A DNA stretch of 64,000 bases. Source: Candidatus Aalborgiella aggregata. Lineage in GTDB: Bacteria; Pseudomonadota; Gammaproteobacteria; Burkholderiales; Burkholderiaceae_C. Of the stretch, positions 1-64,000 are shown piece by piece. The stretch covers positions 149,545 through 213,544 of the forward strand of contig JADIYY010000002.1 of NCBI GenBank assembly GCA_016705065.1, read 5' to 3'. The position numbers and the translations under genes were made by a program. Below the pieces are notes generated by a model. It did no database searches and had not been told where the DNA came from. It worked only from the letters and a program-made list of their open reading frames with translations. Numbering within the stretch: the stretch's first letter is position 1; the number at the start of each line of letters is the position of its first letter.

Positions 1-2
1 CG

Positions 3-824
3 ATTTTGGCTGAGCAAAACATTGCCAAATTATTTGCCGCAGCCATGGTTCCCGGCATCATTGCCATGTTGGGTTATATGATCGCCATTGCTATATATGT
101 GCGTGTGGTTCCCGGCCAAGCACCGGTTGTAGACGACGATGCACCCAAGCTCACTTTGGCAGCTGTGCTGGCAATTATTCCCATCACTTTGGTTTTCTTC
201 ATCGTGTTCGGCGGTATTTATGGTGGTTTTTTCACCCCGACTGAAGGCGCAGCTGTGGGTGCTGCGGCCACATTTGTGGCGGCTTTGATTAAGCGCGAAA
301 TGACGGTGCAAAAGTTCAAGCACTGCTTTTATGCCACAGCTGAAAGTGCTGCCATGATTTTCATGATTTTCTTGGGTGCTGATTTGATGAATTCGGCTTT
401 GTCGCTGACTCAGGTGCCAGCCCAATTAGCGAGTGTGGTCAATGGTTGGGGTTTGTCACCCTTGATGGTGGTGAGTGCCATTTTGTTGTTTTATGTGGTG
501 CTGGGCGCCGTGATGGATGAGTTGTCGATGATATTGCTGACCATCCCAATTTTCTTTCCCATGATCATGGGCTTGGACTTTGGCATGAGCAAAGAGCTCA
601 CCGCCATTTGGTTTGGCATCATGGTGCTGATGACGGTTGGTTTCGGTCTGCTGGCACCACCCGTGGGTTTGAATGTGTATGTCGTCAACAGCCTAGCCAA
701 AGACGTACCAATTTCTGAAAGCTACAAAGGTGTAATGCCTTTCCTCATTAGCGATACATTGCGTACTTTGTTGCTGTTGTTCTTCCCTGGCATTTCGCTT
801 TGGGTTTTGCAGTTCATCAAGTAA
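3..824 (+). CDS. TRAP transporter large permease subunit (DctM family), 5'-truncated by window edge
   Basis: Frame is open from the window start. The protein is very hydrophobic and multi-TM. A DctP-type TRAP solute-binding gene follows directly. Confidence 0.8.
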   Translation: MLAEQNIAKLFAAAMVPGIIAMLGYMIAIAIYVRVVPGQAPVVDDDAPKLTLAAVLAIIPITLVFFIVFGGIYGGFFTPTEGAAVGAAATFVAALIKREMTVQKFKHCFYATAESAAMIFMIFLGADLMNSALSLTQVPAQLASVVNGWGLSPLMVVSAILLFYVVLGAVMDELSMILLTIPIFFPMIMGLDFGMSKELTAIWFGIMVLMTVGFGLLAPPVGLNVYVVNSLAKDVPISESYKGVMPFLISDTLRTLLLLFFPGISLWVLQFIK

Positions 825-971
825 GGGATAGTCCTAATCCGCTAAGCCACAAATAAACACAAAACATAGGGCTTTCACTGTAGTCTCTATAGCTCTTTGG
901 TCGTTATATTTGAGCTGTCATTTATATTTCTTTTGATTTTTTTTCGACTTCATTACTAGGAGACATTCAAC

Positions 972-2036
972 ATGCCACAAAAAAACATTCGCCGTCGTGA
1001 ATTACTGAAAACCGGTGCTGCCGCAGCAGCTTTGGCGACACCAGCGCTGTCAGCTCTGGCACAACCAGCGGCGGTCACACTGAAGTTTCACACTTTCATG
1101 GCACCGCAATCCAACGTTTGGTTGAACATGCACAAAGCATGGATGGCTAAGGTTGAAAAAGAATCAGGCGGTCGCATCAAGTTTGAAGCCTATCCTGCCA
1201 TGCAATTGGGCGGTACACCGGTGCAGTTGTATGACCAAGCCAAAGACGGTGTAGCCGACATCACATGGACATTGCCTGGTAACACGGCGGGTCGCTTCCC
1301 ACGCGTCGAAGTGTTTGAATTACCCTTCATGATGACCAATGCCGAAGCCACTTCCAAAGCCTTATGGGAATACGTGCAAACCATGGCGGCCGATGAATTC
1401 AAAGACGTGCACGTGTTGGCACTGCATGTGCATGGTCCTGGCGTGATTCACACCGTGGAAAAACCTGTGCGATCAGTGAACGATGTCAAAGGCTTGAAAC
1501 TGCGCGCACCAACACGCCAAGCCACCAAGTTGTTAGCATCATTGGGGGCTACGCCAGTTGGCATGCCATTGCCAGGCATCCCTGATGCGCTGTCCAAAGG
1601 TACGATTCAAGGTGCGGTGATTCCATGGGAAGTGGTGACCGCTGTCAAAGTGCATGAACTCACCAAATACCATGCTGAATTTGACCCAGCAGGCGGCGCG
1701 CTTTACACCACTACGTTTGTGATGTCGATGAACAAAGCCAAATACGACGCACTGCCCGCTGATTTGAAAAAAATCATCGACAACAACACCGGCATGGCTA
1801 CTTCTGCTTTCTTGGGTAAAGTGCAACAAGAGGGCGACATCCCTGGCCGCAAAGCCACTGCTGACCGTGGCAATAACATCTTCACTGTGAGCGCCGCCGA
1901 AGCGCAAGATTTTAAAAACAAATCCAGTTTAATCGACGACGAATGGGTAGCCGATATGAACAAACGTGGTTACGATGGCAAAAAACTCTTGGAAACTGCC
2001 AAGGCATTGATTGCCAAACACACCAAAGCCAAGTAA
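972..2036 (+). CDS. TRAP transporter substrate-binding protein (DctP family) with Tat-like signal peptide
   Basis: N-terminus is MPQKNIRRRELLKTGAAAAALATPALSALA (twin-arginine signal). Length is about 350 aa and it sits next to the DctM gene. RBS 'aggaga' lies upstream. Confidence 0.85.
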   Translation: MPQKNIRRRELLKTGAAAAALATPALSALAQPAAVTLKFHTFMAPQSNVWLNMHKAWMAKVEKESGGRIKFEAYPAMQLGGTPVQLYDQAKDGVADITWTLPGNTAGRFPRVEVFELPFMMTNAEATSKALWEYVQTMAADEFKDVHVLALHVHGPGVIHTVEKPVRSVNDVKGLKLRAPTRQATKLLASLGATPVGMPLPGIPDALSKGTIQGAVIPWEVVTAVKVHELTKYHAEFDPAGGALYTTTFVMSMNKAKYDALPADLKKIIDNNTGMATSAFLGKVQQEGDIPGRKATADRGNNIFTVSAAEAQDFKNKSSLIDDEWVADMNKRGYDGKKLLETAKALIAKHTKAK

Positions 2037-2082
2037 TCAAACTGGTAAGTTGATTAAGCCAATTTGCAAAAATTGGCACTGT

Positions 2083-2112
2083 AAAAATAGGCGCCTCATG
2101 CGCCTATTTTTT
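2083..2112. terminator. Rho-independent terminator (A-tract, 8-bp GC-rich stem, T-tract)
   Basis: aaaaATAGGCGCctcatGCGCCTATttttt lies directly after the DctP stop codon. Confidence 0.75.
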
Positions 2113-2264
2113 ATGTACCTATATTTGTCTATTTTCCCCTCAAAAACTGCCATAACCATGCGTGCAATGCAGTCACTGCCCAACGATGTAGCATGGGATA
2201 AAATTCAAGCTATTCATACTGGTCAATTTGATCACATTCACCCACAACAATCAGAAAGTCGTAA

Positions 2265-4121
2265 ATGCCTGCATACCGTTCCAAAACATCTACCTCTGGT
2301 CGCAACATGGCGGGAGCGCGTTCATTGTGGCGTGCCACCGGCATGAAAGATGGCGATTTTGACAAACCCATCATTGCCATAGCCAATTCGTTCACCCAAT
2401 TTGTGCCCGGTCATGTGCATTTGAAAGATTTAGGTCAACTGGTGGCGCGCGAGATAGAAGCCGCAGGTGGCGTAGCCAAAGAATTTAATACCATTGCAGT
2501 GGACGATGGCATCGCCATGGGGCACGATGGCATGTTGTATTCATTGCCCAGCCGCGACATCATTGCCGATTCGGTGGAGTACATGGTGAACGCCCATTGC
2601 GCAGATGCATTGGTGTGCATTTCCAATTGCGACAAAATCACACCCGGTATGTTGATGGCAGCCATGCGTTTGAACATCCCGTGCGTGTTTGTTTCTGGCG
2701 GTCCCATGGAGGCTGGCAAAACGCGCTTGCTCAATCCCAAAACCCAAACCATTGAATTCAAAAAAATGGATTTGATTGATGCCATGGTGATGGCGGCTGA
2801 CAGCAGTGTCAGTGATGCTGATTTGGCCGAAGTGGAACGCTCCGCCTGCCCTACTTGCGGATCATGCTCAGGCATGTTCACTGCCAATTCAATGAACTGT
2901 TTGACTGAAGCGCTGGGCTTGTCACTACCGGGCAATGGCACCGTATTGGCCACACATGCAGACCGTGAACAATTGTTTTTGCGTGCAGGACGATTGGCAG
3001 TTGATTTGTGCAAACGCTATTATGAGCAAAACGATGAAACCGTTTTACCGCGCTCGATGGGTATGAAAGCCTTTGAAAATGCCATCACGCTGGACATTGC
3101 GATGGGTGGATCCACCAACACCATTTTGCATATCTTGGCGATCGCGCAAGAAGCGGAAATAGATTTCACGCTCAAAGACATTGACCGCCTATCTCGCGCC
3201 GTGCCCCAATTGTGCAAAGTTGCGCCCAACACCGACAAATACCACATTGAAGATGTACACCGCGCAGGCGGCATCATGGGTATCTTGGGTGAATTGGACC
3301 GCGCAGGCAAATTGCACACCGATGTACCCACGGTGTACAGCAAAACCATGAAAGACGCGTTGGATCAGTGGGACATTGCTCGCAAACCCAACGCTGATGT
3401 ACAAAAATTTTACCAAGCAGGCCCAGGCGGCATACCTACCCAAGTTGCTTTTAGCCAAGCAGCACGCTGGCCCAGCTTGGATACAGACCGCGCTGCTGGC
3501 TGCATACGCTCCGGTGCAAACGCTTTTTCACAGGAAGGTGGCTTGGCTGTGCTGTATGGCAATATTGCATTAAACGGCTGTGTCGTCAAAACTGCAGGTG
3601 TGGACGATGCACTGATGGTGTTTGAAGGCCCCGCCTATGTGACCGAATCGCAGGACGAAGCAGTGGCCGATATTTTGGCCGACAAGGTGAAGGCTGGCGA
3701 CGTTGTGATTGTGCGCTACGAAGGACCTAAAGGTGGCCCAGGCATGCAAGAGATGTTGTACCCTACTTCCTACATCAAATCCAAAGGGTTGGGCAAAGCC
3801 TGTGCTTTGTTAACCGATGGCCGCTTTTCAGGCGGCACATCGGGCTTGTCCATCGGCCACGCATCACCTGAAGCCGCAGCCGGTGGTGCCATTGGACTGG
3901 TTCGCCACGGTGACCGTATTCGCATCGACATCAAAAACCGCAGCATCAATGTGTTGGTGTCGGATGAAGAACTGGCAAAACGCCGCACTGAACAAAACGC
4001 CAAAGGCTGGAAACCCACCAAGCCACGTTCACGCAAAGTTTCTGCAGCTCTCAAAGCCTATGCGAAATTGGTGATGTCTGCCGACAAAGGGGCAGTGCGC
4101 GATTTGTCTCTATTGGACTAA
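2265..4121 (+). CDS. ilvD: dihydroxy-acid dehydratase
   Basis: Canonical IlvD N-terminus [32 protein letters not shown]. Full length is 618 aa, with the CDKITPGM and SGGTSG motifs. Confidence 0.97.
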
Positions 4122-5723
4122 CAAGGCCGTATAGTCATTTTTCGGTTGCTGCGTGATTTGGTTAAGGCTGCCTGATTCAACAATTTCACCATTTCGCATC
4201 ACCAACACTTGGTGCGCCATAGCGCGAATGACGTCAATGTCGTGTGTGATGAGCAAATAACTTAAGCCACGCTCTCGTTGCAAACGCTGCAGCAATTGCA
4301 AAACTTGCTTTTGAATCGTCACATCCAAGGCACTGGTGGGTTCATCCAGTACCAAAATTTGTGGCTCCACGATCAAGGCACGGGCTATGGCTATGCGCTG
4401 GCGCTGACCACCCGAAAACTCATGCGGATAGCGTGACAATAAATTGGGAAACTGCGCTTCCGACAAACCAACCTCGTGTAAGGCTTGCAGCACCTTGGTT
4501 TGGCTTTGTACCTGATTGAATTCAGGTGCATGTACCAACAAGCCCTCACCCACCAATTCAGAAATGGTCATGCGTGGCGAGAGTGAAGAAAACGGGTCTT
4601 GAAAAACAACTTGCACCACCTTACGCAAACCTTTGTCTTGTGCTTTTCCTTGTCCCCAGAATTGACCATTGATTTGCAAATGTCCTTTAGAGGCTTGCAA
4701 ACCCAATGCAGCCAATGCCAATGTCGTCTTACCAGAACCAGATTCACCGATGACACCCAATGTTTGTGCTGGTTGCAATTCAAAATTAGCATGTTTAACA
4801 GCAACAAACTCACCCTTTTTAAACCACCCTTTGACGCCTGTCAGTGGTGCGGGGTAGCTGACACACAGATCCTTGGCTTGCATACTGGGCTGCTGGGTAA
4901 CGGTTGTGTTTTGGTCCTGCTGATTGATGACTGCGGAACTTTCAAGCACATCACGTACGGGCTTGCTGTCCAACAATTTACGGGTATAGGCGTGTTGTGG
5001 GTTGGCAAAAACATCACTGACAGTGCCTTGCTCGACGATGTGACCACCTTCCATCACAATAATGCGATCGGCAAACTTGCGCACCAAGTTCAAATCATGC
5101 GTGATCAACAATACCGCCATGCCGTTTTGTTTTTGTAGGCCTGATAGCAATTCCAAAATCTGCAATCGCAAGCTCACGTCCAGCGCAGTGGTGGGTTCAT
5201 CGGCTAACAACAATTTTGGCTGACAAGCCAAGGCCATGGCGATCATGGCACGTTGGCGTTGGCCACCACTCAATTGGTGCGGATACGACTTGGCGCATCG
5301 TTCAGGATCAGCGATACCTGTAGATGCTATCAATTTAATTGCAGTATAGGCAATATCTATACCAGATACAGCCTGCTTTTGTTCTAAAACTTCAGCAATT
5401 TGATTGCCGATGGTGAATAACGGATTCAAAGCCGTCATAGGTTCTTGAAATATCATGGCAATGTCGCGTCCACGTATGTCGCGCATTTGCTGTTCAGAAA
5501 TTTGAAGCAAGTCGATGCTTTGTGCGCCTCTGAATGTTGCTGAACCACTCAACTGCGCATTCAGTGCCAAGCGCAACAAGCTCAGCGCCGTGACTGTTTT
5601 ACCTGAACCCGATTCACCCACCAATGCCACACGCTCGCCAGCTTTCACTGCAAAGTTGATGCCATGAACAACCGCTTTGTTGCCAAAGGATACGGTTAAA
5701 TTTTGAACGTCGAGTAAATTCAT
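4110..5723 (-). CDS. yejF: ABC transporter ATP-binding protein with duplicated ATPase domains (YejF/microcin C-type peptide importer)
   Basis: Two Walker A motifs (GESGSGKT twice) and two LSGGQRQR signatures. Follows yejB and yejE in the same operon. Confidence 0.9.
5325..5385 (+). repeat. Dispersed hairpin repeat, copy J (inside yejF coding sequence)
   Basis: tgctatcaatttaattgcagtataggcaatatctataccagatacagcctgctttt aligns with the other copies. On the minus strand it translates to [19 protein letters not shown]. Confidence 0.8.
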
Positions 5724-6772
5724 TTTTCAACTTTGCGCGGATCTAAGGCATCTCTTAAAGCATCACCCATGAATGTCAGCAACATCAATGTAATGACCAA
5801 CACGCCAAACGTTGACAGCGAAATCCACCATGCGTCAATGTTGTTTTTACCTTGTGCCAACAGTTCACCTAAGCTAGGCGTTCCAGGCGGTACACCCAAA
5901 CCTAAAAAGTCCAAAGATGTCAGTGCCAAAATTGCACCACTCATGCGAAAGGGTAAAAACGTGACAACCGGCGTCATACTGTTGGGCAATACATGACGTT
6001 TGATAATTTGCCAATTGCTCACGCCTAAGGCACGTGCTGAACGCACATAATCCATTTGACGGTTGCGCAAAAATTCAGCTCGCACATAGTCTGACAAGCC
6101 CATCCAGCCAAACAGACTGAGCAAAATCAGCAACAAGGCCAAGCTTGGTGAAAACACTGCACTGAAAATAATAAGCAAATACAACTCAGGCATGGCACCC
6201 CAGATTTCAATAAAGCGTTGAAATGCCAAATCCGTTTTACCGCCATAAAAACCTTGTATGGCACCTGTGATAACTCCCAAAACCGTACCCACAATGGTGA
6301 GCGCCAGGGCAAACAGCACACTGACACGAAAGCCATATAAAAGCTGCGCCAATAGGTCACGACCTTTGTCATCCGTACCCAACCAGTTTTCACCTGAGGG
6401 CGCAGAGGGGTTGGGTGTGCTGGCGAAATAATTCAGTGTTTGTGCGCCATAGTGGTTGATTGGGAAAACTGCCCAATTGCCATCGCTTGACAATTTTTGC
6501 TGAATCAGAGGATCTAAATAATCGGTAGGCGTTTCAAAATCGCCTCCAAAAAATGTTTCCGGGTAATCTTTCAATATTGGAAAGTAATAGCTCTGTTTGT
6601 AGTGCACGAGCAAAGGTTTATCGTTGGACAAAACTTCTGCAAACAAGCTCAAAAATACCAATACACAAAACACCACAAAGCTGTAAAAGCCCAAACGATT
6701 ACGTTTAAAACGTTGCCAAGCACGACTGCTTGGTGAATTATTCAAACTTGACACGTGGGTCCACCCAAACAT
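5720..6772 (-). CDS. yejE: ABC transporter permease (YejE-type)
   Basis: Multi-TM BPD-transporter permease with a 4-bp overlap onto yejF. The exact start is uncertain: in-frame GTG at 6754 or TTG at 6745 would shorten the overlap with yejB. Confidence 0.85.
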   Translation of the reverse strand: MFGWTHVSSLNNSPSSRAWQRFKRNRLGFYSFVVFCVLVFLSLFAEVLSNDKPLLVHYKQSYYFPILKDYPETFFGGDFETPTDYLDPLIQQKLSSDGNWAVFPINHYGAQTLNYFASTPNPSAPSGENWLGTDDKGRDLLAQLLYGFRVSVLFALALTIVGTVLGVITGAIQGFYGGKTDLAFQRFIEIWGAMPELYLLIIFSAVFSPSLALLLILLSLFGWMGLSDYVRAEFLRNRQMDYVRSARALGVSNWQIIKRHVLPNSMTPVVTFLPFRMSGAILALTSLDFLGLGVPPGTPSLGELLAQGKNNIDAWWISLSTFGVLVITLMLLTFMGDALRDALDPRKVEK

Positions 6773-7757
6773 ACATCAAATCACTGATCAACTTCGTCAC
6801 CAAACCAATCAGGGTAAATAAATACAGCGTTCCCAACACCACAGGGTAATCTCGACGGATAACGCTTTCATAACTCAGCAAACCTAATCCATCCAACGAA
6901 AACAAGGTTTCTATTAAGAGCGATCCCGTGAAGAATGCACCGATGAACGCGGCAGGAAAACCAGTCACGATGGGTATCAAAGCGTTACGAAAAACATGTT
7001 TGTACAAAACTTGTTTTTCGGACAAGCCTTTGGCACGCGCAGTGGTGACATAGTGTTTGCGAATTTCTTCTAAAAATGCATTCTTGGTGAGCATGGTTGT
7101 AACAGCAAAACTGCCCAAGACCATGGCTGTAACGGGTAATACGATGTGCCACAAATAGTCCGCAATCTTTGCGCCCCAACTCAAAGTGTCCCAATTTGCC
7201 GATGTCAAACCTCGCAACGGAAACCATTGCAACTGTCCGCCAAAAACCACCAACAAGGCAACGCCCAATACAAACCCAGGAATGGCATACCCAAACAAAA
7301 CAACCAAGGTGGTGAAAAAGTCAAACCGCGAGCCTGCACGTACTGCTTTGGCAATACCCAAAGGAATTGAAATCAGATAGCTGATAAAAAAAGTCCATAA
7401 ACCCAAGCTGATTGAAACTGGTAATTTCTCTTTCACCAAATCCCATACTGGTTTGTGTTGAAAAAAACTCTTTCCCAAGTCGAAGCTGAGATAGGATTTG
7501 ATCATTATCCAAAACCGTTCAGGTGCCGGTTTATCAAACCCATACAGCGCTTTGATTTCAGCCAGACGTTTTTCGTCTACGCCCTTGCCACCTCGGTAAA
7601 TTGATTCACCACCCGCACCCGAGCTAGCCTTTGCCTCTGCTAGATATTGCTCAACAGGCCCACCGGGTACAAATTGAATAACGACAAAAGTGAGCAGCAG
7701 AACCCCAAACAAGGTGGGAATCATCAGCAAAAGACGTTTGAGAATGTAGCTCAGCAT
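6738..7757 (-). CDS. yejB: ABC transporter permease (YejB-type)
   Basis: N-terminus MLSYILKRLLLMIPTLFGV is typical of OppB/YejB permeases. It is the first gene of the minus-strand operon. Confidence 0.88.
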   Translation of the reverse strand: MLSYILKRLLLMIPTLFGVLLLTFVVIQFVPGGPVEQYLAEAKASSGAGGESIYRGGKGVDEKRLAEIKALYGFDKPAPERFWIMIKSYLSFDLGKSFFQHKPVWDLVKEKLPVSISLGLWTFFISYLISIPLGIAKAVRAGSRFDFFTTLVVLFGYAIPGFVLGVALLVVFGGQLQWFPLRGLTSANWDTLSWGAKIADYLWHIVLPVTAMVLGSFAVTTMLTKNAFLEEIRKHYVTTARAKGLSEKQVLYKHVFRNALIPIVTGFPAAFIGAFFTGSLLIETLFSLDGLGLLSYESVIRRDYPVVLGTLYLFTLIGLVTKLISDLMYVWVDPRVKFE

Positions 7758-7831
7758 GAAGAAGATTCTACTTCGTCATTTAAGGGACAATATACGACTT
7801 ACATTGATAACCATCTAACATAATTACTTCT

Positions 7832-9025
7832 ATGCCTGCCTCTACTGTGGTTTTCTTACTCGCCTTGATGATGGGTATTCAACCCGTAACCACGGATTTA
7901 TATTTACCCGCCCTGCCTGCGCTTGCAACCAACCTGAATGCCACCATGGCGCAAGCACAGTACACGCTGTCTGCACTGCTGCTGGCGTTTGGTGCATCGC
8001 AGTTGGTTTGGGGACCGCTATCGGACCGGTTTGGGCGCAAACCGATATTGATTACAGGTTTGGCGGCGTATGTGCTGGCCTCAATCGGAAGCGCGTTTGC
8101 TGGCACGATTGATTTGCTGATTTACTGGCGCATATTGCAAGGCTTGGCCATGGGCGCTGTGGTCATGTGTGGCAGGGCTTTGGTGCGCGACTTGTATGCA
8201 CCCATTGACGGTGCCAAAGTGATGTCCAAGGGTTTGAGTGGGCTGGGGGTGATTGCTTGCTTGAGCGCACCTGTGGGTGGTTTGCTGGTGAGTTATTGGA
8301 ACGCTACAGCGACCTTGATGGCATTGGCTGTGTTTGGGGCACTGACGCTGTGGATGGTGCTCAGCCGTTTTGAGGAGAGTTTGGTCGCAAAAAACCCCAA
8401 AGCTTTGCAAGCTGGCACATTGGTCAGCACGTGGTGGATGATTCTGAAAAACCCAGTTTTCTTAACCTATAACGCGCTGTCGTTTGCGTCATACGGAGTG
8501 TTGTTTACATTTTTAGCATCGTCATCGTTTGTGTTCATCAAAGGCTTTGGTTTATCTGCGGCTGGCTATGGTTTGGTGATGTTTGGCATGTCTTTGCATT
8601 ACATTGCGGGCACGTTTTTATGCCGGCATTTATTGGTACGTTTGGGCATGCGCGACACTTTGGCAATAGCTGGCGGCATATCCCTGAGTGGCGGCTTGCT
8701 GATGGGTGCTTTATTTTGGCTTGGTGTCCAAAGCGCTTGGGCGATTGCCTTGCCATTCTTTTGCATGGCGGTAGGGCATGGCATCCACCAACCATGCGGG
8801 CAAACAGGTGCGGTTGGGCCTTTTCCGCAGGCAGCAGGCGCTGCATCGGCACTTAACGGTTTTTTGATGATGGTGGTTGCCTTCTGCACCGGTGCGTGGC
8901 TAAGTACCTACCCCAGCTTGCACAGCCGTGGCGACGCACTGCCATTGGTTATAGGTGTACTGTTTTGGACAGTGTGCGTGGCCTTGATTGCGTGGACGGC
9001 TGCACAAAAATATGGCAAACAGTGA
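7832..9025 (+). CDS. MFS transporter, Bcr/CflA drug-resistance subfamily
   Basis: 12-TM MFS profile. Motif LSDRFGRKPIL lies in loop 2-3. Length is 397 aa. Confidence 0.85.
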   Translation: MPASTVVFLLALMMGIQPVTTDLYLPALPALATNLNATMAQAQYTLSALLLAFGASQLVWGPLSDRFGRKPILITGLAAYVLASIGSAFAGTIDLLIYWRILQGLAMGAVVMCGRALVRDLYAPIDGAKVMSKGLSGLGVIACLSAPVGGLLVSYWNATATLMALAVFGALTLWMVLSRFEESLVAKNPKALQAGTLVSTWWMILKNPVFLTYNALSFASYGVLFTFLASSSFVFIKGFGLSAAGYGLVMFGMSLHYIAGTFLCRHLLVRLGMRDTLAIAGGISLSGGLLMGALFWLGVQSAWAIALPFFCMAVGHGIHQPCGQTGAVGPFPQAAGAASALNGFLMMVVAFCTGAWLSTYPSLHSRGDALPLVIGVLFWTVCVALIAWTAAQKYGKQ

Positions 9026-9049
9026 TCGTTATAGTTAGCATCGTTAGAT

Positions 9050-10132
9050 ATGACACCGTCCACTTTGTTGACTTCTTTGCCGCGCTACATCTCCATCGCC
9101 GGTCCGACGGCATCGGGCAAAACGGCTGCCGCACTGGCCATTGCAGAGCATCTCAAAACCCGTATTCAGGTAGAGATCATCAGTGTTGATTCGGCTTTGG
9201 TGTACCGTGGCATGGACATTGGCACGGCCAAACCGACCGCTGCCGAGTTGGCCGTTGTACCGCACCACCTCATTGATATTCGCGACCCCATAGAAGCCTA
9301 TTCAGCCGCAGAATTTGTGAAAGACGCGACGCGTTTGATCAAGGAAATCACCGCACGCGGCAAACTGCCAGTGCTGGTGGGTGGCACCATGTTGTATCTC
9401 AAAGTCCTGTGGCACGGTTTAGATGACATGCCCGCTTCTAACCCCAGTATTCGTGCGAACATCGAACGCGAAGCCGCTATTACAGGCTGGCCAGCGATGC
9501 ACGCACAGCTCGCCCAGGTCGATGCCATTACTGCGGCACGATTAAAGCCCAATGACGCACAACGCATTCAGCGCGCACTAGAGGTGTACCGAATAACTGG
9601 TAAGCCGCTGTCCTCTTTTCAAACCGCTTACCGTGATACAGCGCCAAGCGCTATAAATTCAATAGCACCTCAGGCAATTAATACGCCGGCTATAGGCCAA
9701 AAAGACCATTATTTTTCTGAGAACAACAGCAATCCACTTTTCATCTCACTTGAACCGCAGGACCGTGCTTGGTTGCATGCGCGCATTGCACTGCGTTTTG
9801 ATGCCATGCTGGAGGGCGGATTTGAGCAAGAAGTGCGTGCATTGCGCGCCAGAGCCGATTTGAGCATTGACACCGCTTCAATGCGCTGCGTGGGTTACCG
9901 CCAAATGTGGGAAGCGCTGGATACTTTGAAAGATGGTGCGATGGATGCAAAAACCCTGCAAGACTTGCGCGACAAAGGCATTGCCGCCACGCGCCAACTG
10001 TGCAAGCGGCAATTGACATGGCTGCGCTCTATGCCCCAACGCCAAGCGATTGCTTGCGATGCACCCGATGCGCTTGCACAAGTATTGCAAGCAGTGGATA
10101 CTTGGGTGCAAACTGATGTGCAAACACATTAA
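9050..10132 (+). CDS. miaA: tRNA dimethylallyltransferase, carrying a repeat-derived in-frame insertion
   Basis: P-loop GPTASGKT and [16 protein letters not shown] motifs are present. At 360 aa it is about 40 aa longer than typical MiaA. Confidence 0.93.
9649..9720 (+). repeat. Dispersed hairpin repeat, copy A (in frame inside miaA)
   Basis: cgctataaattcaatagcacctcaggcaattaatacgccggctataggccaaaaagaccattattttt. It encodes [23 protein letters not shown]. Confidence 0.85.
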
Positions 10133-10156
10133 CTACCCACTGAACGAGGTTAAACC

Positions 10157-10894
10157 ATGAAGCCAAACGAATTGTTAAGTCTCGCCAAATTCAACAAAAA
10201 CGCTATACAAAAAATAGTATTCTTGGCAGTATTCATGCCGGCTACAATCACTTTTTGCCATGCTGCGAGCTTGACGGTGAATGTGACGGACAAAGATGGC
10301 AAGGCGACGCCCGATGCGGTGGTGATGATCAGCACCAGCAGCGTATCGTCACCCAAAAACCCACTGCCCAAAGCTGCCACCATTGCACAAACCAATATGC
10401 AGTTTTTGCCTGCAGTGACGGTGGTGCAGCCGGGCAGCAAAATCACCTTCACCAACAACGACCCTTGGGACCACCATGTGCGCGGCTCAGCTGCGGGTGC
10501 GGCACAGTTTGGTAAGAACGATGAAAACGGCTTTGCATTGCGACTGGCGGGTAAATCAGTGTTCGGTGCTGCCAAATCCAGTGTGGTGAACATGGACAAA
10601 CCTGGCGTGGTGCTATTGGGGTGTCACATCCATGGCTCTATGGTGGGGCATGTGGTGGTGAGCGACACGCCTTGGGCTGTTAAAACCGATGCCAATGGCA
10701 ATGCGGTGTTTGCCGATTTGCCAGATGGCGCTGCCACCGTCAAAGTGTGGCATGCTGCGCAATACATCGATTTGAAACCTGTACCAACCACACTGGGCGC
10801 AACGCCTGGCCAAATCAAAATGCAATTGACGGTGACACCACCGCCACGTCGTGCGCCGGCCAAACCGTCTGAATACGATAAATCAGTCGGGTAA
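10157..10894 (+). CDS. Secreted cupredoxin-like protein (often annotated 'methylamine utilization protein')
   Basis: Has a signal peptide. C-terminal motif GCHIHGSMVGHVVV has amicyanin-like C-x2-H-x2-M spacing, and there is an upstream His pair (DPWDHHV). Confidence 0.6.
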   Translation: MKPNELLSLAKFNKNAIQKIVFLAVFMPATITFCHAASLTVNVTDKDGKATPDAVVMISTSSVSSPKNPLPKAATIAQTNMQFLPAVTVVQPGSKITFTNNDPWDHHVRGSAAGAAQFGKNDENGFALRLAGKSVFGAAKSSVVNMDKPGVVLLGCHIHGSMVGHVVVSDTPWAVKTDANGNAVFADLPDGAATVKVWHAAQYIDLKPVPTTLGATPGQIKMQLTVTPPPRRAPAKPSEYDKSVG

Positions 10895-10958
10895 AAACCG
10901 TTTCCCAACTCCTTGAATTGTCTCAATGCAAATCAAGTCTCAATGTGCGGTGCGATAA

Positions 10959-11798
10959 TTGCACCCCATGAGTACGAATAAAAATATCACCATTAAAAGC
11001 GAACAAGATATTGCCGCCATGCGCATAGCAGGCAGGCTCACGTCTGAAGTATTGGATTACCTTGTCCCTTTCATCAAACCCGGCATCACCACCAATGAAA
11101 TCGACAAGCTGGCGCACGACTACATGGTCAATGTGCAAAACGCCATTCCCGCACCCTTGAACTACACCGCTGGTGGTGATGTGCCCTACCCCAAGTCAAT
11201 CTGCACATCGGTCAACCACCAAGTGTGCCACGGTATACCCAGTGACAAAGTACTGAAGAATGGTGACATTGTGAATGTGGATGTCACTGTTATCAAAGAT
11301 GGTTGGCATGGCGATAGCAGCCGCATGTTTTTGGTGGGTGAATGCTCTATCGCCGCCAAGCGTTTGTGCCAGATCACCTATGAAGCCATGTGGAAAGGCA
11401 TACAACAAGTGAAACCAGGCGCGCGTTTGGGTGACATAGGTGCAGCGATACAAAAATTTGCCGAAGGGCACAGCTACAGCGTGGTGCGCGAATTTTGCGG
11501 GCATGGTATAGGACAAGGTTTTCATGAAGAGCCGCAAGTGCTGCATTACGGCAAAGCTGGCACTGGCTTGGAATTGCAAGCGGGCATGGTGTTCACGATT
11601 GAGCCCATGATCAACGCGGGTAAAAAAGACATCAAAGAAGGCTCTGAAAAAGACGGCTGGTCCATCGTCACCAAAGACCGATCTCTCTCAGCGCAATGGG
11701 AACACACCATTGTGGTGACCCCTACTGGCTATGAAGTGTTAACCGTCTCAAACGGCACACCCGCTGTGCCTGCGTTTATTGGCATCCGCGCCGTCTAA
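10959..11798 (+). CDS. map: type I methionine aminopeptidase
   Basis: Metal-ligand context VCHGIP, DVTV..GWHGD, HGIG and EPM. The start may instead be the ATG at 10968. Confidence 0.95.
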   Translation: MHPMSTNKNITIKSEQDIAAMRIAGRLTSEVLDYLVPFIKPGITTNEIDKLAHDYMVNVQNAIPAPLNYTAGGDVPYPKSICTSVNHQVCHGIPSDKVLKNGDIVNVDVTVIKDGWHGDSSRMFLVGECSIAAKRLCQITYEAMWKGIQQVKPGARLGDIGAAIQKFAEGHSYSVVREFCGHGIGQGFHEEPQVLHYGKAGTGLELQAGMVFTIEPMINAGKKDIKEGSEKDGWSIVTKDRSLSAQWEHTIVVTPTGYEVLTVSNGTPAVPAFIGIRAV

Positions 11799-11813
11799 AA
11801 TCGTTACAATATA

Positions 11814-11880
11814 TGCTATATTATTAATAGCAAATTATGCAACAAATACGCCGGCTAGATGCCAATTTACTCACTAACTA
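11814..11880 (+). repeat. Dispersed hairpin repeat, copy B (map-glnD spacer, overlapping the glnD start)
   Basis: tgctatattattaatagcaaattatgcaacaaatacgccggctagatgcc. The glnD ATG (11837) lies inside it. Confidence 0.8.
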
Positions 11881-14431
11881 TCGGGATAAAAAGCAAATTA
11901 TCGGCAAACCTTTGCTGGTCAATTCCGCTTCCAGCCGTGGTGTAGCTGCGAATTTGCGCAAGCTGTCAAATCTGGCAGACGAAACACTGAAAACCTTGTG
12001 GCGCAGAGCCAATATGCCTGCAGATTTTGCTTTGCTGGCTGTGGGCGGTTTTGGTCGTGCGCAGCTATTCCCCCATTCAGACATTGATGTGCTCTTGCTA
12101 TTGCCCGACCACGCCAAACCGGAAACCGATGCGCTGCTGACACAAAAAATTGAATCGTTCATCAGCAGCTGCTGGGACAGTGGTTTAGAAATTGGTTCGT
12201 CAGTGCGCAATGTGGCCGACTGCGTGGCGCAAGCGGCAGGTGATGTGACGGTGCAAACCAGTTTATTGGAATCGCGCCTGATAGTCGGCAACAAAGGGCT
12301 TTATGCCACGTTTTTAGACGCTTTCAGAGACAACTTAGACCCTAAGGCATTCTTCGTGGCCAAAACCTTAGAAATGCGGCAACGGCATCAAAAGTTTGAA
12401 AACACACCCTACTCGCTGGAACCCAATTGCAAAGAATCACCCGGTGGTTTGCGCGATTTGCAAATCATATTGTGGGTGGCCAACGCAGCGAACTTGGGTA
12501 AAAACTGGGACGACTTGGCAAAAAATGGCTTGGCCACGCCGTTTGAAGTCAAGCAAATCAAAAGCAACGAAGCCACACTGAATTTAATACGTGCCCGCTT
12601 GCACAGCTTGGCACAAAGGCGCGAAGATCGTTTGGTTTTCGATCTACAAACAGTTGTCGCAGAATCATTCAATTACAAAAACGACAGCTCCAAATCCAAC
12701 AGCAGAGCCAGCGAACAACTGATGCGCCGCTACTACTGGGCTGCTAAAGCGGTGACGCAATTGAACCAGATTTTGCTGCTGAACATTGAAGCGCGCTTGA
12801 ATCCCAACACGCAAGATGTTCGCCCTATCAACGATTACTTTGGTGAAAAAGCAGGCATGTTGGAAGTGCTGCGCGACGATGTGTACACCCAGCACCCGCA
12901 TGCCATTTTGCAAACGTTTTTGCTGTACCAAACCACGCTGGGCATCAAGGGTCTATCCGCCCGCACCTTGCGCGCTTTGTACAACACACGCGAGGTGATG
13001 AACACCGCGTTTCGCAAAGACCCGGTGAACCGCGCCACCTTCATGGCGATTTTGCAGCAGCCTGAGGGTTTGACCCACGCCATGCGGCTGATGAACCAAA
13101 CATCGGTGCTGGGGCGCTATTTGTGGGTGTTTCGCAAAATTGTGGGGCAGATGCAGCATGATTTGTTCCACGTTTACACCGTTGACCAACACATCTTGAT
13201 GGTGCTGCGCAATATGCGGCGCTTTTTTATTCCTGAGCACGCGCATGAATACCCGCTGTGTTCGCAATTGGCTGCAGGTTGGGACAAGCCTTGGATTTTG
13301 TACACCGCTGCGCTGTTTCACGATATTGCCAAAGGCCGCGGTGGCGACCATTCGGCCTTGGGGCGCTTGGAAGTGCGTACCTTTTGCAAGCAGCATGGCA
13401 TTGACAAAATAGACACCAAGCTGATTGAGTTTTTGGTGGCTGAACATTTAACCATGAGCCAAATAGCGCAAAAACAAGACATGAGCGACCCCGATGTGGT
13501 CAACACATTTGCCAAGCGTGTGGGCAACGAACGTTATTTGACGGCTTTGTATCTGCTGACCGTGGCAGATATACGCGGCACATCACCCAAAGTATGGAAT
13601 GCATGGAAAGGCCGGCTCTTTGAAGATGCCTACAAAAGCACACTCAAAGCACTGGGTGGCCGCACGCCCGATGTGGACGCCCAAGTGCAAAGCCGCAAAG
13701 ACGATGCATTGGTGAATTTAGCCTTGCACGCCCAGCCTTTTGAAAGCCATAAAGTGCTGTGGGACACCTTGGATGTGAGCTACTTTATGCGCCACGATGC
13801 AGACACCATTGCGTGGCACACGCGTCAATTGTCGCGCCATGTTGGACAGAGCAAACCCGTGGTACGCGCCCGCACATCGCCCGTGGGTGAAGGCTTGCAG
13901 GTTGTGGTGTACACACCTGACCAAACTGATTTGTTTGCGCGCATTTGCGGATATTTTGACCAAGCCGGATTCAGCATTTTGGATGCCAAAGTGCACACCA
14001 CCAACGATGGCTGTGCGATAGACACCTTCCAAGTCGTCACTGCAAGTTTGCCAGAGCATTACCAAGAGTTGTCCAGCATGCTGGAGTTTGATTTGGCCCA
14101 CACCATTGAAGCGCAAGACACACTGCCTACACCTTCACGTGGCCGTGTTTCACGCCGTGTTAAAAGCTTTCCCATCACACCCAGGGTTGAACTCACCCCC
14201 GACGAAAAAGCCCAGCGCTGGCTGCTCAACATCTCCGCCAGCGACCGCACAGGTTTGTTGTACCGCATCGCATTGGTGTTGGCACGCTACAAGCTCGATT
14301 TGCAACTCGCCAAAATCACCACATTGGGCGAACGCGTTGAAGACACCTTCCTCATCACAGGCGCATCGCTGCAGCAAAACAAAGCGCAGATTGAGATTGA
14401 GACAGCGTTATTAGAAGCGATTGCGGATTAA
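11837..14431 (+). CDS. glnD: [protein-PII] uridylyltransferase / uridylyl-removing enzyme
   Basis: 864 aa. Nucleotidyltransferase motif GGFGRAQLFPHSDIDVLLL, an HD domain (LFHDIAKGRGGDH) and two C-terminal ACT-like regions. The start codon is uncertain because it lies within the repeat. Confidence 0.93.
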   Translation: MQQIRRLDANLLTNYRDKKQIIGKPLLVNSASSRGVAANLRKLSNLADETLKTLWRRANMPADFALLAVGGFGRAQLFPHSDIDVLLLLPDHAKPETDALLTQKIESFISSCWDSGLEIGSSVRNVADCVAQAAGDVTVQTSLLESRLIVGNKGLYATFLDAFRDNLDPKAFFVAKTLEMRQRHQKFENTPYSLEPNCKESPGGLRDLQIILWVANAANLGKNWDDLAKNGLATPFEVKQIKSNEATLNLIRARLHSLAQRREDRLVFDLQTVVAESFNYKNDSSKSNSRASEQLMRRYYWAAKAVTQLNQILLLNIEARLNPNTQDVRPINDYFGEKAGMLEVLRDDVYTQHPHAILQTFLLYQTTLGIKGLSARTLRALYNTREVMNTAFRKDPVNRATFMAILQQPEGLTHAMRLMNQTSVLGRYLWVFRKIVGQMQHDLFHVYTVDQHILMVLRNMRRFFIPEHAHEYPLCSQLAAGWDKPWILYTAALFHDIAKGRGGDHSALGRLEVRTFCKQHGIDKIDTKLIEFLVAEHLTMSQIAQKQDMSDPDVVNTFAKRVGNERYLTALYLLTVADIRGTSPKVWNAWKGRLFEDAYKSTLKALGGRTPDVDAQVQSRKDDALVNLALHAQPFESHKVLWDTLDVSYFMRHDADTIAWHTRQLSRHVGQSKPVVRARTSPVGEGLQVVVYTPDQTDLFARICGYFDQAGFSILDAKVHTTNDGCAIDTFQVVTASLPEHYQELSSMLEFDLAHTIEAQDTLPTPSRGRVSRRVKSFPITPRVELTPDEKAQRWLLNISASDRTGLLYRIALVLARYKLDLQLAKITTLGERVEDTFLITGASLQQNKAQIEIETALLEAIAD

Positions 14432-14451
14432 ATACCGAATCTGATTGTGGT

Positions 14452-15203
<752 letters not shown>

Positions 15204-15229
15204 ACTTGATGTGCATACAAAGCAATAGC

Positions 15230-17925
<2,696 letters not shown>

Positions 17926-17962
17926 TTATCTATCAGCTTGAAAATTAGTTAGACTTCAATGA

Positions 17963-18394
17963 ATGCAAAATTCAATCCAAATTATTTTATACAACGACTC
18001 TCAGCACAGAGACAAAACCATCCATCTTTGGAAGCAGGTCTTTGCTTACGACACTGCACACAATGAACCCCATTTGGTCTTGGATAGAAAACTTGCCCTT
18101 CAAGATGATCTTCTATTTTTGGCCGTTGACGGGGAAGCAGTGCTTGGCACCATCATGGCGGGCTACGACGGACATCGTGGTTGGTTGTATTCGGTAGCTG
18201 TTTATCACCTGCATCGTAATCAAGGCATTGGCTCAAAATTGGTTAAATATGCAGAGAATCAACTGGTCAAGCTTGGTTGCTTGAAAATCAATTTGCAAAT
18301 TATGGAAGGCAATGAATCGGTTGCCGCCTTCTACGAAACATTGGGGTACTGCATTGAAAAGCGCGTCAGCATGGGTAAGCGCGTAATCATCTGA
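17963..18394 (+). CDS. GNAT family N-acetyltransferase (YpeA-like)
   Basis: 143 aa with acetyl-CoA motif RNQGIGSKLVKYAE. Confidence 0.8.
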   Translation: MQNSIQIILYNDSQHRDKTIHLWKQVFAYDTAHNEPHLVLDRKLALQDDLLFLAVDGEAVLGTIMAGYDGHRGWLYSVAVYHLHRNQGIGSKLVKYAENQLVKLGCLKINLQIMEGNESVAAFYETLGYCIEKRVSMGKRVII

Positions 18395-18424
18395 CAGTAC
18401 AGTAGAGATAGCGCGCTCTTAAGC

Positions 18425-18492
18425 AAAAATATATGGAAAATTTGGCTGTAGCCATTGTTTTGATTGCCTATGCCGCTATTATATTCATAGCA
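18425..18492 (-). repeat. Dispersed hairpin repeat, copy I (reverse orientation, convergent GNAT/zipA spacer)
   Basis: The reverse complement reads tgctatgaatataatagcggcataggcaatcaaaacaatggctacagccaaattttccatatattttt. Confidence 0.85.
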
Positions 18493-18525
18493 ATTAAGAT
18501 ATTTATAAAAGTACCACAGTCACAT

Positions 18526-19632
18526 TTAAGAAAACAAGCGGCGCGCAAGAACGGATCCTGCACTCAGATCGCGTTGGTCTAAGGTGGCGTAAAGCTGATT
18601 CAAATCGGCTGCGATGCGATCTAGCGCGGCTTCTGATACTTGGTTGCCTTGGTCATCGCAAATCACACCTTCCATGCGGTCAGCCAATGTTCTGGCGCAT
18701 TCGCGCATGCGCGCGAATGCATGCTCTTCTTGTGCGACATGGGTTACATCCAAACTCAAGGAGACTTCACCAATGGCAGTCGGTGGCCCTTCTTCGTCAG
18801 ACATAGCCGCTTGCGAATCAAAGGACAAGGACAAGATGGGTGCTTGATTGGGTTCTTGATCAGGCAACACCATGCGGCCTGGTAATGCACCAGCCACAAA
18901 GCCCAAACGCGCGGCTTGTTGAGATACATAACCAGTGCTCCATGCAGCACCCACTGCATAAATAGTGAAACGCAAATGCGCATCATGGTTGCTGGCAAAA
19001 ATGTCTAGCTCACGCGCACGTGCTACTTCGTCGCGCATTTCGGGGAAGGTTGGTGTACCGCCCACTTGATCTGCAAACGCTTGTACCTTGATGACAAATT
19101 CAGAGTATTCAATTTCATTCAAAGCGCCGGTGCGGTTAGCCAGCTGCACGCCCGCTTGCAATGCGCTGTACCTTTCGCCAATTTGCGGCACTTCCCATTG
19201 TTCTGTGACTTCACGCAGTCCTTCGATTGCAAAAGGTTTACTGCCAACGCGCCTGGTTGCGGGCAGCGCCGCTAAAACAGCATCGCCAGAAACCGTTTCG
19301 TCCAAAGCAATGGGGGTAATGACATCAATTAAAGGATCCAGACTGGCTTTTTTGTCATTGCTTTGTGCGAATTCAAACGGTACTGGCAAGTCATTGTGAA
19401 ATGCATCCGGATCAAAGCTTGGCTCGATATGCCGCTCATCACCGTCAATCGCGATATCTTTCAAAACGGGCAAGTTGTCACGGCTTGATGTCATGGCGTC
19501 AGGGATTGCGTTTAAATCTTCAGGATCAGCCATTTTGGGTGTCGCTTTACGTGCCGTCCATGCGCCGTGTGCCACGACGCCTGCCAAAACCACACCGCCT
19601 GCGATGCTCAATGCAATCAATAAACTGTTCAT
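18526..19632 (-). CDS. zipA: cell division protein ZipA (betaproteobacterial type)
   Basis: N-terminal single TM segment (MNSLLIALSIAGGVVLAGVVAHGAW), an acidic or unstructured linker and a C-terminal globular domain. It holds the conserved position between smc and ligA. Confidence 0.75.
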   Translation of the reverse strand: MNSLLIALSIAGGVVLAGVVAHGAWTARKATPKMADPEDLNAIPDAMTSSRDNLPVLKDIAIDGDERHIEPSFDPDAFHNDLPVPFEFAQSNDKKASLDPLIDVITPIALDETVSGDAVLAALPATRRVGSKPFAIEGLREVTEQWEVPQIGERYSALQAGVQLANRTGALNEIEYSEFVIKVQAFADQVGGTPTFPEMRDEVARARELDIFASNHDAHLRFTIYAVGAAWSTGYVSQQAARLGFVAGALPGRMVLPDQEPNQAPILSLSFDSQAAMSDEEGPPTAIGEVSLSLDVTHVAQEEHAFARMRECARTLADRMEGVICDDQGNQVSEAALDRIAADLNQLYATLDQRDLSAGSVLARRLFS

Positions 19633-19676
19633 ATATTCAATACATTATCTGCAAAGATACCAGCACCCATGCGCTT

Positions 19677-22600
19677 TTAAGCCAATTCTGCCAAAGTTAC
19701 AGCGGCTTCCATGTCAACTGCCACAATGCGCGATACACCTTGCTCTTGCATGGTCACGCCAATCAACTGTTCTGCCATTTCCATGGCAATTTTGTTGTGG
19801 CTGATGAACAGAAACTGGGTTTCTTTGCTCATGGATTTGACCAGTTTGGAATATCGTTCGGTGTTCGCATCATCCAGCGGCGCGTCAACCTCGTCAAGCA
19901 AACAAAATGGTGCTGGATTGAGTTGGAAAATCGCAAACACCAAGGCGATAGCCGTGAGCGCTTTTTCACCTCCTGACAACAAATGGATGGTTTGATTTTT
20001 CTTGCCTGGCGGCTGCGCGACAACTTGCACACCTGAATCCAAAATTTCATCACCGGTAATGACCAATTTGGCATTACCCCCTCCGAACAACTCGGGAAAC
20101 ATTTTGCCAAAATGCTGGTTCACGGTGTTGAATGTGCCCGACAGCAAATCGCGGGTTTCAGAATCTATTTTCTTGATCGCATCTTCAAGTGTGCTAATCG
20201 CCTCTTGCAGGTCTGCCGTTTGTGCATCTAAGAATTGCTTGCGCTCGCGTGCCGCAGTCAGCTCTTCCAATGCCGCCAGATTGACCGCACCCAATGCCGC
20301 CACTTCGCGGTTGAAGCGATCAATGTCGGATTGCAAACCACTCAAGCGCACATTGCCCTCAGTGATAGAGGCAGCTACAGCCGACATATCGGCTTGTGCA
20401 TCCAACAGCAACTGCGTGTATTGCTCTAAACCCAATCGCGCAGCCTGCTCTTTCAGTGCAAACTCAGTGAGGCGTTGCCGCATCGGCTCTAAGTCCCGCT
20501 CTAGTTGCAAACGGCGCTCGTCGGTGGCGCGTAGCTTGGTGGTGAGGTCGTCATACTGGCTGCGGGTAGCAGCCAAGCTGGTTTCGCGCTCTAATTTGGT
20601 CGCTAACGCAGTTTGCAAACCTGTTTGGGCCGCCACTGAACTCAATCGGCTCAATTCATCCGTGGCGATTTGTTCTTCGTTCGCCAGCGTCAATGCTTGT
20701 TGTTCGGCGGTGGCAATGCCACGCTGCAACTCTTCCAGTCTGGCCAGCAATGTGCGTTTGGCAAACGTAGCTTCTTGCGCTGCGCGTTCCAAATTGCGCT
20801 GCGTTTCGCGGCATTGGGTCAATTTGGCCTCTGCAGCAATCACGTGGTCACCCAATTGGGCGTGCCGTTCTTGCGTATCAGCCAGTTGCATGTCCAGCGC
20901 TTCAAACGAGGATTCAGCCTTCACGCGACGTGCTTGCAAACTATCAAGCTGAGTTTTAATTTCTACAATGTCTGCGCTGATTTGGTCGTTGCGCGTGCGG
21001 GTTTGTTCGGCTTGTTGATTCAAGCGCAACACATCAACTTGCAGCGCATGGTTGCGTGTTTGCCCTTCAGCCACTTCGCGGCGCATGGCATTCAAACGGT
21101 TGTTGGCTTCGCTGTAGACGGCTTCTGCGCGGACTGAGGCAGATCGGGCTTCTTCCACTATCAAAATTTGGGCGCGCAGTTGTTTATCTAAACTTTCAAT
21201 TTCTTGCGCACGCGCCAGCATACCCGCTTGTTCAGAATCAGCTGCATAAAAACTGACGCTGTAAGCCGACACCGCGTGACCCGTTTTCACGTAAATCACC
21301 TCACCCGCATTGAGCTTGGAACGATTGGCTAAGGCTTCATCAAAACTGGCAGCGGTATAGCAGCCTTGCAACCAATCAGTAAACAATGCTTTTTGTCCTG
21401 CATCGTTCAAACGCATCAAGTCAGCCAATTTGGGTAAAGCTGTAGAAGCTGCCGGCAAGCCCGCTTGTGGTGTGGTGTAAAAAGCCAATTTGGCTGGTGG
21501 CGCATCAGTGCCTGTAGCGCCCAAGAAGCCACGCACCATGTCCAAACGCGAAATTTCAATCGCGTTCAAACGTTCACGTAAAGCGCCTTCTAAGGCATTT
21601 TCCCAACCTTTTTCAATGTGAATTTTGCTCCACAAGCCAGCCAGATTGTCGAGGCCATGTTTGTTGAGCCAAGGCTTCAGTTTGCCATCGGTCTTGACTT
21701 TGTCTTGCAAAGTTTTGAGGGCATCCAACCGTGCCGATAATTCGGCGTGCTTTCGTGATTCGGTATTCACAAACTGCTGTTGCGTGCGCCGTGTTTCGTC
21801 CAATTGGGGCAAGCTCTCTATTGCTTCGTGCAAGCGCGCTTCGATGTCCTTTTGTGCGCTTTGCGCTGTGGCCAGCTGGCTCTGCAAATTCAACAATCGT
21901 TGCTCATCTGGAGCGGACAAGGCATTTTGATCCGTTGTCAAACGCTCCAAACGGGTGTTGAACTGACGCGATTGGTCTTCAATATTGCGCTGATCTGCTG
22001 CCAAGAGCTGAATTTGTTGCTGCACTTGGTTCACGCTATTACGCTGATCGTTCGCCTTGGTTTGCGCTTGGCGCCAAGCTTCCTCTAGTGCAGGTAGTTG
22101 ACTGACTTGTTCTTGCACTTGTGTACTGAGCAAGCTTTCTTTTTCATTCGCCAGAACACCCTCAGTCGACAAGCGTTGGCTTTCTTGCAAGGCACTGGCT
22201 TTGCGATCCGCCCATTCGACAGACTGTGCTTTCAAAGCCGTGATGCGCTGTTCGACCCGAGTTCGACCTTCAACAACGAAGCGAATTTCAGCTTCTAATC
22301 GACCCACTTCACTGCTTGCTTCATACAAGCGGCCTTGCGATTGGTTCACCTGATCGCCCGCAGCATAATGCGCTTGCCGTATGGTTTCCAAATCGGCTTC
22401 AATGTGGCGCAAATCAGCCACGCGGCTTTCCAACAAATTGCTGGCTTGCACGCTTTCGGCTTTGATTTTGGTTTGTTCGGCTTCGCTTTCAGCGCGTTTC
22501 AAAAACCAAAGCTGGTGCTGCTTGAGCGTCACATCCGCTTGCAGTTTGTTGTACTTTTGCGCCACCTCAGCTTGCTTTTCCAGCTTGTCCAGATTGGCAT

Positions 22601-23204
22601 TCAACTCACGCAAAATATCATCGACGCGGGTCAAATTCTCACGGGTATCGGACAGACGATTTTCGGTTTCACGGCGTCGTTCTTTGTACTTGGAAACACC
22701 AGCCGCCTCTTCCAAAAACAAGCGCAATTCTTCCGGTTTGGATTCGATGATGCGGCTGATGGTGCCTTGGCCAATGATGGCATAGGCGCGTGGGCCCAAA
22801 CCCGTACCCAAAAACACGTCTTGCACGTCACGGCGGCGCACTGCCTGGTTGTTGATGTAGTAACTGGAGTTGCCATCGCGTGTCAACACACGTTTCACAG
22901 CAATTTCGGGAAATTGGCTCCACTGACCACCTGCGCGGTGGTCGTTGTTCTCAAAAACCAGTTCTACGCTGGATCGGCTTGAAGGTTTGCGTGAGGTCGT
23001 ACCATTGAAAATGACGTCCTGCATGGATTCACCACGCAGTTCAGACGCACGACTTTCGCCCAGCACCCAACGTACGGCATCCATGATGTTGGATTTGCCA
23101 CAACCGTTGGGGCCGACCACACCGACCAATTGGCCAGGCAAGTGAAATGTCGTGGGTTCAGCAAATGATTTGAACCCTGAAAGTTTGATAGATGAAAGGC
23201 GCAC
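19677..23204 (-). CDS. smc: chromosome segregation protein SMC
   Basis: 1175 aa. N-terminal Walker A GPNGCGKSN, long coiled coils, a hinge, C-terminal LSGGEKALTA and Walker B LLDEVDAPLD. Start codon is GTG. Confidence 0.96.
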   Translation of the reverse strand: MRLSSIKLSGFKSFAEPTTFHLPGQLVGVVGPNGCGKSNIMDAVRWVLGESRASELRGESMQDVIFNGTTSRKPSSRSSVELVFENNDHRAGGQWSQFPEIAVKRVLTRDGNSSYYINNQAVRRRDVQDVFLGTGLGPRAYAIIGQGTISRIIESKPEELRLFLEEAAGVSKYKERRRETENRLSDTRENLTRVDDILRELNANLDKLEKQAEVAQKYNKLQADVTLKQHQLWFLKRAESEAEQTKIKAESVQASNLLESRVADLRHIEADLETIRQAHYAAGDQVNQSQGRLYEASSEVGRLEAEIRFVVEGRTRVEQRITALKAQSVEWADRKASALQESQRLSTEGVLANEKESLLSTQVQEQVSQLPALEEAWRQAQTKANDQRNSVNQVQQQIQLLAADQRNIEDQSRQFNTRLERLTTDQNALSAPDEQRLLNLQSQLATAQSAQKDIEARLHEAIESLPQLDETRRTQQQFVNTESRKHAELSARLDALKTLQDKVKTDGKLKPWLNKHGLDNLAGLWSKIHIEKGWENALEGALRERLNAIEISRLDMVRGFLGATGTDAPPAKLAFYTTPQAGLPAASTALPKLADLMRLNDAGQKALFTDWLQGCYTAASFDEALANRSKLNAGEVIYVKTGHAVSAYSVSFYAADSEQAGMLARAQEIESLDKQLRAQILIVEEARSASVRAEAVYSEANNRLNAMRREVAEGQTRNHALQVDVLRLNQQAEQTRTRNDQISADIVEIKTQLDSLQARRVKAESSFEALDMQLADTQERHAQLGDHVIAAEAKLTQCRETQRNLERAAQEATFAKRTLLARLEELQRGIATAEQQALTLANEEQIATDELSRLSSVAAQTGLQTALATKLERETSLAATRSQYDDLTTKLRATDERRLQLERDLEPMRQRLTEFALKEQAARLGLEQYTQLLLDAQADMSAVAASITEGNVRLSGLQSDIDRFNREVAALGAVNLAALEELTAARERKQFLDAQTADLQEAISTLEDAIKKIDSETRDLLSGTFNTVNQHFGKMFPELFGGGNAKLVITGDEILDSGVQVVAQPPGKKNQTIHLLSGGEKALTAIALVFAIFQLNPAPFCLLDEVDAPLDDANTERYSKLVKSMSKETQFLFISHNKIAMEMAEQLIGVTMQEQGVSRIVAVDMEAAVTLAELA

Positions 23205-23261
23205 TGAATTCCCTGTAATTTAGGGCTTGATTTTACCTGAGTGCGCAGCTTGGTGCAAAGG

Positions 23262-24246
<985 letters not shown>

Positions 24247-24250
24247 CCTT

Positions 24251-25480
24251 ATGAACCCCTTGCTAGCCAAATTACAGCCCTACCCTTTCGAGCGATTGAA
24301 GCAACTCTTTCAATCTGTCACCCCCAACCCCGCTTTCAATCCCATCAGTTTGGGAATTGGCGAGCCCAAGCACACAACGCCTGAATTCATTAAAACCGCT
24401 TTGACCAATTCCTTGGCAGGTCTGGCCAGCTATCCGGCTACTTTGGGCGAACCCAAACTTCGCGAATCATTCACTACATGGTTGCACAAGCGTTATGGCA
24501 TTGATGTGAATCCAGTCACCCAAGTTCTGCCCATCAATGGCTCACGTGAGGCCTTGTTTGCGTTCACACAGGTAATCGTGAACCCACAACAAACAACTGT
24601 GGAGAATGGTGTATCTCAGCCGCCTATCGTTCTGTGCCCCAACCCTTTTTATCAAATCTATGAAGGCGCAGCCTTGTTAGCTGGTGCTGAGCCTTATTAC
24701 GCCAACAGCGACCCTGCGCGCAATTTTGGTGTGGATTGGCAAAGCGTGCCAACCAGTGTTTGGCAACGAACACAAATGATTTTTGTCTGCTCGCCTGGCA
24801 ATCCTGCAGGAGCAGTTATGCCTTTGTCAGAATGGAAAGTGCTGTTTGAACTGTCTGATCAATATGGGTTTGTGATTGCCAGTGACGAGTGCTACAGCGA
24901 AATTTACTTCCGTGATGATGTGCCCCCGCCCTTGGGTGGCTTGGAAGCAGCGGCCAAATTGGGACGAAAAGATTTTAAAAATATCGTTTCATTCACCAGC
25001 CTTTCCAAACGCAGCAATGTGCCCGGTATGCGCAGTGGATTTGTAGCGGGTGATGCCGACATCATGAAAATGTTTGCTTTATACCGCACTTACCACGGCA
25101 GTGCCATGAGCCCGGTTGTGCAGACTGCCAGCATCGCTGCATGGAACGACGAAAACCACGTGATTGAAAATCGCGCTTTGTACAGAGATAAATTCAAGCA
25201 AGTGACGCCCCTCTTGGCAGAAGTATTGGAGGTATCCTTACCCGATGCTGGGTTTTACTTATGGGCAAAAATCCCCACAAAGTTACGTTTAAGCGACACC
25301 GAATTCGCCGCAGCCTTGTTGGCACAATACAATGTAACTGTATTGCCAGGCAGTTATTTGGCACGTGAGTCGCAAGGCGTCAATCCGGGAGAGCAATTTA
25401 TCCGTATGGCTTTGGTGGCCGGCAACACCGAATGCCTAGAAGCAGCACAACGCATCGTGTCATTTGTGAAATCACTGTGA
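24251..25480 (+). CDS. dapC: succinyldiaminopimelate transaminase
   Basis: Starts MNPLLAKLQPYPFERLKQLF, the typical betaproteobacterial DapC N-terminus. PLP-lysine context is SLSKRSN. dapD follows. The ORF-track start at 23930 is a low-complexity artefact. Confidence 0.9.
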   Translation: MNPLLAKLQPYPFERLKQLFQSVTPNPAFNPISLGIGEPKHTTPEFIKTALTNSLAGLASYPATLGEPKLRESFTTWLHKRYGIDVNPVTQVLPINGSREALFAFTQVIVNPQQTTVENGVSQPPIVLCPNPFYQIYEGAALLAGAEPYYANSDPARNFGVDWQSVPTSVWQRTQMIFVCSPGNPAGAVMPLSEWKVLFELSDQYGFVIASDECYSEIYFRDDVPPPLGGLEAAAKLGRKDFKNIVSFTSLSKRSNVPGMRSGFVAGDADIMKMFALYRTYHGSAMSPVVQTASIAAWNDENHVIENRALYRDKFKQVTPLLAEVLEVSLPDAGFYLWAKIPTKLRLSDTEFAAALLAQYNVTVLPGSYLARESQGVNPGEQFIRMALVAGNTECLEAAQRIVSFVKSL

Positions 25481-25567
25481 TGTGATATGCATAGTTTTGG
25501 TAAAGTTTGCGCGTCTTCTTAGTTTTCTGAAATATATTTTTTTGTTTAATTTTCTTTCTTTTCAAAC

Positions 25568-26392
25568 ATGACACAACAGATCCAATCCATCATCGACACC
25601 GCTTGGGACAATCGCGCCAATATCAACATGGGCAATGCGACACCCGAATTATTTGCCGCCATTGATCAAGTCATTGCACAACTCAACAATGGTCAATTGC
25701 GCGTCGCCACACGTCAGACTGTTGGGCAATGGACCGTTCACCAATGGATCAAGAAAGCGGTGTTATTGAGCTTCAAACTCAAAGACAACTTCGTCATGCA
25801 GTCGGGCGACTTGAATTATTACGACAAAGTGGCGACCAAATTTGCACATTTAAGCGAAGCCGAACTCAAAGCCACAGGTGTGCGCGTGGTGCCGCCAGCT
25901 GTCGCTCGACGTGGTAGCTTCATTGCAAAAGGCGCAATTTTGATGCCCAGTTTTGTCAACATTGGCGCTTATGTTGATGAAGGCACTATGGTTGACACGT
26001 GGGCGGCTGTGGGTTCATGCGCACAAATTGGTAAAAACGTTCACTTGTCGGGTGGCGTGGGCATTGGTGGTGTTTTAGAACCCATGCAAGCCAACCCAAC
26101 CATCATTGAAGACAATTGCTTCATTGGTGCACGCTCAGAAGTGGTTGAAGGCGTGATTGTGGAAGAAAATTCTGTATTGGGTATGGGCGTTTACATCGGA
26201 CAAAGCACGCCAATTTATGACCGTGAACTTGATACGGTCAGCTACGGACGTGTGCCTAGTGGCTCGGTGGTTGTCAGCGGCAATCTGCCCAAAGCCGGTG
26301 GCAAATACAGTTTGTACTGCGCAGTGATTGTTAAAAAAGTGGATGCACAAACCCGCTCAAAAACCAGCATCAATGACTTGTTGCGCGATTAA
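25568..26392 (+). CDS. dapD: 2,3,4,5-tetrahydropyridine-2,6-dicarboxylate N-succinyltransferase
   Basis: 274 aa with hexapeptide repeats and a typical DapD N-terminus ([12 protein letters not shown]). Confidence 0.95.
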
Positions 26393-26469
26393 AAATTACA
26401 AAGCCAGAAAACTTTACTTGCTTACCATCGATACCCCCACATTGTCATCCAAACCAAGTTAGGTAAACC

Positions 26470-27612
26470 ATGAGCGCAATGATCAGCATCCTTCAATTGA
26501 TGGTTCAAAAAAAAGCATCCGATGTTTTTTTGTCACCTCATGCTACAGCGCTGATCAAAATCAATGGTTTGAGTGTGCCATTGAATAACCAAGTCTTGGC
26601 GGCCAACACGCCCATCAATTTATTGGGCGAAATCATCAGCAGTGCGCAGATGGAAGAGCTCAAGGAAACAGGAGAGCTCAATACGGCTTTAACGATTGAT
26701 GATTTGGGTATCTTTCGCATCAGTGCCATGCGTCAGCGCGATACCTATGCTGTGGTCATACGTTACATTGCACTGAAAATACCTGCCATTGACAGTTTGA
26801 ATTTGCCTCCAATATTGTCAAGCTTGATTCTGGAAAAATTGGGGTTGATTCTGATGGTGGGACCAACAGGATCAGGAAAAAGTACCACACTGGCTGCCAT
26901 GTTGGATCATCGTAACGAGCTCATGGCTGGTCATATTTTGACAGTGGAAGACCCTATTGAGTATTACTTCACCTCTAAAAAATCGGTCGTTAACCAACGC
27001 GAAGTAGGAATCGACACTGTATCTTTGCAAACAGCATTGCGTAACGGCCTACGCCAAGCACCCGATGTGTTTTTTATTGGCGAGATTCGCGACAGAGAAA
27101 CCATGTCGGCCGCTTTGGGTTATGCGCAAACTGGCCACTTGTGTGTCGCCACTTTGCACGCCAACAACAGCCACCACGCACTAAATCGCATTTTAAGTTT
27201 CTTCCCAATCGAAGTTAGAACCAGCATGATGGGCGACTTGGCCACCACACTCAAAGCCATTATTTCGCAACGTTTGTTGCGAACCAAAGATGGTGTTCGC
27301 GTACCGGCAACCGAGATTTTGTTGAATACCAAATTGGTTGCCGACATGATAGCTAAAGCAGATTTTGCAGGCGTGAAAGAGGCTGTTGAAAAGTCAATGA
27401 CAGAAGGATCACAGACTTTTGAAGAAGACATTGCACGCTTAATTCACGCCGGCATCATCACACGTGAAGAGGGCCTGGCCCATGCCGACTCTCCAACCAA
27501 TTTGATTTGGCGTTTGGACAATACAGGCACGGGCGGCAGCAAGCCACCAGTCTTGCATGAACCCAAGGACGAATACGAAGCACCATCATTCACTGACATC
27601 AAATTCAGTTAA
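26470..27612 (+). CDS. pilU: PilT/PilU family type IVa pilus retraction ATPase (PilU-like)
   Basis: Walker A GPTGSGKST, Walker B and Asp box FFIGEIRDRET, His box ATLHANNSHHALNRI. Length is 380 aa. Confidence 0.85.
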   Translation: MSAMISILQLMVQKKASDVFLSPHATALIKINGLSVPLNNQVLAANTPINLLGEIISSAQMEELKETGELNTALTIDDLGIFRISAMRQRDTYAVVIRYIALKIPAIDSLNLPPILSSLILEKLGLILMVGPTGSGKSTTLAAMLDHRNELMAGHILTVEDPIEYYFTSKKSVVNQREVGIDTVSLQTALRNGLRQAPDVFFIGEIRDRETMSAALGYAQTGHLCVATLHANNSHHALNRILSFFPIEVRTSMMGDLATTLKAIISQRLLRTKDGVRVPATEILLNTKLVADMIAKADFAGVKEAVEKSMTEGSQTFEEDIARLIHAGIITREEGLAHADSPTNLIWRLDNTGTGGSKPPVLHEPKDEYEAPSFTDIKFS

Positions 27613-27645
27613 ATTATTTCGCCGCATCAAAGGACCCATCGTCAC

Positions 27646-28830
27646 ATGCCAAGCGCACTGCACCTTGCTGAACAACTCATTTCACGACCTTCTGTGACGC
27701 CCTTGGACGCAGATTGTCAAAGACTCATTTCTGAACGCCTCATCCCGATTGGCTTTGTGTGCGAAACCATCGAAGGTGGCCCAGCTGATTTTCGTGTCAT
27801 CAATCTTTGGGCAAAACGCATTGGCAGTGCGTCTGTGCAAGCCACAAAAATGCTGACATTTGCAGGACACACCGATGTGGTTCCGACGGGGCCCCTGGAA
27901 AAATGGACCAGCAACCCATTTGTACCGACGCATCGAGATGGCAAGCTGTTTGGGCGCGGTACCAGCGACATGAAAACATCCATCGCCGCATTTGTTGTGG
28001 CTGTAGAAGAGTTCTTGAAATCGAAGCCAAACCCCGCCTTGTCTTTGTCTTTTTTAATCACCAGCGATGAAGAAGGCCCATCTGTAGATGGCACTGTAGT
28101 GGTTTGCGAAATACTCAAACAACGTGGCGAAAAATTGGACTACTGCATTGTGGGTGAGCCCACATCCGTTGAGCGCACGGGTGACATGGTGAAAAATGGC
28201 CGACGTGGAACCATGAGCGGCAAGCTCACCGTGCACGGGGTTCAAGGCCACATTGCCTATCCGCATCTGGCCGATAACCCTATACACAAATTAGCGCCTG
28301 CTCTGGCGCAATTGGTTGCGATTGAATGGGATAAAGGCAATGCTTACTTTCCACCGACAACATGGCAGATCAGTAATTTGCACAGTGGCACGGGTGCGAG
28401 CAATGTGATACCAGGCCAAGCAGTGATTGATTTTAATTTTCGCTTTTCAACCGAATCGACACCCGAATCATTACAAACACGTTTATTGAATGTGCTGCAA
28501 TCATGCGGACTGGTTTCAGGGAAAGACTTTGACATAGCTTGGACAGTGGGCGGCTTGCCCTTCTTGACGCAGCCAGGTGATTTGATGACAGCTGTGCAAA
28601 CAGCCATTCGTACCGAAACCGGATTAGAGACCCAACTATCGACCACTGGCGGCACATCTGATGGAAGATTCATCGCCAAAATTTGTCCTGAAGTGATTGA
28701 ATGCGGTCCACCCAATGCCAGTATTCACAAAATTGATGAGTACATTGTGGTGGCCGATATTGAGCCATTGAAAAACATCTACCGCCGCATTCTTGAAAAC
28801 CTAGAAGCCAATTTGCATACCGGTGCATGA
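27646..28830 (+). CDS. dapE: succinyl-diaminopimelate desuccinylase
   Basis: M20 peptidase motifs [15 protein letters not shown] and SDEEG. Sits in a dap gene cluster. Confidence 0.93.
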
Positions 28831-29801
28831 ACACGACGATGCAAGAAAGCTGGGCTCAACCTTTAACGGTGACAGAAGCCATAGAAAAAGGCGCTCAGTT
28901 ACTGACCAAAGCCGGCGTATCTTTCGGACATGGCACATTGAACGCTTGGGATGAAGCTGCTTGGTTGGTGCTGTGGCAATTGGGTTTACCTCTAGATACG
29001 CCTCTAGATACGCCTTCTGACACGCCTTTAAATGCCAATACTGAAAGCGCTGATTCAAACAATATTTATATACAAAATCAGCCTGTATCCGGCCTAGATA
29101 TTGCCAAGATTGCTATACTTTTTGAAGCACGTATCACAACACGCAAACCCGCTGCGTATTTGACGCAAGAAGCTTGGTTGCAAGGCGTTCCTTTTTATAT
29201 CGACGAACGCGCCATCGTACCGCGCAGCCACATTGCACAACTGTTAGCGGACGGCAGTTTTGATGATTGGCTGGGGCCGCACACGCAACAGGTTTTGGAC
29301 ATGTGCACTGGCAATGGCAGTTTGGCTGTATTGGCAGCGATGACCTACCCAGAAACCCATGTGACAGGCGCAGATATCTCCTTCGATGCATTGGCGGTGG
29401 CACACATCAACGTTGCCAAACACCACATGCAAAATCGCATCAACTTGATTGAGTCCAACGGCTGGAACGCATTGCAAGGGCAAGTGTTCGATTTGATTTT
29501 GTGCAACCCTCCCTACGTCAACAGCCAAAGCATGAAAGTCCTGCCCTCTGAATATTTGGCAGAGCCCGATTTGGCTTTGGCCGGTGGCTATGACGGCATG
29601 GACTTTATTCGCACCTTCTTTGCGAGTGCCAGTAAACACATGAGTGAGCATGCTGTCATCGTTTTAGAAATAGGCAATGAACGCGACTATTTCGAAAAAG
29701 CCTTTCCCGATTTGGCAGTTGATTGGCTAGAGACAGCAGCGGGATGGGACCAAGTGTTGTTGGTGACAAAAAATGCTTTGCAAAATCACTTGAATCAGTG
29801 A
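28827..29801 (+). CDS. prmB: 50S ribosomal protein L3 N5-glutamine methyltransferase, with repeat-derived insertions
   Basis: NPPY motif (LILCNPPYV), SAM-binding DMCTGNG and IVPRS. 4-bp overlap with dapE. Confidence 0.9.
28989..29024 (+). repeat. 12-bp tandem repeat x3 inside prmB (encodes [12 protein letters not shown])
   Basis: cctctagatacg / cctctagatacg / ccttctgacacg. Confidence 0.9.
29065..29129 (-). repeat. Dispersed hairpin repeat, copy K (reverse orientation, in frame inside prmB)
   Basis: tttatatacaaaatcagcctgtatccggcctagatattgccaagattgctatactttttgaagca matches the reverse complement of the consensus. It encodes [22 protein letters not shown]. Confidence 0.8.
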
Positions 29802-31656
29802 TTTGGCTCAAGTTCTGGCAATTGATGGTGCCAGTAGCGTTGGTTTTCTGCGCGGTGACAGCGCATCTCTTTGGGTTTTGATGACGACCACATGACCGCA
29901 CCACAATGTGGCGAATCTATCACTCGAATTTGTCGGTCTTGGTAGCGCGTCATCACCTCAGGAACTGGGTGTTTGAACCGATTGCGGTAACCCGCTTGCA
30001 CAATGCCAAAGTCTGGTTTCACGGCATCCAAAAAAGGTGTGCTGGATGACGTTTTGCTGCCATGGTGTGGCACCAAGAGCACTGTGCTTTGCAAAGACTC
30101 AGGCAAATCAAGCGCATCCGCCAGCAATCGAAGTTCCTGAGATTGTTCAATGTCAGCAGTCAGCAAAACGCTGCTGCCTTTTCCATTTTTGTCCGTGGTC
30201 GCACTCACACCCTTGTTGCTGATACGAAGTACACAGCTCAAGGCATTGGGCTTTTGCGGGGTGTTGTAGTCCTTTGCCAGTGGGATGCAACACTGCAAAG
30301 TCAACACCATCCCATTGCCACTTTTGTCCTGCTTCGCAGCGTGTGGCCGGTTTGATGTTTTGCAGTTCATTACTGGATTCAACCGAACTCACAAACTGTG
30401 CAGCTGGGTGACTGGCCAATACCGATTTGATGCCACCTGCATGATCGCTGTCGCGGTGGCTCAACATCACCATGTCAAGCCGTTCGCCCATGGCACGCAA
30501 TAGCGGCACCAACACACGATGCCCTGCATCACTTTCTACCGAATAGCGTGGCCCTGCATCGTAAAGCAGTGAGTGATTTTGGGTGCGTATGACGACCGCA
30601 TTGCCTTGTCCGATATCAGCCGCCAGCAGTTCAAACTGTCCTGACTCGGGTCGGGGGGCTTGCCACAGCAACACAGGCAACAGCAACGACAAACCCAATG
30701 CGCCCAATTTCCACTGCCATTTTCGATTTTGCGCCATGGGCAAAACCAAAAGCAAACCACCCAAAATACCCAACACCGATAGATAAAAAGGCGCAGCAGC
30801 GACTGAAAATGTCGCAAACGGCAGCTTAGACAAAGACGTCAACACCACAGACAAAACCTGCATAGACCACGCAGCGACATCCCAAACCGGTGCAAAGAAT
30901 GCGCCCAATAATGACAAAGGTGTCACCACCAAAGTCACCCAAGGAATGGCCAGCAAATTCGCCAGCAAGCCCACTACTGATACTTGACCAAACAACATCA
31001 TGGTCAATGGTGTTAATGCCAATGTGATCACCCACTGCTCGCGCAACAATGCACCTGATTTTTCAGCAAGCGTCTGAAGTTTCTTAAATACCCAATGCCG
31101 TTCGCCCTGTGCTCGTTGTAGGGAGTGCTGAATGGCTTGATGAAAGGTTTCGACAGACTCAACCTGAACGGCTTTTTGCGAATCCGTTGCTAACTTTTGT
31201 TTATCTGTAGCAAACAACACCGCCACCGCCACAAAGCTCAACCAAAAACCCGCTTGCAGCAAAGCCCACGGGTCAACCACCACCACAATCGCACAGGCCA
31301 TTGTCCAAACCACGTACCACGGCCAGCGATGGCCCGATAGTTTGAGCAAACTCACCGTGGCCAACATCAAAATTGTGCGTTGGGCGGGCACCCCCCAGCC
31401 ACTGAATGCTGCATAGGCTGTCGCCAACAACACACCCCCTACCAAACCAGCAGAGGGTGCAGGAAAATACAAACACAATGTGCTTGACCAGGATTTTCGC
31501 CGCCACAACCAAGCCACCACGCCAGCCGCCACCCAAGCGAACAAGGTGATGTGCAAGCCAGAAATGCTCATCAAATGCGCCACACCGGTTGCGCGAAAAA
31601 TATCCCAATCGGCGCGGTCAATCGCCCGTTGGTCACCCGTCACCAAAGCGGCCACA

Positions 31657-31719
31657 ACGCCCGCGTTGTTAGATGTTACGCCAGCGTTGTTTGATGTTGC
31701 GCCAGCAGAGTTGGAAAAA
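31657..31719. repeat. 21-bp tandem repeat (about 3 units) inside comEC, encoding (A/S)G(A/V)TSNN units
   Basis: acgcccgcgttgttagatgtt / acgccagcgttgtttgatgtt / gcgccagcagagttggaaaaa. The protein reads NSAGATSNNAGVTSNNAGV. Confidence 0.85.
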
Positions 31720-32330
31720 GACAGACGTTCAAAAACCGCATCACGCACTTTGGCTCTCAATCTTTCTATGCTGTACTTCCATGTGTCACCGATCTTTTTG
31801 GGCGGCACATCATTCGCAGTCGCTCGCACATAGCCGGTGGCTTGCACACCTTGTTCCCATTGGTAAAGTTCGTAGTCAAAACCGTGCGGATTGCTGTTGC
31901 CATGAATGGCTTTGAGCCGCACCGTCATTTGCCAGCGTTCGCCTGGCTTGATGGTTTGCGGTTTGCCTTGCAGCTCAAATTGAGGTACAGGCATGGTTGT
32001 TGCGGCTGAAGTGGCTACAGACGTGTTGGCTTCGGTTCGGTATGCGCCGCTGTACCAACTCAGTTCAATCAGCTTTGGCAATTTGACTGCAGTTTCAATT
32101 TCTGCTTGCTCGACTGCGAACCGAAACCGCAAACCCACTTCACTTTGTTGCGGCATGGCGGCAACGATGCCTGTCACTTGAATGTCTTTGCCCTCCAGTT
32201 CAGCGGGCAAGGCTTGCGCGCTGTACACACTGGCACGCCAACCAGTGACACCAAACGCCATACCGGCCAAGGCCATGCTAAGTATGCTGACATGCAGTGG
32301 TGGAAAGCGCTTTATCCACGTATTTTTAAT

Positions 32331-32397
32331 TGCTATATATTTAATAGCACTATAGGCAATCAATACGCCTGATACAGCCGAAATAGCCATATATTTA
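32331..32397 (+). repeat. Dispersed hairpin repeat, copy C (in frame in the comEC N-terminal region)
   Basis: tgctatatatttaatagcactataggcaatcaatacgcctgatacagccgaaatagccatatattt. It encodes KYMAISAVSGVLIAYSAIKYIAIKN. Confidence 0.85.
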
Positions 32398-32499
32398 TGG
32401 ATATCAAACAATATCGGCTGCCACAGCTGCCCAGCGCTGCCCAAGACCCATGCCAGCAAACTGGGCATCATGTTTGTCGCCCAATATTTAGCCGACTAT

Positions 32500-33807
32500 T
32501 TAGCCTAATAGCGCGGCTTTTTTCCATGTTTGCGCAGCGATGTCCAACTCGCCACGCTGCTCTGCCAATTCAGCCAATGCGATCCATGCTTGGTGCTGCA
32601 AAGACTGGTTCTCAGAACTTGTTAAGCGCGGCGCAGCCAATTGCAATAGTTGTTGCGCCTTGCCCCATAATTTGCGTGCTTTGCAAGCCATGCCAGCCAA
32701 ATACTGCAAACGCGCATCGCGTGGGTTGTTGATTTGTGCTTGCTCTATTTTGGCAAACCAGTTGTCGTCCATCGCCGTCAAAGTGGCTTGCATGGTTTGC
32801 ACCAAAATCACTTGGCTTGTAGCAGTCAACTCCGGTGCACCAGCCACCATTTTGTCCCAAGCTGGCAGCAACCAGGTGCGGATTTGCTGTGCATCACCAT
32901 CCAATTTGGCCAAGCAACTGGCAGCATGAATGGCGATATCGGCTTGCTTGCGTTCATCCGCATCCAAACCGCGCCAGACGGTTTGCAACTGCGCCACATC
33001 ATGCGCATCGCTTAACATGCGTGTAACCAAACTGCGCAACAGACTTTCCGATGCGGTGTTTGAAAAAGCACGGTGTTTGGCCAGCAAACGCGTGGTCTCT
33101 AAAGCGACACTCAAGGAGTGCGCATTGAAATGATCGAGTTGCGAAGCTTTCAGTTTCAAACGCAAAGCCGCTGTGCGACGTGCAGCACCCTGCGATAAAA
33201 CATTGAGCCAACGCAAAGCGCCTGCCGCATCGCGGTCGTCTAACGCCCATTGAGCTGCCAACATTTGCGTGCCTTCGCGGGTTTCTTGCGAGGCTTTGGG
33301 GTTGTTGTGTTCCAAGGCCAAATTCAAATGCTCATCCCGCACCACTTTGTCTTGCAACGCATGCGCACTCTGTGCCACCATCACATGCGCCAACGCACGC
33401 AACTGGGGCGCATTTTCAAGTCGGCTGTCTGAGTTCTTAGATCCAAGTACATCGCCCATGGCTTTGTCCATGTCCAAAGCTGCCAATGCTGCTTTGCGGG
33501 CACGCAAATAACGACCCGCCATGAAATGCGATTGCGCATTGAACAAATGCGCATTCAAAGCGCGCTCTTTTTGCAAACTGCGCCATTGTTTGGCTTGCTT
33601 GGGTAAAGCAAACAACACCGATAAAGCACGCAGAGCAAAGTACAGCAGCACAAAGCCAGTTACCAATAGGGCAATCGCAAAGTTCAAGGACACATCGACC
33701 CGATGGGGCGGCCAGAAAATCGTCACCGTTGCATCGTTGTTACCTGCAAACAAGGCGCTTAACACGGCAATCGAAAAAATTGCTAAAAACCAAAGTGCGG
33801 TACGCAT
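32500..33807 (-). CDS. hemY: HemY-like protein (heme biosynthesis-associated, TPR-containing membrane protein)
   Basis: N-terminal double TM segment (MRTALWFLAIFSIAVLSALF...). It is the last gene of the hemC-D-X-Y cluster. Length is 435 aa. Confidence 0.8.
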   Translation of the reverse strand: MRTALWFLAIFSIAVLSALFAGNNDATVTIFWPPHRVDVSLNFAIALLVTGFVLLYFALRALSVLFALPKQAKQWRSLQKERALNAHLFNAQSHFMAGRYLRARKAALAALDMDKAMGDVLGSKNSDSRLENAPQLRALAHVMVAQSAHALQDKVVRDEHLNLALEHNNPKASQETREGTQMLAAQWALDDRDAAGALRWLNVLSQGAARRTAALRLKLKASQLDHFNAHSLSVALETTRLLAKHRAFSNTASESLLRSLVTRMLSDAHDVAQLQTVWRGLDADERKQADIAIHAASCLAKLDGDAQQIRTWLLPAWDKMVAGAPELTATSQVILVQTMQATLTAMDDNWFAKIEQAQINNPRDARLQYLAGMACKARKLWGKAQQLLQLAAPRLTSSENQSLQHQAWIALAELAEQRGELDIAAQTWKKAALLG

Positions 33808-34989
33808 TTAACGTCCTGCCGCCGCCACAGTCAATGCGGCCAAAGATTCTTCCAAACCAGGAATCGATAGGTTCGCCAACTGTGCTTGTGATTGCTGCAA
33901 CAAACCCAATGCTTGCTTTGCAGCGGGCGCACTTGCGTCTGTATACTTGCGCAAATCGGCGTTGACCATTGCCAAGTCCGATTTGGCACTGCCGAACTGG
34001 CGGCTCAACACACCCATGCGTGCATTGAGCACCCGCAGCTTCATGTTTTCGCGCAAGAAGAAGGTTTGCTCAGGTGACTGCAATACTGCATCCGGGTGCG
34101 CGATTTGGCTCACACGCACCAGCTTGCCCGATTCTGCACGCACTGCCAACCAAATTTGTTGCAGCCACGCTGAGACTGTGTTTTGCAGGTCATTCGCGAC
34201 ACTGGCCGTCTTGGTTGGCTTGATGTCCTTACCAGCATTGCTGCCAGTTGCTTGACCACTCTCAGACTTTGCAAGTGGTGATGCGGCTGTGTCGGCTTGT
34301 TTGGATCCCACCGCATTGCTGGCTGGTAGCGTATCGATCAATTGCGTTAATTCGTCTAACTTGCCCATCAAATTCGGTACGTCAGTCACTGTGGCGGCTT
34401 TGATGCGCTGTGCATCGTTGCTCAAGGCGCGTTTTACTGTGTTCAGGCGTGGTTGGGCTGATTTGGCTAAACGCACATCGGCCGATTTCAGCGCAGCCAA
34501 AAGCGGCTCCACACTGCCGGTTAACTGAGCTTGCTGTTGTGCCAGTCGCAAGGCCGATTCAATGTCCACCACCAAATTTTCATCACGCGAACGCGACAGG
34601 CTTTGCATCAACTCGTCCAACTGGCTGCGTTGCAAAGCCACTTCACTCAATTTGGTTTCGTTCAATGACGATCTGGCCACTGCTTCACGCGCCAGTTCTT
34701 GCGCGTTTTTGGCCAAGCTGCGCGCTTCGATGCTAATGGTACTGGCATCGGCACTTTGGCGCGCCAAATGTTCTTGAATGCCATTCAATTTACGCCACAA
34801 ATAGGCTGTGGCCAATATGGATATTGCCAATGCCGCTATGGTTGCGATAGCAAGTTTGGGATATTGACTGAATACATTGCGCCCTGCAAACTGATTGGCA
34901 GACCCCATCGTTGCAGCCTTATCGGTGACTGCATCTTGCTCAGGAGATGGATTGTCTGAATGTGCGGGAATTTGGGCGGCTTCGGTCAT
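33808..34989 (-). CDS. hemX: HemX-like protein (annotated uroporphyrinogen-III C-methyltransferase family)
   Basis: The start I chose (MTEAAQ..., 34989) makes an ATGA overlap with the hemD stop. Has a single TM segment followed by a long coiled region. The ORF-track start at 35118 would overlap hemD by 130 nt. Confidence 0.75.
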   Translation of the reverse strand: MTEAAQIPAHSDNPSPEQDAVTDKAATMGSANQFAGRNVFSQYPKLAIATIAALAISILATAYLWRKLNGIQEHLARQSADASTISIEARSLAKNAQELAREAVARSSLNETKLSEVALQRSQLDELMQSLSRSRDENLVVDIESALRLAQQQAQLTGSVEPLLAALKSADVRLAKSAQPRLNTVKRALSNDAQRIKAATVTDVPNLMGKLDELTQLIDTLPASNAVGSKQADTAASPLAKSESGQATGSNAGKDIKPTKTASVANDLQNTVSAWLQQIWLAVRAESGKLVRVSQIAHPDAVLQSPEQTFFLRENMKLRVLNARMGVLSRQFGSAKSDLAMVNADLRKYTDASAPAAKQALGLLQQSQAQLANLSIPGLEESLAALTVAAAGR

Positions 34990-35824
34990 ACCAGTGATTC
35001 TATAGAAGTCACCACATCGGAAAGCAGCGGGCGTGACTCGCAAACAACACCAAAACCCACTCGTCTGGCCGCTTCTGCAATGCGCGGGTGTGTCGCAATG
35101 GCTTTGGATTTTGACCAATCGATTTGTTTCGCTGCGTTGTGCAAATTGTCAATCGCCTCAGAACTGCTGAACAACCAAACCGACCCATCGCGGCTGGCTT
35201 CTGCAATCCATGCCATTTGCTCAACAGTAAACACAGGCGCACGTCGCTCGTAACTCACCACCGTGTCAACTTGCACGCCTGCACTTGTGAGCTGGTCTGC
35301 CAACCAAGGACGGCCATTCATTAGGGTTTCATTCTCGACAGAGCTTTGTTGTGTGGTGCCGCGAACGATGAGCACCCGATCGCCCGCTTTGACTTGGCCG
35401 CGCACACGTTCCCACAAAGCTTCAGAATCAAATTGCGCAGCATCATTCGCTGGCGCATCAATCAAATGGGTAGCTATGCCTGCTGCCAACAATGCTTTGG
35501 CGGTACCAGGTCCAGTAGCCCAATAGCGCGGTGTTTCAATTGACTGATCGCTTAATGCTATATTATTGATAGCACTGTAGGCAATATTTACGCCGGCTAC
35601 AGCCTGATTTTTCATATAAAAATGGCGCACAGCGTTGCTGCTGACAAACATGATGGCAGCGTAGTGTGACGCATTGTCTCTGCAACAGCATTTGCGACCA
35701 CTTGAGAGTCTTTTGCAGCAGCAATTTCAATCAATGGCAAGGCGATGGCATCTAAACCTTTGGCTTGCAACTGTGCCACCCAAGTTTGCGCTTCTGCCAG
35801 CGGTCGGGTGACGATGACTTTCAT
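34986..35824 (-). pseudogene. hemD: uroporphyrinogen-III synthase HemD, frame interrupted (N-terminal ORF 35612-35824, C-terminal ORF 34986-35651) and carrying a repeat insertion
   Basis: The N-terminal ORF begins MKVIVTRPLAEAQTW. The C-terminal ORF contains the conserved MFVSSNAVRHF motif. The frames differ by +2/-1 at the cacac (plus-strand gtgtg) site 35664-35668. Confidence 0.8.
35556..35620 (+). repeat. Dispersed hairpin repeat, copy D (in frame inside hemD)
   Basis: tgctatattattgatagcactgtaggcaatatttacgccggctacagcctgatttttcatataaa. It encodes FYMKNQAVAGVNIAYSAINNIALSD. Confidence 0.88.
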
Positions 35825-35851
35825 GCCTATTTTTTCCCTAAACGCCCGGCG

Positions 35852-36829
35852 CTATTCAACTTGCTTGACGGTTTTGCGCGCCCCACGTGCAATCAGCATG
35901 TCTGCAACTTGTGCGCCCATCAGAGCGGCAGCGTCCAATGTGTTGGGTGTATGGCTGGCATCGGCTGTCACCAAACCTTGAATTGGCTTGGTCGCAGGTA
36001 TTTCTTCGGTTGCACCCCAAGCCGCTTGCAATTGCAGTGCTGCGCCTTGCCAAACAGCATGCGCCGCCAATGGCATGGAGCAACTGCCACCTAAAGCGCG
36101 ACTGACGGCGCGCTCTGCGCTCACAGCCATCCAAGTCGGTTGGTGTGCCAAAGGTTCCAAGGCTGCCATTAAATCGACGCGGTTCGCTTTGATTTCAATG
36201 CCCAGTGCGCCCTGCCCTGCGGCAGGTAGCATTTGGTTGGTTTCAAACACCGCTTTGATGCGCGACGCCAAACCCAAACGTTTCAGCCCAGCTGCCGCCA
36301 AAATCATGGCGTCAAACTGTCCTTCGTCGAGCTTGCGCAAGCGGGTGTCTAAATTGCCTCTGAGCGGCACAATGTTGATATCAGGTCGCAAATTTTTCAA
36401 CAACACCACGCGCCGCAAGCTGGATGTGCCCACTGTTGCACCCTGTGGCAAAGCAGCCAAGTTGGCAAAGTGGTTCGACACAAACGCATCGCGTGGGTCT
36501 TCGCGTTCCATCACGCACGCCAGCGCAAAACCTTCTGGCAAATCCATGGGTACGTCTTTGAGTGAATGCACCGCTATGTCGGCACTGCCGTCCATCAGCG
36601 CGTTTTCCAACTCTTTCACAAACAAACCCTTACCACCGACTTTGCTCAGACTGCGGTCTAAGATTTGGTCACCCAATGTCGTCATGCCCAACAGTTTGAC
36701 GCTATGGCCTCTGGCTTCTAGCAGCGCTTTGACATGTTCGGCTTGCCACATCGCCAAACGGCTTTCACGGGTGGCAATGGTGATATGCGATGGGGTAACT
36801 GGGGTGCTATGCATGTTGGTAGTGTTCAA
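35852..36829 (-). CDS. hemC: hydroxymethylbilane synthase (porphobilinogen deaminase)
   Basis: Motifs [27 protein letters not shown] and the C-terminal GGCSMP cofactor cysteine. Confidence 0.96.
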
Positions 36830-36949
36830 GCGTGGATGCGTTTTGGTAAACTAAACGGTCTATCGATACACCCCGTAGTTTAATCGCTACTGCATACTTG
36901 ATTACTTGATTTTCAGCAAACGCATACACCAAGGTCGAATCTCCCAAAC

Positions 36950-39823
36950 ATGTCAAACCCTGCGCCCAACCCAGTCAAAACCAGCACCAAAGCGCAATCT
37001 TTGGCCAAGCAAAAGGCCAATGAACGCCCCTTGGTTGAGGACATTCGTTTGCTGGGTCGCATTTTGGGCGATGTGATACGCGAGCAAGAAGGTGAAGATG
37101 CCTTCAATTTGATTGAAAACATACGCAAATTGTCTGTTGCATTCAGACGTGACGAAGACCACACGGCCGACAAAGCGCTGAAAAAATTGCTGAAAAGTCT
37201 GTCTGCTGACCAAACCGTGAGCGTGATTCGTGCCTTCACCTACTTCAGCCATTTGGCGAATTTGGCAGAAGACCGCCACCACATTCGCCGTCGCGCCATT
37301 CACGAGCGTGCGGGTGACACACAAGAAGGCAGCATCGAAGTGGCCTTGTCGCGCCTGCGCTGGGCCGGCATCACACCCAAAACCATTTCGCAAACCTTGG
37401 CCAAAAGCCATGTTTCACCCGTGCTCACCGCGCACCCCACAGAAGTGCAACGCAAAAGTATTTTGGATGCAGAACGCAGCATTGCCAATTTGCTGACCGC
37501 CCGAGACGATATCAAGGCACGTGCGCTAACAACCAACAATGCCAACGGTGCAGCACCTGCTGCGCGCAAAGATGCCATCACGCCCAAAGAATTGGAAGCC
37601 AATGAAAACCGCTTGCGCGCCCGTGTGATGCAGTTGTGGCAAACCCGCTTGCTGCGCTATTCCAAACTCACCGTGTCTGATGAAGTTGAAAACGCATTGA
37701 GCTATTACGAATCCACCTTTTTGCGCGAAATTCCAAAGCTCTATGCCGAGCTGGAACAACACGTGGGCAAGCACGATGTGCACAGTTTTTTGCGCATGGG
37801 GCAATGGATTGGTGGCGACCGCGACGGCAATCCATTTGTGAGTGCCGAAACCTTGCAATACGCCATGCGTCGCCAGGCCGATATGGTGCTGCGTTTTTAC
37901 CTCACCGAGGTGCATTACTTGGGTACCGAGTTGTCCATGTCATCAATCCTGGTGCCCTTGTCGCAGGAGATGGAAGCATTGGCGAACAAATCGCCCGACA
38001 CCAACGAACACCGCAAAGACGAACCCTATCGCCGCGCGTTGACGGGCATGTACGCACGCTTGGCAGCCAATCTGAAAGAAATGACTGGCGGTGACGCGGC
38101 TCGCCATGCGGTAGCTCCGCAAAATCCGTACGCCACAGCAGAAGAATTTTTAGCTGATTTGCGCGTGATTGAAGCATCACTGCAAAACAACCATGGCGAT
38201 GCATTGACCGAGTTGCGACTGCACCCATTGATTCGAGCAGTTGAGGTGTTTGGCTTTCACCTGGCTACGGTTGATTTGCGCCAAAGCTCTGACAAGCACG
38301 AAGAGGTGGTGGCAGAACTGTTGGCGGTGGCTCAGATTGAACAAAATTACAGCCAATTGCATGAAGATGGTAAACGCGAAGTGCTGCTGTCATGTTTAAA
38401 CGACGCACGCCCATTGCGGGTATTGGACACCGCCTATTCAGCACATACGCAATCGGAACTGGCCATTTTTGAAACAGCCAAAACCATGCGCCAGCGTTTT
38501 GGTGCGCACGCCATCAAGCACTACATCATCAGCCACACCGAAACGGTGAGCGATTTATTGGAAGTGCTGTTACTGCAAAAAGAAGTCGGCTTGATGCATA
38601 GCACTTTGAGCAACAAAGCCAAGCACGATTTGATTGTGGTGCCGTTGTTTGAAACCATTGAAGACCTGCGCAATGCCGCGCCCATCATGCGTGAGTTTTA
38701 TGCCCTACCCGGTATGGCGCAACAAATTCAGCGCGGTGGTGGCGAACAAGACATCATGTTGGGCTATTCCGACAGCAACAAAGACGGTGGCATTTTCACC
38801 AGCAACTGGGAGCTGTACCGCGCCGAGATTGCCTTGGTTGAATTGTTTGATGAACTCGCTGCATCGCACGGCATCACCTTGCGCATGTTCCATGGCCGTG
38901 GCGGCACAGTGGGGCGTGGCGGTGGTCCCAGCTACCAAGCCATACTGGCGCAACCGCCCGGCACCGTGCGCGGCCAAATTCGTTTGACCGAGCAAGGCGA
39001 GGTGATTGGCTCTAAATACGCCAACCCCGAAATTGGCCGTCGCAATTTAGAAACCTTGGTCGCTGCGACCTTGGAAGCCACGCTGTTGCAACCCACCAAG
39101 CAAGCTAGCCAACTGTATTTGGACACCGCAGCCACCTTGTCGCAAAGCAGCATGGACGCCTATCGCAAACTGGTTTACGAGACGCCGGGGTTCAGTGATT
39201 ATTTTTTCCAGTCCACACCGCTGCGCGAAATCGCCGAGCTCAATTTAGGCTCGCGCCCCGCTTCACGCAAAGCCTTGCAAGGTATTGAAGATTTACGCGC
39301 AATACCTTGGGGATTTAGCTGGGGGCAATGTAGATTAACCTTGCCGGGTTGGTATGGTTTTGGCTCTGCGGTGCAGTCATTTTTAAAGAACGAGACAAAA
39401 GGAAGTGACAGCAAAAAACGTTTGGTTTTGCTGCAAAAAATGGTGAAGGATTGGCCTTTCTTTCGCACACTGCTCAGCAACATGGACATGGTGATGGCCA
39501 AGAGCGATTTGGCGTTGGCTGCGCTGTATGCCGAATTGGTGACCGACACGCGTTTGCGCAAAAAGATTTTTGGATTGATAGATGCTGAATGGCATTTGAC
39601 CATGCACGCACTGGAAATCATCACCGGCGAGAAGCAACGACTGGCCAATAACGCCGCCTTGCAACGCTCGATCAAACACCGATTCCCCTACATCGATCCT
39701 TTACACCATTTGCAAGTGGAGCTGATACGCCGCTACCGTGATGGCAAAACCGATGAGCGCGTGCAACGCGGTATTCACATTTCCATCAACGGCATTGCGG
39801 CTGGCCTGCGCAACACGGGCTAG
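36950..39823 (+). CDS. ppc: phosphoenolpyruvate carboxylase
   Basis: 957 aa. Motifs [32 protein letters not shown] and the C-terminal AAGLRNTG. Confidence 0.97.
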
Positions 39824-39824
39824 C

Positions 39825-41045
39825 GTGAACACCAATACCTATCATTTCGATGTCGTCATCATTGGCGCGGGCGCAGCAGGCTTGTTTTGTGCGGGCGTGG
39901 CAGGGCAATTGGGTCAGAAAGTTTTAGTCCTGGACCACAGCGACAAAGTGGCCGAAAAAATTCGCATTTCTGGCGGTGGCCGTGCCAATTTCACCAACAA
40001 AGATGTATCACCTGCTAACTTCTTAAGCAATAACCCGCATTTTTGCCGCAGCGCCTTAAGCCGTTACACAGCGCGTGACTTCATTGCGCTGATGTACAAG
40101 CACAACATTGCTCACCACGAGAAGCACAAAGGGCAATTGTTTTGCGACCATTCTGCGCAAGATTTGATTGACATGCTGTTGAAGGAGTGTGAAGTGGGTG
40201 GTGTCACACGCTGGCAGCCCTGCAAGATTAAACACATCGAATTCGGCGGGGACTATCAAATACAGACAAATACCGGCTGTATCCATACCCCCAGACTGGT
40301 GGTGGCAACCGGTGGTTTGTCCATACCCAAAATTGGTGCCACGGATTTTGGCTACAAATTGGCCCAGCAATTCGGTTTGCGTGTGATCGAGACACGTCCA
40401 GGTTTGGTGCCTTTGACCTTTGACAGCGCAGATTGGGCGCCTTTTGTTGATTTGGCAGGTTTATCGCTGCCGGTGCTGATTGAAACGGGCGAGAAAAAAT
40501 CCAAAATCAGTTTCAATGAAGATTTGCTCTTCACGCACCGTGGTTTGAGCGGCCCCGCCATTTTACAAATATCCAGCTATTGGCGCGAAAAGACGACAAT
40601 TAAGATCAATTTGGTGCCAAATGCTGATATTTCAGCATTTTTAGCAAATATTAAAATCACTTCGCGCAAACTACTGGTCAACGATTTGTCAACTATCATG
40701 CCAGCTCGTTTGGCAGAAGCCTGGGTAAAAACCGACCCTGCATTGCAGCGCCCAGCGTGCGATGTGCCTGATAAAGCACTGGCACAGCTGGCCAATCGAC
40801 TGACCAATTGGGAAATCACCCCCAGCGGCACCGAAGGCTACAAAAAAGCCGAAGTCACCTTGGGCGGCATCGACACCCGCGATGTGTCCTCGCAAACCAT
40901 GGAATCCAAACAGCCGGGTTTGTACTTTATTGGCGAGGTGCTGGACGTAACCGGCTGGCTGGGTGGCTACAACTTTCAGTGGGCATGGGCCAGTGCTTTT
41001 GCCTGCGCCCAAGCTATGGCACAAGCGCCGAAAAAGCAGGTATAA
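39825..41045 (+). CDS. NAD(P)/FAD-dependent oxidoreductase, HI0933/YhiN/BaiN family
   Basis: Motifs [17 protein letters not shown] and [11 protein letters not shown] place the start at GTG 39825, just after the ppc stop, rather than at the overlapping ATG 39738. Confidence 0.85.
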
Positions 41046-41155
41046 TTCCACCTTTCACCGCTTGGTGTACCCATAGGCCATTGTCTTGTACATCAACAAA
41101 ATACCCGCGCAGGGTCACGATCTTCCCGGCGCACTATTTCGGAATTTATTGTTTC

Positions 41156-41368
41156 ATGACCACTATTCGTTTAAAAGAGAATGAACCGTTTGACGTAGCT
41201 TTGCGTCGCTTTAAGCGCCAAATTGAAAAATTGGGCTTGTTGACTGATTTGCGTGCTCGTGAGTTTTACGAAAAACCAACGACTGAGCGCAAACGCAAAA
41301 AATCTGCAGCTGTGAAGCGCAACTACAAACGCATTCGTGCGATGCAGTTGCCGAAAAAGATGTACTAA
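41156..41368 (+). CDS. rpsU: 30S ribosomal protein S21
   Basis: 70-aa protein [29 protein letters not shown]... Confidence 0.95.
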
Positions 41369-41389
41369 GCATCTTTTTTCCACACAAAC

Positions 41390-41424
41390 AAAGCCCGCAC
41401 GATATATTCTGCGGGCTTTTTTTA
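41390..41424 (+). terminator. Rho-independent terminator after rpsU
   Basis: aAGCCCGCAcgatatattcTGCGGGCTttttttt. Confidence 0.8.
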
Positions 41425-41483
41425 TTGATCTTTAACCAACCCTGTCGCTAACTATCGCCAACATCACCAAAAAGGTATCCCCA

Positions 41484-41930
41484 ATGTCACTCAAACTCCA
41501 AATCACTGAAGACATGAAAACCGCCATGCGTGCCAAAGAAACTGAGCGTTTGGGCACAATTCGCTTATTGCTGTCCGCCATGAAACAAAAAGAAGTAGAC
41601 GAGCGCGTGGAATTGGACGATGTGATGGTGATTGCCATCATCGACAAAATGATCAAGCAGCGCAAAGACAGCATTGATGCCTTCACCAAAGCCGACCGCA
41701 AAGACATGGCCGACAAAGAAGCGGCTGAAATTGTGGTGCTACAAGGCTATTTGCCTGCACGCATGAGCAGCGATGAAGTGTTGGTTGCCGTCAAAGCTAT
41801 TGTTGCCTCTTTGAACGCATCAGGTCCAGGCGACATGGGCAAGGTGATGGGTGCAGCCAAAGCGCAATTGGCTGGCAAGGCTGATATGGGACAAGTATCA
41901 CAAGCGGTGAAAGCTGCCTTGGCTGGTTAA
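41484..41930 (+). CDS. GatB/YqeY domain-containing protein
   Basis: 148 aa. MSLKLQITEDMKTAMRAKE...LGTIRLLLSAMKQKEVDE is typical of the YqeY family, which commonly follows rpsU. Confidence 0.88.
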   Translation: MSLKLQITEDMKTAMRAKETERLGTIRLLLSAMKQKEVDERVELDDVMVIAIIDKMIKQRKDSIDAFTKADRKDMADKEAAEIVVLQGYLPARMSSDEVLVAVKAIVASLNASGPGDMGKVMGAAKAQLAGKADMGQVSQAVKAALAG

Positions 41931-41948
41931 TCAGGCAACATAAGTGGG

Positions 41949-42470
41949 CTAATCATCTTCCCCTGCACTGGCCACCACTTTATGAATCACCTCTGCGCCA
42001 AATCCACGGCTGAGTAAAAAGCGTATTTGCTTGGCACGCTCCTTGGCACTTTCCTTCGCATCTGCGGGTGAGCTTTGCGTTGGCGTGCCAAATTTTTTGC
42101 GCCACACCTCACGTGCTCTTTCCAGTTCTGTGCTTTTGAGCAAATCGACAGCATCCAAGACAGCGCCAGCATCCAAGCCTTTGCTTTGCAATTCTTGCTT
42201 GATGCGCGCCGTGCCCAGCTTGGCACTTCTGCGGTGCAAAACCGAATCCACCACGCGCTGCTCGTTGATGAAATCTTTGGCTTGCAACTCGTCCAAGGCT
42301 TTGTCCAATTCGCCAGGCGATGCTTCAAAGGGTTTGAGCTTTTTCACCAACTCGGCGCGCGAGTATTCGCGCCCACTCAAAAGCCGCAAGGCGCGGCCTT
42401 TGAGTGAAACGGTAAAACCTATAGGTGTATGTTTTGTTTTTTCCGTTGCATTATTTGCTATATTATTCAT
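41949..42470 (-). CDS. recX: recombination regulator RecX
   Basis: Downstream of recA. SLKGRALRLLSGREYSRAELVKKL matches the RecX helical repeat. The ATG lies inside repeat copy E, so the start is uncertain. Confidence 0.85.
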   Translation of the reverse strand: MNNIANNATEKTKHTPIGFTVSLKGRALRLLSGREYSRAELVKKLKPFEASPGELDKALDELQAKDFINEQRVVDSVLHRRSAKLGTARIKQELQSKGLDAGAVLDAVDLLKSTELERAREVWRKKFGTPTQSSPADAKESAKERAKQIRFLLSRGFGAEVIHKVVASAGEDD

Positions 42471-42520
42471 AGCAAGCTAGGCAATTAATACACCAGATAC
42501 AGGCCAATTTTTCATATAAA
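42456..42520 (+). repeat. Dispersed hairpin repeat, copy E (recA-recX spacer, overlapping the recX start)
   Basis: tgctatattattcatagcaagctaggcaattaatacaccagatacaggccaatttttcatataaa. Confidence 0.88.
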
Positions 42521-42535
42521 ACACCTGTTCAATCC

Positions 42536-43651
42536 TTAATCACGGCTCTTTTTTGGCTTTTTCTCTTCTGCGGGTGTACCCGACATGACCGATGCAATGT
42601 CTGATGCACCGCTGATCAATGGAATACCCAAAGATTCGCGCACTTTGTTTTCAATTTCTATCGCCAAATCTGGGTTTTCTTTCAAAAACTCGCGTGCGTT
42701 GTCGCGGCCTTGGCCAATTTTCTCACCCTTGAACGCGTACCATGCACCTGATTTTTCAACCACATTCGTTGTCACGCCCAAATCAATCACCTCACCCAAG
42801 CGGCTGATGCCTTGACCAAACAGAATGTCAAACTCGGCGGTTTTGAAGGGTGGCGACACTTTGTTTTTCACCACTTTCACTTTTGTTTCGTTGCCAATCG
42901 CATCGTCGCCTTTTTTGATGGTGCCGGTGCGGCGAATGTCCAAGCGCACCGAGGCGTAGAACTTCAGCGCATTGCCACCAGTGGTGGTTTCTGGGCTGCC
43001 AAACATGACGCCAATTTTCATGCGGATTTGGTTGATGAAAATGACCATGCAATTGGCTTTCTTGATGTGCGCGGTGAGCTTGCGCAAGGCTTGGCTCATC
43101 AAACGGGCTTGCAAGCCAGGCAAGCTATCACCCATCTCGCCTTCCAATTCGGCTTTGGGTGTCAAAGCGGCCACCGAGTCCACCACAATCAAATCCACTG
43201 CGCCCGAGCGCACCAAGCTGTCCACAATTTCCAGGGCTTGCTCACCCGTGTCGGGTTGGCTGATCAACATATCTTGCAAATTCACACCCAGGTTTTGCGC
43301 GTATTGCGTGTCCAAAGCATGTTCAGCGTCCACAAACGCACAGGTGCCGCCCAGCTTTTGCATTTCGGCAATGACCTGTAGTGTCAAGGTGGTTTTGCCG
43401 GAGCTTTCAGGCCCGTAAATTTCAATCACGCGACCGCGTGGCAAGCCACCTACGCCCAACGCGATATCCAAACCCAAAGAGCCGGTAGAGACGACTTGAA
43501 TGTCCTCAATCACTTCGCCCTCGCCCAAGCGCATGATCGTGCCTTTGCCAAATTGCTTTTCAATTTGCGCCAGCGCCGCTTGCAGGGCTTTGGCCTTTTC
43601 TGCGGTGGCTGCGGTGTTTTGTGTGGATGCGGGTTTCACGAGCATGTCCAT
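42536..43651 (-). CDS. recA: recombinase RecA
   Basis: Motifs [12 protein letters not shown] and [21 protein letters not shown]. Length is 371 aa. Confidence 0.98.
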
Positions 43652-43712
43652 GGTATTTTCCTTTTAAATCAGTTGTTTACAAACTTTTAACTCTATCAAC
43701 ACCCATCATTAA

Positions 43713-43728
43713 CTGGATGCTTGAACAG
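43713..43728 (-). promoter_or_regulatory. Candidate LexA (SOS) box upstream of recA, one mismatch to CTGT-N8-ACAG
   Basis: CTGGatgcttgaACAG lies about 62-77 nt upstream of the recA ATG. The first half-site reads CTGG rather than CTGT. Confidence 0.35.
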
Positions 43729-43766
43729 TAGTGTACACGACTGTATAAATAAATAAACACTATTTT

Positions 43767-43785
43767 TAGTCAGTTTACTTGACTA
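43767..43785. promoter_or_regulatory. Perfect 6-bp inverted repeat (TAGTCA-N7-TGACTA), candidate MarR-type operator
   Basis: It lies about 40 nt upstream of the marR-family gene start, next to a TATAAT hexamer (43786-43791). Confidence 0.35.
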
Positions 43786-43823
43786 TATAATTACCATCAA
43801 ATGACCGCATTCACAACCCACTT

Positions 43824-44333
43824 ATGGCAAAAAAAACACAAGATAAATCCACTTTTCATCCCAGTCAATTGGGCTGGCGGCAAACGCATTTGGGCCGATT
43901 GCTAGGGCACGCTTTGCGTCGGTTTGACGAACGTGTTTTAACCCTGATGGCGCACAACATGGATGTGCCCTTGGCCTTGTCCAATTTGGCCGCGCGCGGG
44001 CAAGTGAGCGCCGCACACATCCACATCACGCGGCATTTGCCACTGGAAGGCGCGCGCTTGTCAGACTTGGCACACAGCGCGGGCATGAGCAAACAAGCCA
44101 TGGGTGATTTGGTGACGCAGTGCGACGCGTGGGGCTTGGTGACACGGTCGCCTGATGTGGTGGACAGCCGCGCTCGCATTGTCAAATTCACTGCACTGGG
44201 TTTGGATTGGTTGGCAGCATTTGAAAATGCGGTGCGACAAGCCGAGGAAGAATTCAAAATTTCCGTGGGCAAAGACATTGCTACAGTGGTAGCAATGGGT
44301 TTGGAAGCTTACGCAAGTGAATACGGACAGTGA
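43824..44333 (+). CDS. MarR family transcriptional regulator
   Basis: 169 aa. Winged-helix region LSDLAHSAGMSKQAMGDLVTQCDAWGLVTRSPDVVDSRARIVKFT. Confidence 0.8.
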   Translation: MAKKTQDKSTFHPSQLGWRQTHLGRLLGHALRRFDERVLTLMAHNMDVPLALSNLAARGQVSAAHIHITRHLPLEGARLSDLAHSAGMSKQAMGDLVTQCDAWGLVTRSPDVVDSRARIVKFTALGLDWLAAFENAVRQAEEEFKISVGKDIATVVAMGLEAYASEYGQ

Positions 44334-44403
44334 ACAGTGTCTATGAATAATCCACGCGTCACGCTCTACAATCAAAGCCACTCCAAATAATTGATTCGCT
44401 CAC

Positions 44404-45171
44404 ATGAAAATCCTGATTTGCAATGACGATGGCTACCAAGCGCCCGGTATTGTGTCGCTGTATGACGCCCTCAAATCCGTAGCTGATGTGGAGGTGATAG
44501 CGCCACAGCGCAACAACAGCGCCAAATCCAATGCACTGACTTTGCATGAGCCCCTGTATGTCGAGCAAGCGAGCAATGGTTTCAGGTACGTGACAGGCAC
44601 GCCCGCCGATTGCATGCACCTGGCGCTGAAAGGTTTGTTGGACTACAAACCCGATTTGGTGGTTTCAGGTATTAACAATGGTGCTAATTTGGGCGACGAT
44701 ACCATTTACTCTGGTACGGTAGGCGCAGCGATGGAAGCCTATTTGTTTGGCATTCCCGCCATTGCATTTTCACAAGTGAAAAAAGGCTGGGACCATTTGG
44801 ATGCAGCGGCGCTCAAAGCGCGCGATTTGGTGGTGCAAGTTTTGCATCAAATTGAAAACACAGCCCATCCTTTTGCACCTTGCTTGTTGAATGTCAATAT
44901 TCCGAACTTGCCCTACGCCGACATCAAACCTATGCAAGTGTGCCGCTTGGGCACTCGCCACACATCTGAAAGCGTCATCACGCAAACCAGCCCATTCGGC
45001 AGAACCATGTACTGGATAGCCGGTTCAGGCCCTGCCAAAGACGCATCTATCGGCACGGACTTTCATGCCATTGCCCAGGGGCATATCTCTGTGACGCCGC
45101 TCAATACTGATTTAAGTAATCATGCTACGCTGTCACACTGGCAAACAATATTGCAAAAAAATACTGCATAA
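44404..45171 (+). CDS. surE: 5'/3'-nucleotidase SurE
   Basis: Motifs MKILICNDDGYQAPGI, SGINNGANLGDDTIYSGTVGAAMEA. Synteny is surE-pcm-nlpD. Confidence 0.95.
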   Translation: MKILICNDDGYQAPGIVSLYDALKSVADVEVIAPQRNNSAKSNALTLHEPLYVEQASNGFRYVTGTPADCMHLALKGLLDYKPDLVVSGINNGANLGDDTIYSGTVGAAMEAYLFGIPAIAFSQVKKGWDHLDAAALKARDLVVQVLHQIENTAHPFAPCLLNVNIPNLPYADIKPMQVCRLGTRHTSESVITQTSPFGRTMYWIAGSGPAKDASIGTDFHAIAQGHISVTPLNTDLSNHATLSHWQTILQKNTA

Positions 45172-45198
45172 ATAGGCCATAAACAAAATTCTGCTAAC

Positions 45199-46074
45199 GT
45201 GAACTCGCCTAAAAACAGCCTGCGCAAACCCACCTTTCCAGCCACATTGGATTTGAGCTTAGGCCGTGGTGCGGCGAATGGTTTGGGCGTACCCAACACC
45301 GTGACACGCATACTTCCTAAAAAGCCAGCTGCAACTGCTGCTGTCAATTCTGTTCTAAAAACATTGCCGACCAAAACAGCGCCTGTCCAAACATCTGGCT
45401 TGGGTTTAGATTCCAGCAAGGTGCGAGCCACCATGGTTCGAAAATTGGAAGCGCAAGGCATTCAAGATGTGCGTGTATTGACCGCCATGAACACCGTGCC
45501 GCGGCACCAATATGTCGATACCGCACTGGCGAACCAAGCGTATGAAGACACCAGCTTGCCCATTGGCTGGGGTCAAACCATTTCCAAACCCAATGTGGTG
45601 GCACGCATGATGTCGCTGCTGTTTGAAAATAAAACCGCGCCCTATGGCCGCGTGCTGGAAATTGGCACTGGCTGCGGCTACCAAGCGGCATTGCTCAGCC
45701 AAATGGCCAACGAGGTTTACAGCATTGAACGCATTCGCGGTTTGTATGAAAAGGCGCAAGCCAATGTCCGTCCGTTTGCCATTGCCAATTTGCGCTTGCT
45801 ATTGGGCGATGGCATGTTGGGCTACCCCAAAGGTGCGCCCTACTTCGGCATCATTGCAGCGGCAGGAGGGGACGCCATTCCACAATCATGGATTGACCAA
45901 TTGGCAGTAGGCGGGCGCATTGTGGCGCCGGTTGAGAACAATCGTTTACAAAACAAGCCGTCAAACGGCACAAATGAGCAATCTTTGGTGGTTATTGATA
46001 AATCTGCCACAGGAATCAAACGCACTGTCTTGGAGTTGGTTCAGTTTGTGCCCTTAAAATCAGGTATTGGCTAA
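45199..46074 (+). CDS. pcm: protein-L-isoaspartate O-methyltransferase (with N-terminal extension)
   Basis: Motifs VLEIGTGCGYQAALL and TISKPNVVARM. The N-terminal ~80-aa low-complexity extension makes the start uncertain. Confidence 0.88.
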   Translation: MNSPKNSLRKPTFPATLDLSLGRGAANGLGVPNTVTRILPKKPAATAAVNSVLKTLPTKTAPVQTSGLGLDSSKVRATMVRKLEAQGIQDVRVLTAMNTVPRHQYVDTALANQAYEDTSLPIGWGQTISKPNVVARMMSLLFENKTAPYGRVLEIGTGCGYQAALLSQMANEVYSIERIRGLYEKAQANVRPFAIANLRLLLGDGMLGYPKGAPYFGIIAAAGGDAIPQSWIDQLAVGGRIVAPVENNRLQNKPSNGTNEQSLVVIDKSATGIKRTVLELVQFVPLKSGIG

Positions 46075-46088
46075 ACAAAAGGGATCGC

Positions 46089-47009
46089 ATGAATAAAACG
46101 AACGTCGCAAATGCATTGCAGAAATTGACAACACCTTTGCTGATACTGAGCTTGGTCGTGCTCAGCGCTTGTTCATCAGGTCCGGCACGTCGTGCACCCG
46201 TCGAAAACCGCGCCGAAGGGGCTTTGCCACCTTCGTCACAAAGCCAATCCACACAAGTCAATGCTGCCGGCTCAGCTACCAAAGCGCCCAGTGGTCCCTA
46301 TGCTGCCAATGCTGGCCAAGCGGGTTACTACACCGTCAAACCTGGTGATACCTTGCTGCAAATTGGACGTAACACGAGCCAAAGCGCACGCGACCTGATT
46401 GCATGGAATAACATAAGCAATCCGAATCAAATTGAAGTCGGTCAAGTGTTGCGCGTAGCACCACCGAGTATGAATACAGCCAGTTCCGGCTCCACCGGCG
46501 TAATCAGTACACCTGTCACTTCAGGCGGTAGCGTTGTGAGCACTCTTCCCGCCCCAGCGTCTGCTGGGGCAAGCACAACTACGATTGTTGTTCCACCCGT
46601 TGCACCCGCTGCACCAACTCCAAGTGCAGCCAAACCCGCAGACAGTGTGGACTTCATTTGGCCAACCAACGGTGCTTTGATTTCTGGCTACGACGAAGTG
46701 AAGAGCAAGGGTTTGAAATTTGCTGGCCGTGCGGGTGACCCTGTGATTGCATCGGCAGATGGTCGTGTGGTGTACGCTGGCGCAGGTTTGCGCGGCTACG
46801 GCAACTTGGTGATTTTGAAGCACAACGAAACCTACCTCACCGCCTATGCACACAACCAAACTCTGCTTGTGAAAGAAGAGCAAGTGGTGCGCAAGGGGCA
46901 ACGCATTGCCGATATGGGCAACAGCGATGCAGACCGTGTGATGCTGCATTTTGAAATTCGCCGTAATGGCAAACCGGTTGACCCTGCCAAATACTTAATG
47001 CCTAGGTAA
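46089..47009 (+). CDS. nlpD: LysM/M23 peptidoglycan metalloendopeptidase-like lipoprotein NlpD
   Basis: Lipobox LVVLSAC, a LysM domain (YTVKPGDTLLQIG) and an M23 domain (GYGNLVILKHNETYLTAYAHN). Confidence 0.9.
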   Translation: MNKTNVANALQKLTTPLLILSLVVLSACSSGPARRAPVENRAEGALPPSSQSQSTQVNAAGSATKAPSGPYAANAGQAGYYTVKPGDTLLQIGRNTSQSARDLIAWNNISNPNQIEVGQVLRVAPPSMNTASSGSTGVISTPVTSGGSVVSTLPAPASAGASTTTIVVPPVAPAAPTPSAAKPADSVDFIWPTNGALISGYDEVKSKGLKFAGRAGDPVIASADGRVVYAGAGLRGYGNLVILKHNETYLTAYAHNQTLLVKEEQVVRKGQRIADMGNSDADRVMLHFEIRRNGKPVDPAKYLMPR

Positions 47010-47050
47010 GCTAATTTTAAAAATTCATTTCATTTTCTTAAGGAGTTCAT

Positions 47051-47752
47051 TTGAAAAAGTTGTTCCCAAGCGCCGCCGATGCGCTCAAAGACATCGTCAA
47101 AGACGGCCAGTTGTTGGCTGTGGGCGGTTTTGGTTTGTGCGGCATACCCGAAGCACTGATCGACGCTCTGCGCGACACGGGCGTGAAAGACCTCACTGTC
47201 ATCTCTAACAACGCAGGGGTTGATGGTTTTGGTTTAGGCAAGTTGCTCGAAACACGCCAAATCAAAAAAATGATTTCCAGTTACGTTGGTGAAAACAAAG
47301 AATTTGAACGCCAATACTTGGCTGGCGAATTGGCTTTGGATTTCACACCCCAAGGCACATTGGCAGAAAAGCTGCGCGCAGGTGGTGCGGGCATTCCGGC
47401 ATTCTTCACGAAAACAGGTGTAGGAACGATTGTTGCGGACGGCAAAGAGCTGCGCGAATTCGATGGCGAAACCTATGTGATGGAGCGTTCATTGACACCC
47501 GATATTGCCTTGGTCAAAGCCGATATTGCAGACCAAAGTGGCAATCTGCGCTTTAACTTAACCGCACGCAACTTCAACCCTGCCGCGGCGATGGCTGGCA
47601 AAATTTGCATCGTTGAAGTAGAGCGCATAGTCGCAACGGGTGAAATCGCCCCCGATGATGTGCATTTGCCAGGCATTTATGTGCACCGCATCGTTGTCAA
47701 CGCCACTCCCGAAAAACGCATTGAAAAGCGCACATTGCGCGACAGAAAGTAG
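47051..47752 (+). CDS. scoA: 3-oxoacid CoA-transferase subunit A
   Basis: TTG start with an aaggag [13 protein letters not shown] and SNNAG motifs are present. Confidence 0.9.
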
Positions 47753-47759
47753 AACTACC

Positions 47760-48398
47760 ATGGCTTGGACTCAAGATCAAATGGCCGCACGCGCGGCGCA
47801 AGAATTGCAAGACGGTTTTTATGTCAATTTAGGTATTGGCATTCCCACGCTGGTGGCCAACCATGTACCTGACCACGTCGAAGTTTGGTTGCAAAGTGAA
47901 AATGGCATGTTGGGCATTGGTCCATTCCCCTACGAAGATGAAGTCGATGCCGACCTCATCAATGCTGGCAAACAAACCGTCACCACCATCAAAGGCTCAT
48001 CCATTTTTGGCAGCCACGAAAGCTTCGCCATGATTCGTGGCGGCAAAATCAACCTCAGCATTTTGGGCGCGATGCAGGTCAGCGAAAAAGGCGATTTGGC
48101 CAACTGGATGATTCCTGGCAAGATGGTCAAAGGCATGGGCGGCGCCATGGATTTGGTGGCAGGTGTCAAACGTGTCATCATTTTGATGGAGCACGTTGCT
48201 AAGAAGAAAGACGGCACCATTGATTTGAAAATTTTGCCCCAATGCACCTTGCCACTCACCGGCTTGGGCGTGGTGGACCGCATCATCACCGACTTGGCTG
48301 TGATGGACGTGACCGAAGCAGGATTGAAAGTCGTTGAACTCGCGCCCGATGTGACTTTAGAGGAATTGCAGTCTAAAACGGGTGTGAAGCTGATTTAA
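47760..48398 (+). CDS. scoB: 3-oxoacid CoA-transferase subunit B
   Basis: Starts [30 protein letters not shown] and has the SENG catalytic-Glu motif. The ORF-track start at 47640 overlaps scoA and is not used. Confidence 0.9.
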
Positions 48399-48420
48399 CG
48401 CTAATAATGCGTAGTTAGCC

Positions 48421-48488
48421 AAAAATTTATACGAAATCTGGCTATAGTCAGTGTATTTATTACCTAGTGTGCTATTAAATATATAGCA
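48421..48488 (-). repeat. Dispersed hairpin repeat, copy H (reverse orientation, convergent scoB/acs spacer)
   Basis: The reverse complement reads tgctatatatttaatagcacactaggtaataaatacactgactatagccagatttcgtataaattttt. Confidence 0.85.
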
Positions 48489-48498
48489 TTATCAATGT

Positions 48499-48534
48499 AA
48501 AAAAGGCAGTCAAAATAGTTTGACTGCCTTTTTT
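48499..48534. terminator. Bidirectional rho-independent terminator shared by scoB and acs
   Basis: aaaaaaGGCAGTCAAAatagTTTGACTGCCtttttt. Confidence 0.8.
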
Positions 48535-48569
48535 GTTTTCAACGCGCTTTTGACTGCGCGCGGGTGGGC

Positions 48570-50567
48570 TTACAGCTTCTCTGCCAATTGGTCCAAAATT
48601 GCTGGGTTTTCCAAAGTAGAAGTATCTTGCGTGATGGCCTCGCCTTTGGCGATAGAACGCAACAAACGGCGCATGATTTTGCCGCTGCGGGTTTTGGGCA
48701 AGTTGTCACCAAAGCGAATGTCTTTGGGCTTGGCAATCGGGCCGATTTCTTTGGCTACCCAGTTGCGCAACTCGTTGGCAATCTTCTTGGCTTCGTCACC
48801 CGTTGGACGGCTGCGTTTCAAGACCACAAAGGCGCAAATCGCTTCGCCGGTCAAGTCGTCAGGACGACCCACTACCGCGGCTTCGGCTACCAAGTGTGCA
48901 CAGCCTACCAACGCAGATTCAATCTCCATGGTACCCATGCGGTGACCTGACACGTTCAACACATCGTCAATACGGCCTGTGATGCGGAAATAGCCACGGT
49001 CTGCACTGCGCACTGCGCCGTCGCCAGCCAAGTAAATTTTGCCACCCATTTCAGCTGGGAAATAGCTGGTTTTGAAGCGCTCTGGGTCGTTCCAAATGGT
49101 GCGAATCATGGATGGCCATGGGCGTTTCACCACTAACATACCGCCCGATCCATTCGGAATATCGTTGCCTGTTTCGTCCACAATCGCAGCCATGATGCCT
49201 GGCAAAGGCAAAGTGCAGCTGCCAGGTACCAAAGGTGTTGCACCTGGCAATGGGGTCATCATGTGACCACCAGTTTCCGTTTGCCAGAAAGTGTCCACGA
49301 TAGGGCAACGCTCGCCACCCACGTGCTTGTAGTACCACATCCAAGCTTCTGGATTGATTGGCTCGCCCACACTGCCCAAGATGCGCAATGATGACAAATC
49401 AGAACGGTCAGGATGTACAGATGCATCGCCTTCAGAAGCTTTGATCAATGAACGAATCGCTGTGGGGGCGGTATAAAAAATCGTGCATTTGTGCTTTTCA
49501 ATGGTTTGCCAGAAACGCCCTGCATTGGGGTAAGTAGGAATGCCTTCGAAGATAATTTGTGTGGCACCAGCTGCCAAAGGGCCGTAAGCCACATAGCTGT
49601 GACCGGTGATCCAACCGATATCGGCGGTACACCAAAACACATCATTCGGTTGCAAGTCAAAGGTCCAATCCATCGTCAACTTGGTCCACAGCAAATAACC
49701 AGCGGTGGAATGCTGCACGCCTTTGGGTTTACCGGTAGAGCCTGATGTGTACAAAATAAACAAAGGATGCTCTGCGCCCACAGTTGCAGGTGTGCAAACT
49801 TTACTTTGACCTGCTAATGCGCGTGAGAATGTTTTGTCGCGACCTGAGACCATGTTGCAGGCTGTGGCAGTGCGCTCATACACGTACACGGTTTTGATGC
49901 TGTCGCAACCACCCATGTTGATGCCTTCGTCCACAATCGCTTTGAGCGGCAATTCTTTGCCGCCGCGCATTTGGTAATTGGCAGTAATCACGGCAACCGC
50001 GCCGGCGTCAATGATGCGCTCTTGCAAAGCTTTGGCAGAGAAACCACCAAACACCACACTGTGCGTTGCGCCGATGCGTGCGCAAGCTTGCATGGCAATC
50101 ACGCCTTCAACCGTCATGGGCATGTAAATCAGTACACGATCGCCTTTTTTGATGCCATCTGCCTTGAGCGCATTGGCAAACTGGCTCACGCGATCGAGCA
50201 ATTCTTTGTAAGTGGTTTTGGTCACTTGACCGTCATCGCCTTCAAAAATAATGGCGGTTTTATTTTCTGTGGGTGTGCCCATGTGCTTGTCTAAGCAATT
50301 GGCAGATGCATTCAAAGTGCCGTCGTCAAACCATTTGTAGAAAGGTGCTTTGGATTCGTCTAATACTTTGGTGAATGGCTTTTTCCAAACCAAGTTCTCA
50401 CGCGCCAAGCGCGCCCATGTGCCGTTGAAATCAGTTTCGAACGCTTTGCACATGGCTTTGTATTGCGCCATGCTTTTGATGTTGGCTTTTTTCGAAAAAG
50501 CGGGGCTTGGATTAAATACGCGGTTTTCGACCAATGTTGATTCAATGGCTGAGGAAGCAGTGCTCAT
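48570..50567 (-). CDS. acs: acetyl-CoA synthetase
   Basis: 665 aa. Motifs [18 protein letters not shown], and C-terminal SGKIMRR containing the acetylatable lysine. Confidence 0.96.
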
Positions 50568-50762
50568 ATTTTTGTCTCCGAACGGTGGTAAATAATTGGA
50601 ATAACGATGTCAGATATTAAGCTTGAAAACGGCAAATTTGATTGTCCCTAATCAAGACTGCACCGAATATCAGGGTTAGCACTTACAACGGTCTGACTTC
50701 AAGCCCAGGCTGACATAGTGCTATTGGGCTATTTCTGTTCACAGTTCGCCGATAATCATGCC

Positions 50763-51191
50763 ATGCAAAACCAAAATGACCACGAAAATACACAGCCCAA
50801 CTCTGACGACGTTTCTAGCCTTGTTAACCCGCAAAAGCAGCGCAAGGGAATCAGCCGCATCATGCATGCAGGTGGCTACTCAATTGCAGGCTTGAAAGCT
50901 GGATGGCAGGAAACAGCATTCCGGCAAGAGGCCGTCATGGCTATTTTTTTATTGCCCTTGTCTTTTTGGTTAGGTGAAAATTGGATTGAAACTGCGCTTT
51001 TGGCAGGTTCCGTCCTGTTTGTCATGATCGTAGAGCTGCTCAACACCGGTATTGAAACCGCCATCGACCGCATTGGTCCGGAATGGCATGAATTATCCAA
51101 ACGCGCCAAAGACATGGGCAGTGCTGCGGTTTTACTCAGTTTGCTGTTGTGTGCCGGCATCTGGTTGGCAGCACTTTTTCATCGTATTTAG
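50763..51191 (+). CDS. dgkA: diacylglycerol kinase
   Basis: GYSIAGLKAGWQETAFRQE, ELLNTGIE and three TM segments. I chose ATG 50763 over the upstream GTG at 50718. Confidence 0.85.
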   Translation: MQNQNDHENTQPNSDDVSSLVNPQKQRKGISRIMHAGGYSIAGLKAGWQETAFRQEAVMAIFLLPLSFWLGENWIETALLAGSVLFVMIVELLNTGIETAIDRIGPEWHELSKRAKDMGSAAVLLSLLLCAGIWLAALFHRI

Positions 51192-51253
51192 CACTTTTAG
51201 TGAGACTTATTGATTTTTAAATACAGTTAACATCATTTAATAAATTTCGGCAA

Positions 51254-52501
51254 TTGGATGGCACCGTGAAAAACAGAGTTATTGTTCTAGGCGCAGGTAT
51301 GGTGGGTACTTGTACCGCCTTGCACCTGCAAGCACGCGGTTTCGATGTGGTTTTGATTGACAGGCGCTCACCGGGGCTTGAAACCTCTTATGGCAATGCG
51401 GGCTTGATTCAACAAGAAGCCGTCGAACCCTATGCAATGCCGAGAGATCCTGTTTTCCTGCTGCAAAGTGCATTGGGTTTGCGCTCCGAAGTGAGTTGGC
51501 ATGCCAATGCCATACCGCAAATGTTGCCCGCGCTGTGGCGGTATTACAAAAATTCAACTGCTGAAAAGCATGCTTTGGCCACACGAGCGTACGGCCTCTT
51601 AACGGCACACGCCACTTCAGAACATCAACCGCTCATCACAAAATCACAATCCGAGTACTTGATTTCCAAGAGTGGTTTTCGCTTTATTTACCGTACCCAG
51701 CAGGCGTTTGATGATGGCTGTGCGCGAGCTGCCAGACTACACAAAGACTATGGTGTGGCTAGCCAAATACTGGATAGCACAGCCTTGGCAAAAGCAGAAC
51801 CAGCTTTGCGGATTGCCATGGCTGGTAGTGTTCATTGGCTAGAGTCATGGGCGGTGAGCGACCCGGGAGCTTTGGTGCAACGCTACGCCAATTTGTTTGT
51901 CGCCAAAGGCGGTCAAATATTGCATGGAGATGCCAACACCCTGGGCCAACATAGCACAAACTGGCATGTACAAACAGACGCTGGTGATGTGACTGCCAGC
52001 CAAATTGTGATTGCTTTAGGCCCTTGGGCCAACGCATTTGTCAAAAAACTGGGCTATGACATGCCCCTGTTCATCAAACGCGGCTACCACCAGCATTACA
52101 AACGACCCACACGTTTGTCCATGCCGTTATTAGATTATGAAAAAGGTTATGTCATCGCCCCTATGCAACAAGGCATGCGCCTGACCACTGGTGCAGAGTT
52201 TGCCAGAATAGATGCTCCAGCAACCCCCATACAACTGCAAAAAACACAATCGCTAGCACACGAACTTGTCGGTTTGGAAGACCCTTTGCCTACGCCACCA
52301 TGGCTTGGCTCGCGCCCTTGCACGGCAGACATGTTGCCGATCATGGGTGCAGCTCCCAAGCACAAAGGCATGTGGTTCAACTTTGGGCACAGTCACCAGG
52401 GTTTTACGCACGGACCCGTTTCAGGCCGATTGCTGGCTGAAATGATCAGTAAAGAAGCGCCCCTTGTCGACATGGCATCCTTCTCACCCGCCCGGTTTTA
52501 G
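51254..52501 (+). CDS. FAD-dependent oxidoreductase (DAO/D-amino-acid dehydrogenase-like)
   Basis: Rossmann motif VIVLGAGMVGTCTALHL. About 415 aa, consistent with the DAO family. Confidence 0.8.
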   Translation: MDGTVKNRVIVLGAGMVGTCTALHLQARGFDVVLIDRRSPGLETSYGNAGLIQQEAVEPYAMPRDPVFLLQSALGLRSEVSWHANAIPQMLPALWRYYKNSTAEKHALATRAYGLLTAHATSEHQPLITKSQSEYLISKSGFRFIYRTQQAFDDGCARAARLHKDYGVASQILDSTALAKAEPALRIAMAGSVHWLESWAVSDPGALVQRYANLFVAKGGQILHGDANTLGQHSTNWHVQTDAGDVTASQIVIALGPWANAFVKKLGYDMPLFIKRGYHQHYKRPTRLSMPLLDYEKGYVIAPMQQGMRLTTGAEFARIDAPATPIQLQKTQSLAHELVGLEDPLPTPPWLGSRPCTADMLPIMGAAPKHKGMWFNFGHSHQGFTHGPVSGRLLAEMISKEAPLVDMASFSPARF

Positions 52502-55165
52502 CGACAAACACAAGGCCCTGCTGTCCGGTTCCAATTGCTCTTTGCTGTCCACAACAAAACCCAACTGCTTTGCCATGCTCAGCATGCGTGTGTTTTGCTT
52601 CAGCACCGTCGCCACCAAACGCTCTGTGCCTTGGCTTTGCAAATAGCGAATCAATTTTTGCATCAACAAGAATCCCAAACCTTTGCCTTTGAGCTCTGAG
52701 CGAATAATGATGCCAAATTCAGCGTCGCGATTGTCAGGGTCAATCATGGCACGCACCACACCCAGCGTAATCGGCAAACCGTTGGCATCTTTCCCCATGG
52801 CGACAAAAGCCATTTCACGCGCATAGTCAATTTGCACCAAGCGCGCCAGCTCACTTCGCTCCATGGTGCGCCTGCTGTAGAAAACCCGCATGTGAATGTC
52901 CTCAGGATCGAGTTGCTGCAAAAATGCCATGTGCAAAGCCTCATCTTCAGGCCGAATGGGACGCAGGCAAATATTTTGGTTTTGCCATGGCACATTTTCT
53001 TCCAGCTGAGCTGGGTAGGGTCGAATCGCAAAATTTGCAGAACCCGCGGGTGCTGCTGCACTCAAACGGATGCGCGCATCCAGTGCAATAGCACCTTCAA
53101 AATTGACAATCAAGGGGTTGATGTCCAACTCCGCAATTTCAGGAATTTCGGCCAACAGTTGCGACACGGCAATCAACACGCCATGCAATGCCGCTTCATC
53201 CACTTTGGGTGTGTCCCTGAAACCTGCCAATAATTTGGACACCCTTGTGCGCGACACCAAAGCTTTGGCCAATGGGATGTTCAGGGGCGGCAATGCAATG
53301 GCACGATCCGCCATTACCTCTACCGCTGTGCCACCTTGCCCAAACAAAATCACAGGGCCAAAAACACTGTCAATTGTGCTGCCCACAATCAGCTCTTGCG
53401 CATGCTTGCGCTTGACCATGCTCTGCACCGTGAAGCCTTGAATACGCGCCTCTGGGCGTTCGTGCTTGACCCGCTCCAACATGGTCGCTGCAGCGTTGTG
53501 CACCTCGGATTCATTTTGCAAATTCAAGGCCACACCACCCACATCCGACTTGTGCGAAATATCATCTGACAAAATTTTCAGCACCACTGGATAACCCATG
53601 CTCTGTGCAGCCTGTGCAGCCGCATCGGGTGTGCCTGCTACACGTTTGGTCGGCACAATTGCAATGCGACAAGCGTCCAACACCGCTTTGGCTTCCAGCT
53701 CCGTCAACATCTCACGTCCAGCAACCAACGCTGTCTTGACGATGACTTTGATAGCGTCCAAATCAGGTCGTAAATGCGGCAGCAATGCGGGTGGCGCCTC
53801 TGTCAATTCAGCTTGATTTTGTCGGTACTTCACCAGCATTGAAAACGCCTGCACGGCTTGCTCAGGTGTGTCGTAATCTGCAATGCCTGCATCTTGAAAA
53901 ATTTGTCGCGCCTGTTCAACGGCATGATCTCCCAGCCAACAACTCATCACATGCGGTGGCATGCCCGCCTTGCTGGCGGCAAGAGGCACCAATGCACGCG
54001 CGATGTCGGCACTGGGAACAATGGCTGTAGGTGCATGGATGAACAACACCGCACCGACAGCTGCATCGTCATTCAAAATTTGCATGGCATCCACATACCG
54101 CGTCACAGGTGCATCACCAATGATGTCCACCGGGTTGCCATGCGACCAGTTGGTGGGCAGCACAGCGTTGAGTTTTTGCTGTGTTGCATCACTCAAATCC
54201 AGCAGTGTCACGCCCACAAATGCCGCTGCATCAGCCGCCATCACGCCCACGCCGCCACCATTCGTCAGCACGGTGATGGTATCGCTGGTATTGGTGCGAA
54301 ATCGCGTCAGGGTTTCGGCGGCTAAAAACAGCTCTTGCAAGGAGTTGACGCGCAACATGCCCGCACGCGCGATGGCTGCTTCATACACCATATCAGATCC
54401 TGCCAATGCGCCTGTGTGCGACGCAGCCGCTTGCTGACCGCGTGGTGAACGCCCTGCTTTGACGATGATGACAGGCTTGTTGCGCGCTGCAGCCCTGGCA
54501 GCCGACATGAATTTGCGTGGTGATTCTATGGACTCTGAGTACAACAAAATGGCGCGTGTGTTGGCATCGCTGGCCAAGTAATCCAGCATGTCACCAAAGT
54601 CAACGTCAGCATGTTCGCCTAAGGACACAAAATGTGAAAAACCAATGTTCTGCCCCTGCGACCAATCCAACATGGCTGTGACCAGAGCGCCCGATTGCGA
54701 TACAAAAGCCAACTCTCCGGGTATGGCATTGGTATGCGTAAAGCTGGCATTCAAACCAATGTGCGGAGAAAGAAAGCCAATACAGTTAGGTCCTAGTATT
54801 CGCAGCAGTTGTGGTTTTGCTGCATCCAACATGGCTTGCTTTTGTTCGCGCGTCATGCCCGCGGTCAGCACCACGGCTGCGCGCGTGCCCAATGCCGCCA
54901 ATTGCGTGATCAAATCAACCACTGTGCTCGCTGGTGTGCATATCACTGCCAAATCGGGCACTGCGGGTAAATCTGACGCATTAGATACCACGGTGTAGCC
55001 CGTCAACTTGGGTAGTTTCGGGTTAACTGCGTACAAAGCGCCTTTGTAGCTACCTTGTGTGAGGTTGCGCCAAGCTGTGGCACCGACACTGCCTTCGCGC
55101 TCTGAAGCGCCAAATACGGCGATTGATGTGGGGTCAAAAAGTGAATCTAAATTGCGAATACTCAT
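52484..55165 (-). CDS. Bifunctional NDP-forming acyl-CoA synthetase-like / GNAT protein acetyltransferase (Pat/PatZ-like)
   Basis: 893 aa. N-terminal CoA-binding region (SIAVFGASEREGSVG), an ATP-grasp middle and a C-terminal GNAT (RSELKGKGLGFLLMQKL). Confidence 0.85.
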   Translation of the reverse strand: MSIRNLDSLFDPTSIAVFGASEREGSVGATAWRNLTQGSYKGALYAVNPKLPKLTGYTVVSNASDLPAVPDLAVICTPASTVVDLITQLAALGTRAAVVLTAGMTREQKQAMLDAAKPQLLRILGPNCIGFLSPHIGLNASFTHTNAIPGELAFVSQSGALVTAMLDWSQGQNIGFSHFVSLGEHADVDFGDMLDYLASDANTRAILLYSESIESPRKFMSAARAAARNKPVIIVKAGRSPRGQQAAASHTGALAGSDMVYEAAIARAGMLRVNSLQELFLAAETLTRFRTNTSDTITVLTNGGGVGVMAADAAAFVGVTLLDLSDATQQKLNAVLPTNWSHGNPVDIIGDAPVTRYVDAMQILNDDAAVGAVLFIHAPTAIVPSADIARALVPLAASKAGMPPHVMSCWLGDHAVEQARQIFQDAGIADYDTPEQAVQAFSMLVKYRQNQAELTEAPPALLPHLRPDLDAIKVIVKTALVAGREMLTELEAKAVLDACRIAIVPTKRVAGTPDAAAQAAQSMGYPVVLKILSDDISHKSDVGGVALNLQNESEVHNAAATMLERVKHERPEARIQGFTVQSMVKRKHAQELIVGSTIDSVFGPVILFGQGGTAVEVMADRAIALPPLNIPLAKALVSRTRVSKLLAGFRDTPKVDEAALHGVLIAVSQLLAEIPEIAELDINPLIVNFEGAIALDARIRLSAAAPAGSANFAIRPYPAQLEENVPWQNQNICLRPIRPEDEALHMAFLQQLDPEDIHMRVFYSRRTMERSELARLVQIDYAREMAFVAMGKDANGLPITLGVVRAMIDPDNRDAEFGIIIRSELKGKGLGFLLMQKLIRYLQSQGTERLVATVLKQNTRMLSMAKQLGFVVDSKEQLEPDSRALCLSLKPGG

Positions 55166-55211
55166 GTGTCACATTATGAGCGCAGAGCTTGACATCTACA
55201 TGACTAAATTT

Positions 55212-55270
55212 TGCTATATATTTTATAGCAATATAGGCAATCAATACACCGCATAAGTCCATTTTTTGGC
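55212..55270 (+). repeat. Dispersed hairpin repeat, copy F (divergent pat/epimerase spacer)
   Basis: tgctatatattttatagcaatataggcaatcaatacaccgcataagtccatttttt. Confidence 0.85.
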
Positions 55271-55321
55271 ATGCATACCTATGATTTAATTGTTTATCAC
55301 TGTAAGAGCTATACTTGACTC

Positions 55322-56374
55322 ATGACCACCATGATTACGGGAAGCCAAATCAACTGGCAGCGCTGTCAGGTTCTTGTCACTGGAGGAGCCAGTTTTATCG
55401 GCAGCCATCTGGTCGAGCGGTTGATACAAAAAGGTGCATCTGTTCGTGTTGCTGACAATTTGTCGAGCGGAAGGCTCGAGAATCTCGATGCAGTTCAAAG
55501 CAAGATTGAGTTCCTCAAAGGCGACCTTCTGGAACCCGATTTTGCGATTAAGTCATCTCAGGGTTGCAAAGTTGTGTTCCATTTGGCGGCAGATCACGGG
55601 GGGCGGGGGTATATTGCTTCCCATCCTGCCAACTGCGTCAACAACATGGCCCTCGACAACACAGTATTCCGCAGTGCTGTTGCAAATGGCGTCGAGAGAA
55701 TCACCTTCGCGAGTTCGGCCTGTGTTTACCCCACGGACATCCAGACCGGCAAGGTGCTCTTGCGAGAGGATATGGTCTCCTTCACGCAACGAGGCGGTAT
55801 GTTCGCTGATGAAGAATATGGCTGGGCCAAGCTGATGGGCGAGCTCTCTCTGCGGGCTTATCGTAAACAGCATGGGATTAAAGCGGCCGCGGTCAGAATC
55901 TTCACGGCATATGGCCCCCGAGAGAACGAAACGCACGCGATTATGGCACTGATTGCAAAGGCATTTATCGAACAGTCACCTTTTGAGATATGGGGAGATG
56001 GTACACAGACGCGGAATTTTACTTATGTGGACGATGTGGTGAATGCACTTGTCCTGGCTTGCGAGTCCATTGAAGATGGTAGCGCGGTGAACGCCGGGAT
56101 CAGCGACTTCATTAGTCTCAATGACGCGGCCGCAGAGGTATTCGACATCATGCGATGGACTCCGCCTATGGGTATCAAACATCAGTTAGCGAACCCTGTC
56201 GGGGTTTTGCACAGGGCTGCGGACGGAACATTTGCACGAGAGACAACTGGATGGCAGCCACGGCATACATTCCGTGAAGGGTTGGAGCGAACCATCGAAT
56301 GGTATGTTGCTACCCACCAAGCAGCGCAAGTCAAAGCGTATCTCGATGCGCTCTTGTGGAGCCGTAATCAGTGA
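55322..56374 (+). CDS. NAD-dependent nucleotide-sugar epimerase/dehydratase (extended SDR)
   Basis: Motif VLVTGGASFIGSHLVERL and a YGWAK catalytic Y-x3-K. Length is 350 aa. Confidence 0.85.
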   Translation: MTTMITGSQINWQRCQVLVTGGASFIGSHLVERLIQKGASVRVADNLSSGRLENLDAVQSKIEFLKGDLLEPDFAIKSSQGCKVVFHLAADHGGRGYIASHPANCVNNMALDNTVFRSAVANGVERITFASSACVYPTDIQTGKVLLREDMVSFTQRGGMFADEEYGWAKLMGELSLRAYRKQHGIKAAAVRIFTAYGPRENETHAIMALIAKAFIEQSPFEIWGDGTQTRNFTYVDDVVNALVLACESIEDGSAVNAGISDFISLNDAAAEVFDIMRWTPPMGIKHQLANPVGVLHRAADGTFARETTGWQPRHTFREGLERTIEWYVATHQAAQVKAYLDALLWSRNQ

Positions 56375-56433
56375 GTTTGTTTGCCGGTGCTTATGCTGCT
56401 ATCAATGGTTAGAGAAATGCGCAGGCAGGTAAG

Positions 56434-57279
56434 ATGAGTCCCCTTTCATTAATGCGTCCTGCCCGACAAAAGACCTTGTTTTGCATCATCGGGAATTTGC
56501 GCGGCGGAGATATGCCGTACAACTCTTACTTAGAAAATTTCGGAGACGACTGCGATCTTTGTCTGTGTGTTGGCAATAGCTACCAAGACTCTCCTTGGCG
56601 ACAGCACGCCAAATACATTTGGGAGATTGACGAAACAGACACTCAGGTCTGGGAAATGACCTATGACGGCGTTTCCAAAGAATGGAGAACGCATAATCAT
56701 CTGGAAAACTTGTGGGGACCGTATCAGGGGCTGAAAGGTTCAGGCATGATCATCTGTTCGTTCCGCCAAAAGCTGTACGAAAATTTGATAAAGTTGCCTA
56801 TGGTGTATGACAGGTATGTCTTAACTCGAGCCGATCATTATTATGTTTCGAATTTCCTTCCCACCGTAAAACCGGGCAGTATCTATATACCAATAGGAGA
56901 AGAATATGGAGGTGTCACTGACCGGTTCTCAGTGGCGGATAGGGAGACATTCCTGCGTAGCCTACTTATCATCCCTTTTATTATTCAAAATCCGAATCTG
57001 TTCAACAATGTAGAACAATATTTGAAGGCGTTCTACAGATCTTCCAGTATGAAAATTGTGAAATACCGGCGCAACATGTATACGGTTGGAAGAAAAGACG
57101 AACAAACACGTTGGCAAACCGTCAGTCAACAAGAAGCGCCACATGGAGGTGGCGAATATTTTCTGAAGTATCCTTCAGAATTTGCGTTGATCAACAAATC
57201 CCTACTTTCGCGAACCATCAAAAGGGTAAAAGGTCGCGCGATGGCGATGTTAGCAAGGCTATCAGTCCCACGCGCATGA
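56434..57279 (+). CDS. hypothetical protein (no family recognised; possible sugar-modifying partner of the epimerase)
   Basis: 281-aa ORF co-oriented 60 nt after the epimerase. No TM segment or signal peptide. Codon usage is atypical for the window. Confidence 0.6.
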   Translation: MSPLSLMRPARQKTLFCIIGNLRGGDMPYNSYLENFGDDCDLCLCVGNSYQDSPWRQHAKYIWEIDETDTQVWEMTYDGVSKEWRTHNHLENLWGPYQGLKGSGMIICSFRQKLYENLIKLPMVYDRYVLTRADHYYVSNFLPTVKPGSIYIPIGEEYGGVTDRFSVADRETFLRSLLIIPFIIQNPNLFNNVEQYLKAFYRSSSMKIVKYRRNMYTVGRKDEQTRWQTVSQQEAPHGGGEYFLKYPSEFALINKSLLSRTIKRVKGRAMAMLARLSVPRA

Positions 57280-57391
57280 GCAGATAGGAAAAGCTCAGAT
57301 CCTGCAAATCATGGTTAGATTTTGCAAATCACCAAATGCATGCACAAGTCATACTTTTTGATAGCTGATGAAAACAATAATACTCTCACAA

Positions 57392-57455
57392 TGCTATAAA
57401 TTTAATAGCGCATTAGGCAATTAATACGCCGCCTACAGCCTAATTTTATCATTAT
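57392..57455 (+). repeat. Dispersed hairpin repeat, copy G (convergent spacer after the hypothetical gene)
   Basis: tgctataaatttaatagcgcattaggcaattaatacgccgcctacagcctaattttatcattatttt. Confidence 0.85.
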
Positions 57456-57697
57456 TTTGGCTCAGCCTCTTTGCGAGCGGTAGCAGCCGCATCCATCGCA
57501 GCTTCCACTTGGTTTTTCAATTGCCCAGTGGCATTGCTGGCATTGGCATCAATGTCCTGGGTTCGACTCACCCCCGTAAAAGTGGGGTCATTCAATTTCT
57601 TTTTGACGGAGGTAAAACTCTCTAGCTGCGTTTTTGCCAAATACGCCATCACAGCAATGGCCACCATGAACAGCAAAAATCGTGATACACCGCGCAT
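57452..57697 (-). CDS. small membrane-anchored hypothetical protein (81 aa)
   Basis: N-terminal TM segment (RFLLFMVAIAVMAYLA) and a hydrophilic tail. Coding status is supported only by ORF length and position. Confidence 0.45.
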   Translation of the reverse strand: MRGVSRFLLFMVAIAVMAYLAKTQLESFTSVKKKLNDPTFTGVSRTQDIDANASNATGQLKNQVEAAMDAAATARKEAEPK

Positions 57698-57727
57698 GAT
57701 TCACCTCCCTGCTTTTCAATTAACACT

Positions 57728-58345
57728 TTATTGTATGAGCCCCAACTTCTCCATCCAAACCGCCAAGGCTTGTTCATTTTCAGTTCCCGCTGCGTACATC
57801 TTGTGCATGGCCTGATGCGCTTCGGTGCGGTGCTGGTTGATTTTAATTTTGCATTGCAAATCCAGCACTTTGAGCTCAAAGCCGACAATACCTGCCAACA
57901 TGCGTTGCTGAAACTTGATGTCCAAATCGCGCCACTGTTTAGCATAGCTTGGTTCATGGTCGCCAATTAATTTTTTCAGCAAGCGGTCTTTTGCCAACTC
58001 ATCCTCAATCAGCGTGGCTTCAACGGTGCAATGCACTGCCAAGTAATTCCAAGTCGGCACACGCGCCAAATCGGGGTACACCTGCGGTGACAGGTAGGCG
58101 TGTGGTCCCAAAAACGTCACTACAGCATTTGGCCTTGTTTGCAAATACTGCCAATGTGGATTTGGTTTGGCGCAGTGGCCCAGCAGCACCATTTGTTCAC
58201 CCTGCATTTCAACATGCAAGGGCAAATGCGTCACATACGGCAAATCTGCATCATCCACACTGATGAGCGATGCAAATGGATGCGCACGCATGATCTGCAG
58301 CGCTTGCGCGCGGTCTTTAGATTGAAACTGAGGTGGCTGGTACAT
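57728..58345 (-). CDS. paiB: FMN-binding negative transcriptional regulator (PaiB family)
   Basis: MYQPPQFQSKDRAQALQIMRAHPFASLIS is the typical PaiB N-terminus. Length is 205 aa. Confidence 0.85.
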   Translation of the reverse strand: MYQPPQFQSKDRAQALQIMRAHPFASLISVDDADLPYVTHLPLHVEMQGEQMVLLGHCAKPNPHWQYLQTRPNAVVTFLGPHAYLSPQVYPDLARVPTWNYLAVHCTVEATLIEDELAKDRLLKKLIGDHEPSYAKQWRDLDIKFQQRMLAGIVGFELKVLDLQCKIKINQHRTEAHQAMHKMYAAGTENEQALAVWMEKLGLIQ

Positions 58346-58452
58346 ATTGAGGGCAGAAGTCGTGGTGCACGTGTGGGAATATTACCCTGAAATTCGATCC
58401 ACAACATGCATGGTATATCCTTAGCTAGTGTCATCAATAATGAAAGAACAAA

Positions 58453-58959
58453 ATGAGTGAACAACTAGAGACGGCCATTTTGGCCGGTGGTTGCTTTTGG
58501 GGCATGCAAGATCTAATCCGCAAAATGCCTGGCGTGGTCAGCACACGCGTGGGTTACAGCGGCGGCGATGTGGCCCATGCCACTTACCGCAACCATGGCA
58601 CGCATGCCGAGGCGATTGAAATTGTTTTCAAGTCCAGCGTTTTGAGCTTTCGCGAACTTTTGGAATTTTTCTTCCAAATCCACGACCCATCCACACCCAA
58701 CCGCCAAGGCAACGACAGGGGTGCTTCCTACCGCTCCGGCATTTACTACTCAAGCGACGCACAAAAACAAACGGCCTTGCAAACCATTGCCGAAGTCAAC
58801 GCCTCTGGTATTTGGCCCGGCACAGTGGTGACCGAGCTGGCACCCGCAGGCGCATTTTGGCAAGCCGAACCAGAGCATCAAGATTATTTAGAACACTACC
58901 CTGGTGGCTACACCTGCCACTATGTGCGACCCAATTGGCGCTTGCCTCGCTCTGTATAA
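58453..58959 (+). CDS. msrA: peptide-methionine (S)-S-oxide reductase
   Basis: GGCFWG active-site motif and VGYSGG. Length is 168 aa. Confidence 0.95.
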
Positions 58960-58977
58960 AACAAAAGGTAAGCACCC

Positions 58978-60504
58978 TTGAACATCAACTTTGACAACAG
59001 TTACGCACGTGATTTGACGGGCATGTATGCGGATTGGAAATTGACGGCAGCACCGCAACCACAATTGGTTTGGTTGAATGAATCTTTGGCTGTATCTCTA
59101 GGGCTTCACATTGCCGATCTGCATTCGACTGCTGGGCTGGCCATGTTGTCGGCCAGCCAGGCACCAGCAGGGGCACAACCCATTGCGCAAGCCTATGCGG
59201 GGCATCAATTCGGCCACTTTTCACCGCAACTGGGTGATGGGCGCGCACTCTTATTGGGTGAAGTGATTGATACGCATGGACAGCGTCAAGACATTGCATT
59301 CAAAGGCTCCGGCCGCACACCGTTTTCACGCGGTGGCGATGGCAAAGCCACACTCAGCTCGGTGTTGCGCGAAGTATTGGTCAGCGAATGCATGCATGCT
59401 TTGGGTGTGCCCAGCACACGCGCGTTGGCAGCCGTGGCCACGGGTGAACACATTCGGCGAGAAGGCATGCAGCCTGCAGGCGTGTTGACACGCGTAGCCG
59501 CCAGCCATTTGCGTGTGGGCACGTTTGAATTTTTTGCCGCCCGTGGTGATAACGATGCATTGCGCCGTTTGGTTGATTACGCCATCGCGCGCCATTACCC
59601 CATTGAAGACGAGCAAACCACGCCTGTAGCAAACAAAGCCCTCTATCTGTTAGAGCAAGTCATCAACAAACAAGCCAAGCTCATCGCGCAGTGGATGGGT
59701 TTTGGGTTCATCCACGGTGTGATGAACACCGACAACATGAGCATCAGTGGCGAAACCATCGACTACGGCCCCTGCGCCTTCATGGAAGCCTACAACCCGC
59801 AAACCGTGTTCAGCTCCATCGACGCCCAAGGGCGCTATGCCTACGCGAATCAACCCGCCATTGCCAAATGGAACCTCAGTCGATTTGCATCGGCATTGTT
59901 ACCGCTCATCCATGAAGATGATGACCAAGCTTCCACGCTGGCCTTGGATGCGTTAAGCGAGTTTGATGCAAGCTATGCCAATGCCAGTTTGGCTGTTTGG
60001 CGTTCCAAACTAGGCTTGCAAACAACGAATGCCGCAGACCAACATACCAATGATGACCATCAACTCGCGCTTGATTTTTTACAACTGCTGCAAGACCAAA
60101 GCATTGACTTCACCCAAGGCTGGCGATGTTTGGTCGATGTTTTAGTGGCTGATATTGAATCTGAAACTGCACAACCCAAATCAAACAGTTTCGCAACTTT
60201 GTTTTCAAATACCGAAAACGCCAACAACTGGTTCGCCCTTTGGCAGCAACGTTTGCAACAACATACAGTGGCTCGCCATGAACAGCTTGCCATCATGCAA
60301 CGCGCCAACCCCATTTACATTGCCCGCAACCACTTGGTTGAAGAGGCTCTCTACAATGCCACCACGCACAACGATTGGACAGCGTTCAAGCAATTGCTGG
60401 CAGCTATTCAACAGCCATCTGAAATTGGTGAACACGACATCAAACTGGCCAGTCCAGCACCTTTAGAGGTCACCGCTTTCTACAAAACGTTTTGCGGGAC
60501 TTGA
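58978..60504 (+). CDS. selO: protein adenylyltransferase SelO (YdiU family)
   Basis: Motifs YAGHQFGHFSPQLGDGRALLLGE and HGVMNTDNMSISGETIDYGP. TTG start. Confidence 0.92.
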   Translation: MNINFDNSYARDLTGMYADWKLTAAPQPQLVWLNESLAVSLGLHIADLHSTAGLAMLSASQAPAGAQPIAQAYAGHQFGHFSPQLGDGRALLLGEVIDTHGQRQDIAFKGSGRTPFSRGGDGKATLSSVLREVLVSECMHALGVPSTRALAAVATGEHIRREGMQPAGVLTRVAASHLRVGTFEFFAARGDNDALRRLVDYAIARHYPIEDEQTTPVANKALYLLEQVINKQAKLIAQWMGFGFIHGVMNTDNMSISGETIDYGPCAFMEAYNPQTVFSSIDAQGRYAYANQPAIAKWNLSRFASALLPLIHEDDDQASTLALDALSEFDASYANASLAVWRSKLGLQTTNAADQHTNDDHQLALDFLQLLQDQSIDFTQGWRCLVDVLVADIESETAQPKSNSFATLFSNTENANNWFALWQQRLQQHTVARHEQLAIMQRANPIYIARNHLVEEALYNATTHNDWTAFKQLLAAIQQPSEIGEHDIKLASPAPLEVTAFYKTFCGT

Positions 60505-61936
60505 TCATGTCGCCGGAAGTTGGAGTGTTGCGCTAACCCCGCCTGTATCAAGCCTTTTCAAGATTAACTGCCCACCATATAGACTGGCTAACTCTTGGGT
60601 AATTGCCAGCCCCAATCCAGTGCCTGGCACAGACTCGTCCAACCGGACACCTCTTCTCATGACTGCTGTTACTTGCTTATCGTCGATGCCCAATCCATCG
60701 TCCATGATGGTCACTAGGAATTCAGGCGGTTGAATATTCGGAATCAGATCAACCGTTACCTTGATGCGGGATTGCGCCCATTTGCAGGCGTTGTCTAAGA
60801 GGTTTCCCAGCATTTCTTGCAGATCCATCTCCTCTCCTGCAAAGTACAGAGGTAAATCTGGTATTTTTGTCTCTATCGAAATTTCTCGAGTCGCATGCAC
60901 ACGCTCCATGACGCGAACCAGACCCGCCAATACAATGGCCACATCGGTTCTTTGTCCTGGAAGCCGTTGCGTCGCTGACACGTGCCCGCGCCAAATGCCA
61001 GTCGATATGGCGACGCGCCGAAATCACTTGTTCTTGCACCTGCCGTGCCAGTTCACTGGTATTTTTTTTCAGCTCTAGGGAAGCCGCTTGATCAAGTACC
61101 GACAATGGCGTTTTGAGTGCATGAGCCAAATTACCCGCCTGAGTGCGCGCACGCTCAAACCTGGTGATTCTGCTCTAACACGCGATTGAAATCGTCAACA
61201 AGTGGCTGCACTTCAGTGGGAAACGCACCCAGAAGACGTGTTGATTTTGCTTGCTGTACTTGCTTCAGACTATGCTGCAGTTGCCGCAGTGGTTTAAGAC
61301 CCACAGCGACTTGCGCCCAAGCAGCCAACACTAAGAGAAAGAACAAAACGGCTAAAGAAACTACCAATACATTCGTAAAACGTTGCACTGCATCGCGCGT
61401 ATCCTTTAAATCCCCGCAACAATCAATCTCCAGCTAGCTGTGGACTGCTCTACCGTACGAACAGTGCGCTCCAAGAGCAACAGCGTGCTGTCTTGAGGTC
61501 CTAGAATCTCGTGTACATGCAAGGCGCCATCGGTTAATGAATCGGTATTCAATTGCAAATTACTGTCCCACAGCGAACGAGATCGCAGCACGCCCGTTCG
61601 CGACAGGCCATCCAAGGAGATTTCATCAATTTGCCAATAGAGTCCAGAGTAAACGTGTTGCCATCGGGGATCGGAAAGAGATTGCGGGTTAATTACTGGA
61701 CGGCCTGCTGAATCAAACTCAAGTTTAGCGATGAGCTGATCAAGCTGTTGTGTAAGACCGGTCTGAAATTGGGTTTGCACATGCTCTTTAAACAAACCTC
61801 CTAATACGAAACCAGCCAATATGAGGGCAACCAGCGATGCAGAAATCGTGCCGACTAAAAGACGAATTTGCAGCGACTGAAATATGCGCCACGGGCTATT
61901 TTTGTGATCTTCGGTGACTGGGTGCATGCGTATCAC
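60505..61936 (-). pseudogene. Two-component sensor histidine kinase (periplasmic sensor-HAMP-HisKA-HATPase), broken into four ORFs by three frameshifts
   Basis: ORF 61406-61936 holds TM1 and the sensor domain. ORF 61155-61388 holds TM2 and HAMP. ORF 60749-61129 holds the HisKA H-box LAHALKTPL. ORF 60505-60981 holds the HATPase N/G boxes (LLDNACKW, GTGLGLAI). The frame switches sit at homopolymers 61412-61415, 61157-61159 and 60985-60987. Confidence 0.85.
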
Positions 61937-62592
61937 ACTGGGCCGAGACGATAGCCCTGCCCACGAACTGTTTCAATCAATTCAGCAGGCAGCTTTTTCC
62001 TTAATCGCCCAATGAAAACCTCAACGGTATTCGAGTCACGATCATAGTCCTGTGCATAAATATGCTCGATGATTTCTGTTCTCGAGACCACGCTTCCTAT
62101 TCGATGCATTAAGTATTCCAGCACCTTGTATTCATGGCTGGTCAGCACCACTGACTGACCGTCAAGCGTGACACGACTGGTTCTCGTATCAAGTGTGAGC
62201 GAACCGCATTGCAACACCGCAGAAGCCAGTCCGCTTGATCGCCGAATCAATGCACGCAAACGAGCCAGTAATTCTTCAGTGTGAAATGGCTTTGTGAGGT
62301 AATCATCAGCACCAGCGTCAATGCCCGCAACTTTTTCGTTCCAGTTATCGCGGGCAGTCAAAATCAACACGGGCATCATTCGCCCACTGCTACGCCATCG
62401 TTTCAAAACGGTGAGACCATCTAAAACAGGCAAACCCAAATCGAGAACGACGGCATCAAATGGTTCCGTGTCACCTAAAAAATGTGCATCTAAACCATTG
62501 TCAATTTCGTCCACAGCATAGCCTGCATGTTTCAGGCTGTCACTCAGCTGGGCACGCAAACTCGGTTCATCTTCTACCAGCAGAACTCTCAT
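61933..62592 (-). CDS. OmpR-family response regulator
   Basis: Receiver domain (MRVLLVEDE...VVLDLGLP...LTAR...KPF) plus a winged-helix output domain (VEVFIGRLRKK...TVRGQGYRL). 4-bp overlap with the kinase start. Confidence 0.92.
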   Translation of the reverse strand: MRVLLVEDEPSLRAQLSDSLKHAGYAVDEIDNGLDAHFLGDTEPFDAVVLDLGLPVLDGLTVLKRWRSSGRMMPVLILTARDNWNEKVAGIDAGADDYLTKPFHTEELLARLRALIRRSSGLASAVLQCGSLTLDTRTSRVTLDGQSVVLTSHEYKVLEYLMHRIGSVVSRTEIIEHIYAQDYDRDSNTVEVFIGRLRKKLPAELIETVRGQGYRLGPV

Positions 62593-62606
62593 ATTAATAA
62601 AACATA

Positions 62607-62996
62607 TTAACGGGAACTCTCAATCTTACGCCGTTCAGGTACGTCGCGATTCTTGCGTTCGATTAATTCAGCAGTTTTTGCGTCCAACATCAATTTGATC
62701 AACTGGCCATCAGCACGCAACAACTTCACTTTGTAAATCCAGAGCGCATCCTTTTGTTCAAGCTCTACTTCCAATACTTTACCTGGTTGTTTTCGCTCCA
62801 AACTTTCCAGCACGGTGCGTAGTGGAAGAATTTGACCAGACTGCAAAGCTTTCTTGGCACGTTCATGGTCATCACTGTCACTGGCCCAGGCTGCGGTGGT
62901 GATAAGGGCACTCACTGTCATTACCGTAATCGCAATCAATTTAGTGATTGGCATTGGCGATTTGACATACCCATGAAGTAAAGAATGTTTGGTCAT
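62607..62996 (-). CDS. PepSY domain-containing secreted protein
   Basis: Signal peptide or TM segment, then ILPLRTVLESLERKQPGKVLEVELEQKDALWIYKVKLLRADGQLIKLMLDAKTAELI. It is the first gene of the operon with the regulator and kinase. Confidence 0.8.
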   Translation of the reverse strand: MTKHSLLHGYVKSPMPITKLIAITVMTVSALITTAAWASDSDDHERAKKALQSGQILPLRTVLESLERKQPGKVLEVELEQKDALWIYKVKLLRADGQLIKLMLDAKTAELIERKNRDVPERRKIESSR

Positions 62997-63122
62997 GTTT
63001 GCATTTTAGGTCTCGCTTTCTGAACGACAGATGAATGACATCTTCAGCATGGGTTCAATCTGTGCCATCAACAATACAGCCATACCAGATTTACTTTTCA
63101 TCAACCACAAGAGCCATCAACC

Positions 63123-63542
63123 ATGAATACACTTAAAAAGTCCATCCTCACAGCTTCCATCTTCATCAATGCAACGATAAGCATCTTGTTGCATGGCAAC
63201 GCGCAAGCTGCTGATACTTCTGCCACCGCTCAACTTCAACAATGGAGCGTACAGGCAGGTACACCGGGCAATGCCGTCAAAGGTCAGGCATTTTTTAATA
63301 CCAAACAAGGCAATGATTTGTCATGTGCGTCCTGCCATAGCACACCTCCCATCAAAGATGGCAAACACGTCAGTACAGGGAAATTAATTCCTCCCTTGGC
63401 GCCTGCCTTCAACACCAAATCATTTACCGATACCGCTACGGTAGAGAAATGGTTTCGCCGCAACTGCAAAGATGTACTCAGCCGCGAGTGCAACCCCTCC
63501 GAAAAGGCGGATGTACTGGCATACCTCATCAATCTTAAATAA
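63123..63542 (+). CDS. DUF1924-type monohaem c-type cytochrome-like protein
   Basis: Signal peptide, a single CASCH haem-binding motif, and the conserved tail VEKWFRRNCKDVLSRECNPSEKADVLAYL. Confidence 0.8.
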   Translation: MNTLKKSILTASIFINATISILLHGNAQAADTSATAQLQQWSVQAGTPGNAVKGQAFFNTKQGNDLSCASCHSTPPIKDGKHVSTGKLIPPLAPAFNTKSFTDTATVEKWFRRNCKDVLSRECNPSEKADVLAYLINLK

Positions 63543-64000
63543 TGAAAGTAACATTTAAGATGACAAACACCATCGGTTCACACAACAAACTTGGCGCTCT
63601 CGCTTTCATCGCAACGCTGGGCATGATCTTTTCTTCCACCGCATTCGCTGATAGTGGCTCCAAGTTACCAATTAACACGCCAAAAGCGTATACCCAAGAA
63701 TGCACAGCCTGCCATGTTGCTTATCCACCTGGCATGTTACCCAAGCAATCTTGGCAACGCATCATGGCAGGGCTAGACAAACACTATGGAACAGATGCAA
63801 GTCTAGACGATGCTACCGTGAAGCAATTGAGCACATGGCTTGAGACCCAAAGTGGCACTTACAAGCGCGTGGCTGAAGTTCCGCCAAATGACCGCATCAC
63901 GCAATCTGCTTGGTTTATCCGAAAGCACAAAGAGATAACACCGAGTGTGTGGAAGCTACCCAGCGTCAAGAGCGAAGCCAACTGCGCTGCGTGTCACAGC
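63542..64000 (+). CDS. dihaem cytochrome c (DHC family), 3'-truncated by window edge
   Basis: Absent from the ORF track because there is no stop codon in the window. My translation from ATG 63542 (TAATG overlap with the upstream stop) reads MKVTFKMTNTIG...ECTACHVAYPPGMLPKQSWQRIMAGLDKHYGTDASLDD...ANCAACHS, which has two CxxCH motifs. Confidence 0.8.
   Translation, partial: MKVTFKMTNTIGSHNKLGALAFIATLGMIFSSTAFADSGSKLPINTPKAYTQECTACHVAYPPGMLPKQSWQRIMAGLDKHYGTDASLDDATVKQLSTWLETQSGTYKRVAEVPPNDRITQSAWFIRKHKEITPSVWKLPSVKSEANCAACHS

What the first reader, a model, noticed from the sequence alone, without database searches (positions are those of the whole stretch)
5325..57455. Unrecognised ~65-bp hairpin repeat family, at least 11 copies in 64 kb, in intergenic and coding positions
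Eleven loci share a sequence I can align by eye.

- Approximate consensus: TGCTATATATTTAATAGCACTATAGGCAATCAATACGCCGGCTACAGCC-N-AATTTTTCATATAAA.
- Copies: 5325, 9649, 11814, 18425(rc), 29065(rc), 32331, 35556, 42456, 48421(rc), 55212, 57392.
- The 5' end is a 6-bp inverted repeat (TGCTAT-N7-ATAGCA), preserved in most copies.
- A second small palindrome, GGCTAnAGCC, follows.
- That is roughly one copy per 6 kb of core housekeeping DNA.
- Intergenic copies favour convergent 3' ends (GNAT/zipA, scoB/acs, hypothetical/small ORF) or operon spacers (map-glnD, recA-recX).
- No transposase is nearby, so a MITE/REP-like non-autonomous element is the simplest model.

I do not recognise it as REP/BIME, ERIC, Correia/NEMIS, RUP, BOX or RPE.
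Basis: seen in the sequence. Interest (0 to 1): 0.8.

Follow-up and report, generated by a model that had tools for sequence, protein, structure and literature searches.

The report
Old hairpin repeat, also inside genes
A roughly 75-base DNA repeat, undescribed in the libraries and literature I could search, occurs about once every 5 kb in a group of cold-freshwater Polaromonas-like bacteria, sits both between genes and, translated, inside essential genes, and appears to have been kept for a very long time, much like the Rickettsia palindromic elements.

Summary
All 11 reported copies are real, and two weaker ones were found (13 in about 62 kb of genuine sequence).

- **Distribution.** The same repeat occurs in about 20 other Polaromonas-like genomes of roughly 50% G+C, at about one copy per 5.3 kb. 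Copies often sit at orthologous positions.
- **Anatomy.** The unit is about 75 bp. It has a conserved block TAGCCGGCGTATTnATTGCCT followed by an invariant GCTAT-N7-ATAGC hairpin.
- **Class.** It is not a classical MITE or REP. I found no terminal inverted repeats, no target-site duplication, no GC-rich palindrome, no partner transposase and no Rfam match.
- **Context.** Intergenic copies favour gene 3' ends: 41% lie between convergent genes and 9% between divergent genes.
- **Coding copies.** One fifth to one half lie inside genes and are translated in four of the six frames. Examples are miaA, yejF, comEC, hemD and valS.
- **Length change.** Some coding copies add residues. Others replace native residues with little or no change in protein length.
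- **Conservation.** Conserved columns change several times more slowly than fourfold-degenerate sites, while variable columns change at the neutral rate.

Best reading: an ancient, vertically inherited dispersed repeat that behaves like a Rickettsia palindromic element and is probably kept as a site for a trans-acting protein. The mobilising or reading factor is unknown.

The parts
5321..5395 (-). Divergent copy inside yejF-like double ABC ATPase (ORF 4110-5723, minus strand). Same orientation as the gene and translated as ...[18 protein letters not shown]...
   Evidence: nhmmer E 1.2e-6 with a profile built from other genomes. Pfam ABC_tran. Colinear with Rv1281c and DppD with no net length change. 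Carried by all 120 closest homologues. Outgroups at 50-65% identity have a native LA...A...AIxLLA helix here.
9646..9717 (-). Copy inside miaA (ORF 9050-10132, plus strand). Antisense to the gene and translated as [19 protein letters not shown]...
   Evidence: E 1e-15. E. coli MiaA 2zm5 aligns up to residue 200 and resumes at 201, leaving about 27 extra residues in the window protein. The same copy is present in L073, L113 and L115.
10196..10259 (-). Weak, decayed copy in the 5' part of a cupredoxin-like ORF (10157-10894, plus strand)
   Evidence: E 2e-5. Pfam Copper-bind. No hit at the orthologous gene in L113. Least certain part.
11810..11885 (-). Copy in the map-glnD operon spacer, antisense to both genes. 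It overlaps the first ATG of the glnD ORF.
   Evidence: E 2.3e-15. Orthologous copies in L113 and L115 share the site-specific variant TTGCATA.
18425..18497 (+). Copy between convergent GNAT acetyltransferase (17963-18394, plus) and zipA (18526-19632, minus)
   Evidence: E 2.4e-14. Orthologous copy in L010 with the same unusual loop TTATATT.
29062..29130 (+). Divergent copy inside a HemK/PrmB-like methyltransferase (28827-29801, plus). Same orientation as the gene and translated as ...[17 protein letters not shown]...
   Evidence: E 3.1e-7. Colinear with the T. maritima HemK N-terminal domain, with no obvious extra length.
32326..32397 (-). Copy in the 5' end of comEC (30153-32471, minus). Same orientation as the gene and translated as ...AVSGVLIAYSAIKYIA...
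   Evidence: E 9.4e-15. Pfam Competence/DUF4131. A decayed orthologue in L117 has GCTGT...ACAGC, a compensatory change in the hairpin.
34785..34858 (+). Weak copy inside hemX (33808-35118, minus), antisense to the gene
   Evidence: E 1.3e-3. An equally weak orthologue at the same place in L117.
35552..35626 (-). Copy inside hemD. Same orientation as the gene and translated as ...YMKNQAVAGVNIAYSAINNIA...
   Evidence: E 7.1e-16. Pfam HEM4. The reading frame is shown. Orthologue in L117.
42450..42525 (-). Copy in the recA-recX spacer, same orientation as both genes. The recX ORF's first ATG lies in its hairpin.
   Evidence: E 4.5e-14. Orthologues in L046, L110 and L117.
48419..48493 (+). Copy between convergent scoB (47640-48398, plus) and acs (48570-50567, minus)
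   Evidence: E 7.1e-14. The same spacer in L117 is only 19 nt and holds no copy.
55207..55270 (-). Copy in the divergent spacer between an acyl-CoA synthetase/acetyltransferase gene (52484-55165, minus) and an epimerase gene (55322-56374, plus)
   Evidence: E 4.3e-12. Pfam assignments.
57390..57459 (-). Copy between convergent ORF 56434-57279 (plus) and an FMN-binding protein gene (57728-58345, minus)
   Evidence: E 7.7e-17, the best window copy. Pfam assignments.

Best explanation
This is an ancient, clade-specific family of short non-autonomous dispersed repeats. It behaves like the Rickettsia palindromic elements (RPEs).

**History (largely shown).**
- It multiplied before the radiation of a Polaromonas-like lineage of about 50% G+C, to roughly one copy per 5 kb.
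- Since then it has been inherited vertically.
- Copies survive where they do least harm: after gene 3' ends, and inside genes where the repeat can be translated. In some genes it adds a loop; in others it stands in for a native helix or strand.

**Maintenance (partly shown).** The conserved core, TAGCCGGCGTATTnATTGCCT plus the GCTAT-N7-ATAGC hairpin, changes several times more slowly than neutral sites.

**Mechanism (inferred).**
- The core is the recognition site of a trans-acting protein. That protein is either the enzyme that once copied the repeat or a host factor that now uses it.
- Several features point to a hairpin-recognising enzyme of the kind that works without duplicating its target, for example an HUH/Y1-type enzyme. 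They are the absence of inverted ends and target duplications, a single end hairpin, and the asymmetric tolerance of its two arms.
- Alternatively, single-strand patches could anneal at microhomology.
- Classical cut-and-paste transposition looks least likely.

**Shown versus inferred.** Family, anatomy, distribution, context bias, in-frame translation, orthology and slow core evolution are shown. Mobile origin is shown only indirectly. The protein partner and the copying mechanism are inferred.
For: **Family and anatomy**
-.
- About 72 bits of information in the core.

**Spread and density**
- One copy per 5.3 kb in loci not chosen by the pattern.

**Non-coding by design**
- All six frames of the consensus contain a stop codon (read directly from the consensus).

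**Context**
- 62 convergent, 13 divergent, 44 co-oriented tandem, 32 anti-oriented tandem.
- 43 intragenic, split 22 co-oriented and 21 antisense.

**Translation within genes**
- Four frames are used, giving recurrent peptides: AVAGVFIAxxAIKNIA, AINxIAxQAINTPA, SSRRIxCLxSY and YxxNSxLGNKYAGY.

**Presence/absence polymorphism**
- The HI0933-like flavoprotein is empty in the window and in outgroups, and filled with +8 to +45 residues in most relatives.
- L075 is filled and L082 empty.
- The scoB/acs spacer is filled in the window and empty in L117.
- Two copies flank a lineage-specific ggt gene in L120.

**Vertical inheritance with site-specific variants**
-.

**No recent bursts**
-.

**Constraint**
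- Three loci fetched through a protein, not through the repeat, have fourfold-site identity of 0.43-0.51. In the intergenic darP|moaB copy, pairwise identity is 0.87 in high-information columns, 0.81 in middle columns and 0.44 in low-information columns.
- Window against other unbiased loci: 0.83, 0.82 and 0.51, against fourfold identity of 0.33-0.60, mostly about 0.56-0.60.

**Hairpin asymmetry**
- C to T in the 3' arm occurs 29 times. G to A in the 5' arm occurs twice.
Against: - No terminal inverted repeats, no target-site duplications and no autonomous partner or half-copies were seen in 0.84 Mb. Mobility therefore rests on presence/absence and dispersion only.
- No fresh insertion with clean junctions was found.
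- In yejF the repeat occupies a conserved ABC-domain segment with no change in length.
- In valS about 17 of 24 repeat-encoded residues overlay a native helix.
- In one genome (L110) the flavoprotein copy replaces the conserved RWQPC motif at near-constant length. Simple insertion does not predict any of these three cases.
- The constraint estimates rest on few independent sites. About half of them are coding, where protein selection also acts.
- My first estimate, 95% identity in conserved columns, was inflated because those loci had been chosen by an exact match to the conserved columns.
- No covariation supports the hairpin as a folded structure, apart from one compensatory pair in L117.
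Confidence: 0.55

Rival explanations
1. The repeat is a host-functional DNA signal rather than selfish DNA. It would be a dispersed binding site for a clade-specific DNA-binding protein, for example a nucleoid-organising, repair, recombination or methylation-linked factor. Selection keeps it at roughly 5-kb intervals, so in gene-dense stretches it is accommodated inside coding sequence.
For: - Conserved columns evolve several times more slowly than fourfold sites, while variable columns evolve neutrally. This holds in a purely intergenic orthologous triple.
- Orientation is independent of transcription: 22 against 21 in genes, and 44 against 32 in tandem spacers.
- Some coding copies are kept at the cost of native conserved residues (L110; yejF).
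- In one genome, GCA_975104325.1, all orthologous copies score far lower although its neutral distance is the same as that of a genome with strong copies. Loss of a reading factor would produce this.
- The conserved sequence has no need of folding.
Against: - No candidate protein was identified.
- Copies often cluster within 0.3-1 kb, so spacing is not regular.
- The bias to 3' ends and the presence/absence polymorphisms are what selfish DNA shows.
- A signal of about 72 bits is far more specific than known chromosomal site families need.
- The lineage-wide decay rests on 34 kb of one MAG.
Confidence: 0.25
2. The repeat is a cis-acting RNA element: a terminator, an mRNA 3'-end stabiliser as proposed for REP, or a small RNA.
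For: - It is enriched after gene 3' ends and between convergent genes.
- The three copies seen in high-G+C relatives lie just after stop codons and are co-oriented with the upstream gene.
- It has a hairpin with A/T-rich flanks.
- The wobble-compatible asymmetry of hairpin changes falls on one strand.
Against: - The hairpin has only 5-6 A/T-rich pairs, about -3.7 kcal/mol in the alignment fold, with no covariation.
- Single-sequence folds are not clearly better than shuffles, with z scores of -0.9 to -2.1.
- Terminator-like and promoter-like sites are not enriched and do not coincide consistently with copies.
- There is no Rfam match even at E up to 1.
- Orientation is nearly random relative to transcription, and many copies are inside ORFs.
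- The most conserved block, TAGCCGGCGTATT, is unpaired.
Confidence: 0.07
3. The repeat is a DNA-uptake-type signal that spreads by biased uptake and recombination ('molecular drive'), as with Neisseria DUS and Pasteurellaceae USS. Copies would arise in place by mutation and replacement rather than by insertion.
For: - Copies lie in coding sequence with no length change (yejF) or with native residues retained under the hairpin.
- Copies are stable at orthologous sites.
- Copies occur in both orientations and favour 3' ends.
- comEC and a PilT-like ATPase are present in the window.
Against: - The motif is about 60-75 bp and about 72 bits, at one copy per 5 kb. By my recollection, known uptake signals have 9-12 bp cores at about one per kb.
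- Such a motif cannot plausibly arise stepwise.
- Clear net insertions exist: miaA +27 residues, and the flavoprotein up to +45.
- Competence genes are widespread and not specific evidence.
Confidence: 0.04
4. The similarity is chance A/T-rich resemblance, or an artefact of the assembly.
For: The window does contain assembly junk and a probably artefactual frameshift in hemD.
Against: - E-values reach 8e-17 with an independent profile.
- Zero matches are expected in shuffles.
- Hundreds of copies occur in independent assemblies from different projects.
- The junk blocks do not overlap any copy.
Confidence: 0.01

Closest known systems
Rickettsia palindromic elements (RPEs; Ogata et al. 2000 and 2002, as summarised in review PMC10969869)
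   Same: - Short, non-autonomous and dispersed.
- Found both between genes and inside unrelated housekeeping genes, where they are translated in frame as extra peptide segments.
- Shared at orthologous positions by related species.
- No known transposase, inverted ends or target duplication.
- Old and apparently no longer bursting.
   Different: - Unrelated host: a free-living betaproteobacterial lineage, not an obligate intracellular alphaproteobacterium.
- About 75 bp rather than about 100-150 bp.
- Not palindromic over its length. It has one small end hairpin plus an unpaired conserved block.
- Its consensus is closed in all six frames.
- Several coding copies replace native residues with little or no change in length.
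- Sequence relationship to RPE families could not be tested here, because no RPE library was available.
REP/BIME and REPIN elements mobilised by RAYT (Y1/HUH) transposases (PMC3733652)
   Same: - High copy number.
- A hairpin is the most conserved feature.
- Preference for gene 3' ends.
- No inverted ends or target duplications.
- A strand-specific hairpin would suit a single-strand HUH enzyme.
   Different: - By definition REPs are 20-40 bp G+C-rich palindromes with a terminal GTAG or CGTC tag, and they are extragenic.
- Here the stem is 5-6 A/T-rich pairs.
- The [G/C]TAG lies about 20 nt away inside an unpaired block and is variable.
- One fifth to one half of copies are intragenic.
- No RAYT gene was seen, although only a small part of each genome was examined.
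Bacterial MITEs such as Correia/NEMIS and ERIC/RU-1, including intragenic ERIC copies that carry ORFs (PMC2759123, PMC10969869)
   Same: - Small, non-coding and multi-copy.
- No transposase.
- Occasional in-frame intragenic copies.
- Presence/absence differences between relatives.
   Different: - No terminal inverted repeats.
- No target-site duplication.
- No related insertion sequence found.
- Much older and more uniformly diverged than typical MITE bursts.
DNA uptake sequences (Neisseria DUS, Pasteurellaceae USS)
   Same: - Abundant in both coding and non-coding DNA.
- Stable at orthologous sites.
- Tolerated in particular reading frames.
- Able to overwrite coding sequence without changing its length.
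   Different: - About six times longer and far more information-rich.
- About five times rarer.
- Clear net insertions exist.
- No evidence of uptake bias.
[quoted passage not shown] This is a mechanism, not an element family.
   Same: Ectopic single strands anneal at microhomology and replace a short patch, giving microindels of variable size. That would produce repeat copies that overlay partly similar native sequence with small net length changes, as seen in yejF, valS and the flavoprotein gene.
   Different: - SPDIR is described as a rare mutational process, not as the means of spread of a repeat family.
- Nothing here shows that it operated.

Membership tests
MITE (miniature inverted-repeat transposable element) | Small, multi-copy, no transposase gene | tested here: met
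   About 75 bp. 13 copies in the window and about 250 in 775 kb of related loci. All six frames of the consensus are closed (read from the consensus).
MITE (miniature inverted-repeat transposable element) | Terminal inverted repeats | tested here: not met
   End-anchored profiles of 199 copies show only AATTT...AAATT. The inverted repeat GCTAT-N7-ATAGC lies wholly at one end.
MITE (miniature inverted-repeat transposable element) | Target-site duplication flanking each copy | tested here: not met
   There is no excess of shared 4-6-mers or of matched 6-mers between left and right flanks over shuffled pairings. The best of 594 offsets was z 3.8, with 1.77 against 1.53 matches of 6. The copies are old, so a very short duplication could have decayed.
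MITE (miniature inverted-repeat transposable element) | A related autonomous insertion sequence with the same ends | tested here: inconclusive
   No half-copies bracketing an ORF in 0.84 Mb. No transposase among the annotated window genes. Only a few per cent of each genome was seen.
MITE (miniature inverted-repeat transposable element) | Presence/absence polymorphism at orthologous sites | tested here: met
   Flavoprotein gene empty or filled. L075 against L082. scoB/acs spacer. ggt flanks in L120. The junctions are not clean.
REP / REPIN | 20-40 bp G+C-rich imperfect palindrome | tested here: not met
   Only a 5-6 bp A/T-rich stem is supported. The rest is unpaired.
REP / REPIN | Conserved GTAG or CGTC tetranucleotide at one end (PMC3733652) | tested here: not met
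   [G/C]TAG is internal, about 20 nt from the hairpin, and varies among CTAG, GTAG and GTAT.
REP / REPIN | Extragenic location | tested here: not met
   43 of about 194 scored copies, and 5-7 of the 13 window copies, lie inside ORFs.
REP / REPIN | RAYT (Y1 transposase) gene in the genome, flanked by the repeats | not tested
Rickettsia palindromic elements | In-frame presence within unrelated protein-coding genes, translated with the host protein | tested here: met
   miaA +27 residues against 2zm5. Also yejF, hemD, comEC, the methyltransferase, valS and the flavoprotein.
Rickettsia palindromic elements | Palindromic over most of its 100-150 bp length | tested here: not met
Rickettsia palindromic elements | Sequence homology to an RPE family | not testable with these tools
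   No RPE library was available. The host clade is unrelated.
DNA uptake sequences (DUS/USS) | Short core (9-12 bp) at about one per kb | tested here: not met
   About 72 bits over about 59 columns, at one copy per 5.3 kb.
DNA uptake sequences (DUS/USS) | Preferential uptake of DNA carrying the signal | not testable with these tools
   This needs a transformation assay.
Any Rfam RNA family | Match to a curated covariance model | tested here: not met
   No match at gathering thresholds in the window. None at E up to 1 in L111, which holds two strong copies.

The most novel reading that the evidence does not exclude
The repeat is the genome-wide cis-site of a clade-specific trans-acting system, and selection or drive actively maintains it. 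It is installed by patch-type replacement at microhomology rather than by transposition. As a result it can overwrite parts of essential genes without changing their length. Its decay in one lineage marks the loss of that system.
Probability: 0.2. Interest if true: 0.8.

Novelty: new variant of a known kind. Interest (0 to 1): 0.5.

Why it matters
**What the finding adds**
- It gives a second, independent and much more accessible example of the Rickettsia phenomenon: short repeats living inside essential genes. This one is in an abundant free-living freshwater and cryosphere lineage with many genomes at graded distances.
- That range of distances makes two old questions testable. How do such repeats enter genes without destroying them? 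Are they merely tolerated, or are they kept?
- The series of alleles of a single gene is direct material for studying how repeats remodel proteins. The series runs from empty, through overlaid at constant length, to +8 and up to +45 residues.

**Practical consequences**
- At about 1.5% of the genome, the repeat will confuse gene start calls. The first ATGs of the recX and glnD ORFs lie inside copies, and the comEC start is ambiguous because of its copy.
- It may also affect assembly and binning in these MAG-rich datasets.

Tried and rejected
1. **Rfam.** No match at gathering or permissive thresholds.
2. **Promoter or terminator function.** Consensus scans found no more sites than in shuffles and no consistent overlap with copies.
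3. **A second hairpin.** AAATATGCC/GGCGTATTT folds in the consensus, but it is paired in only 43-83% of copies with almost no compensatory change.
4. **Target-site duplications.** Two different tests were negative.
5. **Orientation against local GC skew**, as a proxy for replication direction. No link: 121 against 99. The test is weak on 8-kb pieces.
6. **Half-copies or an autonomous parent.** None found.
7. **Plasmid or phage carriage.** No BLAST match in the plasmid or phage collections. Only 3 pattern hits in 2.9 million viral contigs.
8. **A built-in ORF.** My first idea was that the repeat encodes a signal peptide or transmembrane ORF (MKN-AVAGVLIAYSAIKYIA). Rejected, because the clade consensus has stops in all six frames and four different frames are used in genes.
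9. **The first conservation estimate.** The figure of 95% in conserved columns is discounted, because those loci had been selected by an exact match to the same columns. I replaced it with loci fetched through proteins.
10. **yejF as the progenitor of the family.** Considered because the yejF copy causes no length change. Set aside, because valS, the flavoprotein gene and the methyltransferase show the same overlay in other frames.
11. **The Polaromonas JS666 MITE** cited in review PMC10969869. The paper is not held, so identity with that element could not be checked.

Full report
**1.
- A 19-nt probe for the hairpin end hit 9 of the listed positions, against 0 expected in shuffles.
- The 11 sequences align over about 66 nt with a sharp boundary after ...ATAGCA.
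- To avoid circularity I built a profile only from copies found in other genomes. It recovers nine window copies at E 8e-17 to 4e-12.
- It also recovers the two divergent copies, 29062-29130 at 3e-7 and 5321-5395 at 1e-6.
- It finds two further weak ones, 10196-10259 at 2e-5 and 34785-34858 at 1e-3.
- The window has two blocks of poly-G/poly-C junk, at 14440-15210 and 23270-24250. These are assembly artefacts and explain the '63% G+C islands'. They do not touch the copies.

**2. The family is genome-wide and shared by a clade.**
- Nearly all are MAGs labelled Polaromonas sp., Comamonadaceae or Burkholderiaceae, from glacier-fed streams and similar waters.
- The median G+C of these loci is 51%.
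- nhmmer finds about 250 copies in those 775 kb.
- In 190 kb from eight genomes that were not selected through the repeat, density is one copy per 5.3 kb. Extrapolated, that is several hundred copies per genome.
- A few copies occur in high-G+C relatives, directly after stop codons.
- Plasmid and phage collections give no BLAST match, and the viral-contig scan gave only three pattern hits in 2.9 million contigs.
- Rfam gives nothing at either threshold.
- I found no description of this sequence in the literature. A MITE reported in Polaromonas JS666 (cited in PMC10969869) could not be read.

**3. Anatomy.**
- The core carries about 72 bits of information.
- The only supported pairing is GCTAT-N7-ATAGC. 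It is paired in 96-100% of 226 copies and is invariant in sequence, with a variable loop and no covariation.
- A second hairpin predicted for the consensus is not kept across copies.
- The hairpin tolerates change asymmetrically. C to T in the 3' arm occurs 29 times, while G to A in the 5' arm occurs twice. Because orientation is random relative to transcription, this asymmetry belongs to the element itself.
- There are no terminal inverted repeats beyond AATTT/AAATT, no target-site duplication and no half-copies.
- All six reading frames of the consensus contain a stop codon, read directly from the consensus.

**4. Where copies sit.**
- Crude gene calls give 43 intragenic copies, 22 co-oriented with the gene and 21 antisense.
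- Intergenic copies divide into 62 between convergent genes, 13 between divergent genes, and 44 plus 32 between tandem genes.
- In the window, six copies are intergenic: map-glnD, GNAT/zipA, recA-recX, scoB/acs, one divergent spacer and one more convergent spacer.
- Five strong and two weak copies are inside genes: yejF, miaA, a HemK-like methyltransferase, comEC and hemD, and weakly a cupredoxin gene and hemX.
- No transposase is among the annotated window genes (synteny).

**5. Intragenic copies are translated.**
- Across the data set, copies lie in long open frames in four of the six frames.
- They give recurrent peptides: AVAGVFIAxxAIKNIA, SSRRIxCLxSY, AINxIAxQAINTPA and YxxNSxLGNKYAGY. 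The consensus stop codons are mutated away in each case.
- MiaA has about 27 extra residues exactly at the copy, between residues 200 and 201 of E. coli MiaA.
- The HI0933-like flavoprotein gives a full allelic series:
  - empty in the window, its nearest relatives and high-G+C outgroups (...GGYQIDSD...);
  - +8 residues in L111;
  - +20 to +45 residues in most relatives;
  - in L110, a copy that nhmmer still detects but that leaves the protein only one residue longer, having replaced the conserved RWQPC motif.

**6. An unexpected regularity: overlay.**
- In several genes the hairpin end of the repeat coincides with native residues that outgroups lacking the repeat also have.
- In the flavoprotein, Y-x-I-[ND]-S of the native protein is encoded by GC TAT nnn ATn nAT AGC, which is the hairpin itself.
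- In ValRS, the repeat-encoded IAKGAIDSVA aligns with the native helix of T. thermophilus ValRS. The net gain is 7 residues for a 24-codon copy.
- In YejF there is no net gain at all. All 120 closest homologues carry the copy. Outgroups at 50-65% identity have a native L-A-x3-A-x3-A-I-x-L-L-A segment there.
- Plain insertion does not predict this. Three readings fit:
  - insertion followed by selected deletions;
  - insertion targeted next to hairpin-like sequence;
  - patch replacement at microhomology, as described for SPDIR (bioRxiv 10.1101/2023.11.22.568220).
- I could not discriminate between them.

**7. Age and maintenance.**
- Copies are at orthologous positions and share site-specific variants across genomes.
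- Pairwise identity within a genome (0.72-0.75) equals that between genomes. So there have been no recent bursts and no genome-specific homogenisation.
- My first rate estimate was biased by how the loci had been chosen.
- With loci fetched through proteins instead, the window against four loci from three genomes gives 0.83, 0.82 and 0.51 identity in high-, middle- and low-information columns. Fourfold-site identity for those comparisons is 0.33-0.60, mostly about 0.56-0.60.
- In a three-way comparison of deep lineages, fourfold identity is 0.43-0.51, and all four shared sites keep their copy.
- The purely intergenic darP|moaB copy in that comparison gives 0.87, 0.81 and 0.44.
- Variable columns therefore drift neutrally, while the core is held.
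- The sample is small and half of it is coding. I rate in-place constraint as likely, not proven.
- In one genome, GCA_975104325.1, every orthologous copy is much weaker although its neutral distance is the same. That is what loss of a trans-acting reader would produce, but it rests on 34 kb.

**8. Interpretation.**
- The best-supported account is an ancient, vertically inherited family of non-autonomous repeats. It behaves like the Rickettsia palindromic elements, and its core is kept as a protein recognition site.
- It fails the defining tests for MITE (inverted ends, duplications), REP (G+C-rich palindrome, terminal tag, extragenic location) and uptake sequences (length, density).
- I therefore do not file it under any of these. 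It works most like an RPE.
- The main rival is that it is primarily a host-functional DNA signal. The two readings merge if a selfish repeat was domesticated.
- RNA-level function is poorly supported.

**9. Verdict.**
- The repeat is real, undescribed as far as I could check, and more interesting than an ordinary MITE because of the in-gene copies, the overlay pattern and the signs of maintenance.
- It still belongs to a known general kind, and its mechanism is unresolved.

Noticed in passing
window 14440-15210 and 23270-24250: Two blocks of almost pure poly-G/poly-C with scattered other bases. These are assembly artefacts, and they explain the two 63% G+C peaks and the 'all six frames open' ORFs there. 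In related genomes, glnD and def are separated by only about 28 nt (L113).
   Followed up: yes
window about 35700-35720 (hemD, minus strand): hemD is split between two reading frames about 80 nt upstream of its repeat copy. The orthologue in L117 is an intact 277-residue gene, so this is probably a sequencing or assembly frameshift rather than a pseudogene.
   Followed up: partly
L120 18767-18838 and 20626-20699: A gamma-glutamyltranspeptidase gene (18858-20588) is flanked by two strong repeat copies in the same orientation. L118 and L119 lack the gene and both copies in the same moaB-to-hexapeptide-transferase spacer. The repeat may mark, or mediate, gene gain.
   Followed up: partly
L119 17164-17288: This spacer holds a different, G+C-rich inverted repeat with arms containing ATTCCC-N8-GGGAAT. 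From memory, that is the pattern of Neisseria dRS3 repeats. I did not examine it further.
   Followed up: no
L115 and L117 (GCA_975104325.1): Every orthologous repeat copy in this genome scores far lower than in the window or in GCA_035329845.1: for example hemD 11 against 54 bits, and comEC 13 against 50 bits. Fourfold-site divergence is the same (0.57 against 0.56). This suggests lineage-wide relaxation.
   Followed up: partly
L078 7846-7921; L032 7331-7400; L003 3040-3111: Single repeat copies occur in 61-68% G+C relatives (Rhodoferax, Burkholderiales, Polaromonas MAGs). Each lies just after a stop codon and is co-oriented with the upstream gene. The Rhodoferax copy is the best-scoring of all (70 bits). 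It could reflect recent transfer or a binning error.
   Followed up: partly
window 42470 (recX), 11837 (glnD), 32471/32395 (comEC): The first in-frame start codons of the recX and glnD ORFs lie inside repeat copies. The comEC start is ambiguous for the same reason. Automatic start calls in these genomes are likely to be affected.
   Followed up: no
window 26470-27612 and 30153-32471: A PilT-like type II/IV secretion ATPase and comEC are present, so the lineage has at least part of a DNA-uptake apparatus.
   Followed up: no

What the first reader, a model, noticed from the sequence alone, without database searches (positions are those of the whole stretch)
5325..35620. The repeat is translated in the same frame in four unrelated proteins
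Read as the reverse complement of the TGCTAT... orientation, the element gives related peptides in four proteins:

- YejF: [20 protein letters not shown]
- PrmB: [22 protein letters not shown]
- ComEC: KYMAISAVSGVLIAYSAIKYIAIKN
- HemD: FYMKNQAVAGVNIAYSAINNIALSD

MiaA carries the opposite sense ([23 protein letters not shown]). All these ORFs stay open across the element. Rickettsia palindromic elements behave this way: established work shows RPEs insert in frame into protein genes. I am not aware of an equivalent description in Betaproteobacteria. The shared frame implies either selection for a tolerated amphipathic peptide or purging of the other frames.
Basis: partly seen in the sequence, partly recalled or inferred. 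Interest (0 to 1): 0.75.

Follow-up and report, generated by a model that had tools for sequence, protein, structure and literature searches.

The report
Short repeat translated inside bacterial genes
A 66-base AT-rich repeat scattered through the genome of a Polaromonas-like freshwater bacterium also sits inside several ordinary genes and is read as a roughly 22-residue helix-forming peptide; this behaviour is known from Rickettsia, but here some old copies occupy the place of native protein helices without adding length.

Summary
The window has 11 strong copies (nhmmer E below 1e-13) of a ~66-nt repeat: a GCTAT-N7-ATAGC hairpin followed by the core TAGGCAATaAATACGCCGGCTAcAG. All five quoted peptides are present.

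The repeat behaves as a mobile or formerly mobile unit. Relatives differ by its presence or absence in dapE (+18-24 aa) and in a flavoprotein gene (+23 aa). GlmU (+17), MiaA and HemD carry it as loop insertions.

The "RPE-like in-frame insertion" reading is only partly right:
- In YejF and ComEC the element-coded peptide adds no residues and sits where a native helix lies in distant homologues. In PrmB it also sits on the native helix.
- The shared frame is one of two favoured frames. By the symmetry of the palindrome, both read the hairpin arms as Ala-Ile..Ile-Ala.
- Most intergenic copies carry a stop in both favoured frames, while frames that are open more often are rarely used in genes. 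Stop-codon purging alone therefore does not explain the bias.
- hemD is frameshifted in this assembly.

Genic copies keep rare codons, and their third positions stay close to the repeat consensus. This points to constraint at the DNA level or to concerted evolution.

Verdict: a new member of a known kind (translated intragenic repeats). The helix-replacement aspect remains unexplained.

The parts
5325..5390 (+). Repeat copy inside yejF (gene 4110-5723, minus strand), frame A. It encodes [22 protein letters not shown] and adds no net length relative to homologues.
   Evidence: nhmmer E 2e-14. PDB alignments are gapless apart from 1-2 residues. Orthologues have the same length.
9649..9716 (+). 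Repeat copy inside miaA (9050-10132, plus strand), forward frame F1. It encodes [23 protein letters not shown] and is an insertion in a variable loop.
   Evidence: nhmmer E 2.5e-15. Residues 206-232 are unaligned against E. coli MiaA 2zm5. L006 and L007 carry trimmed versions.
11814..11882 (+). Repeat copy that overlaps the 5' end of glnD. The called start codon ATG 11837 lies inside the copy, in a TATGCAAC variant of TAGGCAAT.
   Evidence: nhmmer E 6e-15. The GlnD N-termini of the window, L006 and L007 all start at this ATG.
18424..18492 (-). Intergenic copy between convergent genes. It is open in frame A and creates a possible small hydrophobic ORF.
   Evidence: nhmmer E 1.5e-15; translation.
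29062..29129 (-). Repeat copy inside prmB (28827-29801, plus strand), frame A. It encodes [23 protein letters not shown]. Its C-terminal two-thirds form the helix that precedes the RxPxAYL motif.
   Evidence: nhmmer E 1e-14. HemK alignment. All 120 best orthologues carry N.P[VL]AG..IA..A.LF. AF2 model: helix 89-105 with pLDDT 88-91.
32331..32399 (+). Repeat copy inside comEC (30153-32471, minus strand), frame A. It encodes KYMAISAVSGVLIAYSAIKYIA and occupies the position of transmembrane helix 2.
   Evidence: nhmmer E 1e-17. Comparison with L001, L002, L003 and L004.
35556..35624 (+). Repeat copy inside hemD (minus strand; ORF 34986-35651, true start near 35825), frame A. It encodes FYMKNQAVAGVNIAYSAINNIA, in the loop after the FVSSNAV motif.
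   Evidence: nhmmer E 3e-18. Loop-length survey of 150 representatives. Frameshift upstream.
42456..42520 (+). Copy between recA (42536-43651) and recX (41949-42470). The only in-frame ATG for recX lies in the hairpin of the copy.
   Evidence: nhmmer E 2e-16; translation.
48420..48488 (-). Intergenic copy between convergent genes, next to a terminator-like hairpin.
   Evidence: nhmmer E 9e-16; sequence.
55212..55275 (+). Intergenic copy in a divergent promoter region.
   Evidence: nhmmer E 5e-14.
57392..57459 (+). Intergenic copy downstream of gene 56434-57279.
   Evidence: nhmmer E 3e-18.
34788..34852 (-). Weak repeat-like stretch that encodes the HemX membrane anchor (LAIATIAALAISILATAYLW). 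It may be native sequence.
   Evidence: nhmmer E 4e-5 in the window and 7e-6 in L004. Treated as ambiguous.
10202..10260 (+). Weak repeat-like stretch that encodes the signal peptide of a cupredoxin-like protein (ORF 10157-10894).
   Evidence: nhmmer E 1.7e-4; sequence. Ambiguous.

Best explanation
This is a family of ~66-nt, ~30% GC, non-autonomous dispersed repeats found in Comamonadaceae. It is very abundant in a ~50% GC Polaromonas/Rhodoferax-like clade, at about one copy per 6 kb in this window. Each unit starts sharply with the inverted repeat (T)GCTAT-N7-ATAGC(A), continues with the conserved core TAGGCAATaAATACGCCGGCTAcAG, and ends in an AT-rich tail. It has no terminal inverted repeats and no target duplication. 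Whole units are gained or lost. This is shown. Most copies lie between genes, but some land in coding DNA. There a copy persists only if it is stop-free and the peptide is tolerated. This step is inferred. Two frames are favoured, one on each strand. By the symmetry of the palindrome both translate the hairpin arms as Ala-Ile-x-x-Ile-Ala and give an Ala/Ile/Val/Gly-rich, helix-prone peptide. A single nucleotide before GGCAAT decides which of the two frames is open: ATA gives Tyr and opens frame A, TCA gives Gln and opens frame F1, and the common TTA or CTA closes both. With time, insertions are trimmed and their residues are ameliorated, for example Leu/Phe to Asp/Asn in soluble hosts. In the oldest copies (yejF, comEC, prmB) the element-coded helix now occupies the place of the native helix with little or no net length change. 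The most likely route is insertion followed by compensating deletion. This step is inferred and not shown. Copies can also donate start codons, as in glnD and probably recX.
For: Repeat family and its anatomy. Insertion polymorphisms: dapE, flavoprotein, truB and purL, GlmU +17 aa against PDB, MiaA, HemD loop-length classes. Frame statistics: intergenic copies are open in A 12, B 19, C 0, F0 24, F1 7 and F2 0 of 73; genic copies fall in F1 12, A 6, B 3, F0 1 and other 3; binomial P = 2.5e-5 for the A+F1 excess and 8e-5 for the F0 deficit. Progressive trimming: MiaA loop of 43, 32 and 26 aa in the window, L006 and L007; truB +16 in L009 against 0 in L008, which keeps half an element. Divergence pattern: the yejF copies are each 60-72% identical to the consensus, and the most distant pair is only 59% identical to each other, as expected for divergence from a consensus-like ancestor. 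Helix prediction in PrmB.
Against: No transposase or other mobilising partner was identified, and neither TIR nor TSD is present, so mobility is inferred from presence/absence only. Insertion followed by an exactly compensating 66-nt deletion, in at least two genes (yejF, comEC), is not parsimonious. The element-coded residues in YejF, PrmB and ComEC retain 22-33% identity, in register, to the native helices of distant homologues, which is more than expected for foreign sequence. Third codon positions and rare codons (ATA, GTA, TTA, GCT) are better conserved inside genic copies than in flanking codons. An AT-rich island (GC3 33-37%) persists at this site in hemD of 71-75% GC relatives whose hemD otherwise has GC3 of 87-93%. 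Simple neutral decay of an old insertion does not predict any of this.
Confidence: 0.55

Rival explanations
1. Templated patch replacement. Single-stranded DNA from the very abundant repeat anneals at replication forks to coding DNA that already resembles it (helices written as GCT-ATx..ATA-GCx). It is incorporated there and overwrites the native helix in register, with no length change. This would resemble short-patch double illegitimate recombination or homeologous conversion. The same process would keep old genic copies close to the family consensus.
For: There is no net length change in yejF and comEC, and only +4 in PepN. Residual in-register identity to native helices remains; L002 comEC DNA is 32/66 identical to the consensus in register. 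Third positions in genic copies stay close to the consensus. The strength of the repeat signature among yejF orthologues does not follow protein identity (E 9e-14, 6.5e-3, 1.5e-5, 2.5e-7). The window and L004 prmB copies have a consensus-like left end that L001 and L010-L012 lack. SPDIR is a documented mechanism (bioRxiv 10.1101/2023.11.22.568220).
Against: SPDIR is extremely rare in wild-type cells according to the same source. The yejF copies are mostly less similar to each other than to the consensus, which plain divergence from a consensus-like ancestor also explains. No recent replacement event was caught between close relatives. Clean whole-unit insertions clearly occur as well.
Confidence: 0.17
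2. The repeat is a functional DNA (or RNA) site, for example the binding site of a dimeric protein on GCTAT-N7-ATAGC plus the core. The cell would need it at high density, so it is kept by purifying selection even inside genes, and coding copies arise or persist wherever a helix can encode it. This would be analogous to uptake sequences or REP sites.
For: The arms and core are nearly invariant in 166 copies with no compensatory changes, so it is the sequence that is conserved and not a fold. Rare codons and third positions are conserved in genic copies. The AT-rich island in hemD of high-GC relatives persists. The comEC copy is more conserved between the window and L001 (88%) than its flanks (73% and 83%).
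Against: A 66-nt motif carries far more information than known uptake or binding sites need. Whole-unit presence/absence polymorphisms show insertion or deletion, not in situ origin. The hairpin is not maintained in the prmB copies. There is no promoter, terminator or Rfam signal. For the pair L133-L136 the hemD island shows no excess third-position identity.
Confidence: 0.13
3. The family was born from a fragment of a host gene (yejF, or the hemD loop). In that gene the segment would be native, and all other copies would be derived from it.
For: The yejF segment has native length and retains Q, G and A..L residues shared with Rv1281c and DppD. Every yejF orthologue recovered carries it. The hemD loop resembles the element even in 71-75% GC genomes.
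Against: This can explain only one host gene, whereas same-length copies occur in several. Most intergenic copies carry a stop in that frame. The rare codons in the yejF segment are atypical of native genes.
Confidence: 0.05
4. The peptide similarities reflect ancestral protein sequence or chance, and there is no repeat in the genes.
For: Weak hits such as the HemX membrane anchor (E 4e-5) and a DsbB TM helix (E 5e-8) could be native Ala/Ile-rich helices.
Against: The five genic copies score E 2e-14 to 3e-18 against a profile shared with six intergenic copies. The decoy control is clean. Homologous genes in relatives differ by the presence or absence of the unit.
Confidence: 0.02

Closest known systems
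Rickettsia palindromic elements (RPE; Ogata et al. 2000, as summarised in PMC10969869)
   Same: A dispersed repeat with a palindromic part. Many copies lie in frame inside unrelated housekeeping genes, the ORFs stay open, the encoded peptide is conserved, and the insertions appear compatible with the host protein fold.
   Different: RPEs are ~100-150 bp and confined to Rickettsia, which is an obligate intracellular alphaproteobacterium. This element is 66 nt, unrelated in sequence, and lives in free-living Comamonadaceae. About 80% of its copies are intergenic, two symmetric frames are used, and several old copies add no length but occupy native helices.
Intragenic ERIC and enterobacterial small mobile sequences (Delihas 2007, 2008; PMC2229807) and QMITE1 of Coxiella (PMC5896051)
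   Same: Small non-autonomous repeats found both between and within genes. They carry open frames and form in-frame fusions.
   Different: Those elements have terminal inverted repeats, and most have target duplications. This one has neither.
BRE, the Beta-proteobacterial repeat element (PMC3110155)
   Same: A repeat of Betaproteobacteria, most numerous in Polaromonas sp. JS666, with some copies located entirely within coding sequences.
   Different: BRE is ~90 bp, 69% GC and often tandemly arrayed (a VNTR). This element is 66 nt, ~30% GC and single-copy at each site. The BRE sequence is not given in the text held, so direct comparison was impossible.
REP/REPIN elements mobilised by RAYT, and IS200/IS605-derived palindrome-associated elements
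   Same: No TIR and no TSD, a terminal hairpin, high copy number and a mostly intergenic location.
   Different: REPs are shorter G+C-rich palindromes, usually extragenic and often paired. No RAYT or Y1 transposase was looked for or seen here.
DNA uptake sequences (USS/DUS) in coding regions
   Same: A high-density motif that also lies in genes, with biased frames and DNA-level conservation inside coding sequence.
   Different: Uptake sequences have 9-12 nt cores and arise by substitution. This is a 66-nt unit with whole-unit insertion polymorphisms.

Membership tests
Translated intragenic repeats (RPE-like behaviour) | Multi-copy dispersed repeat family, present in intergenic DNA as well as in genes | tested here: met
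   There are 11 copies in the window and 134 in the metagenome loci, of which 109 are intergenic.
Translated intragenic repeats (RPE-like behaviour) | Copies inside unrelated protein genes keep the ORF open | tested here: met
   yejF, miaA, prmB, comEC and hemD in the window. dapE, purL, truB, glmU, sbcB, metH, nuoG, pepN, rlmD and others elsewhere.
Translated intragenic repeats (RPE-like behaviour) | The genic copy is an insertion relative to orthologues that lack it | tested here: inconclusive
   Met for dapE, the flavoprotein gene, GlmU, MiaA and HemD. Not met for YejF and ComEC, which show no length gain. PrmB is partial.
Translated intragenic repeats (RPE-like behaviour) | The peptide is actually translated and tolerated at the protein surface | not testable with these tools
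   Only an AF2 model of PrmB is available. It places the element-coded residues 89-101 in an ordered helix. No proteomics data.
RPE sequence families of Rickettsia | Sequence homology to RPE-1 to RPE-10 and occurrence in Rickettsia | tested here: not met
   The host is a Comamonadaceae-like betaproteobacterium. The unit is 66 nt, against ~100-150 bp for RPEs. No direct alignment with RPE sequences was run.
MITE | Terminal inverted repeats | tested here: not met
   The conservation profile of 68 copies shows one subterminal hairpin at the 5' end and no matching inverted sequence at the 3' end.
MITE | Target-site duplication flanking the copies | tested here: not met
   The best k-mer duplication signal was 12 of 68 copies with a 3-mer. 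No consistent TSD was seen.
REP/REPIN (RAYT-associated) | Short G+C-rich imperfect palindrome, extragenic, with a cognate RAYT gene | tested here: inconclusive
   The unit is AT-rich (~30% GC) with a 5-6 bp stem, and 19% of copies are intragenic. The presence of a RAYT gene was not tested.
BRE (PMC3110155) | ~90-bp unit, ~69% GC, often in tandem arrays | tested here: not met
   The unit is 66 nt with ~30% GC, and no tandem arrays were seen. The sequences themselves could not be compared.
Structured RNA family (Rfam) | Match to a curated covariance model, or covariation that supports a fold | tested here: not met
   No Rfam hit at any copy, even at E<=0.5. Folding z-scores are about -1. No compensatory changes in the hairpin.
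DNA uptake sequence | Short core motif that arises in situ by substitution, with no unit-length indels | tested here: not met
   The unit is 66 nt and shows whole-unit presence/absence.

The most novel reading that the evidence does not exclude
Besides inserting, the repeat overwrites native helix-coding segments in register, by templated patch replacement from abundant repeat DNA. Genic copies are then held close to the family consensus by DNA-level selection or repeated re-templating. A selfish or functional repeat would thus rewrite conserved parts of proteins without changing their length: an ABC-ATPase helix, ComEC TM2 and a PrmB helix. It would also leave AT-rich islands in the genes of 70-75% GC relatives.
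Probability: 0.2. Interest if true: 0.8.

Novelty: new member of a known kind. Interest (0 to 1): 0.55.

Why it matters
In-frame selfish repeats are best known from obligate intracellular bacteria such as Rickettsia and Coxiella. This case shows the same behaviour, at high density, in abundant free-living freshwater and cold-habitat Comamonadaceae, with many polymorphic and fixed cases in housekeeping genes. It therefore offers a natural system for studying how proteins absorb foreign peptides. Three features go beyond the textbook picture and are directly testable. First, frame choice is set by palindrome symmetry and by one nucleotide. Second, element-coded helices stand in for native helices with no length change. 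Third, genic copies show DNA-level conservation, including rare codons and AT-rich islands in high-GC genes. For annotation, the element also creates start codons (glnD, recX) and small spurious ORFs.

Tried and rejected
- Rfam at the gathering threshold and at E<=0.5: nothing at any copy.
- RNA folding of six copies in both orientations: only the small hairpin, z about -1.
- Promoter and terminator scan over four intergenic copies: no consistent signal.
- TIR and TSD search: negative.
- Hairpin covariation: none, because the arms are invariant.
- PDB sequence search for HemD: too divergent to place the loop. The representative search was used instead.
- Search with the ComEC N-terminal 150 aa: only 3 close hits, so no new outgroups.
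- Finding yejF and prmB orthologues that lack the repeat-like segment: the best 120 hits of each search all carry it, so the pre-element state of these genes could not be seen.
- The Polaromonas JS666 genome paper cited for MITEs (PMC2570305) is not held.
- The idea that the frame bias is simply stop-codon purging was tested and rejected.
- The idea that genic copies decay neutrally was tested. It fits overall identities but not third positions or rare codons.
- A slippery-sequence or internal-promoter reading of the hemD AT-rich island was considered from the sequence alone and dropped for lack of consistent spacing.

Full report

A repeat search found a family beginning TGCTAT at 5325, 11814, 32331, 35556, 42456, 55212 and 57392, plus 9650. 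Pattern searches gave 5 matches to a 39-nt consensus (0.00 expected) and 13 to a 23-nt core (0.39 expected).

I built a profile from 11 copies. With nhmmer it scores all of them at E 2e-14 to 3e-18. A reversed-sequence decoy of 834 kb gives nothing below E=6.5.

- YejF (4110-5723, minus strand), PrmB (28827-29801, plus), ComEC (30153-32471, minus) and HemD (ORF 34986-35651, minus) read the reverse complement of the TGCTAT orientation in one and the same frame. I call this frame A.
- MiaA (9050-10132, plus) reads the forward orientation. I call this frame F1.

The other six copies are intergenic or overlap gene starts.

One caveat concerns hemD. Its first ~55 codons are in another frame. The window is 7 nt shorter than L004 and 5 nt longer than L102 about 60 nt upstream of the element.

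**2. Anatomy of the element**

From 73 in-register intergenic copies recovered in a metagenome scan, the consensus is TGCTATAtATTTAATAGCAaatTAGGCAATaAATACGCCGGCTAcAGgCcaATTTttCATATAaat. It is 66 nt and about 30% GC.
- Conservation begins abruptly at TGCTAT and fades after about position 66.
- There are no terminal inverted repeats and no target duplications.
- The arms GCTAT/ATAGC are nearly invariant in 166 copies, with no compensatory changes.
- Folding is unremarkable, with z about -1.
- No Rfam family matches, even at E<=0.5.
- There is no consistent promoter or terminator signal.

**3. Host and distribution**

ComEC, YejF and PrmB relatives come from MAGs labelled Polaromonas sp., Burkholderiaceae bacterium and beta proteobacterium, with ~50% GC. 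Every low-GC relative I fetched (L001, L004, L006-L012) carries copies, both intergenic and genic. Relatives with higher GC hold relics: a full copy in hemD of L134 (57% GC), and a diverged intergenic copy in L136 (71% GC).

**4. Are the genic copies insertions? Some clearly are.**

- dapE: the window, L001 and L004 lack the unit. L010-L012 carry +18-24 aa (NPLAGVFNASTAINNVA) in frame A.
- An HI0933-like flavoprotein: L004 has +23 aa in a second frame (frame B) that the window lacks.
- GlmU from a metagenome contig has +17 aa against solved GlmU structures.
- MiaA has 27 residues unaligned against E. coli MiaA. The loop shrinks from 43 to 32 to 26 aa in the window, L006 and L007.
- truB has +16 aa in L009. 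In L008 it has half an element and no net gain.
- purL carries two different insertions.
- The HemD loop between FVSxNAV and GPGT is 38 aa here. In 150 representatives it is 18-23 aa in many, 27 aa in a large class, and 33-39 aa in repeat-like ones.

**5. Others add no length.**

- YejF: the 22 element-coded residues align residue for residue with Rv1281c (which is 1 aa longer) and with M. tuberculosis DppD (2 aa shorter). They cover the helix between the Q-loop and the signature motif. All 120 best orthologues (73-100% identity) have the same architecture, K..(A/L)(A/S)G....A..AI.LIASTGI. Their DNA is repeat-like to varying degrees.
- ComEC: between the anchors QLxQ and AFG the window has 60 aa and the Rhodoferax MAG L002 has 59. 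The element-coded peptide lies exactly on TM2. L002 DNA is 32/66 identical to the consensus in register.
- PrmB: the element-coded part aligns without gaps on the T. maritima HemK helix that precedes RxPxxY. All 120 best orthologues carry N.P(V/L)AG..IA..A.LF. L011 has a near-perfect element there. An AF2 model puts residues 89-101 in an ordered helix with pLDDT 88-91, after a disordered DTP-rich loop.
- PepN from a metagenome contig gains only 4 aa against Neisseria PepN.

So "in-frame insertion" is right for part of the copies. For the oldest ones, the element now stands where a native helix stood.

**6. Frames**

Among 73 intergenic copies the stop-free frames are A 12, B 19, C 0, F0 24, F1 7 and F2 0.
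- 70% have TTA or CTA before GGCAAT. This gives TAA or TAG in frame A, and together with the following G gives TAG in frame F1.
- Genic frame-A copies have ATA (Tyr) or another sense codon at that point.
- Genic F1 copies have TCA (Gln).

Of 25 copies inside open frames of at least 450 nt in the metagenome loci, 12 are F1, 6 are A, 3 are B, 1 is F0 and 3 are other. Hosts of the F1 copies include NuoG, GlmU, SbcB, MetH and PepN. Hosts of the A copies include HemD, YfiH and RlmD. The A+F1 excess has binomial P=2.5e-5 and the F0 deficit P=8e-5.

Frames A and F1 are the two that read the palindrome as GCT-ATx-xxx-xxx-ATA-GCx, that is Ala-Ile..Ile-Ala. Frame choice therefore reflects which peptide is tolerated, or how copies arise, and not merely which frames lack stops. 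In soluble hosts the hydrophobic GV(L/F)IA becomes G(I/L/V)(D/N)I(A/S). In ComEC it stays hydrophobic.

**7. Evolution of genic copies**

Overall, the yejF copies are 60-72% identical to the consensus, and the most distant pair (window and L008) is only 59% identical to each other. Divergence from a consensus-like ancestor would give this pattern.

Other measures do not fit neutral decay:
- Third codon positions are 59-73% identical to the consensus in all five orthologues.
- Between distant orthologues, third-position identity reaches 16-17 of 22 inside the element, against 37-51% in 100 flanking codons.
- The Ile of the second arm is ATA in 5 of 5 orthologues, and the Ala of the first arm is GCT in 4 of 5. 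Yet ATA is 11% of Ile codons and GCT is 19% of Ala codons in this genome.
- In hemD of three 71-75% GC relatives, the 27-codon loop has GC3 of 33-37% against 87-93% in the rest of the gene. Its DNA (CATTTTTTTGAACAAAATCAGGCT...GCTATCAAAAC) resembles the element tail and first arm.

These data suggest DNA-level constraint or recurrent re-templating. They do not decide between the two.

**8. Interpretation**

The best-supported reading is a REP/RPE-like non-autonomous repeat that is gained and lost as a unit. It is filtered in genes for two helix-compatible frames, is trimmed and ameliorated with time, and occasionally takes over the role of a native helix or supplies a start codon: glnD ATG 11837, conserved in L006 and L007, and the only ATG of recX.

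How equal-length replacement arises is not shown. Insertion plus compensating deletion, one-step templated patch replacement (SPDIR-like; bioRxiv 10.1101/2023.11.22.568220), selection for a DNA site, or origin of the family from one host gene all remain possible.

**9. Comparison with known systems**

It works like RPEs and other intragenic small repeats (PMC10969869, PMC2229807, PMC5896051), but it is not a sequence member of any family I could test. It fails the MITE criteria of TIR and TSD. BRE (PMC3110155) is an earlier betaproteobacterial repeat with some intragenic copies, but it is ~90 bp, 69% GC and tandem. I found no description of this 66-nt family in the library searched. Absence from that library is not proof of novelty.

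Noticed in passing
window 14447-15205 and 23260-24270: Two blocks of ~0.8-1 kb made almost entirely of G or C homopolymer runs lie between convergent or divergent genes (glnD/def and smc/aminotransferase). In relatives these spacers are 28 nt (L006) and 154 nt (L010). They look like assembly or sequencing artefacts. They also produce spurious ORFs and weak microRNA-like Rfam hits.
   Followed up: partly
window ~35680-35700 (hemD): hemD is out of frame relative to the orthologues L004, L021 and L102: 7 nt shorter than L004 and 5 nt longer than L102, within a GCAGTTGCAGTAGCC-like micro-repeat. This is either a pseudogene or an assembly error.
   Followed up: yes
window 11837 (glnD start) and 42468-42470 (recX start): The called start codons of glnD and recX lie inside repeat copies. 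For glnD the same ATG and the first ~15 element-coded residues are conserved in L006 and L007. For recX it is the only in-frame ATG.
   Followed up: partly
window 18430-18580: The intergenic copy is open in frame A and extends into a 50-codon hydrophobic ORF (MENLAVAIVLIAYAAIIFIAIKIFIKVPQSHLRKQAARKN...). It may be a spurious or a new small membrane protein.
   Followed up: no
window 10202-10260 and 34788-34852: Weak repeat-like DNA encodes the signal peptide of a cupredoxin-like protein and the membrane anchor of HemX (the latter also in L004). These may be old copies or native Ala/Ile-rich helices. Similar ambiguous cases are the DsbB TM helix (L130) and the strand before the H-loop of an ABC protein (L049).
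   Followed up: partly
L133 1014-1094, L135 and L136 hemD loops: In 71-75% GC Comamonadaceae, the hemD loop after FVSxNAV is an AT-rich island with GC3 of 33-37% against 87-93% in the rest of the gene. Its DNA resembles the tail and first arm of the repeat. In L133 the middle contains an 8-bp inverted repeat, AGCGCTTG-CTGGA-CAAGCGCT.
   Followed up: partly
window 28990-29060 (prmB): A short tandem duplication encoding [11 protein letters not shown] lies just upstream of the repeat copy. It is absent from L001 and predicted to be disordered.
   Followed up: no
L004 (MAG CAWJBD010000001.1): comEC and hemD are broken by frameshifts or stops at homopolymers. This is probably long-read error, so L004 ORF structure should not be trusted.
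   Followed up: no
L037 1167-1233 (metagenome MutS): A strong copy (E 3e-10) lies in mutS in frame F2, which has 1-4 stops in every intergenic copy. The hairpin part is heavily rewritten so that the frame is open.
   Followed up: no

Follow-up and report, generated by a model that had tools for sequence, protein, structure and literature searches.

A dispersed short repeat carried in frame by hemD of Candidatus Aalborgiella aggregata, and a probable assembly error in the same gene

Introduction

To our knowledge, the in-frame spread of a short repeat into housekeeping genes has so far been a textbook peculiarity of Rickettsia. The Rickettsia palindromic elements (RPE; Ogata et al. 2000, as summarized in PMC10969869) are ~100 to 150 nt long. 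As far as that summary describes them, they are dispersed short repeats with hairpin potential, many copies of which sit in frame within unrelated housekeeping genes without inactivating them, contribute their peptide at positions compatible with the protein fold, and include old copies common to species. The repeat described here is likewise dispersed, in frame in many genes, and old, with modest hairpin potential and a probably permissive position in hemD, but it is shorter (~70 nt) and inhabits a different type of host: the RPE host of the summary is an obligate intracellular alphaproteobacterium, whereas the present host belongs to a free-living wastewater or freshwater betaproteobacterial genus with a genome of 2.7 Mb.

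Uptake signal sequences of Haemophilus (USS) and Neisseria (DUS) are 10 to 30 nt long, present in thousands of copies, and tolerated within genes in particular frames. The force that maintains them acts on DNA, not on protein, which would fit the invariant synonymous sites of hemD reported below; unlike USS and DUS, however, nothing links the present repeat to DNA uptake. MITE and REP-type repeats (ERIC, BOX; PMC10969869, PMC2229807) are likewise small and non-autonomous and are sometimes fused in frame to ORFs. The intragenic fraction found here, ~30%, is far above that usual for REP and ERIC and, unlike in MITEs, neither terminal inverted repeats nor target-site duplications were identified in the present repeat. 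The gene in question resembles known HemD (PF02602; structures 4ES6, 3RE1, and 1JR2) in that HEM4 is recognized in both of its pieces, the genes are ordered hemC-hemD-hemX-hemY, and the two-domain fold is recovered in a model of an intact relative. It differs from known HemD in carrying ~25 extra residues between the helix following the FVSSNAV motif and the strand preceding GPGT, and in having its frame broken in this assembly.

Results

The window, a 64,000-nt stretch of Candidatus Aalborgiella aggregata (GCA_016705065.1, JADIYY010000002.1:149545-213544), carries hemC, hemD, hemX, and hemY on its minus strand in one operon order, with the following features (coordinates are those of the window).

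35852..36829, minus strand: hemC (porphobilinogen deaminase), open ORF of 325 aa; Pfam PF01379 (E = 9e-86) and PF03900
35684..35824, minus strand: 5′ part of hemD in the ATG frame, MKVIV...VVANAV, native residues 1 to 47, ending at the lesion
35680..35683, minus strand: hemD frame break, CAGTAGC absent between two CAG, from DNA alignments
35612..35679, minus strand: out-of-frame tail of the ATG frame, ETMRHTTLPSCLSAATLCAIFI and a stop, overprinting the conserved YAAIMFVSSNAVRHF block, from translation and comparison with relatives
34986..35682, minus strand: 3′ part of hemD in the second frame, RDNASHYAAIMFVSSNAV ... SIESLV and a stop, approximately residues 51 to 281 of the 281-aa protein of relatives
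35551..35624, plus strand: copy of the dispersed ~70-nt repeat in hemD, antisense to the gene; nhmmer E = 7e-18, HMM positions 7 to 80
33808..34989, minus strand: hemX, 393 aa, its ATG overlapping the hemD stop (ATGA)
34792..34856, minus strand: eroded, weak repeat match over the hemX transmembrane helix LAIATIAALAISILATAYL, sense to hemX; nhmmer E = 3e-4
32500..33807, minus strand: hemY, 435 aa, intact; PF07219 (E = 9e-17)

The ATG at 35824 starts an ORF of 70 aa ending at 35612, and the remainder of HemD lies in the frame ending at 34986, bearing out the initial annotation of a gene divided between two minus-strand frames. Positions 2 to 36 of the Pfam HEM4 profile (PF02602) matched the 5′ piece (E = 0.005) and positions 41 to 223 the 3′ piece (E = 1.8e-19); since these are consecutive stretches of the profile, the pieces represent two contiguous halves of one gene. 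The 3′ frame scored 70.3 bits against a Pfam gathering score of 27.5, and 67.5 bits in the genome-wide search. Residue identity to intact relatives was high in both parts, with 47 of 48 residues shared between the 5′ part and P0123 and 98.2% identity between the 3′ part and P0133. The reading frame of hemD is interrupted here and uninterrupted in all other assemblies of the species. The search for a second hemD that the initial annotation had called for was carried out with the PF02602 profile across the whole 2.76-Mb, nine-contig genome and returned no second HEM4 gene. As that annotation had also proposed, hemC, hemX, and hemY are open ORFs that match their own Pfam families, and the hemD TGA (34988-34986) overlaps the hemX ATG (34989-34987); in relatives, hemX is likewise 393 aa long and overlaps hemD identically.

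The in-frame repeat insert in hemD is real, and the view that it is the more interesting feature of the gene held up. The copy at 35551 to 35624 ranks 65th among the 462 copies of the genome (E = 7e-18) and is 82% identical to the family consensus. It encodes residues 74 to 98, read in frame as ...YMKNQAVAGVNIAYSAINNIALS..., and the CTAG of the family is here GTAG, giving TAC (Tyr) instead of TAG. At the DNA level, all 18 of 18 genus orthologues match the repeat inside hemD (E = 1e-8 to 1e-15), as does hemD of the sister genus g6 (G023; E = 6.5e-8), and the insert is present in more than 50 relatives with an intact 281-aa protein. Eleven residues of the insert are lost in a few members of the genus and in genera g6, g7, and g3, and in three other genera of the family and in other families the loop is ~16 to 24 residues shorter. 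Because all genus orthologues and G023 retain a repeat match and more distant HemD proteins are shorter, the insertion is, judging by this distribution, older than the diversification of the genus. The initial description of hemD as invaded by the repeat is therefore upheld for the in-frame copy and not for a recent event, given the genus-wide presence. Nor do orthologues show the same residues without a DNA repeat: they match the repeat itself, in genomes that hold hundreds of copies.

Could these residues be native to HemD, with the resemblance coincidental or the family derived from hemD? Part of the segment (PLAPVFIAHSATK) is seen in the distant genera g6, g7, and g3 and is hence old, and neither a target-site duplication nor an empty site was identified for hemD. 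Terminal inverted repeats of the element were not identified either, and the flanks of the sole polymorphic site found were too diverged to reveal a duplication. A native origin is nonetheless very unlikely, since the three other genera, other families, and the solved structures have a much shorter loop, the full 74-nt model is matched at the E-value given above with non-coding-type features included, and the family occupies hundreds of unrelated sites in exactly those lineages whose HemD contains the segment. In another gene, a copy of this family is polymorphic for presence or absence (69 nt, in frame), which argues in the same direction. On the preferred reading, a genuine insertion, a copy of the ~70-nt, weakly palindromic repeat landed antisense and in frame in hemD before the genus diversified, between the helix after the FVSSNAV motif and the strand leading into the GPGT motif. 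The copy stayed open because the CTAG of the family became CTAC or CTAT, and the enzyme presumably tolerates the ~25 extra residues, as do ~140 other ORFs of the genome with copies.

To place the insertion on the two-domain structure, as had been proposed, an AlphaFold model of the intact relative P0001 (93% identical to the present hemD; pLDDT 74) was used. Outside the insert, this model superposes on the HemD structures 4ES6 and 3RE1, and Foldseek against 4ES6 (E = 2.5e-15, TM 0.64/0.71) recovered the two-domain HemD fold, a result that applies to the relative and not to the broken gene. In the model, the ~25 residues of the insert (74 to 98) form a loop with pLDDT below 50 between the helix at 65 to 72 and the strand at 102 to 105. 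In a flavodoxin-like domain, such a helix-to-strand loop is positioned opposite the catalytic cleft. The insert is thus probably a surface loop facing away from the inter-domain catalytic cleft, a placement that rests on topology because the insert itself is modeled with low confidence.

An nhmmer search with a profile built from the window's copies found 462 copies of the repeat (consensus aATGCTATATATTTAATAGCAnnCTAGGCAATAAATACGCCGGCTAnAGGCCAATTTTTCATATA) in the 2.76-Mb genome. Among the 455 near-full copies, 142 fall within open frames (at least 150 codons long, with at least 40 codons on either side of the copy) and are candidate intragenic copies, a number to be taken as a maximum, since the long ORFs include spurious ones. 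Nearly all intragenic copies are read in just two frames, either antisense as KYIENQPVSGVNIAYSAINNIA (the hemD type) or sense as an 18-residue reading. The consensus CTAG would be a stop in both frames used; intragenic copies have CAG, or TAC or TAT on the other strand. The repeat can form a 7-bp hairpin (TTGCTAT N7 ATAGCAA) and short GC stems, with folding z-scores of only −1.7 to −3.0, a modest gain over shuffled sequence. No window sequence matched Rfam 15 at the gathering score, and a literature search for the repeat sequence or for RPE-like elements in Betaproteobacteria returned nothing.

In the sister genome G002, a metagenome-assembled genome (uncultured beta proteobacterium MFD04716.bin.1.357), 52 of 58 copies occupy sites that also carry a copy in the present genome; among these 58, one in-frame presence/absence difference of 69 nt (23 codons) was found, in a flavoprotein gene. 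A sequence-only covariance model hit each of the 19 genus genomes more than 117 times; it gave 21 hits in the sister genus genome G023, 3 in that of another sister genus (G020), and none in 20 other genera of the order. The repeat match over the hemX helix reaches E = 5e-8 in orthologues of the genus, compared with 3e-4 here; the transmembrane helix itself is ancestral.

Within hemD, the insert is conserved in an uneven manner. Mean column identity of its core (residues 76 to 92) was 0.68, compared with 0.43 to 0.62 for the linkers and 0.81 for the remaining protein. Across 19 genus orthologues, in which other hemD synonymous sites are saturated, several insert codons are near-frozen, namely GCC GGC (A79, G80), GCT (A87), AAT (N75), ATT (I83), and AAA (K89), each used by 94 to 100% of the sequences, whereas only 37 to 63% is reached at four-fold sites of the FVSSNAV and WATGPGT blocks on either side. 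Six of seven qualifying columns of the element were conserved at 0.94 or above, versus 27 of 157 elsewhere (Fisher P = 2.7e-4). The frozen positions correspond to the GCCGGC motif and the hairpin arms GCTAT/ATAGC, and positions in the loop between the arms vary. This pattern would be expected if the hemD copy were held at the nucleotide level, through a DNA or RNA function or through gene conversion among the ~460 copies, a proposal that we consider tentative and on balance doubtful. Family copies shared with G002 are 88.4% identical, versus 92.7% for their mostly coding flanks; because shared copies are less conserved than their surroundings, the constraint in hemD does not generalize to the family and is kept as a lead.

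DNA alignments identified the lesion in hemD as a 7-nt shortfall (CAGTAGC), flanked by CAG repeats, at 35680 to 35683. Here, GCTGTTG is joined directly to CAGAGAC, where relatives have GCTGTTGCAGTAGCCAGAGAC. The lesion sits 12 to 19 nt 5′ (coding strand) of the CACAC context in which the initial annotation had placed the join, with an extra AC at 35664 to 35668. That location did not hold, as close relatives contain the very same string (cgt cac AC tac), read in frame as RDNASHYAAIMF / ...RDNASHYAAIMFVSS. Of the alternatives offered there, +2 or −1 nt, only the latter survives, a net loss of seven being equivalent to −1. Seven independent short-read metagenome contigs (L054-L060), recovered from wastewater and other samples, are 97.5 to 97.7% identical over the whole of hemD and encode an intact 281-aa HemD; the 7 nt are the sole length difference from them across the whole gene. 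At exactly the same spot, the close relative L053 has a natural in-frame allele that is 12 nt shorter (VVANARDNASHY), and in more distant relatives the linker is also four residues shorter. The present length thus falls between two real alleles, being that of the long allele minus 7 nt or the short allele plus 5 nt (present assembly TTGCAGAGAC, long allele TTGCAGTAGCCAGAGAC, short allele GCAAATGCGAGAGAC). As long and 12-nt-shorter alleles occur at this same spot, the break lies in a linker, residues ~45 to 52 of HemD, that is polymorphic for in-frame indels.

In the 90%-identity protein cluster of 61 members, all full-length members among those listed are 281 aa long and contain ...AVAVARDNASHY... 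Two 221-aa members, P0124 and P0130, were considered as independent copies of the lesion and rejected, since they result from a contig end and a 10-N scaffold gap. The exact 221-aa and 70-aa fragments were absent from every other assembly in a lookup of 15 billion proteins.

Several features of the source assembly bear on the origin of the shortfall. It resembles a metagenome bin, with contig GC from 0.48 to 0.68, and contains three G/C homopolymer junk tracts of 750 to 1,000 nt; the two in the window (~14452-15205 and ~23262-24246) replace intergenic spacers of 27 nt and 139 nt in the sister species. In a comparison with 400 kb of G002, 1-nt frame breaks of the present genome were found in guaA and in genes for a Bug-type binding protein and an OmpA-like protein. 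G002 is itself much more error-prone, with ~45 frame breaks in 326 genes, and the 43 multi-frame hits first tallied in this comparison were rejected as an error rate for the present genome, most being attributable to G002 or to spurious ORFs and about four to five being real here. Separately, the initial annotation had observed a 1-nt frame break in comEC.

We judge it probable that the frame break in hemD is an assembly artefact and that it is absent from the cells. This agrees with the consensus error suggested at the outset and is indirectly supported by the seven intact assemblies of the same species, the length-variable linker, the other artefacts, the preserved ATGA coupling to hemX, and the intact haem pathway, including hemE and hemH, which are intact in the present genome and in relatives. 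The shortfall would have arisen during the building or polishing of an error-containing, metagenome-style assembly, with an allele mixture the probable source of the intermediate linker length. In the organism, hemC, hemD, hemX, and hemY would then form one ordinary operon with a hemD predicted to be functional.

Alternatively, the 7-bp deletion could be real, produced by slippage between the CAG triplets, making the hemD of this strain a very recent pseudogene. Porphyrins or haem would then have to come from wastewater neighbors, or a split enzyme would retain poor activity. The direct repeats flanking a clean 7 nt are as expected of replication slippage, the other frame errors of the assembly are all 1-nt indels, and the genome has no second hemD that could mask an error-free copy. 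Moreover, G002 and G013, which represent the two nearest species, each carry a hemD lesion: a 13-nt insertion plus a 1-nt deletion in G002, leaving an in-frame TGA right after the repeat, and a TAC to TAA change inside the repeat in G013. Nevertheless, the 7 nt are present in every other assembly of the species, and hemD shows no further decay, with no second lesion and a dN/dS of 0.14 to 0.40 against relatives. The intactness of hemC, hemE, hemH, hemX, and hemY, the error rate of the G002 assembly, and the broken guaA of the present assembly also weigh against a real deletion, which we therefore regard as rather unlikely.

The sister-species lesions deserve separate consideration. Assembly or polishing errors are plausible in G002 and G013 because the lesions sit at the repeat or the length-variable loop and because TTAGG is a common variant among other repeat-family copies at the position of the G013 lesion. 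Three hemD lesions nonetheless exceed random error rates unless the two indel-prone loops and the repeat are error hot spots, and their coincidence is not fully explained. A weaker but novel alternative takes all three lesions, each different, as genuine, with hemD undergoing recurrent loss in the clade.

Finally, a real break might be bypassed, by a programmed −1 (or +2) frameshift or by re-initiation at the ATG at 35651 followed by assembly of the fragments. The two frames overlap by ~70 nt, the ATG (MFVSS...) is in frame, and the rest of the operon looks functional. However, the shift would have to occur at GCTGTTGCAGAGACAATG, where no slippery heptamer (X XXY YYZ) occurs, and a later shift would cost the conserved YAAIMFVSSNAV block; no relative conserves the lesion. 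With the slippery site absent and relatives unshifted, recoding at hemD was rejected. Re-initiation fares no better, as no Shine-Dalgarno-like sequence precedes the ATG and the first 50 residues include the invariant T6-R7-P8 along with the initial strands of the fold. Bypass by either route is exceedingly improbable.

Discussion

By analogy, the repeat constitutes an undescribed family whose behavior resembles that of the Rickettsia palindromic elements. Sequence kinship with RPE was neither seen nor to be expected, and we regard the family as RPE-like in its working and not as a member of that group. It differs from RPE in the use of two reading frames, one per orientation, and in a consensus whose CTAG would terminate translation in either orientation and has been altered in intragenic copies. 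The number of copies per genome also differs, with ~140 candidate intragenic copies here versus the 44 reported for R. conorii in the summary of those elements.

The frameshift is most likely relevant only as a caution about the assembly. Because the assembly holds artefacts, its apparent pseudogenes, hemD, guaA, and comEC, should not be taken as biology. The insert is of a different kind: the enzyme on which all haem and sirohaem synthesis depends has carried a 25-residue, repeat-derived peptide since before the genus diversified, and it is one of ~140 such candidate cases per genome. A free-living betaproteobacterial genus would thus provide a second, larger system for the in-frame colonization of genes by a repeat. 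It opens the questions of how such elements choose, or survive in, permissive loops and whether they create new protein segments, of which the hemX membrane helix may be an example. The pattern at synonymous sites further suggests that the elements may be under selection as DNA; if so, a candidate DNA or RNA role, whether protein-binding, uptake-signal-like, or structural, would be kept inside an essential gene.

Assembly errors in the source genome and its sister

The assembly of Candidatus Aalborgiella aggregata (G000) carries indel errors in conserved genes, as shown by 1-nt frame breaks relative to its error-prone sister metagenome-assembled genome (G002) in three genes outside the window. 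The features concerned, within and outside the window, are as follows.

Window 14452-15205, G/C homopolymer tract, about 750 nt
Window 23262-24246, G/C homopolymer tract, about 985 nt
Window 58978-60463, SelO/YdiU-like gene, frame departing from G002 after residue 402
G000:C5 about 11518, guaA (GMP synthase), 1-nt frame break
G000:C2 about 458433, Bug-type solute-binding protein gene, 1-nt frame break
G000:C2 about 258171, OmpA-like protein gene, 1-nt frame break

Because the same flanking genes in G002 are separated by just 27 nt and 139 nt, the two homopolymer tracts are junk from assembly and have no biological meaning. Judged from its C-terminal sequence, the SelO/YdiU-like gene appears intact in G000 and broken in G002.

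Intragenic copies of the repeat

Across the whole G000 genome, recognizable variants were found among the intragenic copies of the dispersed repeat, which are more diverged from its consensus (mean identity 70-71%) than intergenic copies (79%). Copies antisense to the host reading frame tend toward ...CAGCCTGATT / ATATTTAC, giving NQAV...VN, and sense copies have CTCAG where the consensus has CTAG. Only 1 of the 58 copies compared between G000 and G002 differed in presence or absence, namely a 69-nt (23-codon) in-frame copy in a flavoprotein gene of G002 (G002:C1:105436-105505) that is missing at the corresponding G000 site (window 40237-40297; G000:C2:189781-189841).

DNA encoding the HemX transmembrane helix (window 34792-34856) also matches the repeat, in sense orientation, weakly in G000 (E 3e-4) and more clearly among orthologues of the genus, where E values fall as low as 5e-8. 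All relatives have this helix, so the match stems either from the element having overprinted it or from sequence composition. At the 3' end of hemD, codons 260-278 (window about 34995-35050) contain a second cluster of synonymous sites that are near-invariant across the genus. The hemX start follows this cluster by 20-60 nt, and the cluster probably reflects the hemX translation-initiation region.

Lesions in hemD

Besides G000, hemD is interrupted once in each of the two nearest species representatives, G002 and G013.

L031 (G002:C1) 3208-3330, 13-nt insertion and 1-nt deletion
L004 (G013:C55) about 1545-1616, TAC to TAA within the repeat

In G002, an in-frame TGA results directly after the repeat. 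Counting G000, hemD carries a lesion in all three genomes, which exceeds the expectation from chance error rates.
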